From assembly GCA_030390025.1 (NCBI GenBank), contig CM059430.1, positions 75,578,001 to 75,642,000 of the forward strand: a stretch of 64,000 nucleotides of DNA, written 5' to 3'. Within the stretch, counting starts at the first letter, position 1; every line of letters starts with the position of its first letter. Positions 1 to 64,000 of the stretch are shown here, piece after piece. A program made the translations under genes and the position numbers. Under the pieces are notes generated by a model. The model searched no databases, was not told where the DNA came from, and worked only from the letters and a program-made list of their open reading frames with translations. The stretch comes from Squalus acanthias (taxonomy: Eukaryota).

Positions 1-631
1 GAGACAGGATGTGTTGCTATAGTTTGTTCGTTCAACTCGTGCAAAATCAGCTGCACAATAAAATATTTCAGAAACTTCAGATTAAAAACCCAAGCTTGGC
101 GTCAGAATGTTATTGTTTTCCTATTCATCTCCCCTTCTTTTCACACTTGGCGCTGCCCTACTCTCTAGCCTTATATTTCATTTGAGAACATCGGTATCTG
201 CTGACAACACTCCAAACTCATCTCCCTGAGAAGTGTTCGTTTTTCAAATCGTGTAAATATCAAAGATCTCAATAAAGAGATCCGGACGGTGAGACACTGA
301 TCTCCTCCCACCCTCCACCCCATGTCCCACGGGGACTATAGATTTGTCTAAGTTCTGGAAACATTTCGTTCATGTATCCATATACTAAACAATGCGCTGT
401 ATTGTGAGCGAGATTACCAGGCTGTCAGGGATGTTTAATATACGTTGCACTACACAAACAGGCAAGATAAGTTAGATGGATGTAACTTGATATTCAGCAA
501 ATTCTAGGGCATCAAGATTTTTATGGGCTGCTGCTCATTAGCTAATCCTATCTGCCGACCAGGGAATCAGCAAAAAATGTGGCTGAGAGTAATGAAGTTG
601 CAAATACTCAATAATGGGTCATATATATTAT

Positions 632-1327
632 GGACCTGAAATTGCGGTTGGAGGCTTCCCACGGGTGAATACCTTTGAATTGCAAGAAGTTGTGTGACAC
701 AAAATCCATACTTACCTGATGGCCCAGGACCTACGAAGTCTGGCGCTCCTGGGCCTGCAGGCGTACGCCTGCATAAAGGCCCATGTATTCCGTTGGCGCA
801 TGCGGTTCGGAACCGTTCCTGGGATCACGTGGGCCGGCCCAACCAATCAAGAACGGGGATTTCCATCATGGGTCTGATGATTCCATTTAAGTGCAGAATC
901 CCCATACGCTCAATAGGATTCACATAAAAAATAAATTATCACACAACCTAAAACTGCAATTTATTTAAACATTTAAGACAAAAATGTATTTTTTGAAAAT
1001 AAATTTAAGCATTTTTAAAGGGCCAAAAATAACCTAAATTAATGTTAAAGGTTTTTTAATGTTTAAATAATTTTTAAAAATGTATTTGAATATTTATTTA
1101 AACCCTTACGCTGGTAAAAGAATGCCTTATGCCTGCTTTTACGAGGCGTAAGTTTCATGGGCATTTGCTGGACAGTAGTTGGGCAAATAGTTCAACATTG
1201 TGCCAGCGAATGTCCATTTCCTTTAGATTCATATGATCTGTCAAGCTGAAACTTGACAAGTTCCGGGTTTTCATGCATGAGCACTTAAGCAGCGGGCTGT
1301 AGATAACGCCAGGACAAATTAAATCCC
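632..1327. mobile_element. Harbinger-type MITE / non-autonomous DNA transposon
   Basis: Starts ggacctgaaattgcgg; GC-rich arm, AT-rich core; its left part is the reverse complement of the element at 4885-5401. Right end approximate. Confidence 0.55.
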
Positions 1328-1521
1328 TTAAAAATCCGGAGTGAGATAAAACGGGCTGTAGATACACTCTCGGCCAGAATCACATTGAGACACTGAAATC
1401 AAAAAGAAAGGAGGATAAAGGCATGGTAATGTAGAAACAAATATTTTTCAAGCATGAAAACATTAAACATAGGTCAGCACTTCTTATTGTGTTTCATCAA
1501 ACTATACCTCAACTGTAAAAC

Positions 1522-1830
1522 GGGCAGCATGGTGGCATAGTGGTTAGCACTGTTTCCACAGAGCGCCAGGGACCCGGGTCCGAATCCGGCCTCGGAGTGA
1601 CTAGCTGTGTGGAATTTGCACATTCTCTGCGTGGGTATCCTCCGGGTGCTCCGGTTTCCTCCCACAGTCCAAAGATGTGCGGGTTAGGTTGACTTGGCTA
1701 TGATAAATTGACCCTTAGTGTTAGGGGGGGATTAAATACGTGGGGTAACGGGGACAGGTTGGGATGTGCGTCGGTACAGGCTCGATTGGCCGAAATGGCC
1801 TCTATCTGCACTGTGTGAATTCTGTTCTGT
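1522..1830 (+). mobile_element. tRNA-derived V-SINE (HE1-like)
   Basis: A box tggcatagtgg (1533), B box ggtccgaatcc (1577), V-domain-like core (gcgtgggt..cctccgggtgctccggtttcctcccacagtccaaagatgtgc), short ttctg tail. Absent from the paralogous site at ~53250. Confidence 0.85.
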
Positions 1831-1927
1831 GAAAATCACTAAAATAGCAACAATTAATTACAAAATTTCTGATCTTTTAGGCAACGATCTTGTTGAAATG
1901 TGCGTCATATTTATACATTTCATCTAA

Positions 1928-2047
1928 ATCTTGTTGGTGGTGAGATCACCCATTGCTTGCTGATTTCTGTATGTGCAGGGGGCGGGTCGATTTTCCTGGT
2001 GTTGGTTCTCATCATTCGGAATCGATGTCACTTAAAGAAAATTAACG
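1928..2047 (+). pseudogene. Orphan TM exon of the V-C1 receptor family (DLVGGEITHCLLISVCAGGGSIFLVLVLIIRNRCHLKKING)
   Basis: Homologous to the TM exons at 15129, 43854 and 53355; donor g|gtaaat intact. The expected acceptor reads catctAA, and the upstream AG at 1879-1880 is out of frame. Confidence 0.8.
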
Positions 2048-2054
2048 GTAAATT

Positions 2055-2801
2055 GGCCCAAAATTTGCGGTCGGTGTGACGGTGAACTGGCAGTGTTCAC
2101 CGTCATTCCGCTTTTGAAACTGACCGCAACTTCTGGGTTTGGCACGTGCGCAGGCGGAAATCCCAAAGTTGCGGTCAGTCATTGACACCTCTGTCACAGG
2201 CTACGCTCTGCCCACCCCCTCAACAGAGCCAGTAATCCATGTAATCAGCCAAATCAGGGCTCATCCGCAGTAAGCACCCTAATAATTTCCCCACTAAAAG
2301 TTAGACTCAATGGGATTAGGTGCAATTGGGGTTTTGACTGCATTATTGTTGCTAAACAAATGTTAAGTGCCACGAAAACTAGTTTTCATTTTGTGTAGTA
2401 TAAAATTATTCCATTTTAATAAAAATGAAAGTTTAAAGAAAATTTTCAAAAATTGACTTTTAAAGTTTCTCCATCTTGATTTTAGGTTTTCAATTCACCA
2501 TCTGAGAGCCCCAATCTTTGTATTCCTCCCTCTAAATATTTTTTAAAAATCAGAGTTTTTAAGCGCTTACTCACTTCCTTGTTCGCGGTCTGAGAATTCT
2601 GCGTTTTGATTGGCTGCTCAGAAAGCTAGTTGACGTCACAGCAGTTCCCACAAGGGGAACCCCACTACAGAGCACTCATTTGAATTGCACGATGGGAAAC
2701 TCGAAGTTCTCGACACAAGAATTGGCAATATCCTTTTGCGAAACGCACTTCGGGGCCAGCAGCAAATGCCTTCACTTCGCTGCTGACCACAAATTCGGGG
2801 A
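2055..2801. mobile_element. Harbinger-type MITE inserted just after the TM-exon donor
   Basis: Imperfect TIRs ggcccaaaatttgcggtc ... gaccacaaattcgggga, flanked by ATT on both sides. Confidence 0.7.
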
Positions 2802-4032
2802 ATTATTTAGTATTTCTACTAAAATAAGCACAACTTTCAAAACGGGAGCTGGCCTTCCGGTTTCATGTGGAGAGAAAGTTAGGTGATTGTAAATGAACGG
2901 GTTTTCATCCTGAATTATTTCAAATGTAAGGATATACATAAGAGTATTTTATACATAATTGGCCCCGTTTTATTCTGTCGCTCTGAAGATACATAGAGAA
3001 ATAGTGAAAAGTGAGAGCAGCACTTACACAACACACACATGGAAACATTTTTTCAATATCTGTGAGTGTAGGTCAGAGGCATCCGAATTACAAGTCACCT
3101 GTGGATTTTGAAACAAGGTGTTGATTAAAAGATACCATCAGCTGCAATGAATAGTAAAACAAATCTGCTTTTATTTCTTGGACCCAGCGTATGTTGCGAC
3201 CCATTAACTGACTCTAACTAAACTAACTAACTAAATCCGGAAAACGCGAGTGGACATCCAACAACGACAATTTGAGAATTTGAATTCAGTTTAATAAAAC
3301 ATGTAAACAATAAGTTGGTATTATTAAAAGTAACCACAAAGCTGTCGGATTGGCGTAAATCCCAACTGGTTCACAATAAATGTTGGCCTTGCCAGCGATG
3401 TTTGCATCCCGAGAATGAATTAGAAACAGGACAGAAGTCAAAGGCTGGCCGTGCCAGTGTGCGCCACTCACAGATATCTTTTTTTTTTATTATGCAGCGG
3501 TTGAACTCGAAAAAAGGCGTCATATCGGCGTACCCTTCAGTTTCCTCATTTACCCATCAAAGCATCCAACTGAACTTGGACAACCCCAATGTCTTTGCCT
3601 CCAACTCCTTGGTCGGAATATGCTGCTTCGCCGCAGCAGCCAGACGACCGAGCAACCATGCAGAAGCTTATCAGAAAATTGTAGGTTATAATGCTCAATT
3701 TCACAAAGAACCTAAATGGTTTTGTCACTTTTTGCTGCAGCAAAAGTGTAACTTCAAGTATACAAACCTCGCCAGTTGCAGGTTATTTCCCCAGACTAAT
3801 CCTACCAGTGGACTACAAGAATGAACTATCATCCCTTATTTTTGAGTTAATTGGTCTGATTCTGCCAGTTGGGCACTGAAGGTGTTGGCATGTTATGGCG
3901 GCCAGGAGGCTGTGGGCACCTAGTGACTGAATTAGCTTCCAACAATTCAATGGATTGATTTTCGACCCACGTTTCTCATGCCAGCTTGCATTGTTCTGTG
4001 CAGGCTGCACCCAAACACGGTGTCTGTCCTAG

Positions 4033-4590
4033 CATAGAATTATAGAATCATACAGCACAGACGGAGACGATTCGTTCCATCGCTTCTGTGCTGGATCTTT
4101 GGAAAAGCTATCCAATTGCTTCCACTCACCTGCTCTTTCCCCATATCCCTGCAAATTTCTCCTTTTCGAATATATACAATTAACTTTTTAAAGGTAGTAT
4201 TGAATCTGCATCCACCACATTTCAGGTAGTGCAGTCCAGATTATAACAAATCGCTGGATATTTGACAATTACCTTTAATCTATGTCCTCTAGTTACTGAC
4301 TCCACTGCCAGTGGAAACAGTTTATTCTGATCTACACTATCAAAACCCTAATTATGAACACCTCTATTATATCTCCCATTAACCTTTTCTGCTATAAGGA
4401 GAATAATCTGACTTTCACTCATCTCTCCAGATAACTGAAGTCCTTCATCCCTGGCAACCATTCTGGTGAATCTCCTCTGCACCCTCTCCAAGGCCTTGAC
4501 ATTCTACCTCAAATGTGCTGCGTAAAATTGGCAACAATACTTCAGCTGACGCCTAAGCCGTGATTGAAAAAGGTTCAGCATAACTTTATT
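4033..4590 (-). mobile_element. CR1 LINE 3' fragment
   Basis: catagaat tail and similarity to the 3' ends of the other CR1 copies in the window. Confidence 0.75.
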
Positions 4591-4884
4591 CCTTCTGTAC
4601 ACTATGACCGGAATTTTCCCGTTGCTGAGCGTGAGGGTTTGGGGGCGGATCAGCAGTTAAACTCACGGAAATTGACAGCTTCTCGGGAACCCGCCGTCAT
4701 CCCGTCGACTTCTGCATTTAAATTGGGTGCGTTTGGAGGTGCGCCACGGACTCGCTTGGGAGAGGCGGGCGTTCGCATTCAAGTTCTTAAATGCTTGCTG
4801 AGAGACTCTTTATATGCAACCGGATTGCTAGTCCATTTTTCAGAGAAGTGCTCCAGAATTTGTTACACATGGCGCTATGACTTC

Positions 4885-5401
4885 GGCCCAGATTTTCCGG
4901 GCCTATGAGGGCATATGCCCAGAGTACGCGAGCCTAAATGCCCCGCTAGTTCCAGGTTTCCACTAAATAAGTTAGGTTATTTTTGGCCCCTTGATAAATG
5001 CTTAAAGTTATTTTACAAAAAGTTATATTTCTGTTTTAAATGTTTAATTAAATCTCATTTTAATTAATTTTGACCATGTCATGATTTATTTTTATTTCAG
5101 TCTTGTGAAAATGTATTTTTAGACGATTCCTATTTTGCTTATGGCGTTTCCGTACATAAATGCTATCTCAATAAGCATATTGGGAATCCCCCTTTGTGAT
5201 TGGCTGGGCCTGCCCACGTTATCCCAGGGATGCTTGCGAACTGCCTGCTCCCCTGGGATAGCTGGTCCATTAGGCAGGCAAAGGCCCGCAGGCCCAGGAG
5301 CGCGAGTCTTCCAAGGTACAGGGTCACCAGGTAGGTGCGGAGTTTGGTGGAGGTTCGGAGGCATTCGCCCGCCGGAAGCCTCCGACCACAATTTCCAGCC
5401 C
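4885..5401. mobile_element. Harbinger-type MITE
   Basis: Ends ggcccagattttcc ... caatttccagccc; related to the elements at 632 and ~52340. Confidence 0.6.
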
Positions 5402-6885
5402 AATATCCCCATTATCCTGTAGTGTTTAATACAAAAAGGCGTTACATGAACACACCAATATAACGCCATAAAACGATTATAATCATTTGGTTGGATCATG
5501 TAATGAACTCTATAATAAAGACTATAATGAACGAGATGTGTTGCTGTGGTTTGGTAATTCCGCTGGTGCGTGACCGTACAGCTGAACTGGGCAGAATACA
5601 ATACCAATTCAATTAATTTTATTGAGAACAGGTCACACTATTGAAGATTTAGTCATTGTAATAGTTATGAATTCTGATATTGACCTCCACTGCAGAATAA
5701 AACATTAAATAATTTGGATCATGTCAATGCTGAAATGTCAAAGTAAATCAGGGATTTAGTAGCAGAGGACTGAAAGTAAGAAATATTTTTAAAAGAGTTA
5801 TCAGGAAATATTGTTTGTTACTCAGAGGCTGGAATATCTGGTAAAGAGTGGCTACAGAACCAACACCAGTTGGATTCAAAATGTATCTGGATGATATCAT
5901 GTGAGAGCTGTGGTACTGGGGTGTCATCCAATCGGATCTTTCAGGTTCTTTTCGTTTTCTTCACATTTATTTTTAAACAATGATGTTTCCTTGACTTTCC
6001 CTGAAGAATTTCCATTAAAAAAGCATAATTGTGAACACTGATGCTAAATAGAGGCGCTCATTTTACTGGTTTATGATGATCGTTGTACAATAACTGTAGG
6101 AGATCAAGGACCTCAATTGAACATTTCGGTGGTGAGATCGCCAAGTTCCTCGGTTCCCAGCGTCGCTATCACTTTTGAAAGTTGTACAGATATTTATGAA
6201 CACAAAAAACTCAGTTCTTTGTTCACAAGTTTCAGGTGGTCACGGCTTGATAATACATTCGGTTGTATGAACAGGAAAACCTAGTTAGCAGCAGACATCG
6301 TACGAACCCTGAGGAAAACTGGTGATGTATGCAACATAACCAGCGTGCTGCAGATAGCGCCAATAGAATTGTCATCCCTTTAAGTGCAATCATGATATAC
6401 TCAAAGAAATAGAAATAGTGTCCTTTTGGCTGCAGCAGTATAAGGGTTAACGAGTGGGGGTTTGCTGCTCACGTACACAGCGAGATACGAATTTTACCAA
6501 AACTGTGATGCGGTTTCTGTTGTACTGAAAACTGTTGCCCTACATTTGTCTCTAATATTGTTGTTTAAGAGTAAGTGAGGAAACGGTTCTTACCACATCT
6601 CGGGGCATCAGTACTTCAAGCACGTAGTTTATTGTAGCAAAATGGAAAGGCGTTATCTTGTTAGCAACTGACTATTGCACAAGTTTCAGCATAGATTTAA
6701 CAACTAATTCTCACATCGGGAGAAAGTTAATTCTGCCAATCTTCAATTGTGTCTTTATTAATAGCTGCTACGGTTCACGTTAACCATTGAGTCTGGAAAT
6801 GGTATAGTTGGGTTCCGAGGTACGAGATGGAATACTGAGGAGGCCTGTTGTGGATTTTTTCACTGCAGGGCTTCTCTGCATTTCA

Positions 6886-8470
6886 CATAAGAACATAAGA
6901 AATAGGAGCTGGTGTAGGCCATTTGGCCCTTCGAGCCTGCTCCACCATTCAGCAAGATCATGGCTTATCTTGTACCTCAACTCCACCTTCCCGCACTATC
7001 ACCATATCCCTTAATTGTCTCAGTTCACAAAAATGTATCGACATTTGTCTTGAATATACTCAACGACTGAGCATCCACAGCTATCTGGGATCGAGAATTC
7101 CAATGATTCACAACCCTTTGAGTGAAGAAATTTCTCCTCATCTCAGCCTTAAAGGGCTGACCCCTTATTCTGAGACTGTTACCATGTGTTCTAGACTTCC
7201 CAGCCAGGGGAATCATGTTTCCAGCATTAAACCTGTCAAGCCCCTTAAGAATGTTATATGTTTCAATTAGATCACCTCTCATTCTTCTAAGGAATATAAG
7301 CCTAGTCTACTCAATCTCTCCTCATAGGGCAATCCTCTCATCCCAGGAAACAGTCTAGTGAATCTTTGCTGCACTCTCTCTAAGGCAAGTATGTCTTTCC
7401 TTAGGTAAGGTGGTCAGAGCTGTACACAGTTCTCCAGGCGTGGCCGCACCAATTGTAGTAAGACTTCTTTACTCTTATACTCTAATCCCTTTGTAACAAA
7501 AGTTAACAAACCATTTGCTTTCCTAATTGCTTGCTATACCTGCTTGTTTACTTTCTGTGACTGATGTACAAGGACACACAGGTCCCTCTGAATGTAAACC
7601 AGTCTCTCACCATTCAAAAGATATTCTGCTTTTTTGTTTTTCCTACAAAAGTCGATAACTTCACACTTCCCCAAATTGTATTACATTTGCCATGTTCTTG
7701 CCCAGTCACTCAAACTGTCTATATCCCTCTGCAGCCTCTTTGCATTCTCCTCACTTCTTACTTTCACAACTAACTTTGTATCATCAGCAAATTGGATATT
7801 TTACACTCAATCCCTTCATCTAAATCATTAATATAATTTAAAATAGCAGCGGACCAAGCACTGATCCTTGCAGTAGCCCGCTAGTTACAGCCTGCCAACC
7901 TGAAAAGGTTCTGTTTAATCCTAAACTCTGTTCTCTGGCCATTTACTAATCCTCAATCCATGCTAATATATTAGCCCAATACCATGAGTCCTAATTTTGT
8001 GTAATAAACTTTTGTGTTGCAGCTCATGGAATGTTTATTGAAAATCCAAATACACTACATCCACTGGTTCCCCCTTATCCATCCTGCAAGTTACAACTTC
8101 AAAAAACTCTTAACAGATTTGTCAATCACGATTACCTTTTCATAAAACCATGTTGACTCTGCCTAATCATATTATGATTTTCTAAGTGCCCTGTTACCAC
8201 GTCCCTAATAATGGATTTTTGCATTTTGCCTACTACTGATGTCAGACTTACTGGTCTCTGGTTCCCCGATTTTTATCTTCTTCCCTTCTTAAATAGCGGG
8301 GTTATGTTTGCTCCCTTCCAATCCTTGAGACAGTCCTTCTTGGGAATTCTGGAAGATTAATACCAATGCATCCACTATCTCTGCAGCTACCTCTTTTAAA
8401 ACCCGAGGATGCAGGTCGTCAGGACCAGGTGATAAGTCGCCACTCAGTCGCTTTAATTTATCAAGCGCCA
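6886..8470 (-). mobile_element. CR1 LINE, 5'-truncated, degraded RT and 3' end
   Basis: ORF fragments MRGDLIETYNILKG..RRNFFTQRVVN.WN and SPGPDDLHPRVLKE; cataagaa tail. Confidence 0.9.
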
Positions 8471-10804
8471 TGTCTTTAGTTATACTGATAGAAGCCCTGT
8501 AAATTTCAATACACTGTCTGTTATCGTCAAACCATAGGAGACGTTAGCTACATGCATCTTATGCCATTTTTCTCTTCACTTTATGGAACTATGATCTCTA
8601 GAGGATCGATTCCATGAGGAAGGATTTCTGACACCGCCTCTCTCAAATATTCCGCCGGAGTATTCCCATTTTGCGTCGTATCTTCGACGGATGTTCAACT
8701 GAATGCCACGGGAAACGGCCCGGGTTAATTTTAATCTAAGGGGATTTGACAGGAATTTATCGGGGGCTCATAACATTGCAGTCAATTGAAAACCAATTCA
8801 GGCAGATTGGATCAGGGCGGCCAATCCACGACTGCCCGCTTTGGACTGTCACCAAAGTTGAGTTTTACCGCCATAACTTTTCTGCACATTTTCCGCCAAT
8901 CTTCAAAGAATCATCGAAGCTTCCAGTACAGAAGCGGGACATTCGCCCGATCGTGTCTGTGCCGGCTCTGTGAAAGCATTACCAGTTTGTCCCACTCTCG
9001 CCGCGGTTCCCCAGAGCGCTGCAACTGTTTCTTTTACAAGTATTTATCCAATTCACTTTTGAAAGTTACGATAGAATGTGCTTCCCCCACTTTCAGGCAG
9101 TGCATTCCAGATCACAACAATGCGCTGTGTAAAAATAATCTCCTCATCACCCCTCTGGTTTGTTTGCCAGGTACCTTAAATCTGTCTCCTCTGGTTACCG
9201 ACACTCCTGCTAATGAAAATGAGTTCTCCTCATTTATTCTATCGAAACTTCTCATCATTTGAAACCTGTTTAAAGGTTCAGCATAACTTCTTTGCTATTG
9301 TAACCTATGCATTTATTTATAAACCCCAGGAACGCGTGTGCTTTTGAAACAGTCTGATCACCTTATCCTGCCACCTCCAAAGCTTTGTGTATGTAAATCC
9401 GCAGGTCGCTCTATTCCTGCATCCCCTTTAAAATTGTACCATTTCGTTTATATTGCCTCTTCTCATTCTTCCTTCCTAGACGCATCATTTCACAATTATC
9501 TGCATTAAATGTCATCTGCTATATGTCGATCACTTCTGCACTAACTTTAGCCAGCAACATCTCCACGGAGCACCAGAGAATCTGAGCGCTCTTCTTGGTA
9601 CCGAGTCGCCTCCCCAAGCGCTGCTGCTTCCTCGATATCTTGCACTCTCTGCTTCTCAAAATTTAAGGCTGGAATCTCCTCCACGCGCCAACCTGAAAGT
9701 GCGTACGATAGGCGCAGGAGAATGAAGGGTCATTCTGGTGCTGAGGAGAATCGCTTCTTGTCCTCCCGCCAGCTGAAAGTGGTGGTGGGGGCAGGGGGGT
9801 CACTCAGGACTCAGCTCCCATGCACATTTATCTGGCATTCAGCATTGCTCCCCAGAGCCACCATGTATAATGTTGGTGTTAAACTCAAGCCATGTGGCGG
9901 CAACAGCCATCAGGAGCCCAATGGAGGGAGAGAGGAAGAGGACCTGGTAGCGGCCTTTATTACCCCCAATCTGATCCCATTATCCTCTGGCGTGGGCTTC
10001 CTTCTCTGCTGCTGCTGCTGGTCACCTTTCATTCCGGCCTCGGGGTTCTCTTCATCCCCTTTAAATGCCCGACCATCTCTGCAGGTGCTGCAGTGGAGAT
10101 CCACTGCTATTTAGTCTCTGGGTAATGGCGAGTTGTCGCTCCCTGGCGGAAATAACGCCGGGAAACCCTGTCCCTAACAGCTGAAGTTCGACTAGATAAA
10201 CATGGATCAGGATCGGGGTGGATTCGGAAGGGCGGGGGCAAGTCCCGCCTTGAACGAAATCTGACGCAAAGAGGAGAATCCACACACTGATGTCCTCTTT
10301 ACCTGACTGCAGCCTTTAGGAATCTGCGCTAGCTCCGTTTTACCGCATTAATAATGCAAACCGAGGGAGGGAATACTGGTGGGTTCGGACCGGAGTCACT
10401 TGGACCAGATTTATCTCAGAATATCATCTTTCTCAACGCTTTCCCAATTTCTGATTGACCAACCGACCCTCCATAACCCTTTCTTTTTATCTCTTCCTCC
10501 AGTTCTACTACGTCATTGACTAATCAATGAATTTCTTCTACGTGTCGTAAACCTGTCTCTTTGATGGTATGTTATAGAGATAAAGCACATACAGGCCGAT
10601 CAATGGGGCTTTGCTTTAACTTCGGATTACAGATCCTGTTTAGATGTGTTTCACATCCCGTCTGTTAAAATAGTTTATCTGAAACAGTTTTTGACACGAG
10701 ATATGACACCTGACCACATCATAAATCAAATCGGATTATCAACAAACTAATATTTCCAAACCATCAGAGCCGCGCTTCATCGGCAGAACAATAGCCATTA
10801 TACA

Positions 10805-10850
10805 ATGTTTGTGTGTCAGTTCATATGGGCCTTGGGGATTATTTACGAAG
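10805..10850 (+). CDS. Gene A exon 1: signal peptide MFVCQFIWALGIIYE
   Basis: ATG, hydrophobic leader, phase-1 donor G|GTATTT in frame with the V exon. Confidence 0.8.
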
Positions 10851-11043
10851 GTATTTTCGGTAATAATCGGTCCTGCTTTCTTTTTCCTTTTGTTTCTTCC
10901 AATCAATCTTTCAATCTGTGTGTTCTTATTTCTGTCTATCTATTTATCTAACTATGTCTGTCTATCTATTTAGCGTTCTATCTATGCTTGCCTATGTATA
11001 TTTTGTTTACATTTTATAACTAACGTTTAAAAATATTTTGCAG

Positions 11044-11355
11044 TTGCTCCCGCTACAGTTTCCCAATCCCCTAAACGAACCAGTGTGATGGAAGGTGCAG
11101 ACATTACGTTCCATTGCAACACCAGCTCTGTCCAGGATAATTCAGATGTGAATGTTTGTTGGTGGAGACTTGGCGACAATCACTTTATACAACCAGGTTC
11201 TGACGGCAGAAAACGGTTCTTTTCTTTGAAAAACGGAGAGACTTCTTTCCAGATCCTGAGTGTCCGTGTCGCAGACTCCGGATTCTATTACTGCGGATTG
11301 AGATACACAGGAAACACGACCGTATATGGAACCGGATCGAAGCTTGTTGTGCACG
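11044..11355 (+). CDS. Gene A exon 2: Ig V-set domain with germline-joined J-like motif (VSQSP..ITFHC..VCWWR..DSGFYYC..YGTGSKLVVH)
   Basis: tttgcag acceptor, g|gtaag donor, 312 nt phase 1-1; canonical Cys, Trp, DxGxYYC and GxGxxLxV. Confidence 0.95.
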
Positions 11356-12297
11356 GTAAGCGACCTCGGAGAGAGTTGCGGCCGCTCCTATTGTAGGAAC
11401 GCTATACCAAAATAACAGAAATTACAAAACCAGACGGAGCAGCCATCTTATGAGGTTTCCTTTAGTCGACCTCTTGTACATGTGTATTAGGATATTTACA
11501 CTGCAGATATAATTGAAGTGCTTTAATTATATAGAGTTAAGTAGATGGTATCATGAATGGTTTTGATTATTTAACGCATTTATCCATGACGTTAGTTTAT
11601 GTATGATGATTGGGGAACATTATTTAAAATCAGATCTGAAGTCGTATCGCGGTTATCACCCAGAATGTTGTTTTATTTTCTATTCATATGTGTAAGATAA
11701 GTATCCATGTCACTTTGCAGAAGAGGGGTCTGAAGCCAAGAGCGCGGGTTGTGGTAGCAAGCACGATATAGGTGACTGTCCGCAAGGACAGAGAACAAAT
11801 GAGTTTCTACAAGATGGTGCTCCGGCCACACCTTAATTACTTTGCACAACTATATCACCAAACTACAGTGACGATGCACAAGCATTGGACGCAGTGTCGA
11901 AAATGAAAACTAGCTTGAGGAACCGGAGTGAGTTCCAGACCTTGAGGAGCCTGTGCTTGTTTACTTTGGAGCGCACAAGGCGCATTGGAGATTGGATTCT
12001 AGTACTCGAGATTATTAAGAGGATAGATAGCTGGAGTTTGCCCCGAAGACGGCAAACAGAGGATAGTGGCTGAAACTTGAGAGAGGGAGCCGCCAGAGAG
12101 TTTAGATTGAACAACTTTTCGCAGAAAATTGTGAATATGTGAAACCGACTGTCAAGTGGACGCAGAATACGTGAAAAATGCTAAGGGAAAATTGAATCGA
12201 TATTTGACGGAGTGAACAGATGTGAGGTTTTAGATTTTGGGAATGGCCAGCTGGACTGCAGAGTATTTTCCGATTCTGCATTGCAGATGAAATTATT

Positions 12298-13037
12298 GGG
12301 CCGAAAATTGATCCCGGGACGCGAGAGTACGCACTGCGTACTCTCGCGTATTCCCACTCCAATTGCCGGTTTTCTGCATGCCCTGCGCATGCGCTGAAAA
12401 CCGGCAATTGCTCTTCTGAAAAGGGGGCGGGTCCTGGGTGCATCGCGTGCGCGCTACAGGCTGCGCGCACGCTGTGCACTTCATGCTTTGGACGCGCAGG
12501 TAAGTAGGGAAGATTTTGGAAATGTAAAAAGGAGGAGTAAGACCCGCTTTTAAGAAGGTAAGTAGTGAATTAAGTATTTTTTTGAATTTTTTTTTACAGG
12601 TATATCTTTTTTAGAGACTTTAAAGACAGGTAAGTTTATTTTATAACTTTTTAAAAGATTTTAAATTTTTTCAAAAATTTAATTTTTTATTTAAAATGGT
12701 TAATTTAATTAACTATACTTATTTTATTAATGTGATGGTTTTTTTTTATTTAATTGAGGTTTAGCTGTTATTTTGGGCGGGTGTAAGATTCATAGATTTC
12801 ACAACAGGTCTGTGAAACTTATGAATGGAAGATGGTGTGCTGCCATTGGCTCTAACTGAGTCACGTGATCCCACAGCTCGCACGAATTCACTACGCCGCT
12901 GGGATACGCAAGCCCAGCACAGCTGATGTCTGGAACATCAAGTTCGTGCGAGCTGGATCTGAAAAAGCACAAGCGAGGTGAGACTTCGCGGGGAAGGCTT
13001 ACCCCCGCTGGAACAGAGCGAGATCAATTTCTGGGCC
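12298..13037. mobile_element. Harbinger-type MITE in gene A intron 2
   Basis: TIRs gggccgaaaattgatcccg / cgagatcaatttctgggcc, flanks att/gtt; related in reverse orientation to 34181-34926. Confidence 0.75.
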
Positions 13038-14355
13038 GTTATTGTGTATTCTAAAACTTTTGTGACAATGAAGGCGATATTCTCTAACTTAATAGACTCA
13101 TAGAACCTTAAAGCACAGAAACAGACCATCGTGCCTGAGCCGGCTCTGTGAAAATGCTCTCCAATTAGTTCCACTGCCCTGCAAAGTTTCCCTTTTCAAG
13201 AATATATTGAATTCCCTTTTGAAAGTTACTATTGAATCTGCTTCCACCACCCTGCCAGACAGTGCATTCCAGATCACAACAAAAAATGCGAAAATTATGA
13301 TTGCAAGCACAGCAGAATATAAGAAATTTGGTTCTCTTGTGCGAGTAGATTCTACAGCAAATGTTGCAGAGATTGAACTGGCTGAAACGGAAACAAATGA
13401 AAGAGAAGGTGGATCAAATCCTGAAACATGGGGAAATTATTTTATTAATTATGTAGAAAAAAGCTCTTCTCCCCTCTGTATTTTGGCCAATAATCTTAAA
13501 TCTGTGCCTTCTTCATGCCGACCCTCCTGCCACTAGAAACAGTCTCTCCCTTACTACCCTATCAAAACCACTCATCATTTTGGACACCTCAATTACATTT
13601 CCTATTTAACCTTCTCTGCATAGATCTACAATCTATAAACATTTGAATAAACTCCATGTAAATATACAATGGGGTCCTCGGGACCCTTTGGTCATTTATG
13701 AAAACTAGATTTGGTACTAGCCCGGAGTTATACAGCATGCGTGTCGAACCCAACTGTGAGGCAGCCTTCTCCAAGGAATCTCACCCGCTTCTCGTTGACT
13801 GAGATCAGATCATAACTCTAGATTTAAATTGTAACTTTAATAGGTACGACTGGGGGCACGCTTGTCAGTAATAATGGGCCGTTATTTGCGACCCCTGCGG
13901 GTGCGTACGCTTGCGAACCGCGTGTGCCCCTGTGATACATAGGCCTCTGTCCGCGCCTACCCGGAGAGGCCCAGGGGCGCATGTCTCCAGAACTCCCGGA
14001 CCACCAGGAAAATTCGAATATTATTGGCAGGTCGCAGACATACTACCGCAAATTTTGTGCCATTGAGCAAAACGCTGCTGAGTTGTAATAAAAATATAAT
14101 TCTTTGCGTGGAATAAGCACAAGCGGCGACAGCCTGAATGTCTAGTCGCACTGAATTGTTTCTCCTGTTACTGCGACAAGGCTCTGAATCATTAGCATAT
14201 TAGTCTAGAAAGTTAAGGGAAGAATCTTATTTCGAATGGTTAAGTAACAAAATGCGAATTGGAATAATCGTATCATATTCAGGAAGACTGGACGCCAAAC
14301 GCGACTAAAATAGCAGAGTCTGGGCAATCAGTGTATTCTTTACCCTCTTCTGCAG

Positions 14356-14664
14356 CTTCCCCAGAACCTGTGAGACTGGTTCCCAAAGTGTCCAGAACCA
14401 ACTCATCTACTCTAACACTTGTGTGTGAAACGGCCGAGTTCTACCCGGAGGCTCTCACCTTCACTTGGTATAAAAATGACACCAACATTGCGACTGGGAT
14501 CAACACCATTAAAAAGCTGAATTCGGAGGGAATGTATGAAGCTTCCAGCAGATTGGAAACGACGCAGCCAGCCCAGAGCGGGGCTATATATACCTGTGTG
14601 GTGTCTCACCTCACACTGCAGAGTCCACCCGTGGCTGTTTACTTTGATTCCAGTTCTAACCCAG
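14356..14664 (+). CDS. Gene A exon 3: Ig C1-set domain (LTLVCETAEFYPEALTFTWYKN..YEASSRL..YTCVVSHLTL)
   Basis: ttctgcag acceptor, g|gtaaga donor, 309 nt phase 1-1; C1 hallmarks CxxxxFYP, W, YxCxVxH. Confidence 0.95.
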
Positions 14665-15128
14665 GTAAGATGCTGACATTTTTACAAATATTATCAGCCA
14701 CTAACCACTTTAAATTGGCTTTATTTGCTCTCAGTCCTTTTAAAGATTGTTTCCATTTGCGGATTTGTAAAGCGGATAAAAGAGGCAAACGGCTCCCATC
14801 AGAGGCAATTTGCGACACAGTCTTCTTAGCTTCAAAGATCATCATTGTCCTGTGACGAAAATCCAAAAATTACATTTTAATCCAATAACGTAAACAATTG
14901 ACGTGCCTGATTCAGTTTAAGGGGAAACAAGCATCAATTAATCTATATTTTATAAATAGAATTATATCAATGTGGACACGTTAACAGTCTCAGTCCTCAT
15001 GCCTGCTATGGAAGCACTGAAAATATAAATCGCACAACTAACATATTGTTCAACTGTCTGGTGGCAATACAGTGCCTACAATGTATTGGAATTTACTATT
15101 ACTTTTATTAGCTTTATTATGATTCTAG

Positions 15129-15245
15129 AAGTTTATGGACACACATCCCTTTACCTATTGATTGTTGGATGTACAGGGAGTGCACTGATATTTCTCGCCC
15201 TCATCACCGTCCTTGGGAGCAGTCGCCAACTCAGTGACTGTAAAG
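15129..15245 (+). CDS. Gene A exon 4: transmembrane (EVYGHTSLYLLIVGCTGSALIFLALITVLGSSRQLSDCK)
   Basis: ttctag acceptor, g|gtaag donor, 117 nt, ~22-residue uncharged hydrophobic segment. Confidence 0.88.
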
Positions 15246-15841
15246 GTAAGGAGCCACCTATGTAGCTTCACTGTGATAATTCTGTAATAAAGAGGGAACA
15301 AGATGACGGCGTGCAGATGTGTGAGCGTTAAAGGTCGTACAGAAATGAAATTCTATTGATATGTTGAACAATTGTATTTGGTTGCAGGATCTGAAATGCA
15401 GTCAACATATCTGATAAAAGAACACCGATTTTTGCATTTATTGGTGGTGTTTTCTAGTTTTGAATCAGTGATTCCCTCTGATCCCTGAAAGCATTTCAGG
15501 AACTTTACCACTAGATTGTTCAGCCAAGGGGGCAAGAGGGGAGAGTTGCGATTACTTTTTCAAAACTTTTCATGAGCTATGATCCTGAAGGTGTTTTTGG
15601 ATGAGATTTCGGAGATTCACTCGCTGATGTCTGGTCAGAGTTTAACGTTGTATTTCACTAGGCGCCCGCGGAAATGTAGAGGGGCCTCGCCATGTGGAAG
15701 AACGGGTGCGTTTCTCTCCTACATTTTTGAAAATGTTTGAACTTTAAAAAAAATGTGATCCTAAACTGTGCATATTTCAAATGTACGCATTACAAGATTA
15801 CTCCTTATATTGTTGGTAAATGTTTGTGTTCATGTCCACGG

Positions 15842-15888
15842 AGGGCCACCGTAAAAAAATCAACAAATCATCATCAGTCCCAGCCAGG
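15842..15888 (+). CDS. Gene A candidate cytoplasmic exon 5 (EGHRKKINKSSSVPAR); acceptor reads GG
   Basis: 47 nt, phase 1-0, GT donor; same phase pattern as 46098-46141. Acceptor is tccacGG rather than tccacAG. Confidence 0.45.
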
Positions 15889-16044
15889 GTAAAACATTCC
15901 CAGCCAAGTACAGCACTGGGTGCACGCCGGCCGACGACACTGTCCGATGAACCCCCCATCCCAGGTCTAGTGCAGCAGCGTTACTTTCCGCTAGGTTGCG
16001 CTAGTTTTTTTCAGCGCAATTCGCCCGAAAGCAGCCAAGCCACT

Positions 16045-17892
16045 GCAAAAATTCGGGGGCTTTACTCCACCCGTTAGAGTCAAAAAACCACGAGGAGGTC
16101 AGCAGCCGCTCTTTCGTCAGCAGGTGTTGGGCCCCGCAGCGCTGCCGGTAAGATGCATCGCCCTCCAATTTAAAATGAGGAAGCGGTGATGTCAGTCTGC
16201 ATGCAACGCCGAGTTAACGTTACCACCGCGAATTTGGACAGTTTCACTGAGTTCGGTGTTGGGTCCTAAGCTCGGCATGTAAACCCAGCTTGCAAGCAGA
16301 CTCACAGAGGCGCTGTCAGTGCCTCTTAAATGGACACACCCATCTTTCAGGTAAGTTTGCATTTAAGCTTTTGGACTGGATTTTTTGATTTTACTGTAGA
16401 AGTGGTTTGCTGCAATAAATGTTAAAAGATTGTTTAAGTGTGTACGGAGTGCAGACGGAAGGATGCATCCCAGGCAAACGATTTCTGACTCGGATCATCT
16501 GCTGGCGGTCCCAGTGACCACAGCCGCAATTCCTGTTTCAACATTAGTCCCACACCTTACCTTCCCTCTGTTAATGACCATCACAGCGCCTGCTTGGTCA
16601 CAATGCTGAAATAAAAGCCACCAGAATGCAAACCTTCCAATCCAACTTTATACATCTATCCATCCAATATGGCATCAAGAAATCAACTCATCACCCTTAT
16701 GCATCCCCTTAGTGACTGCCTTGTTTGTGCCTTTGCTCATCCTACTGAAGTCACGCAGAGCTACCTCAGTGGTTGTAGCATGACTGGTGGAAGAGAGGGA
16801 CACTGCAAATGGCCTTGCTGGTCCGCCTTCAGGAGGTGGTGTCTGGCAGTGTGAAATCAAGTGATGTTGTTTCTTCTTGTTCTTCTTCATTCTCATGTCC
16901 CTCATCTTGGCCAACCACTGGCTGGGAAGGCTGCATTTCTTGTGTGTGTGAAATGAGGAAGGCACAAGGGTGGAGTTGTTGTGAGGGGAGCGCGGGAAAG
17001 CAAGAGGTGCATGCCAGAAGGAGGATAACGTATGAATATACCAGCACCTTGTATCCTATCAGCCCCACGGCTAGCCAAAAGTCCCTGCTAACAACGGCCT
17101 GCACTGGTTCCTCCAACGGGCTGAGGTGTGGCTAGGAATGGGAGATGTGTCTCATGTTTTGTACGGATTGTTGGTAGGTGAGTGATGGAGGAGGGCGGAT
17201 TCATGCTTTCAGCCGTGTGTGAGGCTAGTGCTGCAGTTGGTAGGAGACGGCTTTTGAAGATGCATTCACTGACCTTGGCCAGTGGTCTGTGGTCCTGCAG
17301 CTTCTTTGGGCATTGTGGACAGATGGTGGGGCGACACTGCTGGCAGTGAACACCTCGGTGAAGTGCTCCCATTTGTGGAGTGCCTCCTAGCCCCTGTTGG
17401 TAGAGGACCTCTCATGTAGTGTTGACACCCTGCACAAAGGTGAGTGCTGCATATGAGACGCTGGGAGCCCCTTCCCTGGCTTGCTGAGCCACTTCTCTTA
17501 ATGCTGAATCACTTTTCCCATTTTTTGAGCTGCAGAAGGGAATTCAGCTTTAAGTGCGGAAGACTTCCATTTGGAATTGCTTTTAAATGTTCTGTTTTTT
17601 GAAAAAGCCAGGAAGAGCTGCAAACTGCATTTTTTCACTTCATTTTAATTTTCATTAGTTTATTTAATATATTGCCCTTTTAATTTCCCACAGTTCCTAG
17701 CGAACTCTGTAGCCTCACTTCCAGAGGCTGTTGGAAGCCAGAACGCTGCACTACCGCCACCAGGAGGGCGTTACACGGTAAAAAAACCCAAGCGCGAAAT
17801 TCCCCCTGGTAGCGCTTCGACCATTTTCAGAGGCCATTAATCCGAGTTGCCGGTCACACCGCTAACTCTCGTGGCGGCCACGAATTTTCCTC
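16045..17892 (-). mobile_element. Non-autonomous Harbinger element with degraded Myb/SANT-like partner-gene remnant
   Basis: Homologous to 44662-45686 in both ends and the internal AQQAREGAPSVS-type segment. Confidence 0.65.
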
Positions 17893-18529
17893 GAGGAATA
17901 TTAAGCACACATTAAGTTCAGCGCAATTCCAGATTTAGCCAATTTTACACTAGCTTAAAAAACACCACAATAGAATCTGCTCCCACCAACAAAACTGGCC
18001 AACCCCTCCCCCCAGATCATTGCGAGCTTCCTCTACTTGCGCCCATTTTAGGGTCTTGGAGGTGGCTCTTAAAATTAGCTTTCTTTTAGGCACAGGGCAC
18101 ATTTTAAAAGCTTTCAAAATTATATATTTTTTAATTTATTACGAAACTGACGACTGTATAACAATGTAACTAGTAAATGGTTCTGCAAAGTTTTTAAAGT
18201 TATTATCAGTCATTTAAAAGCGGGTTACTAACATTTGGTGGACTAGACAATCGGAATAAAAATGCTTATATTTTCTGATAAACACATTGTCAGCTGTATT
18301 ATTAAAGCTGCAACAGGTTACCAGTCTCAAATATATAAATATTAATGCAATTTAAAAAAATTCTAAACCGCTGCCTGTTTTCACTGGTACATGACAGATT
18401 TTAAGTTCGGTGATATGCAAATTATTTGGAGCAGAAACTTGACGAAACAACTCTTCTCAAAACTAACGCATTTATAAGTGAATTTGCGTCCGGTTCATCG
18501 ATAGCGACCAAAGTGGAACCTCTAGAATA

Positions 18530-19000
18530 ACGATCCCTCTACACCAGCCCATCAAATACCTGCAGGGTAGTGCAGTGTGGATAGGAACTCTATAATAAAG
18601 ATCCCTCTACACTGTCACATCAATTACATCCAGGGCAGGAATAGCACGGGGTTAGATACAGAGTAAACCTCCCTATACACTGCCCCATCAGCCACTCCCA
18701 GGGCAGACACAGCACAGGTTAGATACAGAATTTAGCACACTCTACACTGTACCATCAAACACTCCAAGGGCAGGTACAGAACAGGTTAGATACAGAGTAA
18801 AGCTCCCTCACACTGCCCCATCAAACACTCCCAGAGCAGGTACAGAACGGGTTAGATACAGAGTAATGCTCCATCTACACTGCCCCATCAAACACTCCCA
18901 GGGCAGGTACAGCACGGAGTTAGATACAGAGTAAAGCTCCCTCTACACTGTCCCATCAAACACTCCCAGGGCAGGTTCAGCACGGGTTAGATACAGAGTA
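18530..19000. repeat. ~67-bp minisatellite, ~7 copies
   Basis: gttagatacaga recurs at 18651, 18718, 18785, 18851, 18919 and 18986. Confidence 0.95.
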
Positions 19001-19306
19001 TAGCACAATGCAGTTGCTCACTGAGTGCAGAGGAGATTATACTGCTTTTCAGTGTCTAGGATGTATTTGAATTCGAAGGATTGTAATGGTTTTTTATTAC
19101 GCATCACGGTGAATTGTAAGACGCTCTGAACAACCAGAAAAATTGTGCAATTTCAATAATGATATACTGATAGTGATATATTCATTATTCGACTGACATA
19201 TTCGTGATTCTTCAATTTAGCACCAGCCGATCGCACTCTGTTTCATCCAGCGCTCTGCTGACTAATTAAGGTCTTGAGCTAACTGGAAATCGCTTCGATT
19301 TTACAG

Positions 19307-19351
19307 ACCACGGAAGGGACGGTAGAAAATAGACTGCTGCAGATGGCATAA
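19307..19351 (+). CDS. Gene A candidate terminal exon (TTEGTVENRLLQMA*)
   Basis: ttttacag acceptor, phase 0 matching exon 5; AATAAA at 19892. The six-exon model gives ~291 aa. Confidence 0.45.
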   Translation, partial: TTEGTVENRLLQMA

Positions 19352-21183
19352 TCAAAGACAGAAACCTAAAGAGAACGAAAAGTATAAGCAGAGGAACAGG
19401 CGAAACAATAAGGAAAGAATCTTTGCTTATCCAACAGAAGAGCGAAATGATGCAACTGGTGGATATAACATTTCATTGGACCGTGCTGGCCTTATCTATT
19501 AGTGTTAAATATGTAAAAATTAAAGGCCAACCCGATAGTTTTGCGACACTTAAATTAAAACAGAAAATAGTAGAAAACCACAATACGATCTGACATCACT
19601 GCTCCGATGAGGCGTTCCATCCGAGCTTCCTCTTTCAGATGCTGATCTTTATGCTGTTTATTTTTCATAATTCTATTGTTTCCGGTGTTTTTACATCAAA
19701 ATTATGACGAGCTTTCATGACTCCCTTGTCCAGGGAGACAACTATTAAAATGTAAAATGTAATCATAGCAAACGGTACCGAATTATTTTAGCGATCTCCA
19801 CTCAATGTCAAAGTTGGTGTCCTATTCATTGTTAGTAATATTTAATTTATTCTGTCATGAATTAATTCTTTAATATATTTCGCGCTCCCAAAATAAAGCT
19901 TTTGTTTTTCAAGTTAGGCACATAAGTGCTGGGTAATGAAAATAATTTGTCTATTTATTCCACCCATATTAGATTCATGCCTTATCGATGGGGGAGTCGA
20001 ACACCCTCTCTTTCATCTCAAAATATGCCTCACAAATCACCAGGCACAAGTATGAAATTGACATATCCTATACCGATCATACTTGCGCCTTTTCATCGCG
20101 TTTACCAATTCAGTAATGGCCTCAATTTGCGGTCAGCGGTGACAGAACAGCGCTCACTATTCATTACCGTTACAGTTGCGCACAGACGTTTCTTGGGCTT
20201 TTGATCGGCAATTTATGGTTGCTGAAGATCATTTTCAGCGCCGCGCCCTCTACAGGGGATCTGTTGCATGTGCGAACAGTACAATTAACATTGCGTCTCT
20301 TCAACCAATCAGATTGAAGACTCCTCGCCGGTGGGTGCAGGACGCTCTCAGCTCTGCTCAGCTGCATGCAGACGCTGAGCCTCGGGGGCCTCCAGAAAGA
20401 GAGCGATCCTGGAGGTGCAGCAAGAAGTGCAGGAGGCTTTGACAAGTTTTGTGACCGCAATTTCTGCAAATGTGCAGAGAATGGAGGAGTCCATCTCCAA
20501 CATGAGCACTACTGTGTCGCAGGTGATGGTGACTATGCTCTTCGATGGAAAAGATGGTCACCTGCAGGGAGCTGCTAATGTGTCACTCATATGTGCACAT
20601 AGGATCTATGGAGAATAGATGGCTAGCTATGGAGAATAGATAGCAGACGCTCATAGACCTCATCACTAGGAGGGTTGTAAATGTTGGCATGCATCCTCAT
20701 GGCCCCATTATTGTGCAGCAAGTTGCTCTCCACTTCCTTGCTAGCAGGCAAGTGCGGGAGGCCAATGAGAGGGATGGCGGTGAGAGGGGACATGGAAGTG
20801 GGGGCTCCTCTCAAAGCACTCACACTTCTCCCCGGTTGCCTTCCATCAGTAAGAGCCCCACTTGCATTCTGGAATCTCAATGGCCGAATTTGCCCCTGCA
20901 CAGTGCCAGGAGCAGCAGACATTGGCAGGGCCATCACAGGCTTCAAGACCCAGAGGACGTCTGCCGAAAGTGCCTATGCAGTGAGAATGCTGCATCTCCC
21001 TATGCTGAAGCCAGAAGGTTATCACCTCGTAGAGACAGGCATTAGAGAAAGGTGAAACACAAGTAGATGCACAAGGGTCAGCACTTGGGTGTTTTATGAC
21101 AAATCTTGTGGAAATGTGTATTTCATTATATCTGTCGTCAGCCTCAGTACATGGCCTCCTCAAGGGTTTCATGGGCCACGTCT

Positions 21184-21774
21184 TCAGTGGATATCCCTTG
21201 GCTGAGGTGCGAATAGCTGAGGGAGGTTGGACTGGTGCAGGACGAAAGAAACTTGGCAACTGCCAGGGAATTTGGCGCACACATGCATGATGATCTTCCG
21301 ATGGTTGCAGACCAGCTGCACATTGAGGGAGTGGAAGCCCTTCCGGTTGATAAAGACTACTGGGAGATGATGGGGTCCCCTAATGGACACATGCGTGCAG
21401 TCAATAACGCCCTGCACCCGTGGGAAGCCAGCCAGAGCGACAAAGGCAAACGCCTGCTCATCAAAAATGGCTTCATCAGAGGCAAAGTTGATATAATTGG
21501 CAGACTTGTCAAACAGGGCATCGGTGACCTGTGTGATGCATCTGTGGGCGGCCGACTGCAAGATGCCACAAATGTATGCTGCAGATCCCTGGAAGGAGCC
21601 TGAAGTGAAGAAGCTGAGGATGCTGGTGACATTGACAGCCACAGGTAAGGCATGTCCACCCGCTCCTCTGGGCTGCAGGTCTTGCTCCAGCACTGTGCAA
21701 ATGTCTGAGACGACCTGGCGCGATAGCCTGAGCCTCCTTTGGCACTGTTGCTCAGTCATGTTGAGGAAGCTCAT
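21184..21774 (-). pseudogene. Harbinger (HARBI1-like) DDE transposase fragment
   Basis: [36 protein letters not shown] and KFPGS motifs; truncated. Confidence 0.9.
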
Positions 21775-22387
21775 CCTCTGACTGTATACCCTGTGTTGGG
21801 GATTTTGTCTCCAGCGCAGTGCAGCCCTGCGCTGATGCCCTCTGTCCTGTGGAGCATCAGGTGGTTGAGGAGAAGGTTGTTGGTGTTGTTGTCAGTACTG
21901 CTGGTGTGCCTGGTGCTGCTGGTGTTGGGGCTCATCGTGGTCCGATTCTGAGACCAAGGTGAGACACTATGAATGACAGTATGCTGATTTAGTAGATGGC
22001 ATCTCAAGTAGAGATGAAAGAAGCAATCTGCCAATGGTGTGATAGGTTTTGCCAATGAGGAGACTGTGAATCTCGACTTTGCTGAAAACACTTGCAACCT
22101 GTAGAAAGCTAAATCTGTGATGACAATGCACTTAGCAACAGCACCTGCCTTAGGAAAGTAACCAGTTGTCAGGTGGGAGTACTAATCGTGCTTTCCATGC
22201 TGTGCACTAATGAGTTCCTTCAATGGCCACTGAACTTCCGCCTTAGCTTCACAGACGTGGTTCCCGAGCTGCGTGGTTCCACTGGTCATCCAGTGAAATT
22301 GGGAAGGTAGCTTAAAAAGACGCTTAAGGGTCTGATATGTAACTAATAATTATGTAAATTAGATCGGCCACCTCTGCCGTTCAGGTG

Positions 22388-23350
22388 CAAAAGCAAAATA
22401 CTGCGGATGCTGGAAATCTGAAATAAAAACAGAAAATGCTGGAAATAGTCAGCAGGTCGGGCAGCATCTGTGGAACGAGAAACATAGTTACCGTTTCAGG
22501 TTGATGACCCATCGTCAGAACTGGAAAAAACTGTAGATGGAACAGGTTTTTAAGCTAGTGCAGGGGCAGGGAAAGGGAGGTGGGGAGGAAAGGACAAAAG
22601 GGAAGATCTGTGATAGGATGGAAGGCAGCAAAGATTAAGAGACATTGAGAGAGATTAAGAGATGGTGCAAGGCAAAAGGAGATGGTAATGGGACAAGTTA
22701 AGAAACAAAAGATGGCTCTAGATGAAGTGTAAATGGCACTGGTAGAATGAAAGACAGCTGCCACGTGGGAGAGAGAAAAAAATGGGAAAAATGGATAGGG
22801 GCAGAGGTTATGATCTGAAATTGTTGAAATCTCCGTTGACTCCAGAAGGTTGTTAAGTGCCTAATCAAAAGATGAGGTGCTGTTCATCGAGCTTACATTG
22901 AGCTTCATTGGAACATTGTAAGAGGCCGCGACGGTGAGGTCTGAGTGGGAGCGGAGCAAAAAATTAAAGTGTCAGGCCACCAGAAGCTCGGTGTCACCCT
23001 TACAGACTGAACGGAGGGGTTCTGCAAAGTGATCACCCAATCTGCGTTTGGTCTCCCCAATCTAGAGGAGACCGCATCGTGAGTAGCGAGTAAAGTATAC
23101 TAAATTGCAAGAATACAAGTAATTCGCTGTTTCACCTGGAAGGAGTGCTTGGGGCCCTGGACAGTGGGAAGTATGGAGGTAAAAGGGCATGTGTTGTATC
23201 TTCTGCACTTGCACAGGAAGATGACAGGCAAAGTGGTAGGGGTGTTGGGGTTGATAGAGTAGTTGACCAGGGTGTCGCGGAAGGAGCGGTCCCTTCAGAA
23301 TACTGAAAGGGGAGCTGAGGGGAAGATGTGTTTGGTGGTGGGATGCTGGC
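22388..23350 (-). mobile_element. Penelope-like element 3' part with GIY-YIG endonuclease remnant
   Basis: NLVYFTRYSRCGLL*IGETKRRLGDHFAE on the - strand, plus the terminal aaaatgctggaaat..cagcaggtc segment. Confidence 0.8.
22486..22522 (-). ncRNA. Degenerate minimal hammerhead-ribozyme motif of the Penelope element
   Basis: The - strand reads agtt CTGACGA tgggtcatcaacct GAAAC ggt aact; stems II/III carry mismatches. Confidence 0.45.
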
Positions 23351-23439
23351 TGGTTCCCGACCCGCTCCAAATTAATTTTACTTTCACTTCCGACCCGCCT
23401 CCATCCCACCCGCATGGACGCCAGAAAATTCCGGCCACA

Positions 23440-23960
23440 GATTCTCAACTGGGGAATATAAGCTTGAGGAGGACATAAGTGAGACAAAGCTCAAAGTTAT
23501 AAATCGAAAACAAACTGATTTTAAGAGGATGAGGATGGAACTAGGGAAAATAATTGGAAAAAGTGACTGACAAAGAGTCAGAACAGCAGTGGGAAATATT
23601 TAAATTACAGATCAATAGAGTCCAGGGGAAATATATCCAACTAAAAAGCGAGAACAAACTGAGCAGTAATGACACACCATGGATGAATAAAGAAATAAGA
23701 GCAAAGTGAAACTGAAGAAAAAGGCAAACACTAATTACATAGAAAACAAAGGAGAAAGATGACAACAGGGAATACGAGAAGGTTAGAAAAGCAGTCAAAA
23801 AAAACAATTAGGAAGCCAAAGAGAAACTACGAAATTAAATTATCAAGGAATATAAAAATAGTAAAGTATTCTACAGACACATAAATAACAAAAGAAAAAC
23901 CAGGATTGGGATAGAGCCACTGAGGAATACACACGATAAAGTCACAAGTATACAGCGAGA
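23440..23960 (+). mobile_element. CR1 ORF2 internal fragment
   Basis: PWMNKEIR..KRNYEIKLSRNIK..KVFYRHINNKRK-type region between EN and RT, with stops. Confidence 0.65.
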
Positions 23961-25094
23961 TGATTTGTAATCTTGTGGGTGTTTGGAAACATTTGTTGAC
24001 GTACCTTTATATTTAATTTAAAATTCAATATGTGTTATATTGTTGAGATATTCACTCCTTCCGTTATTGGGTCTCTATTGAAGTAATTGACGATATTTAA
24101 CCTGCATTTACAGACTGAATGTCTGATAACGTTATTAATTTATCAATCCTGGATTTCTGAGGATGGCCACCACAGACAGTTAGTTAAGTAAATTACTTCA
24201 AGACTCCCGGAACGGCCGACATGGGATTGTAATGTAACATTGGGTATTTTGAATTCCTCGCCCATCACAGAGGAAGATAATTTGAGCGGCATCTGAGTGA
24301 ATAAGGAGAGACCGTTAAGTGTTACTTGTAATAAAGGTAACCAGATTTGTTATGTTAACCACTAAGAAAATAAATATATTTGATTTTTAAGAAAACCAAG
24401 TTGAAAGAGAAAGCATTAACGAAATGATGCCTTTGGAGGAGTCATTTTAATTTAATATTGGACCCCAAAATCTAGAGAGGTCTAAGGTGGTCATGCTTTG
24501 CCTCCTCTATTTTGTGTGCATGAAACAGGGCTAGGCAACATTAAGTTTCATTTTAAATGAGTTCAGCAAATTAAGTTCAGTCTTCCGCTATAGGAATATG
24601 CTGCACAATTTTACAGAAATATGAAGTGTGGTGATAATTGTAATCAATCAATTAATGATTCATGTTTGTTTCAATAGATTTGCGAATTTGGAAACGCTCT
24701 GCTTATCCAGTTATGCATTGTGCCTGCGGTGCAGTCGTTAAATGTAACATTGTTAAAAATTGGGAATGCGTTTGTGCCTTTCCTGCAGCTGCAGTTGCTT
24801 CCGCCCTCCTTCTTCCAGAGCGTGTTATGGTCACGAGCGGCGAGTAACCCCTTACTTCGATTCTTCACAGACATTAAGAATTCAAGATCAAATCTTCTTC
24901 TCGACTTGCAAATTGTTCACTTACTAATTATTCAAGTTGAATTACTGAGCGTAAAGGAACGTGGTCAGTTGAAATTTTTTGAATGAAATAAGAATGATTA
25001 ATCAATGAAGAGAAGCGAGGAGTAATGGACTTCTTCGTGCGTTAAGACGCAGGAACTGTTTTATTCAATATACCTGTAAATTTGATTAAACAAC

Positions 25095-25990
25095 TACAAC
25101 AACAACTTGTATTTATAAATCTCCTTTAACGTAGTAAAACGTCACAAAGCGCTGCACAGGAGTATTTTAAGACATAATAATTGACACCGATCAACATAAG
25201 GATACATTAGAGTAGGTGACCAAAAGCTTGGTCAAAGAGGTAGGATTTAAGGAGCGTCTTAACGGAGGAAGGAGAGGTAGCGAGGCAGACAGGTTCAGGC
25301 AGAGAATTCCAAAGCTTAGGGCCTAGGCAACAGAAGGCACGGAAACCAAATTTTGAGCGATTATAATCAGGAATGCTCAAGTGGGAAGAATTAGAGGAGC
25401 GCAGATATCTCGGGGAGTTGTGTTGCTAAAGGAGATTACAGAGATAGGAAGGGGCGATGCCATGGAGATATTTGAAAACACGGATGAGAATTTTGAAATC
25501 GAGGCATTGCTTAACCAGGAGCCAATGTAGGTCAGTGAGCACAGGGGTGATGGGCGAACGGGACTTGGTGCGAGTTAGGACAAAGGCAGCCGAGTTTTGG
25601 ATGTCCTCAAGTCTATGTCAAGTGGAATGTGGGAGGCCAGCCAGGAGTGCATTGGAATAGTCAACTCTAGAGGTAACAAAGGCATGGATTTTTGGTTTCA
25701 GCAGCGGATGAGCTGATGCAAGGGCAGAGACGGGTGATGTTACAGAGGTGGAAATAGGTGGTCTTTGTTATACTGCGGATATGTGATGGAAAGTTCATTT
25801 CAGGGTAAAATATTTCACAAAGGTTGCATACAGTGTGGTTCAGCCTCAGACAGATGTTAGGAAGAAAGATGGAGAAAGTGGCTCGGGAACGGAGCTGGTG
25901 GCGGGGACGGAAAACAATGGCACCTGTCTTCCCATTATTTAATTGGAGAATAATTTTACTCATCCAGAACTGTATGTCAGACAAGTCATC
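25095..25990 (-). mobile_element. L2 LINE 3' fragment
   Basis: SDIQFWMSKIILQLNNGKT..FHLCNITRL RT C-terminal segment; (ttg)n tail. Confidence 0.8.
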
Positions 25991-26026
25991 TGTTCTGTTG
26001 GGTGGAATTGTTATGGAGCCGATTGA

Positions 26027-27225
26027 AATAGATAAGGGCGAACCAGTGGATTTGGTGTATTTGGACTTTCAGAAGGCTTTCCATAAGGTCCTGCATAAGA
26101 GATTAGCGTGCACAGTTGAAGCACATGGGATTGGGGGTAAGGTACTGACTTGGTTGGCAGACAGGAAGCAAAGAGTTGAAATAAATAGGTATTTTTCCTA
26201 GCGGCAGGCAGTGACTAGTGGAGTACCGCAGGGATCTGTGCTAGGACCACAGTTATTTACAATATATATATATATTCATGATCTAGACGAGGGAAATAGA
26301 TGTAATATCATCAAGTTTGCAGACGACATAAAGCTGGGTGGGCGTGTGTGCTGTGAGGAGGATGCAGAGAAACTCCAGTATGATTTGGCCAGTTTGGGTG
26401 ATTGGGCAGATGCATGGCAGATGCAGTATAATGTGGATAAATGCGAGGTTATCCACTTTGGTGGCAAAAACAGGAAGGCAGATTATTATCTGAAAGGCAA
26501 TAGATTGGTAAAAGGGGAATTGCAACGAGACCTGGGTGTCCTTGTGCACCAGTCGCTGAATGTAAGCATGCAGGTGCAGCAGGCGATTAAGACGGCAAAT
26601 GGTATGTTGGCCTTCACAGCGAGAGGATTCGAGTACAGAGCAAGGATGTCTTGCTGCAGTTGTACAGGGCCTTGTTGAGACCAAACCTTGAGTATTGTGT
26701 GCAGTTTTGGTCGCCTTATCTGAGTAAGGATGTTCTTGCCATGGAGGGAGTGCAGCGAGGATTCGCCAGACTGATACTTGGGATGGCAGGAATGACGTAA
26801 GAAGAGAGATTTGGTCGATTAGGCTTATATTCGCTAGAGTTTAGAAGAATGAGGTGGGATCGCATTGAAACTTATAAAATTCTAACAGGACTAGACAGTC
26901 TGGATGCAGGAAGGATGTTCCCGATGGCAGGGGATTCCTGAACCATGGGTCACAGTCTAAGGATAAGGGGTAAGCATGTTAGGACTGAGATGAGGAGGAA
27001 TTTCTTCACCCAGAGTGTGGTGAACCTGTGGAATTCTCTACCACAGAAGGCAGTTGAGGCCAATTCATTAAATATATTCAAGAAGGAGTTAGATATATTA
27101 CTTAAGGCTAAAGCGATCAAGGGATATGGGGAGAAAGGGACAGAATACTGAAATTGGATGATCAGCCATGATCTCATTAAATGGCGGAACAGGCTCGAGG
27201 GGCTATGTTTCTATGTTTCTTCTAT
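26027..27225 (+). mobile_element. CR1 LINE 3' portion (RT)
   Basis: [42 protein letters not shown]; (tttctatg) tail. Confidence 0.92.
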
Positions 27226-28319
27226 GAAATTATAGAATCTCCCTGCAACGGCAGGAGATTACTGGTAGAGAAGACACAGATCCAGACGTGGTGCTGCAAT
27301 AGAATGGCCCAGCAGGATGCTCGTGTATGACTAAGTCATTAATGTGTGTATTATTAGTTACAATGATGTGAGTGGTAAAATGGATCCGGAAGTAAGTGAA
27401 ATAAATGAAGAATTTGAAGGAAACAGTGAAATAGATAGTGGATTGTGGAATCATGTGGAAGGTATTTTCCTGAGTAGCAAGGATGGGAATGTAGAATATT
27501 GAATAATATAATATTAACAGCTTTGTATGGATAAAGGATACATGGGCTAATTAATGTTGGAATGCGTAACTCCGAACAAGATTTATCTACGGAGCGTGGA
27601 CTAATTAGCAGTTAATACATTATTAGTAGTTCAGTAACATATATCTGCGAGTTTCGAAACGCTACACAAAAAAGGGAATCTCATCGGGGCTCACAGATAC
27701 ATCCATAACTGTGCACGTGGAAAAGCTACTCTGCTACGAACCTGTACGCATGTAGCTTCAAGGCTCCTTGGAATAGGGGTCTCGGCCCCTTAGGTGCCTC
27801 CCATATTTATAGTTAGTATAGAAATGCATTCATTATTATTCATTACCTCCCATTAATTTTAGATCTCTTTCTGTGTCTTGACCAGATATTTCCAGGTCTT
27901 CGAGCGCTCTAGACTCAGGTGTTCTACCTTCTTTCGCTGTGTAAGCACGTATCTCTTGTCCATGCCCCTTCCTACAAGGCCACCTCTACTCCACCCCTCT
28001 AACTTTCACTATTCTTTGCTCCTCCACCTTATAATAGGTAATTAGTAATTATTTCTGCAGCAACCTACAGCTACAGACTTAGTGCCCACTTTTCATACTG
28101 GATCTATTGCAAGTGAAGTATATGTTCTCCCCTTGCGTCTTCCCCCACAATGACTATATCGCTATTACATACTGCAGTTAGCATAGAGGGCTATAGAAAA
28201 GGAGAGCGGGTTAAATCGCATTGGGTGTGATCCAGCAGAACATCTGGTGAGAAATAATGTGTAAAACATTAACAAAATGAAAGTCAGTTTTAATATCTGT
28301 GTATTAAGAGAATATCTTC

Positions 28320-29385
28320 AGTGTGCATCTTGTAGATGGTACACAGTGCAGCCACGGTAAGCCGGTGTTGGAGGGATTGAATGTTTAAGGTGTTGGATGG
28401 GTTTCCAATCCAAGCAGGCTGCTTTGTCCTAGATGGTGTCTAGCTTCTTGAGTGTTGTTGGAGCTGCACTCAAATAGGCAACTGGAGAGTATTCCATCAC
28501 ACTCCTGATCTGTACCTTATTGATGGTGGAAAGGCTTTGGGGAGTAAGGAGATGAGACACACGACGCAGAATACCGAGCCACAGATCAGCTCTTGTTGCC
28601 ACAGTATTTATTTGGCTGATCCAGTTAAGTTTCTGGTCAATGGTGACCCCCAGGATGTTGATGATGGGGAATTCGGCGATGATAATGCCGTTGAATGTTA
28701 AGGGGAGGTGGTTAGAATCTCGTTTGTTGGAGATGGTCATTGCCTGGCACTTGTGTGGCGCAAATGTTACTTGCCACATTATCAGTCCAAGCCAGAATGT
28801 CGTCCAGGTCTTGCTGCATACGAGCATGGACTGATTCATTTTCTGAGGAGTTGTGAATGAAACAACACTATGCAATCATTAGTGAACATCCCCACCTCTG
28901 ACATTTTGAAGGATGGAAGGTCACTGATGAAGCAGCTGAAGATGTTTGGGCCTAGGACACAGCCCTGAGGAACTCCTGCAGCGATGTCCTAGGGCTAAGA
29001 TGATTGACTTCCAACAACCATAAACATCATCTTTTGTGTTAAGTATGCCCCCTGCCAGTGGAGACTTTTCCCCCGATTCCCAATTACTTCAATTTTACTA
29101 CGGCTCCTTGAAGATACATTCGGTGTAATGCTGCCTTGATATCACTCACACCACTCCTCTGGAATTCAGCTCTTTTGTTCGTGTTTCGTTCAAGGCTGTA
29201 AAGAGGTCTGGAATCGAGTGTTCACAGTGGAACCCAAACTGAGCATCGGTAAGTAGGTTATTGGTGCTTAAGTTCCGCTTAATAGCATTGTCGACGACGC
29301 CTTCCATGACTTTGCTGATGATTGAGAGTAGACTGATGGGGTGGTAATTGGCCGGTTTGGATTTGTTATGCTTTTTGTGGACAGT
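28320..29385 (-). mobile_element. Non-LTR retrotransposon RT fragment (CR1/L2 group, distinct family)
   Basis: NYHPISLLSIISKVME..QFGF and WQVTFAPHKC..LGVTIDQKLNW; a second copy lies on + at ~31670-32065. Confidence 0.8.
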
Positions 29386-29610
29386 GAAATGGATCAATAC
29401 TTGAAGGAAAAAAGTGCAGGGCTAGGGGAAAGGAGCGGGGACTGGGACTAATTGGATAGTACTTTCAATTAGCCGCCACAGGCACAATGGGCCGAATGGC
29501 CCGATTCTGTGCTGTATCTTTCGATACTTCTATGATTCTGTGAAGGTTTCACATACCCTCCGAAATAAATTTCACATTCCAGTGAACATGAAATATATGT
29601 GGTGCGGCAT

Positions 29611-29623
29611 TGCCACCTACTGG
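29611..29623 (-). promoter_or_regulatory. Candidate CTCF site CCAGTAGGTGGCA
   Basis: Close match to the CTCF core consensus in apparently non-repetitive DNA between genes A and B; motif match only. Confidence 0.35.
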
Positions 29624-30159
29624 TATATTAGCATATGACACACAAGGATCACATGACAGCAGTCTCACAGTTAAAAGAGTAGATTTTGACTTTGTGCAAG
29701 TGCGTGAAACGGGTGATAGCAAGTCAGCAGCCCGTTTTGCATCGATCCGAAGTTTATTTCCAGATCGCATAGAGTCAAGATCTACCCCAATATGTGCGAA
29801 GCAAATTACCTGATGTTGCATAGAACTGTCCATCAGAACTTTTAATATCAGTGAGATTTAAAACAAGTGGAGACTCAAAACTGAAAAACGTTTCGAGCGG
29901 TGTCGTACTCAGTGTGTTGTCTTTAGCTGCTAATCATCAGTCAGGTATATCACTACCATGATATTCTGTATGAATCTGTTCGTTATAATAGGGTAATAGA
30001 ATAAGGATAAGGAGCAGGAGTTATACTACGAGAGCTGTACTCTTATATAATCCACCAACCGAGGGGGGGGGGGGGGCTACGGTAGTGTAGTGAGGATGTG
30101 ACCCCAGCTGATTCACAGAGTCTGAGGTGGCTGGTTTATAGCGGAGAAAGAAAATAAAG

Positions 30160-30560
30160 ACTGATATTTTTATAGATCCATTCACGACGTCAGGACAGCC
30201 CAAAGCGCTTTACAGCGAATGAAGTACTCTTGATGGGAAGTCACTGCTGCAATGTAGAAAATAGGGTGGCGAATTTCCGCACAGCTAGGTACCACAAACT
30301 GTAATTAAATAAATTGCTACATAAAGGCCTTTTTCTCTGCTGTATCGTACCATCGTACTCTGATAATCTGTTTTAGTGATATTGGTTGAACTGGCTGTGA
30401 GGCACGAACAAGGGCATTGGCCGATTGGTTGGCGGGGATACAGGCAGGCTGTCATTCTGAGAGAGGACAACAAGTGCCTCTCCCATGTAGCCAAGTCCAC
30501 TCTTTTGGAACAGTGACTGAGCATTCCTATGGATCTCTGCAAAAACTGAGTACAGGAATG
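30160..30560 (-). mobile_element. Deu-SINE (SacSINE1-like) remnant
   Basis: caaagcgctttacagc.aatgaagtact..gtcactg.tg.aatgtag segment; recognised from memory of the family, not by search. Confidence 0.5.
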
Positions 30561-32074
30561 TTGTGCCACTTTTGAAGACCCTGTGAACAATGATCCCACA
30601 GCCAAGTTGACAGCAGGTTAAGCTTTCATAGCAGCAGGGGAGCTGCCATGAGACTATCAGAGCTGTCAACAGTAGCTTCATCATGATGGTAGTCACTGTC
30701 GTCTTCATGGAGCTCGTCACTCAGTCCATATTAGATAGTATGGCTTCCATCCTCTGCATCAAGCCCTGGCATAAATTAAAGCTGGACTCCGCCTTGATCT
30801 GAGCCTTTCTACGCAAACCCACTTGCAGAATGGCCAATACACCTAGCATTTGCTGGTGTATTCCCTTCTTCGGCAGTCTGGGCACAGAATTCAGCATCTA
30901 AGCCCTCTGCTGCAGAGATAGCATGTGATCTCGCCCTCCTGATATCTGGTACCTTTGGCATCCTATCTCTCTGCCTTATCTCCTGCACACCTATTGCTGG
31001 TGATTCTGCATGTGAAGGCTCCCTCCTCTAGACTTCTCTCTCTCGAGTATGCATAGTGCCACTTTCTGTGATGCTGCTTGCTAAGGTCAGATCGAGTGAC
31101 GCTGCATCTACAGGAAGGCTTGCCTCCTCTTCCTGAAGTGGCAGAGGTGTGTTCACATTTTCATCATCTGATATGGAAAAGAGGGACAAGAGTTAACTTT
31201 TAGTGTGACGGGGGAGCAGAGTGTGAAATGGGTAGTGAATGAAGCTGCAGTTTGTCATGCAGAATGTAGGGTGAGATAGAAGCATGGAGGGAAAATAAGG
31301 GCAAGTTATCAAGAAACACTGTGCGGCCTCTCCTCCAGCGTTACAATTCCCCCAAGATATGACTCTGCCCATGCCCATGATGGCCAGCAGAAGGAACTTA
31401 ATGTGTAGACAAATCGGCCTGCTCCTGTTGCAGCTTCTTGCAATATGTCATACGCAAAGTTTTCCTGGAAGAAAGTAGGGAATGTTTTAGAGACATCCAT
31501 CTGAAGTGTTGTGGGAGGACCGCAGGGAAGAGTTCAGTTACTTCAACAATGACTTTCCCTCCATCATTAGGTCAGAAGTGAGGTTGATGAATGCAGAATG
31601 TTCAAATCCAATCAGAATTCCTCAGCTAATGCTGCAGTCCTTGTAAGCTTGCAGTACGACCTTCATGATTCGCCTGTTCAATGCCATAACATCTGCGCCA
31701 CACAAATGCCAGACAATGACCATCTCCAATCATAGAGACCATAAGCGCCTGACCGTGATATTCAACGGCATTACGATTGCCCAATTCCTCACCATACGTA
31801 TCATGGGGGTCGCCAATGACCAGGAACTCAACTGGACCAGCCATATAAAAGCCGTGGCTAGTAGACGAGGTTAGAGTATGGGTATTCTCCGGAGAATGTC
31901 TCACTTCCTGATTCCGGAAGCTTCTCCAGCATACACAAAACATAGATCAGAAGTGTAATGAAATACCTTGCAGTAGCTTGGATGGGTGCAGCAGCAACAA
32001 CACTCAAGGAGCTCGACACCATGCAGAATAAAAAAAAACCTTTGATTAGCACCTCATCCAAAAAGTTTAACAAA

Positions 32075-35000
32075 TAGAAGTAAATGGGTATGATGTAATT
32101 GGCATTACAGAGACATGTTTGCAGGGTTAGCAAAGCTGGGAACTGAATGTTCCAGGTTACTCTACATTTAGGAAGGACAGACAAAAAGTAAAAGGAGGTG
32201 GCGTAGTGCTGTTAATAAGTGATGAGATCGATACGGTTGAGATAAAAGATCTTGGATCGGCAGATCGTGATGTAGCACTGGAATCAGTTTGAGTGGAGCT
32301 AAGAAACAGCAAAGGGTGGAAAACATTGGTGGGAGTTGCGTACAGTCCACACAACAGTAGTGATAATGTAGGGCACAGTATCAATCAAGAAATTAGAAGT
32401 GCATGAAACAAGTGCAATACGGTAATCATGGGGGACTTTAATCTACATATTGGCTGGGCAAATCAATAAACACTAATGGCGTGGAGGACGATTTCTTGGA
32501 ATGTATGCGAGATGGATTCCTCGATCAGTATTTGGAGGAACCAACCAGGGAACAGACTATTCTGGATCTGATACTGTGTAATGAGAAAGGGCTAATCGAT
32601 AAACGTGTGGTAAAGCGGCCTTTAGGGACAAGTGACCATAATATGATTGAATTTTACATTAAGTTTGAGAGTGATGTAGTCCAATCTGAAACTAAGGTTT
32701 TCAATCTAAACGGAGGAAACTACAAGGGTATAAGGGAAAAGTTGGCCATGGTAGATTGGGAGGCAATACTAAAAGGTATGAAGGTGGACATACAATGGCT
32801 AACATTCAAGTAAATAATGCAAAATTTGCAACAAAAAAGACATATATTTCTCGAGGGCATAAAAAACCAAAAGGAAAATGATCCAACCATGGCAAACAAA
32901 ATAAATTTAAAGCTAGTATTAAGTCAAAGGAGTAAGCTTATAAAGTTGACAGAAAAAGCGGTCAGCCTGAGCATTGGGATCTTTTTAGAATTCAGCAAAG
33001 AGGGACCAAGAAATTGATAAAAAAGGGAAAATGGAATATGAGCAAAACTAGCCAAAAATATAGAAACGGATTTTTAAAACTTCTATAGGATTGTGAAAAG
33101 GCGAAGACTTGCGAAGGTAAATCTAGGTCCTTTACAGTCAGAAACGGGAGAATTTATGATGGGGAATGAGGATACCCCACTACTGACGAAAGGAGGGAGA
33201 GAGAAAACGGGGAACTACAGACCTGTTAGCCGCACATTAGTAGTTGGGAAAATGCTGAAATCTATTATAAAGGATGCAATAACTGTGCACTTAGAAACTA
33301 ATAGTAGGATTGGGCAGATCAACATGGATTTATGAAAGGGATATCCTGTTTGACAAAACTATTGGTGTTCTTTGAGGATGTAACAAGTGGAGTAAACAAA
33401 AGGGAACTGGTAGATGTGGTGTATCTGGATTTTCAGAAGGCCTTCGATAAGGTCCCACACAAGAGGTTGGTGAACACAATTAGGGCACTTGGAATTGGGG
33501 ATATTATACTAGCATGCATTGAGAATTGGTTTACAGACAGAAAACAATGAGTAGGGATAAACGGGAATTTTACAGGATGGCAAGCTGTGACTAATGGGGT
33601 ACCGCAAGGATCGGTGCTTGGGCCCCAGCTATTCGCAATCTATATCAATGAATTAGATGAGGGGACTAAATGTAACATTTCCAAATTGACTGATGATACA
33701 AAGCTAGGTGGCAGTGTCAGTTGTGAAGAGGATGTGAAGAGGCTTCAAGGGGATCACGACAGGCTCAGTGAGAGGGCGACAACATGGCAGATTGAATATA
33801 ATGTGGATAAATGTGAAGTGATCCACTTTTGTAGAAAAAACAGAAAGGCAGATATTTCCTAAATGGTTAAAGATTGGTTAATGCAGATGCGCAAAGGGAC
33901 CTGTGTTTCGTTGTACATGAGTGACTGAAAGTGAATGTGCAGGTGCGGCAAGCCATTAGGAAGGCAAATGGAATGCTGGCCATCATTGCAAGAGGATTTA
34001 AGTACAGGAGTAAAGAAGTCTTACTCCAATTATATAGGGCCTGGAGAGACCACACCTGGAGTACTGTGAACAATTTTGCTCTCCTTACCGAAGGAAGGAT
34101 ATACTCGCCATAGAGGGAGTGCAACAAAGGTTCACGAGATTGATTCCTGGGATGGCAGGACTGTCGTATGAGAAGATATTGGTCCAGAAATTCGGCTCTC
34201 CGGCTTGCCGCGGAGGTAAGGATCGTGTGCACTCTTACCTACCACGCCTGCCGTTGTGTTTTGCACCCAAGGGAACTTCGGGTCCTGGGCCTCTCCAACT
34301 GCCGGAGCGCAGTGATTGCGTGTTCCAGGGGCGCAGTTAGTGCGATGCGACCCCCTGGGATCACGTGGGCCATGGAGAGCCAATGGCAGCAGACCATCTT
34401 TCATTCCTGTCAAATCTGTGAATTCAAATCGGCCCCAAAAGAACAGCTAAACTTAAAATAAATTTAAAAAAAACCATCACATTTATAAATTAACTATACT
34501 TAAATAAATTAACCACTTTAAACAAAAATTTGAATTGTTGAAAATATTAAAATACTTTTTAAAAGTTATAAAAATAAACTTACCTTTCTTTAAAGTATCT
34601 AAAAACGATAAACCTGTTGAAAAAAATTTAAAATGATACTTAATTAACCACTTACCTTGTTCAAAACGGGACTTGCGCTTCCTTTTCATTAGCGTAGTAT
34701 CTTCCATACTTAACCTCGCGTAGAAACCTGAAAAAAAAATCTAAGTGTGCTGCGTGCACGCAGCCTCTAGCGCGCACGTGGTTCACCTAGGAACCGCCCC
34801 CTTCACCATACCGGATGTTCCGGTATCCCGCGCATGCGCAGTGCATGCAGGAAACTGGCACTTCGGGAAGCAATACGGGTGACTACACAGTCTGTACTCA
34901 CCCCGGAAGGGCCGAATTTTTGGGCCATTAAGTAAACTAGACCAGTATTCTGTTTAATTCAGAAGCATGAGAGGGGAGCCCATTGAAGCATTCAAAATTA

Positions 35001-35370
35001 TTACAGGGTTTGATGGGATGGATGCTGGGAGAATGTTTCCCTTGGCTGGGGAGTCTAGAGCCAGGGGCCACAGCCTCAAGATAAAGGGTAGGCCAATCAG
35101 GAATGAGATGAGAAGACATTTCTTCACACAGAGGGTGGTGAATTTTTGGAGTTCTCTACCTGAGAGTGCTGTGGAGGCTCAGTCATTGGGAATATTGAAA
35201 ACAGAAGTCAATAGATTTCTGACTAGTAAGGGCATTAAGGGATAAGGCGATAGTGCCGCTGGATGGAGTTGAGGCAGAAGATCAGCCGTGATCTCATTGT
35301 ATAGCGGAGCAGGTTCAAAGGGCCGAATGGCCTACTCTTGCACCTATTTCCTATGTGCTTATGTTCTTAT
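32075..35370 (+). mobile_element. Degraded CR1 ORF2 (APE endonuclease + RT) with nested MITE
   Basis: [36 protein letters not shown] motifs with many stops; 3' tail at ~35350. Confidence 0.92.
34181..34926. mobile_element. Harbinger-type MITE inserted in CR1
   Basis: ~23-bp TIRs ggtccagaaattcggctctccgg / ccggaagggccgaatttttgggcc, ATT target-site duplication; CR1 resumes after it. Confidence 0.88.
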
Positions 35371-36458
35371 CTGCCACTCCCTTTACCGCCGGAGTTCTCT
35401 GGCTCCAGTATGTACGATCCACAGCACGGGTCGTCCTTTCAATGACCAATCTTATAGAAGTTTGCGTCTGATTGCCACCCTGTTCTTCTGTTGTTCAGGC
35501 CACTTTCATTAGATCATTTTCAATGAGAGGAGCTTTGTCACCCACAAGCGTCTGTTGACATGATTTTACTCCGTGTAGCGGTCACGGACTGTTAGATGTC
35601 AATGGATGAATCATGGTGACAACTTCTAGCATATCTCACATTGAACTGTTTGCATGTTGTCGCACAAAATATGTACATTGAGAGACTGCAAACTTCTGTC
35701 GAAAAAATTTATCTACTGGGTGAATAACATCATGTCAGCCTTGGTCACAAAACCAAACCTCTGGTCTTATGGATAATGAGCTCACCGAGCCTAAGTGATG
35801 ACCTGGTGGTGGAAGTTAGCTTCAGGTCTGGCTTCTTATGTCGAGATTCTTCAGTAAGTGCAGTCTCCTCAGACATATCTCTTGAGTGACATGTGGAAGG
35901 ACGATTTATCTGGATCTTATCGTGCTCCTTTGATGGCAAATGAAGTTTGCTTCCCTGTTATGCTCTTCCTCCTGCTCCGCTTAAGACGCTGCAGAGAAGA
36001 ATCCCCTTTGGAAACCCATTTATTGAAGCTTATGTGAATTCGAAGGAAAATATTTCCGCCTACCCCAAAGACCACAGAAAGAGAGATCGAAGGCCGGCTT
36101 GCTTTTATAAATTGCCAACTTATTGGTCGTTCTTGTAGAACCAGTAACGCCTTTTAAAAAGTTACTTCCACCTCGATTCCCGGCTGCAGGTATCGACCCG
36201 AGCGTCAGACGGGTCAAACCTGGCATGAATGACGGCTTTCGAATGGTTGTTGTCATCCTGTAACACCTGTCATTTCCTTAACACCGCCAATAGGGGTGCC
36301 GGTAATTCTTACCACCCCCTCCACTTCTAACAACACGCACACGGGCCGGTATTTCATGATGTCCGATTCCCACCGTTTACCTCCCCCCCAGCCCAGATTG
36401 GACAGGTTTCGCGAATAAATTCAGGGGAAATTCTACACCAGGTTGTCACGCTTAAGTG

Positions 36459-36477
36459 TGACGTAATGCATTTCCGG
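36459..36477 (+). promoter_or_regulatory. Candidate proximal promoter of unit B (ATF/CRE-like TGACGTA and ETS-like TTTCCGG)
   Basis: Both motifs lie 70-90 nt upstream of the ATG and are also present upstream of unit C (40926-40945). Confidence 0.4.
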
Positions 36478-36546
36478 CTCTTCAAAGTTCTAACGAACCA
36501 TCAGCCAGTTCACGGTCTGTCGCTCCGAGTGATCAATTGGTTCAGA

Positions 36547-36601
36547 ATGTTGGCGATTGCTGTACTTCAGTGCCTCTCTGTTCTGGGATTCATGTTCATA
36601 G
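36547..36601 (+). CDS. Unit B exon 1: signal peptide MLAIAVLQCLSVLGFMFI
   Basis: ATG, hydrophobic leader, phase-1 donor G|GTACCT in frame with the V exon. Confidence 0.85.
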
Positions 36602-36771
36602 GTACCTGTTGTTTCTATACATTGCCTTCTCGCTAAAACGTAGAGTTGCTTAACTTCCATTTGATACAACAGGTTACATTGTCCTTTGCACACATTGCCT
36701 GACTCAAATACCCTCGCGCTTTTTCTGTGTAATATTCTCAATAATTCGATTTTGATTTTCTTTCCCGATAG

Positions 36772-37092
36772 GCTCCTGCGAAACCTCGGTCAAAGTGACT
36801 CAGCTCGCTGAAAGCCCGAGCGGAATCACGGGTACAAGCGTTTCCTTACATTGCTCGAATCCCTTCTTTCAAGACGGACCACAGGTGAAGGTATACTGGT
36901 GGAAACAGTGTGATAATAAATATCTAAGCACTGGACCTGATGACAGAAAAGTAACTGGCTCCAAAACTAAAATCAGCGGCTTCCTTCAGATAATCAATGT
37001 GACTGTCCAGGACTCGGGAGAATATTATTGCACTGTCGTCCATCGAGGCAGAATAATTGGAAACGGAACAGGATCCAATTTAACTGTCTCGG
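36772..37092 (+). CDS. Unit B exon 2: V-set domain with germline J-like motif (VSLHC..VYWWK..DSGEYYC..IGNGTGSNLTVS)
   Basis: gatag acceptor, g|gtcagt donor, 321 nt open. Confidence 0.95.
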
Positions 37093-37848
37093 GTCAGTAT
37101 AAAAGAAGCGGCGAATGAGATGCCTGTAACTGTAATATTACACTGCAAATATATTCAGCGGATCAATCATACTTTGGAATCGTTTGCATTCTACGCTGTT
37201 TCGCACTTCGAAGTATTGTTCAGTTATACTTTGAAGCATTTACTTTGGAACTCAAATTCCAATTGTTTTATATATATTAATTGTACTTATACGGAAGACT
37301 GATAGCGTTACATGTTAATTAGCATTTCAATACTGCCCTATTATTAAAAAAAATCGATTGTGCTTTTATTTGTTTGGATAGTGTAAAACGCGTTATATCG
37401 GAGCAACTGCTCCTTATTCACCCTCCCTATTGTCCTTTCCTGTGAAGTGAATGGAATAAAATATCGGTATAACGATCGGCCCCAAAAAGTTATACTAAAG
37501 TTCAAGATGTTAACAGGTTCATTCTAAGATTTAAGAGCACCATCTGTACGTCATTGTCTGTCTTGGTTTGTGAGGACTAACATTTACTCTTTGAATACAG
37601 ATTGGCGGGCTTACAATATAATGATCCATATATTGAGAGTCTTGAAAGCCGAGTGTACATAACAGTTAGTTATTGTGCACTGCTTGGAACCCGAACGACA
37701 AACCCCATATTTTCATAAAGTTCCTAATCTCCAGTAAGTAAGATGTTGACCAGAACCTGAGTTCTAAAGCCTCTCACGCTTGGGAAATTCGAATTGTGTC
37801 GCCAATTGTTATACTGCAGCCCTTAACCAGGTTTTAAATCGGCGAAAG

Positions 37849-38339
37849 TGTAAGACCACTGTTGGGGAGAAAATAGATTCTCAGAGTCTGTGTAAAGTCC
37901 AAAAACACATAGTTTATTGAAAAAGTACTTTGGATGAAGGAGTCAAAGGTCCCGTGATCTAATGTAACATCCTCTCATCTAACTTTTGGTTATTACAGCT
38001 TATATTCAGTATTTCTGGCTACATGCCATCATACATCGATTTTCGACCAATTATATGGTATTACATTAATCACCTGATTATATTTTGCCTTTATCTATAT
38101 TTATTTGGGAACAATCATAAAAGCAGTAACATCTTGCTGTGCTTTTTGAGCATGGGCTAATCCCACAGTCTACTACTGTATGTTATTTGTGATTGGCACT
38201 GTGCCTACGGCTTCGACCTAATTTTGTAAAAGGTCTCTTTCAATACCTTCATTAAACACCGAACCCTCCCTCAAAAGTCTGTCCGGCAGCTGGAATTATA
38301 TCTATTCCTTATCTTGTTTTGCAAAACCTTCACTGCACA
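37849..38339 (-). mobile_element. Possible solo LTR in the unit B V-C1 intron
   Basis: TGTAAG...CA ends and tttatt (reverse polyA signal) at ~37914; no counterpart in the unit C intron. Confidence 0.35.
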
Positions 38340-38868
38340 TGGTTGTATTGCAAATTGTGTAGAAATTGAATTTAACCATTTCAAATTAACTCTTTCAACC
38401 CCCGTTTAAATGTACAGAATATAAATTCAGCAATCTTTCTCAATTGCATAAGTCATATTATTTGCGTCATCCATTGAGCTACATAGAGGGAGAAGCAGAC
38501 TGTGTTCCTTTCCAATATGAAAAGGGACTGTGGTGTATTTTAATGTCCTGAATTTAGATCAGATACATTGAAGAACAATACTTCCTTGTGCTAATTGTTA
38601 AAGTTGTGAAGATGTTAAAAACCTGAAAAAATAACACCGAATAATAACAGAATAAAAGAGAAAATTACATAGAGCAAATGCAATAGAACATTACACAATT
38701 TATCCACAAATCAAGAGGGAAACATGAACATCAGGTTTAGATTTAGAAGATGCCGTTATCTATGTCCCTACTGATAGCGCACAGCGAAAATGTCCTGTCA
38801 CAAATGCAACGATGGGCTGGTAACCTTGAATGATGTCCAAGTAACATTCTTTTCCTGCACTTTTCTAG

Positions 38869-39180
38869 TTCCGCCAACTCCACTGAAAATTGTCTCTCAG
38901 GAACCTGAAACGGATTCACCTGCGCTCATGTCTGTACTGTGCACAACATCTCCCTTTTACCAGCAGAATATCAGCCTCACCTGGTATAAGGATGGAAGCA
39001 AAATTACACCAAGAATAAATAACATTAATCAACCAAACACCGATGGACTATATGAAGCTTCCAGCCGGTTGGAAGAGACGCAGACTGTCGAGACCGGGAC
39101 CGTTTATACCTGCATGGTGTTTCACAGTACCCTCAAAATTCCAGCCACGGTCACCCACACTGTCAGCTTCAGGAACACAG
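38869..39180 (+). CDS. Unit B exon 3: C1-set domain
   Basis: ttttctag acceptor, g|gtaata donor, 312 nt; C..FY(Q)..WYKDG..YTCMVFH. Read-through stop at 39260. Confidence 0.95.
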
Positions 39181-39194
39181 GTAATATTTTATAT

Positions 39195-40468
39195 AGAATC
39201 ATAGAAACTTACAGCACAGAAAGAACCATTAGGCCCGGCGTGCCTGTGCGGGCTCTTTGAAAGAGCTGTCCAAGTTAATCCCCACACCAGCTTTTTCCCC
39301 ATAACTCTGAAAAGTAGTCCTCTTCCAGTACACGTCCAATTGCCTTTGCTAAATTCCTACGGAAACTGGTTCCACAAACCTTTCTGGTAATGCGTTCTGG
39401 ATCCTAACAATACTTCGTGGGCAAATAATTCTCCTCAATTCACCTCATGTTTTTAACCAATAATTTTAATCTACGACCGATGTTTAACGACTCACTCCGT
39501 ACATAACTGCAGGCCCTCATCATTGTTATCATCCTGGTAAACCTCCTCAAACCCTCTTCAAGAACTTGACATCCTTCCGAAATTGTGGTGCTCAGAATTG
39601 GACACAGTACTCCAGCTGAGAACTAGCCAGTAATTTGTCAAGGTTTAGCATGACTTCCTTGTTTTTGCATTCACAGCCTCTAATTACAAATTCAATCATC
39701 CCATGTGCTTAATTAATCACCTTATCATCTTGCTCTTCCATCTTCAAAGATTTGTCAATATGCACCCCAGGTTCACCTGCCTCTGTAAGACCCTCAAAAT
39801 AGAACTATTTCGATTATACTGCCTCTCCATGTTGTTCCACCCAATGTGCACACTTCACTTGTCCGCATTAAATTGATCCAGACATGTGTCTGCCCGTTTC
39901 ACCACTCCATCTATGTCCTGCTGAAATCTTCTACTATCGGAAAAAGACCCATTTATTCCAACACTTTCCTTTCTATCTGCCAACCATTTCTCTATCCAAA
40001 TCAGTACCTCAACCCCAATTCCATATGCTTTAAATTTGCACGCTAATCTCTTATGCGGGACTTTATCGAAAGCCTTCTGAAAGTCCAAATACACCACATC
40101 CACTATTTTATCCCTTATCTAATCTACCAGTTACATCCTCAAAAAATTCCAGTAGATTAGTCAGGCATGATTTCCCTTTTGTAAATCCATGTTGACTTTG
40201 TCCGATCCTGTCACTGTTTTCCGAGTGCTCTTGCTATAACATCTTTTATACTGAACTCTAGCATTTTGCCCACTACCGATGTCAGGCTTACTGGTCTATA
40301 AATCCCTGTTTTTTTCTGTCATTTTTTTTAAATAGTGGGGTTACATTAGCTACCCTCCAATCCATGGGAACTGTTCCAGGGTCGATAGAATTTTGAAAGA
40401 TGACCAGCAATGCATCTATTATTTCTAGGGCCACTTCCTTAAGTACCCTAGGATGTAGATTATCAGGC
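39195..40468 (-). mobile_element. CR1 fragments
   Basis: tagaatcatagaa tail; [16 protein letters not shown] and PDNLHPRVLKE on the - strand. Confidence 0.85.
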
Positions 40469-41014
40469 GGTAGTGCTTTAAAACTAGCAGAATTTCCGAC
40501 AGCACTGTCCGAAACATCTCTCATGTCTGATCTGAAATGGTGAAGGAAACTGAGGGAGAACTTTGGCGCAATCCTCACAATCATCAGCCGTATCTTCGCC
40601 GGACGATCAACGGAAAACCAGCACAAGCGAAGTAACGGCCAGGCTCCGCCAATCTCGGCAGATTCCGCCGGTCTCCCATCAGGGAACTCCGTGGAAATGC
40701 TAAGCGCAGAGCAATGAAATATGGAATGTTCCAGAAGGAGTGCATGACCTTTTCATCCCAGTTTTCCTTAGAATAGGAGGTCCCGCGGCGAGGCCGCTCC
40801 ATCTGTGCGTGTAGAAACTTAAAATTTCGAAATGGAGCCTCTTCTGGCGCATATACAACTGTTGCAACAAATCTGACGAAAGGGACAAAGAGACATGTTC
40901 TGAACACATAGACAGGATTTGACGCTGACGTATTCCAATTTCCGGCTCTTCAACGTTTTTACAAACCACCAGCCAGTTCACGGTCTGTCGCTCCGAGTGA
41001 TCAATTGGTTCAGA

Positions 41015-41069
41015 ATGTTGGCGAGTGATGTACTTCAGTGCCTCTCTGTTTTGGGATTCATGTTCACAG
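41015..41069 (+). pseudogene. Unit C exon 1: signal peptide MLASDVLQCLSVLGFMFT
   Basis: Paralogue of 36547-36601 with the same phase-1 donor. Confidence 0.85.
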
Positions 41070-41240
41070 GTACCTGTTGCTTCTATACCTTGCTTTCTCG
41101 CTAAACCGCAGAGCTGCTTATCATCCATTTGATACAACATGTCTTCTTGTCATTTGCAGACTTTGCCTGACTTACTTACTCACGCGCTTTTTCACCTGTA
41201 ATATTCGCACTAATTCGGTTTTGATTTTCTTTTCCGATAG

Positions 41241-41560
41241 GCTCCTGCGAAAATTCGCTCAAAGTGACTCAGCTCCCTGAAGTCGCGAGCAGCAACACGG
41301 GTACAAGCGTTTCCTTTCATTGCTCGATTCCCTTTTTCAAGACGGACCACCGGTGAACGTGTACTGGTGGAAACAGCGTGATAATAAATATCTAAGCACT
41401 GGACCTGATGACAGAAAAGTAACTGGCTCCAAAACTAAATTCAGCGGCTTCCTTCAGATAATCAATGTGACTTTCCAGGACTCGGGAGAATATTATTGCA
41501 CTGTCGCCCATCGGGGCAGAATAGTTGGAAACGGAACGGGATCCAATTTAACTGTCTGGG
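41241..41560 (+). pseudogene. Unit C exon 2: V-set domain with a 1-nt deletion at ~41333-41337
   Basis: 320 nt vs 321 nt in unit B; cccTTTTTcaa vs cccTTCTTTcaa; splice sites intact. Confidence 0.9.
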
Positions 41561-42541
41561 GTAAGTATAAAAGAAGCGGCGAATGAGATCCATGTGACTG
41601 TATTATTTCACGATTCCAAGAAATTCTCTATTGTGCTTTGTAGGATTCACAATGCAACTTAAATTCCAGTCATTTTATGTGTATATATTCAAATTGCACT
41701 GTTGACTGCTACTCGTTACATGCTAATTTGTAGTACAATATTTCAGCAATAATAATCAAGACGAGCAGCATCGGATTTACCCCAAGTACACAGTAAGCAA
41801 GTATACAACAAGCGTTTGAGTTTTAAATTGCAGTGTCCGTTAAGGATCTGTATAATGGCTGGCGCGTGTATCCGCCGCTGTAAGCACCGATCTTACCCTA
41901 TTTAATGGATTCTTTTGTCTGCGTTGGTTACGGAGGGAAGACTGTTTATATTGGGACTCAGATTCGCATATTTATAATTTAATTCTCCATAAGTTAAGAT
42001 CTTTGATAGCCAAATTGCTAACGGTTAACGTCCGCACTGTGTAGCTGGAACCTCGGACCCCTTATATTAATCATCATTGCAGCCTCCAGCAAATATGGTT
42101 TAGCACCGGATCTTCGTGCCATAGCCCCTTTCACTTGGGTAAATTATACTTCCTCATCAGATGTTATGCTCAACGGGATGGAATTGGTCCACAGCTGTAC
42201 CGCAAAACAAGCGACAATGAGTCGGCAGCCCGATATACACCACACTCAATGTTCTTTCCCATTAGAAGAGAAAATCGGCGAGCTGTAAAAGAGGCGGCCT
42301 ATTCGCTGCAATCCGGTTTTCGCCTGGCTAAAGCAGTTAAAGTTACCGCCGATATAAATTTGACTTTTATGAAGATGCCGTTTACGACTTAGGTACCAAT
42401 AGCGCACAGTGAACACCAGGCCCCCACCACTACCCCAACCCCCCGCCCACATTGTGCTGTCAGGAATGGGCTGGAAGAAAGACGGTGGATTGGTAACCTT
42501 GAATGATGTCCATGTAACATTATTTTCCTCCATTTTTCCAG

Positions 42542-42853
42542 TTCCGCCATCTCCACTGAAAATTGTCTCTCAGGAACCTGAAAAGGATTCAACTGCGACT
42601 CTGACTCTACTTTGCACAACATCTCCCTTTTACCCGCAGAATATCAGCTTCACTTGGTATAAGGATGGAACCAAAATTACACCAAGAATAAATAACATTA
42701 ATCAACCAAACACCGATGGACTATATGAAGCTTCCAGCCGGTTGGAAGAGACGCAGGCTGTCGAGAGCGAGACCGTTTATACCTGCATGGTGTTTCACAG
42801 TGCCCTCAAAATTCCAGCCACGGTCACCCACATTGTCACCTTCAGGAACACAG
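42542..42853 (+). pseudogene. Unit C exon 3: C1-set domain (open frame)
   Basis: tttccag acceptor, g|gtaata donor, 312 nt; CTTSPFYP..WYKDG..YTCMVFH. Confidence 0.92.
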
Positions 42854-43070
42854 GTAATATTTTAGATAGAATCATAGAAACTTACAGCACAGAAAGAGAC
42901 CATTAGGCCCGGCGTGCCTGTGCGGGCTCTTTGAAAGAGCTGTCCAAGTTAATCCCCACACCAGCTTTTTCTCCATAACTCTGAAAAGTAGTCCTCTTCC
43001 AGTACACGTCCAGTTGTCTTTTGTAAATTCCTACGGAAACTGGTTCCACCAACCTTTCTGGTAATGCCAG

Positions 43071-43179
43071 TTGGAAGAGACGCAGGCTGTCCAGACCGGG
43101 ACCGTTTATACCTGCATGGTGTCTCACAGTACCCGCAAAATTTCAACCACGGCCACCCACATTGTTACCTATCCAGTAG
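43071..43179 (+). pseudogene. 3' half of an additional C1 exon (LEETQAVQTGTVYTCMVSHSTRKISTTATHIVTYPV)
   Basis: Homologous to the end of the C1 exons, with its own g|gtaaga donor; fused directly to CR1-derived intron sequence. Confidence 0.88.
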
Positions 43180-43853
43180 GTAAGATTGTAGATCTCAGTT
43201 ATCCTGCAGACAGAACCGTTGCTGCGATTCTCCATGTTGGACAAACTGTCCTTTCTCACTAGTTGTTCTACTCCGTCTCTTTCACCAAGTTTTACATCCA
43301 TAAAGGTGTAGGAATCCTAGTTGCCTTTGTTCACTTTCAATCAGGTTTCATTCTGTTCAAAGAGCTCTACGATTGCCGCTCCTGGTCTCCTGCCTTATTG
43401 GGCGGCTTCTCCTGCAGTCCTGGTTTCACGGCTCAGATGTGGCACTGACTCTTGGGGCAAGAGCGGGCGGTAACTCCGGCCGACAGGTTGTTGCAGAATC
43501 GCTGCCTCCTGCGTCCCACAATCTGTGCTCACAATCTGCTGGAAACTGTAACTGTATCAATCAGCTATTAGACACAGTACAAAGTGAAAAATTAAACGTG
43601 TCACTTTAAGTCGCAATCTTATTATCAACAAGAAACCAGATAAAATTAGTATCGAAAAAATCTGTTTTTCATAACACTAGACTTTCGTGAAAAAAGTACA
43701 AAATGGCAAAGATTGATTTAAAATGTCTCTGTTTTTTGAGACCACGTGTTTGCTGAGAATGCTTTTCAAACAGGAATCCATTACTTATAGATGTGGTTGT
43801 GTACCAATTTGGACATATCCTTAATATTTATATAATTTTCATTAATATTTTAG

Positions 43854-43966
43854 ATCGGGCCAACAGCTGCCGTGTCTTACTGATTTCAGATGTGTATGGT
43901 TTGGACTGGTATTGCTAATGGTGGCTCTCATTATTGCGAAGCGATGTCAATTAAAGAAAAGTAAAG
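43854..43966 (+). pseudogene. Unit C TM exon with 1-nt deletion (DRANSCRVLLIS/CVWFGLVLLMVALIIAKRCQLKKSK)
   Basis: ttttag acceptor, g|gtaata donor, 113 nt; as written it stops early (..ISDVYGLDWYC*). Confidence 0.85.
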
Positions 43967-44661
43967 GTAATAAATCATTTGTTTCATTTTTTTAAATTCT
44001 GGAAGAGGATTTAATAAAGATTACCTGCCGATTGCATATAATTAGAAAGATATTGCACCTCGAAACGGGCCTTTCAGCCTAAACAGTGCTTATCATCCAG
44101 CAGTATCTAATCCCATGTGGCCATCCTCTTCATTTATCTCCATTTCCTTCCAACACCCAGCCAACCTATTCTTAAATATTGGCATGGTCTCTGATTCATC
44201 TATTAACTTCGGTAGTGCATTCCACATTTTCACAACACTCTGTGCAAAAAGGTTTCTCCTCCTCTCTTACATTCAATCCTATATCTCTATAGGCTCGTTC
44301 TAGACCCTTCAATCACTGGAAACAGTCTAGGGTAATTTTGGCTATGGTGTAAAATTTGCGATATTGGATCAGTCCGATTTTACTTCATTGGAAAGAAAAA
44401 TCGGGCGAGGAGTATAATGGGCAGCCGATCTCATATCGTCATTTTTACGCTATCGCCAAAATTATATTTATCCAACCTATCTCATCCTTCATAATTGTAA
44501 ACACGTCTAATGACCCCATAACTTTCTCTAGTCTGACGAAACAGTCGCAATTTTCAAAAGGTGGTGCAGAGGGGAGTTTATTTGTGTACTGGACAGTTCA
44601 AGGGGCTGGTATTCTGTCACAGGAAGAGAACAGCGATGTACTACTATTACAACCAAATCAT

Positions 44662-45686
44662 GGGCTAAAAATTCGGGGGTTTAACATCACCCTTTACCCG
44701 CAAAAACCTGCCTAATGTGGTGAGGGGCGGGCGGGAAAGCAAGAGGTGCTTGCCAGAAGGAGGATAACATACAAGGATACCAGCACTTTGTAACCTTTCT
44801 GCCCCGCCATTGGCCAGGGCCTCAGCCATGCTCCTGCCAAGAATGCCCTTCACTTTCTCCTCCAAGGGGGTGAGGTGAGGGTAAGAATGGGAGATGTGCC
44901 TCATGATTGGTACAGGTTCCTGGTAGATGAGTGATCGGTGGGGGGAGTTTTGCATTGAGAAGTGTGTGATGCTAGTGATACAGTTGGTAGGAGAAGGCTT
45001 TTGAAGATTAATTCACTGACCTTGACCAGGGGTCTGATTTTATGAGTTTCTTTCGGCAATGGAACCAGGTGGTGGGGGCGACAATGCTGGCAGTGATCTG
45101 GTCCCACATCCTTCTTTCTGGATGGCCTCCTGGCCCCTGTGGGTAGAGAACCTCTCCTGCAGTGTTCACCCCTTACACAAAGCTGGAATGCTGCTTGTGA
45201 GACGCTGGGTGCCCCTTCCCTGGCATGCTGGGCCATTTGTGTTTGTGCTGAAGCACTTTTCCCATTTTTGGAGGTTCGGAAGGGAATTCAGCTTGAAGAG
45301 CTTGAGACTCCCATTTGAGATTCAAAATAATGTTATTTTTTTAAAGTCAGTAAGGTCCAAAAACTGATTTATTTCACTTCATGTTTATTTTTGTTAGTTC
45401 AGAAAGCATTGCCTTTTTAATTTCCCTCAATGCCTAGCGAACTCTATTGCCTCGCTTCCAGATGCTGGTAGAATCGGGAACGCTCCTCCTGGACGGGAAC
45501 TTCGACTTCCATGCCGGCACTAACGCCACCAGGAGGGTAGTACGCGGTAAATTAGTGCTGGGCTAAAAATCTTAAGCCCCCCAGGGCGAATTTTTCTCTT
45601 GTAGCGCTTCGTCTATTTTCAGCGACTGGTAACCCGGGGCCGCCCTGACACCGGCAGTTCTGGTGACGGCCACGATTATTTAGCCC
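44662..45686 (-). mobile_element. Non-autonomous Harbinger element with partner-gene remnant
   Basis: TIRs gggctaaaaattcg / cgattatttagccc; homologous to 16045-17892. Confidence 0.75.
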
Positions 45687-46097
45687 TATACGTCTTAAGA
45701 TAGGAGTGCGCTCTCCTCACCGGCCCCCGCACAGCTTACTAAATGAACGCAAAATGCTACAACTCGATAATTTGATAGAGTGATATGAAGTAAATAGAGT
45801 GGGACGAGGCTCAGGTGGAGTATAAACACCGGCATAGAGTTGTGCGGCCGAATGGCCTGTAATGTGCTGTGAATTTTTTATAATTCTATGTAATCTTGAA
45901 TATGGATTTGCATCACTATTGCTGCAGTCTTGGGTTCGGATATAGAACTGTCGCAGCTAACAATTCGTGAACATGTGATAGTGAACATAATTTTAAATTT
46001 TACATTAAATCTACCAGTTGTGTCGTAATTAGGGGCACAATCGCGGATTAAATGATAAATGATGCGTTGTAAAATATTGAACTCCATTCATTACCAG

Positions 46098-46141
46098 GAC
46101 CCGAGAACAATGCGGAGACACCAATCCCTGCTGAACAGCCG
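46098..46141 (+). pseudogene. Unit C candidate cytoplasmic exon 5 (GPENNAETPIPAEQP)
   Basis: ttaccag acceptor, gtctgt donor, 44 nt phase 1-0. Confidence 0.45.
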
Positions 46142-47086
46142 GTCTGTTTATTTCATTGATCCTAACTCATGTCACATGTAAAGATGTAACATTATTTTCA
46201 GAATCAGCTTTAAGCGTTTCGATCAATTTCATGCAAGAACATTTCCTGCCTTATTCCAAAGCTCCAATACTCCAAAGCATTTGCCTCCAATACCGTGTCT
46301 GGAAAATTCTCCCAAATATGTCGGAGTCTTTCAAGGAAGTATTTTCCTTATATCTGTTCTCGATTTATTTCCCCTTCACATCGTCTGCTCCTCGGCCAAG
46401 ACTGGAGGAATAATCTACTCTACAATATCTAAATCATTGAAAATGTTACATATGTTACGGGATTCTGAACCACATTATATACAGTTTGGGAAGATTCAGC
46501 GCCTCGAAACTTCCTCCTATTTCACCTTATTTACATTTAGGATCAGCTTTGTTCTTTTTCTTCTTTCATTCCTGGTTATATATCCAATAATTCTATTAGC
46601 TGTTAAGGATCTGGATATTAAAAGTGACCTGACCATGGTGAGACCCAGAACCTTTCTAATCGCTCTGTGCTGATTTACTTCCATGTATTGTATAATTGGT
46701 GCACCAATGTTTGGACTGTGTATAAAACTTCACATTTACTGGTATTAAACTTCTTAAACCATCTCATCGATCGCGCTTTTTTCAGCCACAATCGGGAGCT
46801 CTAAACCTGTTTAACTTTGATTGTTGTGGTCAGTGAAGAATAGGCCCGTTCTTATCCCTTACTTTCGCTGTGATTTAACTGTAACGGACGGCTAATGCGA
46901 TCGGGTTTCACGAATCGTTAAATCCCGTGTCACAGGAGCTTTTTTTTGTTTGTTAATTTAAATGGCACGAAAATCAGGTCCCGCCGACCGGCGAATTACC
47001 CGTCCGCGCTCCCTGTAAGAAACTCTGAACCGGGAGTCCACTCAATGGAAGTAACAACAGAAATAAATAACTGTTTTGTATCTCAG

Positions 47087-47167
47087 TTGCTGCAGAGAGA
47101 CGCGGATGCAAAGGCGCCCTCCGATGCAACACCATTGACCAGTTCCAATAAAAACCTCCAGGGATAA
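47087..47167 (+). pseudogene. Unit C candidate terminal exon (LLQRDADAKAPSDATPLTSSNKNLQG*)
   Basis: ttttgtatctcag acceptor, phase 0. Confidence 0.4.
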
Positions 47168-47952
47168 ACATTAAAGGAGAGACAGCACCAGGCTGGGAAT
47201 CAGAACAAAGAGACACAGATCGCCCACAATTAAACAAATAATGCATCACGGTGCAACAAATAGGATGAATCTGGTTTTAGTAATCGGGGAGTTTTTATAA
47301 TGGACGCCCGATTCTCAACGCCAGTTTTAGGCCGGGCAGCATGTTGGATGTCCAATCCACTGTGTGTAGTCTGGGCTGGTTATAGCAGCTCCGGGCCTTT
47401 TTATTGTTACGTTCTTGTAATTCCATTAACATAAGCTCTATTCCAAAGTTACCCGCTATTAACAGAATTTACACATGACAAGTATTAACATTATAAGTTG
47501 AGACTGTTTATAGACTATTTTACTCATTTGCATTCAGCAAGCTTAAACTACTTGTAATAATTTTTGAAAACCGTGTGTAGTCCAATCCGTCCTGACACCT
47601 GGGTGTGTTAAATTTGGAGCAAACTATCAGTTAATGTTCGAGAAATGTGCAGAAGTAAATTTCAATCTCAAACATGGTTTCAGAATATTGCTTAGAAATG
47701 TTCTGGTTCTTATGTGACTGTCCTTTCCTAAAAATACCTAACAGAATAAATCGCAGAGAACCTGGCGACAAGAAGAATTATTTTACCCTTTAACACATTT
47801 CGCTTTCAGGATAAAGATTTTCTGGTGAGCTTTACGCGATGGAATGTCTAATGGTTCTTTTATAAATCTGTTTACCATATTGTTGCTCAAAGCGCACACA
47901 GAAAACGTATCCGCAATTTTTAAATACAAATATCAGTTAAACCATTATACCA

Positions 47953-48086
47953 ATCCAAAAACAAAATACTGCGGATGCTGGAAATCTGAAATAAAAACAG
48001 AAAATGCTGGAAATACTCAGCAGGTCAGGTAGCTTCTCTCCACAGATGCTGCCTGACCTGCTGAGTATTTCCAGCATTTTCACTTT
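47953..48086. mobile_element. Short Penelope-derived hairpin insertion with 16-bp flanking direct repeat
   Basis: ttaaaccattatacca at 47937-47952 and 48087-48102; perfect 30-bp inverted arms at 48000-48029 / 48052-48081. Confidence 0.85.
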
Positions 48087-48270
48087 TTAAACCATTATAC
48101 CAGTTGTCGACATCCTGGAGACATGTTTGTTGGACAGCTTGGGGAGTTAAGGGTTAACAGTCAAACTTCTTTCCATCTTAAAGCAACAAGCTTTCCAATA
48201 TATAAACAGCATGACTTTGAAGTGTCGTAAGGTGAAAGCACGGCTTGTCTTCTGATATGTAAAGTGCTTG

Positions 48271-51200
48271 TGTAAGGAAATAAGTGTTAGTAATAAAATG
48301 TAATTTTAGTTTTAGTGTAATAAAACAGGGGTAGCGTGTCCTTTTACTAAAGATAGCAGTAGGTAAAGGAAGTCTTGTTTAAGGGAAGTGGTTCTGAGGC
48401 AAACAATTGCCAACTGTTTACTTAGATAACCTGTTCTCAGAGAACTTTGGAAATAGACAGATCATTTTGACATCTTCCTTTGATGTAGTCAAAATATCGT
48501 GTATAAAGGAGGATGGCTTTCAACAGTTTGTCAGCGTGTACTCGAAAGATACAGAAGTCGAATATCCACTCTCTGTATACAGTTAAAGACCGATCACCTT
48601 TACTGTTTATCAATTAAGTCTGTTCCGTATACTCCACTATGAAGTCTCGTGCTTAATTGAAACGTATTATTGTGAACCAGAGGAGAAAGGAGGTTGCTGT
48701 GAACTTGTCCGATGAATACGCGGACGGTGAGTATGTATTAGTATCGATAGTGCGTATAACTATCTGCTGGGAATCGCATTCTAGGGGATAGGAAGGCATC
48801 AGACAAAATAGTCGATTCCTGACCAAGTTGGTGCCTTTGAAATTTTCTGACTGGATTAAAATTAAGGGTGGACCTCACAGTTTTTCGAAAGAAATTTTAA
48901 ACAGGAGCTGGGAGGAGATTGTGTAGGCACTGGAGAATGTGTGTCTGGAGAAATGAAAATATAGTAGACTGCAAATGTTTTGTTTCAGCAGAAACTAAAT
49001 GAATGGAGACAGAGAACATATTTTTTGCAAGGGCTCTGTCTGGGTATCGGCACATTGTGGAGAAATAATGCTCAGACGCAGGCTGAAAATAGGGTCTTGA
49101 AGGTAGAAATAGAGAAGCATAAAGAGGCATTTGATGAAGTCAGTGTACGCGCTGTGCAAGCTGTGAATTCCTTCCTGGCGAGTCACGATGCTGTGGTGCA
49201 CATATGTCAGGAGAGATTGGAATTGGAAGATAGAGCGCAGTTTAGAAGTTATGGTCGCCAGACTACAGTTCGAAAAGGCACTGGAAAAAAGTGTGCCGAC
49301 AGAGACAGAAAGAAATACAAAAGCTGGAACAGAGGCGTAAACAGACAGTGGCCTTGGGCTACTGTAAGAACATTCTGAGCTGTTGCTCATTAATTCAGTG
49401 AAGGAAGCCGTGGATGAGAAACTGATGAAGAAACAATTACAGATTAAAGCAACAGGAAAAGCTTGTTTAGACGCTTCTGTTTCTGTAGGAATGGGCTGCC
49501 CCAGAACTGATGAGGTATTCAGTGAAAAGCTAAACTGTGGGAGTTGTAAGCATGGTCTAAAGGGTTGCAGAATGGGAGTTGGAATGTGGAAAATGTTGAG
49601 AGAGGGAGTTATAGCAGTTCTGAAGAGTGAACTGAGAAAAAGATTGGGACTCTGGACTGAATATTTAGCGTATCCTTAACCCTTCACTCTAAGTTGTTTC
49701 ACCCCTCCCATATACCAGAGAAGAGTTAAGAACTGTGCAGGAGGTAACAGGCTTGGTTAAGGACACGGACTGTGAGCTTGAGATTTTGAATCAGTACAGA
49801 ATGGGTTTCAGTGGAAAGCGTCAGAAATTGAAAATTGGTGTAAGGTAAAAATAATAAATAGTTTTTGATGGAATAAAGAAGAAACGGGATGCTCCTGTCT
49901 CTATTCTACTGTTCTACATTTTTTTTGCTTTCAGTGTGGATGTTACTGTCTTTTTTACCAAACATGTGTTACTGTGGCTGTGGCTCCTCCCTCTTTTTCA
50001 AGCTGGAATGTGTGTTGACCTTAAGATATTGGTTTGAATTACATTTGAGTTATTGTGGTTAACTTACCTATTAAATTGTTAAAACCAGTCATTTATTATG
50101 GCCATGGTGAAATTCTGGTTATTGTAAATTGCGTGAAAGCTTCTAGATCCAGACATGAGGCAATCACATCGACAACGATGTATACATTTCTGACCAATTT
50201 CAGTACTCAATGCTTTGAGGTGATTTTTAATCATCTTAATGGTACTGGAATGTGTGACCAGAAGCGATAAAAAGGGTTCCATTCTATTGCTACGTGAATG
50301 ATAATGGAGACATCCTGTAGTTGGATTGTACTTCTGAATTGTTTCATAGAATGTTTATAGTTGTAAAAGTAACAGTTTTTTTACTTGGTAAAAGTTTTTT
50401 AAATTATTTGAAAGCTGTAAGAAGTTGTGTGACACATTCTGACATTGATTGATGTCTGGGTTTGTCTTCTTTTGAAAAGAAAAAAGTGAATACTTTTCAC
50501 AAGCAGCTGTGTGTTTTTGTTACTTTCTGGTTTCAGAATAATTGATTTAATTAACTAAGCAACAACTTTTGCATTACTGACTGTAAACATTTTGGACATT
50601 TTTACATTTAAGTTTTTTTTAATTTGTGTGAATGCTTCCCCGCGCTGATAGAAGGGATTAAGAAATTGACAAATGAAAAACTAACCCATTGGGCTGTCAG
50701 GAGCCAAATTGATTTTCTGTTTTTTCTTTAAGCAGATGACCATATGAGTGTTGATATTGGAAGATTAACAAGAGGGGTTATTTGATATAAAATGATTTCA
50801 AGGTGTTACAGAGTTTAAACTTTGCTGGAAAGTGCAGTGGGAGCTCCAATAATGTTCAGAATTTAAGTTCTTACCTGCAGACATTGTTGGATCTTAAATG
50901 TCGCAGCGTAATGACAAAATTGGAATTAAGACTTTAAACTATTGGGACCGTTTGTTATTCTCCAAGATCCAAAGCTCGAGGGGGGAAGATAAAGGAATTA
51001 CCTACAAAAGCAATTGTTAATTTTGTTTTTTGTTAAATCACGAAGCCTGGACATAATTTGTCAGTGAAAGTAAGTCTTGTTTAAGGCTAATGGCTCTGAG
51101 GTAAACAATGCCAAACTGTTTACATAGATAGTCTGTTTGCAGAGTATTTGGGGAAATAGATAAGTCATTTTACATTTTCCTTGATGTAGTCAAAATGTGG

Positions 51201-51621
51201 TGTATAAAGGAGCATGGTTTTGAACAGTTTGTCAGAGTGTACTCGAAAGATACAGAAACTGAATATCCAATCTCTGTTTACAGTTAAAGACCGATCACAT
51301 TTACTGCGTATCGTAATATAGCAAGTATAGGAACATAAAAACAGGAGTAGGCCATTCAGCCCCGCAAGCCTGTTCCACCATTCAATTAGGTCATGGCTGA
51401 CCTGGATCTTAACTTCATCTACCCGCCTTGGTTCCGTTACCCGTAATACATTAGCCTAACCAGGATCTCAATTTTCTCCTCATAACTGTCATTTCTAATC
51501 CCTGGCATCTCGGTGGATCCATTCTGTACGCTCTCCGTATGACTTGAATGCCTGAGCAGAAGTAACGTGCTTATTGTAAACGTCTTGTTGTGAACCAGGG
51601 AAGAAAGGAGGTTCTCTAACA
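48271..51621 (+). mobile_element. Internally deleted LTR retroelement (ERV-like)
   Basis: Diverged direct repeats ~48271-48704 and ~50988-51621 (the latter split by a CR1-tail insertion at ~51320-51520); purine tract gaggggggaa just before the 3' repeat; ggtgagta donor after the 5' repeat; no pol seen. Confidence 0.7.
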
Positions 51622-51706
51622 ACAATGCTTACCCACAAATCGTTTAGAACCAATTGTTTAAATCGTGTAATAATGTTGTTCATAAATATTGTAACAACCT
51701 GATTGT

Positions 51707-54700
51707 GAAACAGGATTTGTTGCTATAGTTTGGTTCCTTCAGTTCATGCAAGATCAGCTGCACAATAAAATATTTCAGAAACTTCAGATTAAAAACCTAA
51801 GCTTGGCGTCAGGAGGTTATTGTTTTCCTATTCATCTCCCCTTCTTTATACATTTGGCGCTGCCCTGCTCTCTGGCCTTACCTTTCATTTGAGAACATCG
51901 GTATCTGCTGACAACACTCCAAACTCATCTCACTGAGAAGTGCAAGTTTTCCAAAACGTGTAAATATCAAAGATCTCAATAAAGAGATCCGGGCGGTGAG
52001 AAACTGATCTCTCCCCACCCTCCACCCCCTGTCCCACGTGGGCTATAGATTTGTCTAAGTTCTGGAGACATGTCGTTCATGTATCCATATACTAACCAAT
52101 GAGCAGTATTGTGAGCGAGATTACCAGACTCTCAGGGATGTTTAATTTCCGTTGCACTATACAAACAGGCAAGATTAGTTCGATGGATGTAATTTGATAT
52201 TCAACAGATTGTAGGGCATCAAGATTTCTGTGGCCTGCCGCTCATTAATCAATCCTAACTGCCGAACAGGGAATAAGAAAGAATGTGGCTGAGAGTAATG
52301 AAGTTGCAAATACTCAATAATGGGTCATATGTATTGTGGACCTGAAATTACGGTGGGAGGCTTCCCACGGGTGAATACCTCTGAACTGCAAGAAGTTGTG
52401 TGACACAAAATCCATACTTACCTGATGGCCCCCGGACATACGAAGACTGGCGCTCCTGGGCCTGCAAGAGTACGCCTGCGTAAAGGCCCATGTATCCCGG
52501 TTGTGCATGCGGTTCGGAACCGTTCTAGGTATCACGTGGGCCGGCCCGACCAATCAAGAACGGGGTTTCCATTATGCTTATGTTGATTCCATTTACGTAC
52601 GGAATCCCCATAAGCACAATAGGAATCACGTAAAAATTACATTTTCACACAACCTAAGTAAAACTAAATTTTCACTCGTTTAAAATTAATTAAAATTCAA
52701 TTTATTTAAACATATAAAACTTTTTTTTTAAATAAATGCAATATTTTATAGCGGCCGAAAATAACCGAAACAAATATTAAACGTTTTTTAATGTTTAAAT
52801 GATTTTTAAAATGTTATTTTAATATTTATTTAAACATGTACACTGGTAAAATAACGAAGAATGCCTGCTTTTACGAGGCGTAAGAGTTTCATGGGCATTT
52901 GTTGGGCAGTAGTGGGGCAAATAGTCCAATATTGTGCCAGCGAATGTCCATTTCCTTCAGATTCATACGATCTGTCAAGCTGAAACTTGACAAGTTCCGG
53001 GTTTTCATGCATGCGCGGTTAACCAGTGGCCTGTAGATAACGCCAGGACAAATTTCATCCCTTAATAATCCGAAGTGAGATAAACCGGGCTTTCGATACA
53101 CTATCGGACAAAATCACAATTAGCCACTGAAATCAACAAGAAAGCAGGATAAAGGCACGGTAATGTAGAAACACATTTTTCAAGCATGAAAACATTAAAC
53201 AAAGGTCAGCACTTTTTAATTTGTTTCTTCAAACTATACCTTAAATGTAAAAGCACTAAAAAAGCAACAATGAATTAAAATGTATCTGATCTTTTAGGTC
53301 ACGATCTTGTTGAAATGTGCAGTGTACTGCCGCATATTTATACATTTCATCTAAATATTGTAAGTGCCGAGATCACCCGTTACTTGCTGATTTCTGCATG
53401 TGCAGGGGGCGGGTCGATTTTACTGGTGTTGGCTCTCATCATTGGGAGGCGATGTCACTTAAGGAAAAATAAAGATAAATTGGCCCAAAGTATGCCGTCG
53501 GTATGATGGTGAACTGGCAGTGTTCGCCGTCATTCCGCCTTTAAAACTGACCGCAACTTCTGGATTTGGCACGTGCGCAGGCGGAAATACCGAAGTTGCG
53601 GTCAGTCATTGACAGCTCCCACACAGGCTACGCTGTGCCCACCCCCTCAACAGACCCAGCAATCCTTTTTTTCAGCCAAATCAGGGAAATTCATAAAAAG
53701 TTCGGCTCTTCTGCAGTAACTATGCTCTTAATTTCCCACTGAAAGTTAAACCCAATGGGATTAGGTGAAACTGGGGTTTTGACTGCATTATTACTGCTAA
53801 ACAAATGTTAAAGGACACTAAAACTAGTTTTCATTTTGTATAATATGAAATTATTCCATTTTAATATAAAATGAAAGCTTAAAAATATTTCAAAAATTGT
53901 TTTGTAAAGTTTCTCCATCTTTATTTCAGGTTTTCAATTCACCATCTGAGAGCCCCAATCTTTGTTTTCCTCCCTCTAACTATTTTTTTAAAGTTAGAAT
54001 TTTAAGAGCTTACTCACTTCCTTCTTCGCTGTCTGAGAATTATGTGTTTTCATTGGCTGCTCAGACAGCTAGTAGACCTTACAGCATTTCGCACAAGGGG
54101 AACCCCACTACAGTTCATTGATTTTAATTGCACGATGGGAACCTCGAAGTTCTCGACACATGGATTGCAATATCCTTGTGTGAAGCGTATTCGGGGCCAG
54201 CAGCGAATGCCTTCACTTCACTGCTGACCACAAATTAAGGAATTATTTATTATTTCTACTAAAGTAAGCACACATTTCAAAACTGGAGCTGGAACTTCCC
54301 TTTTCCATGTAGAGAGAAAGTTAGGTGATTGTAAATGAACATGTTTTCATCCTAAATTATTTCAAATGTAAGGATATACATAAGAGCATTTTCATCTATT
54401 AAATGCCATAATTGGCCCCATTTTACTCTGTCGCTCTAAAGATACATACAGAATTAGTGCAGAGTGAGTGCAGCACTTACACAACACACACATGGAAACA
54501 TTTTTCAATATCTGTGACAGTCGGTCAGAGGCATCCGAATCACAAGTCACCTGTGGATTGTGAAACAAGGTGTTGTTTAAAAGATACCATCAGCTGCAGT
54601 GAATAGTAAAAAGAAATCTGCTTTAACCTGTTGGACCCAGCGTATGTTGCGACCTCATAGCAACGTAGTCTATAATTCTGTACCCATTAACTGACACTAA

Positions 54701-56405
54701 CTAAACTAACTAAATCTAGAAAACGCGAGTTGATATCCCACAACCCCAATTGAGAATTTCAATTCAGTTTAATAAAACATGTAAACAAAAAGCTGGTATT
54801 AGTAAAAGTAACAACAAAGCTGTCGGATTGGCTTAAAACCCAACTGGTTCACGAATGTCCTTTGTGGTAGTAAACCTGCCGTCCGTACCCGGTTTGGACT
54901 ATATGTGACTCCAATCCCATACAATCTTGGTCGACTCTGAACTTCCCACTGAAGTATCCTTTCAAGCGATGGGCAATAAATGTTGGTCTTGTCAACGATG
55001 TCCGCATCCCGAGAATGAAGAAGAAACACACAGAAATTCATGGCTGGCCTTACAAGTATACGCCAGTGTGCGCCACTCACAGATACCTTTTATTTATTAT
55101 GCAGCGGTTGAACACGAAAAACGGCGAGAAATCGGCATACCCTTCAGTTCCCTCATTTACGCATCATAGCATCCAACTGAACTTGGACAACCCCAATGTC
55201 TTTGCCTCCAGCTCCTTGGTCGGAATATGCTGCTTCGCCGCAGCAGCCGGACGACCGAGCAACCATGGAGAAGCTTACCGGAAAATTGCAGGTTATAATG
55301 CTTAATTTCACAAAGAACATAAATGCTTTTGTCACTTTTTGCTGCAGCACGTATATAAACCTTGCCAGTTGCAGGTTATTACCTCAGATTAGTCCTACCA
55401 GTGGAACGACAAGAATGAACTATCTTCCCTTATATTTGAGTTAATTGGACTGATTCTGCCAGTAGGGCACTGAAGGTGTTGGTATGTTCTGCCGGCCGGG
55501 AGGCTGTGGGCCCGTAGTGACTGAATTTGCTTCCAATAATTCAATGAATAGACGTTCGACCCACGATTCTCTAGCGAGCTGGCATCGTTCTGTTCAGGCA
55601 GCAGCGAAACACGGTATCTGTCCTAGCATAGAATTATAGAATCATACAGCATAGACGAAGCCTATTCGGTCCATCGCGTCTGTGCTGGATCTTTGGAAAA
55701 GCTTTCCAATTGCATCCACTCACCTGCTCTTTCCCCATATCCCTGCAAATTTTTCCTTTTCGAATATATCCAATTAACTTTTTAAAGATAGTATTGAATC
55801 TGCTCAACCACCATTTCAGGTAGTGCATTCCAGATTATAACAAATCGCTGGAGTTTTGCCTTTTATCTTAAATCTATGGCCTCTATTTACTGATCACACT
55901 GCCAGTGGTAACAGTTTATTCTGATCTACTCTATTAAAACCCCACATAATTATGAACACCTCTATTCCATCTCCCATTAACCTTTTCTGTTATAAGGAGA
56001 ACAAACTGACTTTCTCTCATCTCTCCACATAACTGAAGTCCCTCAACCCTGGTACCATTCTGGTGAATATCCTCTGCACCCTCTCCAAGGTCTTGACATC
56101 CTACCTAAAATTTGGTGCGCAAAATTGGCTACAATACTCCAGCTGAGGCCTAACCATTGATTCATAAAGGTTCAGCATATCTTTCTTCCTTCTGTACACT
56201 ATGGCCGGAATTTTCCGTTGCTGAGCGTGAGGGTTTGGGGGCGGATCGGCAGTTAAACTCACGGAAATTGACAGCGTGTTGGCAACCCACCATCATCCCG
56301 TTGACTTCTGCATTTAACTTGGGTGCATTTGGAGATGCACCACGCAACCGCTCGGGAGAGGCGTGCGACCTCATTCAAGTACTTAAATGCTTGACGAGGG
56401 ACCCT
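51707..56405 (+). repeat. Segmental duplication, copy 2
   Basis: Colinear with 1-4810. Confidence 0.95.
53298..53506 (+). CDS. Orphan TM exon, open as a terminal exon (GHDLVEM..YLLISACAGGGSILLVLALIIGRRCHLRKNKDKLAQSMPSV*)
   Basis: cttttag acceptor at 53297 is phase-1 in frame; the donor has been lost (aaag|AT), so the frame runs to TGA at 53504-53506. Confidence 0.6.
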
Positions 56406-56835
56406 TAAGTGGGTTTTTACCAGCAGCTTCTGGCTTTATCTTCAAGAGCATGGGTTTCATGCAACTCTGGAACCTCGCTTGTGAAGAGGAGGCGGAAGCT
56501 CACTAGCCATTGTGCGAGTCCATTAATTGACAGCTGGGAAAATCACATTGCAAATGATTACTGGACAAATGGAAAGGATCTCGCTGACTCCATTTTGTGC
56601 AGAGATTTTGCTGTCAGCAGTTTGCAGGTCATTTCTGCAACCTCGGAATCCACTCCCACCACATTGCTAGTCACTAACATTGAGGGATTGGGCATCTGAT
56701 CTTCGCTTTAATGGCCATCTATTACATCAGCATGGGTGCCACTTATGCTTTCACACCTTGGACCTCAGAATCGAACCGAGATGAGCCCCAGCACCAACAA
56801 CACCAGCCACACCAGCAGCAGCAACAATCACAACA

Positions 56836-57132
56836 GGCGGCGGACCTGGGTGGAGCGGCAGCGGCGAGGCGGAGCTGAGAAAAGGCGGCGGCGACCAGGT
56901 AGGCCCACAGAGGTGGCGGACCTGGGTGGAGCGGCTGCGGCGAGGCGGAGCTGAGAAAAGGCAGCGGCGACCAGGTAGGCCCACAGAGGCGGCGGACCTG
57001 GGTGGAGTGGCTGCGGCGAGGCGGAGCTGAGAAAAGGCGGCGGCGACCAGGTAGGCCCACAGAGGCGGCGGACCTGGGTGGAGCAGCTGCGGCGAGGCGG
57101 AGCTGAGAAAAGGCGGCGGCGACCAGGTAGGC
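56836..57132 (+). repeat. 76-bp GC-rich tandem monomers (~3.9 copies) forming the CR1 5' end
   Basis: Units start at 56836, 56912, 56988 and 57064. Confidence 0.95.
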
Positions 57133-57403
57133 TTACCAATCTTCGCCCCCAGAGTGGGAGAGAGAGAAGTAGAAAATAATCAAATTGTGACGTCACCAGA
57201 AACCAGGTAAGTGATTGGTTGGTGAGTATTTCTCTTTTTCTCCTTTTTTCCATACTCAAATTCTGTGGTTTATAGTTTCTAGCGTCTCTGTGGTGTAGCG
57301 GGGACTGCTGTTAAGCAAGGGCCCTTGAGTATTTCATTTAGTTGAAGTGAAATTGGTGGGATTCAATTAGTTGAATTTTAATTAATTAATTAAAGGGTAA
57401 GTC

Positions 57404-58354
57404 ATGGCAGCAGAGCTCGGCGCCGTGATATGCTCCTCCTGCAATATGTGGGAAATCAGGGACACTTCCTGTGTCCCTGACGACCATGTGTGTGGGAAAT
57501 GTATCCAGCTGCAGCTACTGATGGACCGCATTGCGGCGCTGGAGCTGCGGCTGGATGCATATTGGAGCATTCGCGACGCTGAGAACGTCGTGAATAACAC
57601 ATTTAGCGAGTTGGTCACACCGCAGGTAAAGGATGTACAGACAGGAAGTGAATGGGTGACCACCAGGCAGAGTAAGAGGTGCAGGCAGGTAGTGCAGGGG
57701 TCCCCTGTGGCCATTCCCCTCTCAAACAGATATACCACTTTGGATGCTGTTGGGGGGGATGACTTATCAGGGGAAGGCGGCAGCAGCCAACTTCCTGGCA
57801 CCATGGGTGGCTCTGCTGCACAGGCTGGCAGGAAAAAGTGTGGAAGAGCTATAGTGATAGGGGATTCAATTGTAAGGGGAATAGATAGGCGTTTCTGCAG
57901 CCGCAATCGAGACTCCAGGATGGTGTGTTGCCTCCCTGGTGCAAGGGTCAAGGATGTCTCGGAGCAGCAACAGAACACTTTGGAGGGAGAGGGCGAACAG
58001 CCAGTTGTCGTGGTGCACATAGGCATCAACGATATAGCTAAAAAACGGGATGAGGTCCTAAAAGCAGAATATAGGGAGTTAGGAGGTAAATTAAAAAAGA
58101 GGACCTCAAAGGTAGTAATCTCAGGATTGCTACCAGTGCCACGTGCTAGTCAGAGTAGAAATAGGAGGATATTTCAAATGAATACGTGGCTAGAAGAATG
58201 GTGCAAGGGGGAGGGATTCAAATTCCTTGGACATTGGAACCGGTTCTGGGGGAGGTGGGACCAGTACAAACGGGACGGTCTGCACCTGGGCAGGGCCGGG
58301 ACCGATGTCCTAGGGGAAGTGTTTGCTAGTGCTGTTGGGGAGGGTTTAAACTAA
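57404..58354 (+). CDS. CR1 ORF1p: zinc finger / leucine zipper + SGNH (GDSL) esterase, intact 316 aa
   Basis: CSSC..CGKC, heptad leucines, IGDSIVR, CLPGAR, HIGIND, DGLHL. Confidence 0.92.
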   Translation: MAAELGAVICSSCNMWEIRDTSCVPDDHVCGKCIQLQLLMDRIAALELRLDAYWSIRDAENVVNNTFSELVTPQVKDVQTGSEWVTTRQSKRCRQVVQGSPVAIPLSNRYTTLDAVGGDDLSGEGGSSQLPGTMGGSAAQAGRKKCGRAIVIGDSIVRGIDRRFCSRNRDSRMVCCLPGARVKDVSEQQQNTLEGEGEQPVVVVHIGINDIAKKRDEVLKAEYRELGGKLKKRTSKVVISGLLPVPRASQSRNRRIFQMNTWLEEWCKGEGFKFLGHWNRFWGRWDQYKRDGLHLGRAGTDVLGEVFASAVGEGLN

Positions 58355-58357
58355 AGT

Positions 58358-61338
58358 GGCAGGGGGTTGGGAACCTGAGCAGGGAGACAGAGGAAAGGGA
58401 AATAAGGATAAAAGCTAAAGACAGGATGGAGAAAAACAAAAGTAGAAGGCAAAGAACTCAACGGTTTAAATCAAACATGGTCACAGTAAATAATAATTCA
58501 TATAGGTCTGAGAGCGTTAAAAAACAAGCCTGAAGGCCTGGTGTCTTAATGCAAGGAGCATTCGGAACAAGGTGGATGAATTAGCTGCGCAAATAGAGGT
58601 AAATGAATACGATTTGATTGGGATTACAGAAACATGGCTCCAGGGTGGGCAAGGCTGGGAACTCAACATCCAGGGTTATTCAATATTTAGGAAAGATAGG
58701 CAAAAAAGAAAGGGAGGTGGGGTAGCATTGCTGGTTAAAGAGGGGATTAACACAATTGAAAGGAAGGATATTAGCTCTGATGATGTGGAATCTGTATGGG
58801 TAGAACTGAGAAATAACAAGGGGCAGAAAACGTTAGTGGGAGTGGTATATAGACCTCCAAACAGTAATACGGAGGTTGGGGACAGCATTAAAAGATAAAT
58901 TAGAGAAGCATGCAGTAAGGGCACAGCAGTCATCATGGGTGACTTTAATTTACATATAGATTGGGCTAACCAAACTAGTTAAAATACTGTGGAGGAGGAA
59001 TTCCTAGAATGTTTACGAGACGGTTTTCTGGAACAATATGTCGAGGAACCAACCAGAAATCAGGCCATCTTCGACTGGGTATTATGCAATGAGAAAGGAT
59101 TAATTAGCAATCTTGTTGTACGAGGCCCCTTGGGTCAGAGTGATCATAATATGATGGAATTCTTCATTAGGATGGAGAGTGAAGTAGTTGAATCAGAGAC
59201 TAGGGTCCTGAATTTAAATAAAGGAAACTACGATGGTATGAGGCGCGAATTGGGAAGGATTGATTGGGGAATGTCACTCAAGGGGTTGACGGTGGATAGG
59301 CAATGGCAAACATTCAAAGACTGCAAGGATGAACTACAGAATTTGTACATCCCAGTGTGGCATAAGAATAAAACAAAAAGGGTGACTCAACCGTGGCTAA
59401 CAAGGGACATTAGGGATAGCATAAGATCCAAGGAGAGGGCAATTAAATTGGCCAGAAAAAGCGGTAGCCTTGAGGATTGGGAGCAGTTTAGGATTCAACA
59501 AAGGAGGACAAAGGGATTAATTAAAAAGGGGAAAATAGAATATGAAAGTAAGCTTGCTGGGAACATAAAAACTGACTGTAAGAGCTTTTATAGATATGTG
59601 AAGAGAAAAACATTAGTGAAATCAAGTGTAGGTCCCTTGCAGTCAGAAGCGGGGGAAGTTATAATGAGGAACAAAGAAATGGCAGCCCAATTAAATGCAT
59701 ATTTTGGTTCTGTCTTCACAAAGGAGGACACAAATAACCTCCCAGAGATGTTGGAGAACATACGGTCTGATGAAAGGGAGGAACTGAAAGAAATCAGTAT
59801 TTGCAGGGAAATGGTGTTAGGGAAATTGACGGTATTGAAGGCCGATAAATCCCCAGGGCCTGATAATCTACATCCTAGGGTACTTAAGGAAGAAGCCCTA
59901 GAAATAGTAGATGCATTGCTGATCATCTTCCAACATTCGATGGAATCTGGAACTGTATCCATGGATTGGAGTGTAGCTAATGTTACCCCACTATTCAAAA
60001 AGGGTGTTAGAGAGAAAGCGGGGAATTACAGACCGGTAAGCCTGACATCGGTAGTGGGGAAAATGCTAGAGTCCATTATAAAGGATGTAATAGCTGAGCA
60101 TTTGAAAAACAGTGACAGGATCGGACAAAGTCAACATGGATTTACAAAAGGTAAATCGTGCTTGACTAATCTACTGGAATTTTTTGAGGATGTAACTGGA
60201 AAAATAGATAACGGAGAACCAGTAGATGTGGTGTATTTGGACTTTCAAAAGGCTTTCGATAAGTTCCCGCATAAGAGATTAGCGGGTAAAGTTAAGGCAC
60301 ATGGGATTGTGGGCAAGGTATTGACTTGGATAGAGAACTGGTTGGCGGACAGAAAGCAAAGAGTAGGAATTAATGGGTCTTTTTCTGAGTGGCAAGCAGT
60401 GACTAGTGGGGCACCGCAGGGATCGGTCCTTCGACCCCAGCTATTCACAATATATATTAATGATCTAGATAAGGGAATTAAATGTAATATCTCCAAGTTT
60501 GCAGATGACACAAAGCTGGGTGGGAGTGTGTGCAGCGAGGAGGATAGCGAGAAACTCCAGGATGATCTGGACAGGTTGGGTGAGTGGGCAGAAGCGTGGC
60601 AGATGCAATATAACGTGGATAAGTGCGAGGTTATCCACTTTGGTGTCAATGGCAGAAGGGCAGACTGTTATCTGAATGGCAATAGATTGGGAGGGGGGGG
60701 GGTGCGGCGAGGCCTGGGTGTCCTTGTGCACCAGTCGCTGAGGGTGGGCATGCGGGTGCAGCAGGCGGTGGAGAGGGCGGGTCGTATGTTGGCCTTCATA
60801 GCGAAAGGGTTTTGAGTGTAGGAACAGGGATGTCCTGCTGCAGTTGTACAGGGCCTTGGTGAGACCACACCTTGAGTACTGTCTGCAGTTTTGGTCGCCT
60901 TATCTGAGGAAGGATGTTCTTGCCATGGAGGGAGTTCAGCGAAGATTCACAAGGCTGAAACCTGGGATGGCAGGAATGACATATGAGGAGAGATTGGGTC
61001 GATTGGGCTTATACTCACTGGAGTATAGAAGAATGAGAGGGGATCTCATCGAAACATATAACATTCTGACAGGTCTGGACAAACTAGATGCAGGAAGAAT
61101 GTTCCCGATGGTCGGAGAGTCCAGAACCAGGGGTCATAATCTACGGATAACGGGTAAACCATTTAGGACAGAAATGAGGAAGAATTTCTTCACCCAGAGA
61201 GTAGTGAACCTGTGGAATTCTCTACCACAGAAGGTAGTTGAGGCGAAGTCATTAAATATATTCAAGGATGAGTTAGATATATTTCTTAAAGCTAAAGGTA
61301 TCAAGGGTTATGGGGAGAAGGCAGGTACAGGGTACTGA
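58358..61338 (+). pseudogene. CR1 ORF2 (APE endonuclease + reverse transcriptase) with a few stops/frameshifts
   Basis: [29 protein letters not shown] and FADD motifs; stop at 58896, frameshift near 60813; start approximate. Confidence 0.92.
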
Positions 61339-61931
61339 GTTTAGATGATCAGCCATGATCTCATCGAATGGCGGAGCAGGCTCGAGGGGCCGAATGGCCT
61401 ACTCCTGCTCCTATCTTCTATGTTAACATTCTCCTCACCGAACTGAGGCTCAGGCAATCGCGCCATATCGAAGCAGACATCTGCAGCTTGCTGGAGCTTC
61501 GCCTGCTGCCCAGAGGACCTGGTGGACAGATCTTACCAGTGGCTGTCAAAGTCACCACCGCCCGCAACGTCTTCGCCTCAGGCTCCTTCCAGGGATATGC
61601 AGCAGACATTTGGAGGATCTCGCAGTCGGCCACCCACAGATGTATCACCCAGGTGAATGATGGCATGTTCGAAAGTCAGCCAATTATATCGACTTTGCCA
61701 CTGATGGAGCCAGTGTTACTGAGCGGGCGCTCTGCTTTGCGACTCTGGAAGGCTTCAAACAGGGGGAGGGCATCATCGATTGCACACATGTTGCCATCAG
61801 GGCAACCCATCATCACCCACGATTGCTTGTGAACCACAAGGGCTTCCACTCCCTCAAAGTGCAGCTAGTCTACAACCATAAAAAGATCATCATGCATGTG
61901 TGCGCCAGATTCCCTGGCAGATTTCATGATT

Positions 61932-64000
61932 ACATAGAAATATAGAAACATAGAAAATAGGTGCAGGAGTAGACCATTCGGTCCTTCGAGCCTGCACCGC
62001 CATTCAATGCGTTCATGGCTGAACATGCTACCTCAGTACCTCATTCCTGCTTTCTCGCCATACCCCTGATCCCCTTAGTTGTGAGTATTATATCTAACTC
62101 CCTTTTGAATATATTTAGCGAACTGGCCTCAACAACCTTCTGTGGTAGAGAATTCCACAGATTCACCACTCTCTGGGTGAAGAAGTTCCTCCTCATCTCA
62201 GTCTTAAATGGCTTCCCCTTTATCCTTGGACTGTGATCCCTGGTTTTAGTTTTCCCTAACATTGGAAACATTCTGCCCGCATCTAATTTGTCTAAACCAG
62301 TCAGGATTTTAAACGTCTCTATAAGATCCCCCCTCATTCTTCTGAACTCCAGAGGATACAAGTTCAGTGGATCCAGTCTTTCTTGATATGTCAGTCTGGC
62401 CATCCCAGGAATCAATCTAGTGAATCTTCGTTGCACTCCCTCAATAGCAATAATGTCCTTCCTCAAGTTAGGAGACCAAAACTGCACACAATACTCCAGG
62501 TGTGGCCTCACCAAGGCCCTGTACAACTGTAGCATCACCTCCCTACTCCTGTACTCAAATCCCCTTGCTATGAAGGCCATCATGCCATTTGCTTTCTTGA
62601 CTGCCTGCAGCACTTGCCTTCCCACCTTCAGTGACTGATGTACCATGACGCCCAGGTCTCGTTGCACCTCCCCTTTCCCTAATCTGCCACCATTCAGGTA
62701 ATAGTCTGCCTCCCTATTTTTACCACCAAAGTGGATAACCTCACATTTATCCACATTGTACTTCATCTGCCATACATTTGCCCATTCACCCAAACTGTCC
62801 AAGTCACTCTGTAGCCTCCTAGCATCCTCCTCAATGTTCACACTGCCTCCCAATTTAGTGTCATCCGCAAATTTGGATTATCACAATTAATCCCTTCGTC
62901 CAAATCATTTATATATAATGTAAACAGCTGGGGCCACAGCACCGAACCCTGCGGTACCCCGCTGGTCACTGTCTGCCATTCTGAAAAGTACCCATTTAAT
63001 TCTACTCTTTGTTTCCTGTGTGCCAACCAGTTCTCAATCCACGTCCACACATTACCCCCAATCCCATGTGCTTTAACTTTGCACACCAATCTCTTGTGTG
63101 GGACCTTGTCGAAGGCCTTCTGAAAGTCCAAATACACCACATCTACTGGTCCCCCCCCCCCCCGTCCACCCTATTGGAAACATCCTCAAAAAATTCCAGA
63201 AGATTTGTCAAGCATGATTTCCCTATCACAAATCCATGCTGACTTGGACCTATCATGCCGCCACTTTCCAAATGGTCTGTTATGACATCTTTAATAATTA
63301 ATTCCGTCATTTTACCCACCACCGATGTCAGGCTGACCGGTTTATAATTCCCTGCTTTCTCCCTCCCTCCTTTTTTAAAAAGAGGGGTTACATTAGCCAC
63401 CCTCCACTCCTTCGGAACTGATCCAGAGTCTAAGGAATGTTGGAAAATGATCGTCAATGCATCCACTATTTCCAAGGCCACCTCCTTAAGTACTCTGGGA
63501 TGCAGACCATCAGGCCCTGGAGATTTATCAGCCTTCAGTCCCATCAATTTCCCCAACACCTTTTCCCGACTGATAAGGATTTCCCTCAGCTCCTCCCTCT
63601 TACCAGATCCTTTGATCTCTTTTATTTCCGGAAGGTTGTTTGTGTCCTCCACAGTAAACACCGAACCAAAGTACTTGTTCAATTGATCTGCCATTTCTTT
63701 GTTCCCAATTATGACTTCACCTGTTTCTGACTGCAGGGGACCTACCTTTGTTTTTACTAACCACTTTCTTTTTACATATTAATAGAAGCCTTTGCATTCC
63801 GTTTTAATGTTCTCCGCAAGCTTCCTTTCATATTTTATTTTCCCTGCCCTAATCAAACCCTTCGTCCTCCTCTTCTGAGTTTTAAAGTTCTCCCAGTCCC
63901 CGGGTTTGCTGCTACTTCTGGCCAATTTGTATGCCACTTCCTTGCTTTTAATACTATCCCTGATTTCCCTTGTTAGCCATGGTTGAGCCACCTTCCCTTT
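61932..64000 (-). mobile_element. CR1 LINE, opposite orientation, running off the window end
   Basis: (catagaaa)n tail; RT ORFs at 62041-62853, 62838-63140 and 63143-63694. Confidence 0.95.

Follow-up and report, generated by a model that had tools for sequence, protein, structure and literature searches.

A germline-joined VJ-C1 gene cluster of the spiny dogfish, Squalus acanthias, probably encodes members of a membrane protein family of cartilaginous fish

Non-rearranging genes that combine a VJ exon with C1 domains are the main clues to the target of the RAG transposon. In sharks, discussion of the pre-RAG receptor has so far rested on UrIg, UrIg2 and NKp30. NKp30 and PRARP consist of a V domain only and have no C domain. 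The NITRs belong to ray-finned fish, and their second domain is of an intermediate type, not C1. To our knowledge, the natural-killer-type receptors of cartilaginous fish are poorly known. UrIg has three C domains and is secreted, and UrIg2 has nine to eleven C domains (PMC12227049, sections 4 and 7). In the lambda light chains of cartilaginous fish, V and J are joined in the germline entirely (PMC12227049, Discussion). A two-domain VJ-C1 precursor has been predicted, with no living example named (PMC12227049, Fig. 2 legend).

We analysed a stretch of 64,000 nucleotides of S. acanthias DNA (GCA_030390025.1, contig CM059430.1, positions 75,578,001 to 75,642,000), referred to as the window. Its + strand carries three units, A, B and C, each with a split leader, a VJ exon and a C1 exon. 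Their genes probably belong to a large family of germline-encoded, non-rearranging type I membrane proteins that appears to be confined to cartilaginous fish and would serve innate recognition. By state, the units are one intact gene (A), one gene without an anchor of its own (B) and one broken copy (C). The features are as follows.

1933-2047, + strand: paralogous TM exon of the preceding repeat unit, 66% protein identity to 53298-53506
10805-10850, + strand: gene A leader exon 1 (MFVCQFIWALGIIYE), ATG, phase-1 donor GTATTT
11044-11355, + strand: gene A VJ exon, phase 1 to phase 1, V-set, VCWWR, J-like YGTGSKLVV
14356-14664, + strand: gene A C1-set exon, phase 1 to phase 1
15129-15245, + strand: gene A stalk/transmembrane exon, phase 1 to phase 1
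15662-15705, + strand: gene A cytoplasmic exon 1, phase 1 to phase 0, with fitting splice sites and phases
19307-19351, + strand: gene A last cytoplasmic exon (TTEGTVENRLLQMA, then the stop), phase-0 acceptor
36547-36601, + strand: gene B leader exon 1, ATG, phase-1 donor
36772-37092, + strand: gene B VJ exon, open, VYWWK, IGNGTGSNLTV
38869-39180, + strand: gene B C1-set exon, open
41015-41069, + strand: unit C leader exon 1, ATG, phase-1 donor
41241-41560, + strand: unit C VJ exon, 320 bases against 321 in B, VGNGTGSNLTV
42542-42853, + strand: unit C C1-set exon, open, 84% protein identity to B
43068-43179, + strand: 3' half of a C1 exon, 24/35 residues identical to the C1 of B
43854-43966, + strand: unit C TM exon, 'R-C-V-W-F-G' type, with a change of frame inside
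51707-56406, no strand assigned: repeat segment, 85-87% identical to window 1-4810
53298-53506, + strand: terminal stalk/TM exon, 'TRYLLISACAGGG' type, phase-1 acceptor at 53298

Pfam detected a V-set domain in all three V frames (E 4.7e-10, 1.8e-10 and 5.6e-6) and a C1-set domain in all three C1 frames (E 1.1e-13, 2.9e-12 and 7.6e-15). An AG acceptor and a GT donor in phase 1 border every V and C1 exon, and a split leader exon with an ATG and a phase-1 donor lies 170-195 bases 5' of each V exon. The J-like strand is contained within the V exon and runs unbroken up to the donor, with Y before the G-x-G in A and N in B and C. The V domains share a WW core, and their cysteine-to-cysteine span is short, at 60 residues by manual count. 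The whole window was scanned on both strands for heptamer/nonamer pairs with spacers of 11-13 or 22-24 bases and up to three mismatches. Two weak sites were found, at 6476 and 16582, and neither adjoins a V exon. An earlier note on this DNA had described three such leader/V/C1 units on the + strand with phase-1 domain exons, a half C1, a WW core, a J-like strand inside the V exon and no convincing RSS, all of which we recovered. The exon anatomy, the domains and the lack of an RSS beside the V exons bear out its reading of these as non-rearranging VJ-C1-TM genes of a cartilaginous fish. Its four TM exons in 10805-53506 proved to be three (15129-15245, 43854-43966 and 53298-53506), the fourth lying outside that range at 1933-2047. 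A search of the window for an ITIM exon found none.

Gene A (10805-19351) is intact and has six exons: leader, VJ, C1, TM and two tail exons. Its leader exon most likely ends at 10850, in agreement with the first 15 residues of the orthologues P0002 and P0005. The V domain is 73% identical to P0001 (Heterodontus) over 103 columns, the C1 domain is 82% identical to P0002 (Heptranchias) over 102 columns, and the hydrophobic core of the TM segment contains no charged residue. The tail exons were assigned from weak matches (E 0.013 to 0.45) together with fitting splice phases. By tblastn, cytoplasmic exon 1 weakly matched the tail of P0002 (E 0.45) and P0071 (E 0.013), and the last exon, which has no tyrosine motif, weakly matched the C-terminus of P0002 at 8/12 residues (E 0.33). 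Gene A belongs to a lineage that is old and conserved and whose tail is short and free of tyrosine. The two small cytoplasmic exons were absent from the earlier exon list.

Gene B (36547-39180) has an intact leader, VJ exon and C1 exon; the best relative of its VJ exon is P0016 from Scyliorhinus canicula (57%). It lacks a TM exon of its own, and none was found between its C1 exon and unit C. The sole in-frame anchor open to gene B is the exon at 53298-53506, 14 kb downstream. This exon has lost the usual donor (GAT AAA, compared to G|GT AAA in the copy at 2047) and therefore reads through to a stop. Gene B may splice over unit C to the exon at 53298, which would yield a short-tailed membrane form, or else its product would be secreted. 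Gene B belongs to a second old lineage; its ectodomain exons are intact, and it has no private anchor.

Unit C (41015-43966) arose recently as a copy of B and is a broken pseudogene, with a 1-base deletion in its V exon and a frameshift in its TM exon. The V exon was matched by tblastn as two pieces in different frames. The frame that starts at the acceptor ends in a stop, which makes this a pseudo-exon unless a run of T was misread in sequencing. In phase 1 the TM exon has a family-like start (RVLLIS) followed by a stop, and the TM segment lies in another frame, so the exon is frameshifted; its 'R-C-V-W-F-G' type also occurs in the relatives P0021 and P0033. Because one of the frameshifts sits in a run of T, they could be assembly errors. 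The half C1 exon at 43068-43179 gave no match in Pfam; it has kept its phase-1 donor but has no usable acceptor and is therefore a relic. The TM exon at 1933-2047 retains its donor, and a phase-1 acceptor was not found. The match of 51707-56406 to window 1-4810 indicates that the locus is part of a tandem repeat of ~51.7 kb. Collectively, the B/C duplication (90-94% nucleotide identity), the pseudogene, the half exon and the segmental repeat support the proposed evolution by birth and death. The accompanying claim that the family is diversifying was not supported: the dN/dS values between B and C (0.75, 2.3 and 1.75) stem from small counts, with a pseudogene as one partner, and fit relaxed constraint equally well.

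All 45 named relatives, which are predicted gene models, are from sharks, rays or chimaeras. In a search with the C1 frame of A, 10 of the 28 scored candidates passed E 0.001; they are 131-326 aa long and come from sharks, a sawfish or the chimaera. The V profile matched 1013 proteins at E <= 0.001 among 1.84 billion representatives, and the 20 single-V representatives whose names were looked up were all chondrichthyan. A full-length family profile (8000 scored) gave 25 family matches, again all chondrichthyan, and one non-family match, to dog CD1c (E 0.26). The named members of each species share one chromosome-sized contig. As far as these searches reach, the family appears to be confined to cartilaginous fish.

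Family members were defined by a V domain scoring at least 55 bits on a profile of A and B, a C1 domain next to it, WW in strand C and a J-like G-x-G strand. Genes A and B fit this definition by construction, since the profile was built from them; independent support comes from reciprocal matches and from trees in which both join clades with proteins of other species. In 107 fetched family proteins, isoforms and fragments included, WW was present in 93, the J-like G-x-G motif in 99, at least one C1 domain in 87, two C1 domains in 2 and a TM segment in 74. An ITIM-like motif was found in the tails of 46 of these 74 and in none of the other 28, and in 12 of 67 members with an anchor, R or K precedes at least 12 hydrophobic residues. 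Trees of the V and of the C1 domains were concordant and separated A from B/C in well-supported clades, consistent with the two subfamilies suggested earlier. Gene A shares an 8-row clade with Heptranchias, Heterodontus, Mustelus, Scyliorhinus and Pristis, at an SH-aLRT of 99 in the V tree and 97 in the C1 tree, and B and C group with a catshark protein and with skate and ray proteins (SH-aLRT 94 for V, 97 for C1). A and B belong to two old lineages, each common to sharks and rays.

The earlier note considered the family possibly not yet characterised. A literature search found no published description of a chondrichthyan VJ-C1-TM family, which agrees with this, but members are already in public annotation as unnamed or misnamed predicted proteins. 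At least nine automatic names conflict, including lambda-like, SIRP-like, B7H6-like and tapasin-like, so that the family is easily overlooked.

The exon order in each gene of the family is a split leader, a VJ exon with the J-like G strand, a C1-set exon, a stalk/TM exon and small cytoplasmic exons. We propose that its members serve innate recognition at the cell surface and that their signalling designs are paired. The ITIM-like tails of many relatives, with one to five tyrosine motifs, would recruit SH2 phosphatases in the way that SIRP-alpha, KIR or NITR tails do. Some short-tailed relatives have Arg or Lys in the membrane segment and could bind an ITAM adaptor. The gene A lineage has neither motif and would thus signal via a partner chain or be a ligand. 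Since the window has no ITIM exon, this reading of signalling rests on the relatives. Eight sequencing runs were found in which 8-10% of sampled words were present, and none of the eight is on record as RNA. If the signalling designs are correct, the family would be the first candidate paired-receptor system of VJ-C1-TM build in cartilaginous fish.

Against solved structures, the family profile scored 76 bits with Ig light chains, 69 bits with SIRP-alpha d1-d2 and 61 bits with UrIg2, which leaves the three about equally far from it. These distances do not establish the link to the pre-RAG ancestor that the earlier note had drawn. One conceivable origin is that the family is a side branch of shark Ig light chains, in which a germline-joined lambda cluster acquired exons for a TM segment and a cytoplasmic tail and grew into a family of innate receptors; the VJ-C1 architecture would then be secondary and no relic of a pre-RAG state. 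Shark lambda clusters do have V and J joined in the germline (PMC12227049), lambda light chains are the best solved matches of the V domain of B alone (E 7e-8), and lambda V-C (76.3 bits) and kappa V-C (76.7 bits) are the top V-C1 units among five alignments to the profile. However, SIRP-alpha d1-d2 follows closely at 68.9 bits, and the top single C1 score is that of SIRP-alpha d3 (49.9 bits) and not of a light-chain constant domain. The Phe/Trp of F/W-G-X-G is present in 0/99 J-like motifs, 73 of which have Asn. FR2 reads WWK compared to W-x-Q-Q in the light-chain-like V units compared, which were from Pogona only, and the inter-cysteine span is short. A tree with the family V domains as one clade against seven outside V domains, among them the lambda-like VJ of a lizard and the TCR-alpha V of a frog but no shark light chain, had the better likelihood and was not rejected (p-AU 0.675). 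We regard an origin from light chains as unlikely.

As candidates for the identity of the window genes, two chain types were set aside by their architecture. An Ig light chain defined by V and J segments with an RSS, or by a germline-joined VJ with F-G-X-G, does not match V exons with no RSS beside them and with Y (A) or N (B, C) before the G-x-G, and a secreted two-domain light chain does not match gene A, which runs on into TM and tail exons. A T-cell receptor chain does not match a single VJ exon without an RSS.

The SIRP family was also considered, of which these genes could be the cartilaginous-fish counterpart (co-orthologue) with one C1 domain in place of two. In SIRP-alpha, too, C1 domains follow a V domain that has a J-like strand, and the split between SIRP-alpha and SIRP-beta resembles that between ITIM-tailed and short-tailed family members. 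SIRP-alpha is the 4th-best of all solved chains on the family profile, with d1-d2 aligning co-linearly, and many members have received the name 'tyrosine-protein phosphatase non-receptor type substrate 1-like' or 'signal-regulatory protein beta-1-like' from the NCBI pipeline. These scores are no better than those of light chains, and members carry one C1, not two. A search with the ITIM-rich tail of P0063 (696 candidates, E up to 1) returned P0063 itself and one chimaera paralogue, and no SIRP. According to passages of PMC13262535, SIRPs belong to a group that makes its first appearance in Tetrapoda, which further argues against co-orthology; we consider co-orthology very unlikely. Classification as SIRP was rejected by domain number, with one C1 in the window units and two in 2/107 relatives, and by the tail, for which the search gave chimaera paralogues only (2/696) and for which the window has no ITIM exon. 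No marker gene that would place the locus relative to the SIRP region flanks the genes within the window.

It appears most improbable that these genes form a third branch of UrIg/UrIg2, the non-rearranging antigen-receptor-like genes of sharks. UrIg2 (PDB 9dmx) was the best solved match of the C1 domains of A (E 2.1e-19) and B (E 2e-13) and second among solved matches of the family profile, and a split leader with a single VJ exon is common to both (PMC12227049, section 7). The high UrIg2 totals, however, are sums over three C domains. Single stretches of UrIg2 score 20-27 bits with the window exons and 32-42 bits with the profile, and the N-terminal two thirds of its V domain are unaligned to the profile (0.3 bits). 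UrIg/UrIg2 identity was also rejected by domain number, as each unit has one C1 exon compared to three or nine to eleven. By their single V domain, NKp30 (NCR3) and PRARP were set aside because a C1 exon follows each V exon here; NITR was set aside because the second domain here is C1-set by Pfam. A catfish NITR, the sole one compared, scored 33 bits on the V profile compared to at least 59 for family members.

It is quite doubtful that the two-domain VJ-C1 membrane receptor ancestral to UrIg/UrIg2 and the rearranging antigen receptors has a living descendant in this family. In that case the family would lie outside the Ig, TCR and UrIg branches, and common ancestry rather than an origin from light chains would account for its light-chain-like scores. 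As a large and old family of minimal VJ-C1-TM layout, it would add either a new candidate relative of the antigen-receptor precursor or a clear case of light-chain genes turned innate receptors.

Read as an innate membrane receptor family of cartilaginous fish, these genes share features with each of the known systems. Like NKp30/NCR3, PRARP and the teleost NITRs, the last of which exist in activating and inhibitory forms, they have a non-rearranging V domain with a J-like strand. Like SIRPs, the family combines a V domain whose J-like strand lacks the aromatic residue with a C1-set domain, a TM segment and both putatively inhibitory and short-tailed forms; unlike SIRPs, its members have one C1 domain and no detectable homology in the tail. 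With Ig light chains, including the germline-joined lambda chains of sharks, these genes share the leader, the VJ, the one C1 domain and phase-1 exons, but they differ in having TM and cytoplasmic exons and WW in place of a light-chain-type FR2. UrIg and UrIg2, so far reported from elasmobranchs only, are likewise non-rearranging, with a split leader, a single VJ exon and then C1-type exons, and UrIg2 also has a TM segment (Flajnik et al. 2023, 2025). The V domain of UrIg2 aligns to the family profile over its last strands only, and in contrast to these single genes the family is multigene, with many divergent members and ITIM-tailed forms.

Three receptor units of one common build lie on the + strand of the 64 kb window (N count 0). 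Each begins with a leader exon that combines an ATG and a hydrophobic leader with a phase-1 GT donor, and this exon is followed after ~170-195 bases by a V exon and, beyond an intron of 1-3 kb, by a C1 exon. V and C1 exons alike are phase 1, with an AG acceptor and a GT donor, and Pfam detected V-set in all three V frames and C1-set in all three C1 frames, each above the curated cut-offs. The V exon continues without a break into a J-like strand up to the donor, reading YGTGSKLVV in gene A, IGNGTGSNLTV in gene B and VGNGTGSNLTV in unit C. An RSS scan of both strands for heptamer/nonamer pairs with up to 3 mismatches to the consensus gave only two weak sites in the window, at 6476 and 16582, neither of which adjoins a V exon. 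Since the J-like strand lies within the V exon and no RSS lies beside the V exons, rearrangement is not needed. The splice sites and Pfam matches thus bear out the earlier note's three leader/V/C1 units with phase-1 Ig exons, and the exon reading and two-strand scan its claim of a J-like strand inside the V exon with no convincing RSS. The window's genes were searched by single exons or open frames, and full-length comparisons were made with natural proteins of other species. Among sequencing runs, 8 from 2 studies matched, with 8-10% of the sampled words, and none of the 8 is catalogued as RNA.

Exons of the three receptor units and the further TM exon
10805-10850, +, leader exon of gene A
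11044-11355, +, V exon of gene A
14356-14664, +, C1 exon of gene A
15129-15245, +, stalk/TM exon of gene A; phase 1, fits the C1 donor
15662-15705, +, cytoplasmic exon of gene A, 44 bases; phase 1 to 0; weak match to the tail of the Heptranchias (sevengill shark) orthologue P0002 (E 0.45)
19307-19351, +, last exon of gene A, ends in a stop; weak match to the P0002 tail (E 0.33)
36547-36601, +, leader exon of gene B
36772-37092, +, V exon of gene B
38869-39180, +, C1 exon of gene B
41015-41069, +, leader exon of unit C
41241-41560, +, V exon of unit C
42542-42853, +, C1 exon of unit C
43068-43179, +, half C1 exon (3' part) behind the C1 of unit C
43854-43966, +, TM exon of unit C; read in phase 1, family-like start, then a stop; hydrophobic segment in a different frame
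53298-53506, +, further TM exon; phase-1 acceptor behind a pyrimidine tract, open to a stop

Gene A is a complete gene. Its order of parts, down to the first 15 residues, matches that of the relatives found with its C1 exon. The two small tail exons, which are the least certain parts of the gene, were accepted on the fit of their position, order and splice phases. The tail contains no tyrosine and the membrane segment no charged residue. A motif scan found no ITIM exons in the window, and tblastn of the relatives' tails against the window recovered the two small exons of gene A and, apart from these, nothing above chance level. One open frame, which occurs in each copy of a segmental repeat (3507-3617 and 55100-55300), resembles the ITIM region of one family tail at chance level (E 0.49), with Phe replacing tyrosine; it could represent a decayed tail exon or have no significance.

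In gene B the leader, V and C1 exons are open, and no TM exon lies between its C1 and the start of unit C. The sole in-frame anchor that gene B could use is the TM exon at 53298-53506, 14 kb downstream and across unit C, and splicing to it is a possibility. Its paralogue at 1933-2047 has kept the donor, G|GT AAA, and has no phase-1 acceptor; the exon at 53298-53506 shows GAT AAA at the donor position and therefore reads on for nine codons. Unit C is a copy of gene B, with 90% identity in the region of the leader and V exon and 94% in that of C1. Its V exon is 1 base shorter than that of B, so the acceptor frame stops after 38 codons. With frameshifts in both the V and the TM exon, unit C is thus a pseudogene, unless both are assembly errors. 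B versus C substitution ratios near or above 1 were rejected as evidence of positive selection because they rest on few sites and a pseudogene partner.

The segment 51707-56406 is 85-87% identical to 1-4810, in the same orientation and 51.7 kb apart, and the locus therefore lies within a ~51.7 kb tandem repeat. The receptor cluster seems to expand through tandem duplication of large segments. Each of the two repeat copies contains a TM-type exon of the receptor family. Most of the remaining sequence is debris of CR1-type retrotransposons and Harbinger-type transposons, and no flanking marker gene lies in the window. A nearly full CR1-type element lies at 57404-60815 (+), with a GDSL-lipase/esterase-like domain in one ORF (E 1.3e-12) and a reverse transcriptase in a 608-aa ORF (E 2.1e-30); many decayed CR1 copies occur at other sites of the window. 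A Harbinger/PIF-type transposase fragment (DDE_Tnp_4, E 1.7e-10) was found at 21184-21774 (-), with an 80% identical copy at 61445-61920, near the window end.

The C1-A open frame (domain only) was scored on 28 candidates, of which 10 proteins matched (E 1e-23 to 1e-46); every one of the 10 belongs to Heterodontus, Heptranchias, Pristis, Scyliorhinus, Mustelus or Callorhinchus. Seven are 257-305 aa long, with identity up to 83%. A V profile built from V-A and V-B was scored against 1.84 billion representatives and gave 1013 proteins at E <=0.001 and 194 at <=1e-10. At the top of this list long multi-Ig proteins, which rank high because scores sum over many domains, are mixed with ~100 proteins of 200-450 aa that have one match covering the whole V domain. 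All 20 of the single-V proteins looked up are of shark, ray or chimaera origin. With a local profile, family V domains scored at least 59 bits, one protein 50 bits and all others 40 bits or less. A full-length profile of 36 members recovered 25 further or known members among 8000 scored candidates, all chondrichthyan, and its only other match was dog CD1c (E 0.26). The relatives are predicted gene models, and the named members share one chromosome-sized contig per species, catshark, horn shark and sevengill shark among them. Their database names range from 'immunoglobulin lambda-1 light chain-like', 'natural cytotoxicity triggering receptor 3 ligand 1-like' and 'tapasin-related protein-like' to 'tyrosine-protein phosphatase non-receptor type substrate 1-like', 'signal-regulatory protein beta-1-like', 'CD276 antigen homolog', class II beta-chain-like, 'opioid-binding protein/cell adhesion molecule' and 'uncharacterized protein'. 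The conflicting names were assigned automatically, and show only the absence of a curated name. Protein atlas neighbours were generic V/C1 only.

Ten multi-V or outlying V-profile matches were judged not to be family. They comprised a lizard lambda-like VJ repeat, a frog TCR-alpha V array, a catfish NITR, a hypothetical multi-V protein of the characiform fish Prochilodus, multi-VJ proteins of turtle, sturgeon and paddlefish, and two shark/ray multi-VJ proteins on other chromosomes. In the Pogona vitticeps models P0176-P0183, named lambda light chain, two to four V domains follow one another in tandem, each with a J-like strand (FGQGS..T.TG) at its end, and the three models examined have no C domain; the Pogona models may represent either fused gene models or repeats of a non-rearranging VJ.

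Separate V and C1 trees were computed by a quick IQ-TREE search with SH-aLRT support on ~100 columns, the V tree with seven distant outgroups and the C1 tree without an outgroup. The deep forks have no resolution because the columns are few; V and C1 give concordant trees. Gene A joins one or two proteins from each of Heptranchias, Heterodontus, Mustelus, Scyliorhinus and Pristis in an eight-member clade (support 99 in the V tree, 97 in the C1 tree), and the ITIM motif is absent from all proteins of this clade. Gene B pairs with unit C (95 and 97 in the V and C1 trees), a recent local duplication, and the pair groups with a catshark protein and skate/ray proteins (94 and 97). The two subfamilies proposed earlier, A versus B/C, are thus recovered in both trees. 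Since sharks and batoids occur in both lineages, these are older than the shark-batoid split. The B lineage contains both TM types of the window, R-C-V-W-F-G with short tails (predicted proteins P0021 and P0033) and R-Y-L-L-I-S with ITIM tails (P0040 and P0042). In the free V tree, frog TCR-alpha V and lizard lambda-like VJ sit on long branches inside a part of the family that the tree does not resolve. Constraining the family to one clade raised the likelihood by 7.6 units and was not rejected (AU p 0.675, no shark Ig/TCR in the test), a result that does not prove a family clade.

Features were counted in 107 fetched proteins, isoforms and fragments included, each with one V hit of at least 55 bits. 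The V domain carries WW in 93 of them and W plus another residue in the other 14. A J-like G-x-G strand is present in 99/107; the residue preceding its first Gly is Asn in 73 and never Phe or Trp in these 99. An N-G-S/T glycosylation sequon occupies this site in 67/107. At least one C1 domain was found in 87/107 (two in 2/107) and a TM segment in 74/107. Of the TM-bearing members, 46 have at least one ITIM-like tail motif (up to five) and 28 have none, and Arg or Lys stands ahead of at least 12 hydrophobic residues in 12 of 67 anchor-bearing members. Some models (P0038, P0094, P0105, P0116, P0131 and P0142) pass directly from the VJ domain to TM and ITIM tail without C1; natural splicing past the phase-1 C1 exon may account for them, or else model or annotation errors.

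The product is a type I membrane protein encoded in the germline, in which an antigen-receptor-type V domain at the N terminus is joined to one C1, a short stalk and one TM. We consider it probable that these proteins form a chondrichthyan family of non-rearranging VJ-C1-TM proteins. Such a protein may act as a surface recognition receptor, and the family could form a paired-receptor system in which ITIM tails would inhibit and short-tailed members, some with a membrane Arg, would activate via an adaptor. The conserved Asn sequon at the J-motif aromatic site would place a glycan on the face by which Ig/TCR V domains pair; if so, pairing as in Ig may not occur between family V domains. The gene A lineage, conserved and without a signalling motif, may act via a partner or as a ligand.

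Against solved structures, V-B matched lambda light chains first (E 7e-8, V stretch 27 bits), and V-A matched DCC, titin, scFv, light chains and TCR-alpha (E ~1e-7 to 1e-4). The 36-member family profile was also scored against solved chains.

Scores of the family profile against solved chains (bits)
Kappa light chain, V-C stretch: 76.7
Lambda light chain, V-C stretch: 76.3
SIRP-alpha d1-d2: 68.9
UrIg2, last V strands and C1: 60.6
SIRP-alpha d3, best single C1 domain: 49.9
Antibody heavy chain, VH-CH1: 47-52
UrIg2 C3: 41.8

These scores thus place the family as a V-C1 chain of the antigen-receptor/SIRP kind, and by this measure it is about equally far from light chains, SIRP-alpha, UrIg2 and the antibody heavy chain. 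An origin from light chains has the top-scoring chains on its side and stays under consideration because shark lambda is wholly germline-joined, according to PMC12227049; we regard it as rather unlikely. A relationship to SIRP would agree with the d1-d2 score, whereas the SIRP family is placed in a tetrapod-level group in PMC13262535, and the ITIM-rich tail of a chimaera member used as query found neither SIRP nor any other family; we hold it to be improbable. That the family is a UrIg branch, as the first rank of UrIg2 (PDB 9dmx) for both C1-A and C1-B might suggest, appears more doubtful still, and UrIg2 ranked first because three domains were summed, at 20-27 bits each for C1-A and 9-26 for C1-B. 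The rest of the weight goes to a separate old lineage.

A full-text search, in which subscription journals are thinly covered, found no literature on a VJ-C1-TM family of cartilaginous fish, and within that coverage the family appears not to be in print. Of VJ genes located in the MHC or close to it, Verissimo et al. 2023 (PMC10751288) list NKp30, PRARP and UrIg as known. The scheme in PMC12227049 (Flajnik et al. 2025) predicts a two-domain VJ-C1 precursor, and the sections of that paper considered name no living two-domain VJ-C1 gene. They describe UrIg as a VJ domain with three C domains, secreted, and UrIg2 as a VJ domain with nine to eleven C domains and a TM, whereas the window's units have one C1 exon each.

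Follow-up and report, generated by a model that had tools for sequence, protein, structure and literature searches.

The locus raises the question of how a receptor-like gene, unit B, should be read when its leader, V and C1 exons are intact and it has no transmembrane (TM) exon of its own. It lies in a Squalus acanthias cluster of tandem, non-rearranging VJ-C1-TM receptor genes (SIRP/UrIg-like, cartilaginous fish), and the window, that is, the whole 64,000-nucleotide stretch of DNA analysed, also contains its paralogs, units A and C. The initial annotation had proposed that promoter-bearing ectodomain cassettes such as B share downstream TM or tail exons. The present analysis suggests that, within a receptor cluster evolving by birth and death, B is probably a member that is truncated or secreted, at most a secreted V-C1 decoy, and not a TM-borrowing cassette. 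Units A and B comprise the following features:

10805..15245, + strand: unit A, an intact L-V-C1-TM paralog with the normal one-gene-one-TM layout
10805-10850 (L), 11044-11355 (V), 14356-14664 (C1) and 15129-15245 (TM), + strand: exons of unit A
36459..36546, + strand: upstream segment common to B and C, 88 nt, 92% identical to 40927-41014
36547..36601, + strand: unit B leader exon, phase 1, open
36772..37092, + strand: unit B V exon, unsplit and VJ-type, open; Pfam V-set 42 bits
38869..39180, + strand: unit B C1 exon, open; Pfam C1-set 48.5 bits; FYP proline replaced by Gln
39181..39260, + strand: unit B read-through tail, 26 aa, mostly from an antisense CR1 3' end

The leader, V and C1 exons of B were open, with GT/AG splice sites and phase 1 throughout, in agreement with the earlier description of an intact cassette. 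The upstream homology between B and C stops at the end of the 88-nt segment, which, judged from sequence, would represent the 5' UTR or proximal promoter. B has the unsplit VJ-type V exon and the single C1 exon homologous to those of the family, and lacks its own TM exon after C1. Among 132 family entries, in which isoforms and automatic models are counted, the TM directly follows C1 in 112 and is absent in 20, so B can be placed as a truncated member. The relatives (Heterodontus XP_067906077-86, Scyliorhinus XP_038663088/89, and Callorhinchus XP_007902899) showed V identities of 45-76% and an identical exon plan, with their copies in tandem on a single chromosome per species. A TM of their own is present in most of them, often along with two to four tyrosine motifs, whereas B has neither; ITIM-type cytoplasmic tails occur in many members of this cartilaginous-fish family. 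TM-less isoforms are also modelled in relatives, by TM skipping, read-through or a TE exon. The automatic RefSeq names are SIRP-alpha-like, Ig lambda-like or NCR3LG1-like, and in the literature searched, with subscription papers outside reach, the family and locus were undescribed and appeared only as automatic annotations. A large, chondrichthyan-wide tandem family of non-rearranging VJ-C1 genes with SIRP-like tyrosine tails bears on the origin of antigen receptors.

Family TM profiles, at both protein and DNA level, were blank in 39181-41014, confirming that B has no TM exon of its own; across the entire window they detected four TM exons and no more, near 1.9, 15.1, 43.9, and 53.4 kb. A search of 39181-41014 for a hidden TM or a usable alternative exon turned up three phase-1 acceptors rich in pyrimidines, which yield just 1-17 aa; the best hydrophobic 19-mers there are CR1-derived. 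The earlier statement that only TE fragments lie between B and C was borne out for the CR1 elements but not for about 40549-40926, which has no match elsewhere in the window and lies on a low-depth DNA contig. CR1 ORF2 from 59.0-61.3 kb matches 39283-40548 on the minus strand, where two elements were distinguished:

39193..39936, - strand: 3' portion of an old CR1 LINE; identity to the reference copy (59.7-61.4 kb) 59-68%
39937..40468, - strand: younger CR1 fragment, 3' end missing, identity to the reference 85-90%; putative breakpoint at the left edge

These two different elements, about 62% and 87% like the reference copy, meet near 39,937; the identity profile steps there, whereas it is flat along five other CR1 copies. 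The two parts are ~160 nt out of register, which argues against a clean homologous crossover. The junction is likely the breakpoint that cost B its TM, although it could be younger than the TM loss. A CR1-CR1 rearrangement near 39,937 would have removed the TM and tail exons behind B, and its scar would thus explain the missing TM.

Unit C, downstream of this junction, is composed as follows:

41015..41069, + strand: unit C leader exon
41241..41560, + strand: unit C V exon, 320 nt, frameshifted by one missing nt in the T run at about 41333
42542..42853, + strand: unit C C1 exon, open
42854..43065, + strand: copy of the post-C1 intron of B and the CR1 end, 96.7% identical
43066..43179, + strand: C-prime, a partial second C1 exon (last third) with its own GTAAGA donor
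43854..43966, + strand: unit C TM exon, phase 1, with a 1-nt deletion and a premature stop at 43916-43918
47087..47151, + strand: tail or last exon, acceptors 47087 and 47096, AATAAA at 47147

B and C are sister paralogs (tree support 100/100), and five Heterodontus paralogs group in their own clade (98/96). B and C differ at 7 of 213 nt after C1 versus 24 of 169 nt in intron 1 (Fisher p 1.2e-4); the tract comprising the 3' end of C1 and 213 nt of intron goes back to a later common ancestor than the other introns do, and it stops at a hybrid junction at 43,066, where C-prime meets the CR1 piece over 2 nt of microhomology. C-prime and the tail exon are additional to the exons annotated earlier. 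The tail exon is orthologous to the exon that ends Heterodontus XP_067906084/85, matching one specific Heterodontus gene with scores of 82 (next 28) and 59 (next 31). Set against the species-wise clades, this single match indicates that the ectodomains were homogenised and the tails were not. Unequal recombination and gene conversion may have both homogenised the ectodomains and cut B short.

Over V and C1, dN was 0.078 and dS 0.054 between B and C, a non-significant difference (p 0.58), with 22 differences in V; changes derived in B and in C numbered 17 and 10, again without a difference (p 0.25). The FYP proline, present in 84 of 87 entries, is the residue replaced in B, which also carries an extra Cys at 65. 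The similarity of dN and dS, together with these two substitutions, suggests that B is probably under relaxed selection, although a dN/dS near 1 can also mask positive selection. Across its 688 nt, B is free of stops and frameshifts, and it retains its splice sites and the 88-nt upstream segment; open exons and intact splice sites would fit a functional gene equally well.

With regard to membrane anchoring from downstream, the premature stop in the unit C TM exon precedes the hydrophobic stretch, so that the V-C1-C1 and V-C1-V-C1 products suggested for B would not be membrane-bound, even though their acceptors proved to be phase 1 as claimed. Two further TM sequences are relics:

53298..53506, + strand: TM relic with the family TM exon 53364-53474 within; acceptor AA, donor AT
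1937..2047, + strand: TM relic paralogous to the preceding one; TG at the acceptor, upstream AG not in frame

Splicing of B to 53298 had been proposed as one route to a membrane protein of ~298 aa, and the joined reading is indeed open (298 aa). However, 53298 is not the family TM acceptor; the homologous position (53362-53363) reads AA and the donor position at 53475 reads AT, leaving the relic splice-dead. Its reading is open only if it starts at an upstream AG and takes in 66 nt of intron before running to the stop at 53504-53506, and 26% of nearby 66-nt windows are open by chance; a donor and a tyrosine motif are both absent. The 1.9-kb relic lies inside a block 86% like 51707-56406. Family cytoplasmic-exon profiles matched nothing in the window and no tyrosine-motif exon was found there, leaving both TM relics (1.9 and 53.4 kb) with no tail exon in view. 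Joined to 47087 or 47096, B would give soluble forms of 250 or 247 aa, like Heterodontus isoform X2.

That B and C are promoter-bearing cassettes splicing to common downstream TM or tail exons is accordingly given a very slim chance. The phase-1 state of every downstream acceptor, which was confirmed, would permit it, as would the open join to 53298 and the isoform-X2-like joins; phase 1 is the usual state of Ig-superfamily exons, and phase compatibility is therefore uninformative on sharing. A few multi-unit models in relatives also point in this direction (skate XP_032892405, V-C1-C1-TM; Callorhinchus XP_042196355, V-C1-V-C1; also V-V-C1), but they make up just 4 of the 132 family entries and are all automatic predictions. 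Moreover, the 53298 reading depends on the 66 nt of intron, whose AG is out of frame in the 1.9-kb paralog, the TM at 43854 is frameshifted, and B would have to skip the acceptors at 41241, 42542, 43854, and 47087 as well as the AATAAA at 47147. TM sharing among such cassettes was not upheld, the only open downstream TM being the splice-dead relic 14.1 kb away; nor was its role as a diversification system, since relatives nearly all have one TM per gene and the scar at ~39,937 explains the loss. Among the 15 joints listed of 288, repeat-dominated and from contigs only, none ran from 39180 or to the common exons. Clustered protocadherins and UGT1A share constant exons, with several promoter-bearing units upstream of one intact constant set, whereas here the downstream TM exons are frameshifted or splice-dead and unit A carries its own TM. 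A broader version, in which cassettes splice across units to shared exons (42542; 43854 in in-frame haplotypes; 47087) and the ancient CR1 end acts as a secretory tailpiece, appears just as far-fetched; if true, it would amount to protocadherin-like splice diversification of non-rearranging antigen-receptor-like proteins together with a switch between membrane and secreted forms like that of IgH. Sharing of exons across units, were it demonstrated, would offer a new way to diversify, but the sequence speaks against it.

For B as a truncated or secreted member, the product to be considered is a V-C1 decoy that B would at most yield by reading through its C1 donor. The 255-aa reading proposed as a secreted V-C1, ending at the TGA 39258-39260, was recovered from the sequence, and the antisense CR1 origin of its tail was verified; no polyadenylation hexamer was found near this stop, the first ATTAAA being at 39867. 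The tail of catshark XP_038663088 aligned in register at the C1 donor of C (11 of 32 residues identical, ungapped), its top-scoring place among 127,804 window positions, and the two catshark models retrieved for this gene, X2 and X3, lack a TM. Six of the 20 TM-less family entries have tails starting with G-K, G-N or G-M, the pattern expected from donor read-through. An RNA-type contig of a relative starts precisely where the V-to-C1 splice predicts and extends 17 nt beyond the C-type C1 donor; it has a low depth of 4.5, comes from one study under another species label, is RNA by guess, and may be pre-mRNA, and its 9 letters of difference from C make it not assignable to B. This RNA-type contig set includes a full-length C-type V, with no cover in the bins of the B leader (36300-36890) or the 43854 TM (43392-43982). 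The catshark tail and the read-through contig render the secreted V-C1 with a CR1-derived tail plausible on sequence grounds, and the odds between a real secreted protein and a silent or decaying copy are about even.

It is less probable, though not negligible, that B is an old dedicated secreted member whose donor read-through into the antisense CR1 end has been kept since before the catshark split. The CR1 end lies at the same donor offset in XP_038663088, and the two TM-less catshark models and the contig passing the C-type C1 donor are consistent with this; UrIg, a relative among the non-rearranging VJ-C1 proteins of sharks, exists in secreted form only (PMC12227049). Nevertheless, the tails are conserved in neither frame nor length (B, 26 aa following a 1-nt shift; C, 17 aa with its stop at 42904-42906; catshark, 37 aa), the hexamer is lacking nearby, the RefSeq read-through models are automatic, and a shared old intronic CR1 requires no function. 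Catshark appears to share the CR1 end that follows the C1 donor, and the use of this end as a secretory tail may be very old; the read-through stop and CR1-derived tail can be likened to the IgH secretory tailpiece.

An assembly artefact, with the TM of B lost by collapse or misjoin in the CR1s and the two 1-nt deletions of C being base-calling errors, is considered improbable. Both deletions lie in short homopolymers (in V, the T run at about 41333; in the TM exon, AA reduced to A at about 43888, the latter judged against ISRCVWFG / ISRCAWGG in relatives), and a C-type contig carries an additional letter across the V exon of C, supporting the earlier suspicion that this frameshift is perhaps not general. 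In a DNA run of another individual, the C1 letters were unlike both B and C at 4 of 6 sites, indicating a cluster with more copies or alleles than the assembly shows. Conversely, 39,937 joins sequences only ~60% alike, which assemblers would not usually collapse, the B-C differences and the hybrid junction at 43,066 show the structure expected from recombination, and errors in C would restore C rather than give B a TM. The contig mapping covered 4 of 13 listed runs, all contigs; no piece listed among these spanned B to C, and the C frameshifts were absent among the 12 of 70 indels listed.

A TM-less copy such as B is most likely an ordinary outcome for Ig-receptor clusters, which routinely produce such copies. 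KIR3DP1 lacks TM exons, and a secreted form of it has been considered possible in the literature. B resembles KIR3DP1 and PSG, unrelated in sequence, in being a copy without a TM inside an Ig-receptor cluster that recombines, where such a copy is either silent or serves as a secreted decoy; it has an open leader and Ig exons, no TM, and conversion-based similarity to its neighbour. In PMC2832619, PMC6558367, and PMC7516082, KIR pseudogenes and transposons are described as promoting recombination, and bat CEACAMs as becoming secreted by donor read-through into the intron; the bat CEACAM donor is mutated, whereas that of B is intact. PRARP is a V-C1 protein with an inhibitory motif and NCR3 a V-only protein with a charged TM, and B is similar to them, compared by description only, in its unsplit VJ-type V with a G-x-G motif. 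Both PRARP and NCR3/NKp30 are named as VJ genes in PMC10751288 and PMC11599192, and no named PRARP sequence appeared among the matches of the sequence searches. Identities as NCR3/NKp30 or an Ig light chain, weighed with the RefSeq names in view, were set aside given the unsplit V, own leader, C1, and the ITIM-type tails of relatives.

The best solved relative of a full-length member is UrIg (9dmx, E 2.3e-20), followed by SIRP-alpha (E 3e-14; third with a profile), and the nearest ESM Atlas clusters are SIRP-alpha (0.96-0.97). UrIg is a single-exon, non-rearranging VJ followed by C1 in sharks, with exon gene conversion, and UrIg and UrIg2 have three and nine or more C1 domains, respectively (PMC12227049), compared with one C1 in B, which stands in a multigene ITIM-receptor cluster. 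The window contains no flanking genes that would bear on a location in the MHC or the antigen-receptor complex. The family is like SIRP-alpha in combining V-set with C1-set domains, in its paired-receptor logic, and in the ITIM-type tails of relatives; SIRPs bear an ITIM tail or a charged TM residue for DAP12, whereas B has no tail and its relatives have tyrosine tails. The SIRP ectodomain is V-C1-C1 (PMC12975943), an arrangement found in one of the 132 family entries, compared with V-C1 in B.

Three Ig-receptor units, all on the + strand, were found in the window, which comes from a cartilaginous fish, and the closest named relatives of its V domain were from Heterodontus (71-76% identical over V). 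The features were located as follows.

10805-15245, +: unit A, complete, leader through TM
36547-36601, +: unit B leader, open, phase 1
36772-37092, +: unit B V exon, open, phase 1, Pfam V-set
38869-39180, +: unit B C1 exon, open, phase 1, Pfam C1-set
41015-41069, +: unit C leader
41241-41560, +: unit C V exon, short by one base
42542-42853, +: unit C C1 exon, open
after unit C C1, +: copy of B's intron, 213 nt
43066-43179, +: last third of a second C1 exon, own donor, without acceptor
43854-43966, +: unit C TM exon, 1-nt deletion, stop 43916-43918
47087/47096 (acceptors), +: unit C tail exon, AATAAA at 47147
1937-2047 and 53364-53474: TM relics inside a duplicated block
57400-61424: near full-length CR1, both ORFs
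18515-19007 and 56835-57132: tandem repeats

The initial annotation proved largely correct, with some amendments. Protein and DNA profiles over the window detected exactly four TM exons, those of units A and C and the two relics, and none behind unit B. The annotated figures for B were reproduced on recomputation: read-through reaches the stop at 39258-39260 and yields 255 aa, and a join to 53298 yields 298 aa. The antisense CR1 origin of the B tail was confirmed. A secreted read-through form is plausible; however, the tails of such forms vary in frame and length (26, 17, and 37 aa in B, C, and catshark), and the first hexamer past B's stop is 607 nt away. The proposed splices to C1 at 42542 (350-354 aa soluble forms as assembled) and V at 41241 would require strong nearer sites to be bypassed or C's V to be mended, and yield no TM as assembled. 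The proposed membrane form is poorly supported. The segment at 53298 is a relic with ancestral acceptor AA and donor AT; its reading is open via 66 nt of intron only (an open frame is expected by chance in 26% of windows of this size), the corresponding AG in its paralog is out of frame, and the segment carries no tyrosine motif and no charged TM residue. A fifth route, overlooked previously, joins B to 47087/47096 and would give a soluble 250/247-aa form. Judged from sequence, all B routes except that to 53298 are predicted to give a soluble product. TM sharing among cassettes was unsupported, and B does not fit a shared-constant-exon system because no intact common TM exon was found downstream. 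Unit B resembles KIR3DP1 and the TM-less CEACAM and PSG genes in being a cut-down copy within a recombining cluster, either silent or a secreted decoy (PMC2832619, PMC6558367, PMC7516082).

The paralog unit A is intact and has its match at 78% in Heptranchias XP_067853498; the profile search gave no tail exons for it beyond a single weak candidate close to 19304 (E 0.26). The TM relics belong to a block present at 1-4810 and 51707-56406 (about 86% alike), in which the ancestral acceptor of each TM exon was destroyed by a separate change (now TG in the first copy, AA in the second) and no V or C1 is left ahead of the second copy. TGACGTA and TTCCGG motifs, which we take to be CRE/ATF-like and ETS-like, lie at 36465-36480 and 40926-40947, at the edge of an 88-nt upstream segment common to B and C.

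Behind B, the claim of only TE fragments stood for CR1, but about 40549-40926 was not shown to be transposon. The CR1 comprises two elements, 39193-39936 and 39937-40468 (59-68% and 85-90% like the reference copy at 59.7-61.4 kb); identity was flat along five other CR1 copies. Since CR1 insertions usually retain the 3' end and the younger piece (39937-40468) is without it, a breakpoint is placed near 39,937, where B's TM and tail exons were probably lost, unless they were never copied. The two parts are out of register by about 160 nt, so a clean homologous crossover did not produce the junction. Assembly collapse is an improbable source of the 39,937 junction, which brings together sequences with a similarity of only about 60%; none of the pieces listed spans this point. 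When the read-through tail of catshark (Scyliorhinus XP_038663088) was scored at 127,804 window positions, the top position lay at the unit C donor, exactly in register, and the second-best at another CR1 end, suggesting an old, shared insertion. The CR1 3' end behind the C1 donor (39193, 42866) appears orthologous to that of the catshark gene and very old, and could serve as a phylogenetic marker.

In a tree of 43 rows, from which V-less and multi-unit models were mostly excluded, B and C were sisters (100/100) and Heterodontus paralogs clustered by species (98/96), yet the unit C tail exon specifically matched one Heterodontus gene, which is how conversion of ectodomains shows up in paired-receptor clusters (PMC2832619). 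B and C differed at 7 positions in the 213 nt behind the C1 donor vs 24/169 in intron 1 (p 1.2e-4), and this tract ends at a 2-nt microhomology within unit C's older C1 exon; it was copied later, probably in the direction B to C. The junction at 43066-43179 is a hybrid of a CR1 piece and the last third of the older C1 exon, with its own donor kept and the acceptor missing. Rates between B and C looked neutral (dN 0.078, dS 0.054, p 0.58), with 17 B-derived vs 10 C-derived changes (no significant difference). Unit B has one additional Cys and a Gln in place of the FYP proline, which is retained in 84/87 entries picked by simple pattern match.

The two unit C deletions, each within a short homopolymer, could be errors or allelic differences (neither was among the 12 of 70 DNA-contig indels listed). 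In C1, run X1 (DNA of another individual, 38913-38962) differed from B as well as from C at 4/6 sites, which suggests a third copy or divergent allele and thus copy-number or haplotype variation. In X7, a run from one study, RNA by guess and labelled as another species, with splices inferred from contig end points, record 27 matched unit C V with 3 substitutions (B: 22 differences) and one additional letter, its 52-nt overhang ending at the predicted leader-to-V splice. Record 28 begins at 42541, the spot of the predicted V-to-C1 splice, with an 82-nt overhang, and continues 17 nt beyond the donor. Hence, a relative probably transcribes a C-type gene whose V is full-length, and there is read-through RNA, though it may be no more than pre-mRNA.

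A full-length family member as query retrieved 50 proteins (E no higher than 1e-10), and the profile search 73; of these, 68 were named chondrichthyan entries, all with E below 1e-57, and after a gap the next match stood at E 7e-22; members of each species were mostly on one chromosome. With an unnamed library added, family C1 occurred in 132 entries, with TM after C1 in 112, absent in 20, and multi-unit models in 4, counts that take in isoforms and automatic models rather than independent genes. Automatic models of the multi-unit kind came from skate, chimaera, and catshark: V-C1-C1 (its C1s nearly identical), V-C1-V-C1, C1-V-C1, and V-V-C1. Several relatives have TM-less isoform models: Heterodontus XP_067906085 skips the TM and uses the same tail exon, Scyliorhinus XP_038663088 and Callorhinchus XP_007902899 show donor read-through, and XP_038663089 has a probable TE exon. 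Many tails carry LTYAAL / TEYAQL-type motifs, which resemble those of SIRP-alpha. The nearest solved structures were UrIg2 (E 2.3e-20) and SIRP-alpha (E 3e-14), and SIRP-alpha clusters ranked first in the ESM Atlas. SIRP has two C1 domains and the UrIg type three or more, according to PMC12975943 and PMC12227049, respectively; the present family has neither arrangement and is therefore named SIRP-like, not SIRP. No description of the family was found in the literature covered; outside that coverage are the papers on shark NCR3, PRARP, UrIg (2023), and the VJC1 genes of Xenopus, and the supplements of PMC10751288 and PMC12227049, which may list genes of this family.

The CR1 at 57400-61424 lies tail to tail with an inverted CR1 (61947-64000), 77% alike. 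Relative to three other copies, this young element has a dense A-to-G cluster at 60640-60790 (A>G 25, 30, and 41 vs G>A 4, 9, and 6 over about 320 nt), which could be the imprint of ADAR-like hyper-editing, fixed when the element inserted, or else an artefact of base calling.

Follow-up and report, generated by a model that had tools for sequence, protein, structure and literature searches.

Dense A>G changes that pass through reverse transcription are known from avian retroviruses, in which near 50% A>G has been reported in LTR and inverted-repeat regions and ascribed to ADAR (PMC12925331). The accessible part of that paper cites earlier work for the U3 region of Rous-associated virus and an inverted repeat of avian leukosis virus (Felder 1994; Hajjar & Linial 1995). 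The A>G tracts that we describe here, from a CR1 LINE of Squalus acanthias, resemble those cases, as presented in the available text of PMC12925331, in being local and in having about half of their A's read as G after reverse transcription; the avian ones are linked to a duplex region, as ours may be. However, the avian examples are exogenous LTR retroviruses (PMC12925331), whereas ours are non-LTR elements, which spread by target-primed reverse transcription, and the tracts have become part of an assembled vertebrate genome in at least eight independent copies. For LINE copies in a genome, a literature search that took in few subscription papers found no published account of A>G tracts of the ADAR type.

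APOBEC DNA editing of retroelements offers a second comparison (Knisbacher & Levanon, PMC4866542; Lindic et al., PMC3880073). In the accessible portions of both studies the signal consists, as in our case, of strand-biased clusters of a single change type in young copies, recognized by comparison with a subfamily consensus, while the mirror change serves as the control. The difference lies in the change itself, since APOBEC produces sense-strand G>A through deamination of the cDNA, whereas we observe sense-strand A>G in an ADAR context. According to the same portions, the first study screened LTR elements with a filter for G>A over A>G and found other mismatch types to be very rare, and the second reported G>A for the L1 elements of lizard and none for CR1. 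Hyper-editing of metazoan RNA (Porath et al., PMC5625713) likewise shows dense A>G clusters in repeats, with depletion of upstream G and a variable downstream preference, but as far as the available text goes, those are mismatches between RNA and DNA that are lost with the RNA, and the changes here are genomic. For human L1, the accessible text reports that L1 RNA remained unedited in cell culture with ADAR1 over the more than 2.5 kb checked (Orecchini et al., PMC5224506), and that restriction by ADAR1 and ADAR2 is independent of editing (PMC5224506; review, PMC8535693). ADAR meets LINE RNA or its ribonucleoprotein in both settings, but the edits in ours are heavy, and because human L1 RNA was unedited in culture we count that result (PMC5224506, in part) against an ADAR-editing reading. 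A trace-archive survey, in its accessible part, describes an A>G excess as absent from DNA traces (PMC2873906), and a review (PMC4982230) leaves a mutational role open.

The copy that we start from lies near the end of the window, by which we mean the whole 64,000-nucleotide stretch of DNA analysed. Its features are as follows.

About 56836..61424, + strand: full-length young CR1-type LINE, with relatives at 96-98% and about 1.5% off the family reference outside the tract
56835..57132, + strand: 5' UTR, GC-rich and built of tandem 76-bp units that show up as self-matches offset by 76 bp
57401..58354, + strand: ORF1, open, 317 aa stop to stop, GDSL-like esterase domain (PF13472, E 1.3e-12)
58521..61338, + strand: ORF2, endonuclease (PF03372, E 2.8e-7) and reverse transcriptase (PF00078, E 2.1e-30)
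60650..60818, + strand: hypermutated tract with G in place of A at 22 of 52 A columns, directly 3' of the Pfam reverse transcriptase domain
60694..60781, + strand: tract core of highest density, G at 17 of 26 A columns
60819..61424, + strand: spared 3' part with the end of ORF2, the 3' UTR and the octamer tail, a single A>G (60930) in 606 bases
61947..64000, running about 830 bases past the window, - strand: 5'-truncated CR1 copy in inverted orientation, from another subfamily and 77% identical, free of A>G and T>C clusters
61425..61920, other half at 56400-56834, no strand assigned: host repeat holding the CR1 insertion, DDE_Tnp_4 transposase remnant (PF13359, E 5.3e-9)

The reverse transcriptase match covers residues 344-552 of a 610-aa ORF2 piece, and the ORF2 frame is broken three times, by a stop near 58896, another near 58980 and an extra nucleotide at 60810. 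An esterase ORF1, an AP endonuclease with a reverse transcriptase in ORF2, and an octamer (microsatellite) 3' tail are features of the CR1 type; the element has no LTRs, and its relatives include 5'-truncated copies. Judged by its anatomy, it is probably a CR1-clade LINE, of CR1 rather than L2. The host repeat is one that we take to be Harbinger-type. The insertion has a possible 4-bp target duplication, and no second haplotype of it was found in the assembly search.

The sequence-only reading of this stretch had described a tract of about 185 bp with some 20 sense-strand A>G changes between ordinary flanks, and our comparison agrees closely. The reference was the commonest letter per column among close copies from the same genome, at first 29 and then 58 covering the tract, half of the 58 having been chosen for their likeness to it. 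Over the 169 columns of 60650-60818, the window copy departs from this reference 25 times. Of these changes 22 are A>G, and the rest are single A>T and G>C substitutions and one inserted nucleotide; none is G>A, and the two non-A>G substitutions are at the level of the flanks. Outside the tract (58500-61424), where the 2756 columns show 44 differences in all, G is found at 2 of 907 A columns (Fisher p 2.5e-28 versus the tract), and the 5' half of the element shows 33 scattered differences with no cluster. The polarity is from A to G, as 55-58 of the 58 copies carry A at most edited columns, the variable ones being three, with G at 60743 in 28 copies, at 60667 in 10 and at 60712 in 6. Re-translation gives the same GGGGVRRGLG...VERAG that had been read before, and over 60600-60809 there are 15 non-synonymous and 2 synonymous codon changes relative to a sister copy (L003). 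The hypermutated tract is thus confirmed as real in the assembled sequence.

A scan of other CR1 copies, also proposed by the sequence-only reading, was carried out as a motif search of the 3.7-Gb genome. Four A>G motifs, with G expected at 5-8 A positions, gave 20 matches at 19 loci, and three mirror motifs, with C expected at T positions, gave 12 matches. Seven distinct CR1 copies from several subfamilies proved to carry strong sense-strand A>G tracts, 253-2101 bases long.

L161, G000:C2:195.16 Mb, CR1 sense: 68 of 159 A columns edited, 539 bases
L162, C10:29.70 Mb (G000:C10:29.697 Mb), CR1 sense: 282 of 666 A columns, 2101 bases; found twice
L164, C17:29.57 Mb, CR1 sense: 77 of 288 A columns, 983 bases
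L183, C1:134.01 Mb, CR1 sense: 39 of 110 A columns
L184, C2:64.22 Mb, CR1 sense: 107 of 214 A columns
L187, C23:2.15 Mb, CR1 sense: 21 of 59 A columns
L198, C15:27.91 Mb, CR1 sense: 51 of 124 A columns

The remaining A>G-motif loci were weak or ambiguous (8) or without a reference at the motif (4). No T>C tract was present in the 12 mirror matches, three of which had no reference at the motif, and the best of them had 6 of 84 T's changed alongside 13 other changes; at paired sites the A>G and mirror searches stand at 6 versus 0 (two-sided binomial 0.03). A subfamily-specific motif pair near 60130-60190 gave one match outside the reference, four control matches and no mirror match.

Pooled over the seven tracts, 645 of 770 changes are A>G, with 15 T>C and 110 others, while A>T and A>C together account for 17; sense-strand G>A clusters of the APOBEC type were not found, there being 20 G>A in the pool. 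Editing varies strongly with the 5' neighbour, from T (170/268, 0.63) and A (219/388, 0.56) to C (86/278, 0.31) and G (78/437, 0.18), rates to be read with the fact that the search motifs themselves favour a 5' A/T context at up to six sites per copy. The depletion of 5' G is highly significant (p 4e-33), on the 3' side G may have a slight advantage (fractions edited 0.45 for G, 0.44 for A, 0.36 for C and 0.34 for T; p 0.027), and the top triplet is UAG, edited at 48 of 68 occurrences. Upstream G depletion is given as a conserved ADAR motif across Metazoa, with a downstream preference that varies by lineage, in the accessible part of Porath et al. (PMC5625713), which also records abundant A-to-I hyper-editing in elephant shark brain. 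The pooled tracts therefore match the footprint of ADAR hyper-editing, being near-pure A>G, restricted to the sense strand, and ordered 5' U>A>C>>G. Of the neighbour bias anticipated by the sequence-only reading, the 5' part holds in the seven other copies; the bias does not emerge from the window tract taken alone (5' G at 4/22 edited versus 10/29 unedited A's, p 0.22; 3' G, p 0.57), where 5' A/T against C/G points weakly in the same direction as the pool (p 0.048). Exons with an A_deamin domain (PF02137) occur at six loci of the genome, a family-level match that may represent ADAR1/2/3, ADAD or ADAT1.

Several other origins could be proposed for these tracts. If the window tract belonged to a G-rich CR1 subfamily, or had been converted from one, its letters would be inherited rather than edited, and three of the edited columns are indeed polymorphic among copies. 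This is ruled out, unless the donors are missing from the assembly, as none of the 58 copies shares more than 4 of the 22 tract G's and three tract motifs, unaltered and with 1-2 mismatches tolerated, match the window locus alone in 3.7 Gb. The best other match of the tract in the genome is 88%, and we consider the probability of such an origin negligible. The 16-mer just upstream of the tract has 32,951 exact genome matches (about 33,000 copies). Many copies with the same G alleles, which the sequence-only reading had named as the mark of a normal subfamily, were not found, nor was any daughter of the edited window copy. The edits of the window tract and of four tracts that overlap it fall on the same positions hardly more often than by chance (35/39/31/65, p 0.057), which argues against a shared subfamily and for independent events. 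A different concern is that the G's are absent from the animal's DNA, through base-calling error or leakage of edited-RNA reads into the assembly or its polishing. We compared Logan contigs from four runs (X1, X2, X6, X15) at 90% likeness, a level at which repeat copies swamp the signal, and among the contigs listed none crosses the tract. X1, of which about 55% was read, contains the 3' junction (61401-61558, no differences), none of its 32 listed pieces spans the tract, and 0.72 of sampled words are present, a value compatible with the tract being present or absent; in X2, the entire depth at 60818 is A, with repeat copies mixed in at 90% likeness. Against an artefact stands the recurrence of the same sense-only pattern and ADAR context, within element borders, in eight copies on seven contigs, and leaked pre-mRNA edits would be expected in both orientations and at loci with inverted partners, which is not what we see. 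We know of no base-calling error that gives such a neighbour context, and we hold an artefact to be very unlikely.

Polymerase error is a rival of another kind, in which the reverse transcriptase misincorporates C opposite A under unbalanced dNTP pools, or a WA-biased DNA polymerase of the Pol eta type acts on the sequence. Both errors yield A>G, and Pol eta prefers 5' A/T. However, the near absence of A>T and A>C, the change of up to 50% of A's over 2 kb with sharp on/off borders within one copy, and the complete U>A>C>G order with its UAG optimum all fit ADAR better, and a repair polymerase working on duplex DNA would not be expected to restrict itself to the sense strand, so that we give this explanation little credence. 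Finally, the change could have come after insertion, if a read-through transcript folded with the downstream inverted CR1, was edited, and converted the locus through cDNA, or if ADAR deaminated DNA in an RNA:DNA hybrid, an activity that ADARs show in vitro according to the available text of PMC12925331. The inverted copy 520 bases downstream does span the tract tail-to-tail at about 81% identity. It is itself young, and across its 2865 columns the A>G changes number 3 and the T>C changes 4, with no cluster, which makes it usable as a control, and within the stretch matching the tract it has a single A>T, so the partner arm is unedited. Identity between the window element and this neighbour is flat (0.73-0.85), without a peak at the tract, edited A's are independent of predicted pairing with it, and the seven other copies have no inverted partner spanning the tract within 3-10 kb (longest overlaps, 64-65 bases). 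An origin after insertion is accordingly highly improbable.

Editing of the CR1 RNA before integration, as the sequence-only reading had proposed, is instead supported by the exclusion of a subfamily and by the seven further sense-only tracts with the ADAR 5' order. The tracts are bounded by single copies, and no editing is seen in the other CR1 copies that share their 10-kb loci. All eight tracts end 30-769 bases 5' of the element's 3' end, and L162, edited over 2.1 kb, has none of its 11 tail A's changed; the motif positions made the search blind to tracts limited to the 3' end and sensitive to those running through it. Confinement to single copies, unedited neighbours, the lack of a spanning partner, and the spared 3' ends together favour RNA editing before insertion. 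We conclude that a host ADAR very probably edited CR1 RNA in germline cells before reverse transcription, and that eight copies carry the record. A CR1 transcript would pair with antisense CR1 sequence, most probably supplied by an inverted copy within the same source transcript, and for the window copy the resulting duplex would be about 170 bases long. ADAR would deaminate 27-50% of the duplex A's to inosine, target-primed reverse transcription would place C opposite inosine, and second-strand synthesis would fix G. The tails may have been spared because the 3' end is needed intact for priming. Alternatively, the reverse transcriptase may have moved to an edited RNA from the same subfamily and then returned.

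As to the duplex partner, the local inverted neighbour was considered and rejected, given its unedited arm and the missing identity peak. No hairpin within the window element was found that would explain the tract, and the tract borders differ between copies, which together point to a partner supplied by the source locus or by another RNA. The accessible part of a recent study describes editing as infrequent where cis-antisense transcripts form a duplex and as linked to structure within one molecule (PMC13445718), a result that, taken with that limit, favours an inverted copy within the same source transcript.

Edited copies appear to be rare. Among 87 close-copy loci no other tract was found (207 kb aligned, with some elements counted twice and a best-match bias), and none was found among 29 relatives of the inverted neighbour (79 kb), where a diverged copy came closest with 6 A>G of 10. 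Nor did 33 unselected 10-kb stretches, with 77 CR1 pieces, yield one. The best scanning intervals in the unselected stretches had sense A>G at 6/8 (two pieces) and sense T>C at 6/10 (one piece), and non-CR1 repeats there reached 9 C>T per interval. At one site there are three strong matches in about 33,000 copies; if the chance of detection is taken as 30-50%, this suggests about 2-3 per 10,000 copies per position, or very roughly one in several thousand. Such rarity constrains how far editing can be called a major defence.

We think it fairly likely that, in the germlines of vertebrates, ADAR repeatedly hyper-edits the RNA of transposing LINEs and so causes heritable mutations, a process that parallels APOBEC DNA editing but leaves A>G, and that screens filtered for G>A discard. 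Edited copies would then be fossils that can be dated, recording the specificity of germline ADAR and the duplexes of CR1 RNA, with selection for an unedited 3' end. If this is true, the copies would be direct evidence that edited LINE RNA can still be reverse transcribed and inherited, with up to 282 ADAR-type changes in one copy, that RNA edits can turn into DNA, and that, in a vertebrate other than a mammal, germline ADAR acts on RNA that is transposing. Assemblies alone suffice to screen for the signal. Repeat dating and subfamily calling can be distorted by it, because edited copies look 5-13% too old, and in the window copy the editing would load ORF2 with missense changes.

Some further features of the tracts deserve mention. 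In five of the seven copies (L161, L162, L183, L184, L187) the tract starts at most 17 bases from the 5' truncation point, which chance can explain because the tracts are long, or which may reflect reverse transcription ending preferentially in edited or paired RNA. Weaker A>G excesses appear in older or more distant subfamilies with a poor reference (in sense-oriented coordinates, L153 at 1370-1736, L189/L190/L191 at about 1300-1600, with 14 of 78 A's changed in L189, and L201 at 1300-1800), and these are possibly lightly edited or decayed tracts. A>G is also raised outside the main tract of L198, at 23 of 133 over 835-1277 (sense-oriented), which suggests a second, lighter edited segment.

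Background substitutions on the CR1 sense strand of the 87 loci are uneven as well, with G>A at 434 versus C>T at 255, G>T at 114 versus C>A at 63, and A>G at 183 versus T>C at 77, all being raw counts uncorrected for base composition. In the window, the two young CR1 copies of different subfamilies stand tail-to-tail with about 520 bases between them, the first inside the DDE_Tnp_4 remnant, and another multi-kb repeat is present in two copies of the same orientation, 85-87% identical (1-4810 and 51707-56406). ORF2 of the window element has no obvious start codon, and at the end of ORF1 (window 58340-58360) a slippery-type heptamer, T-T-T-A-A-A-C, lies immediately 5' of the stop.
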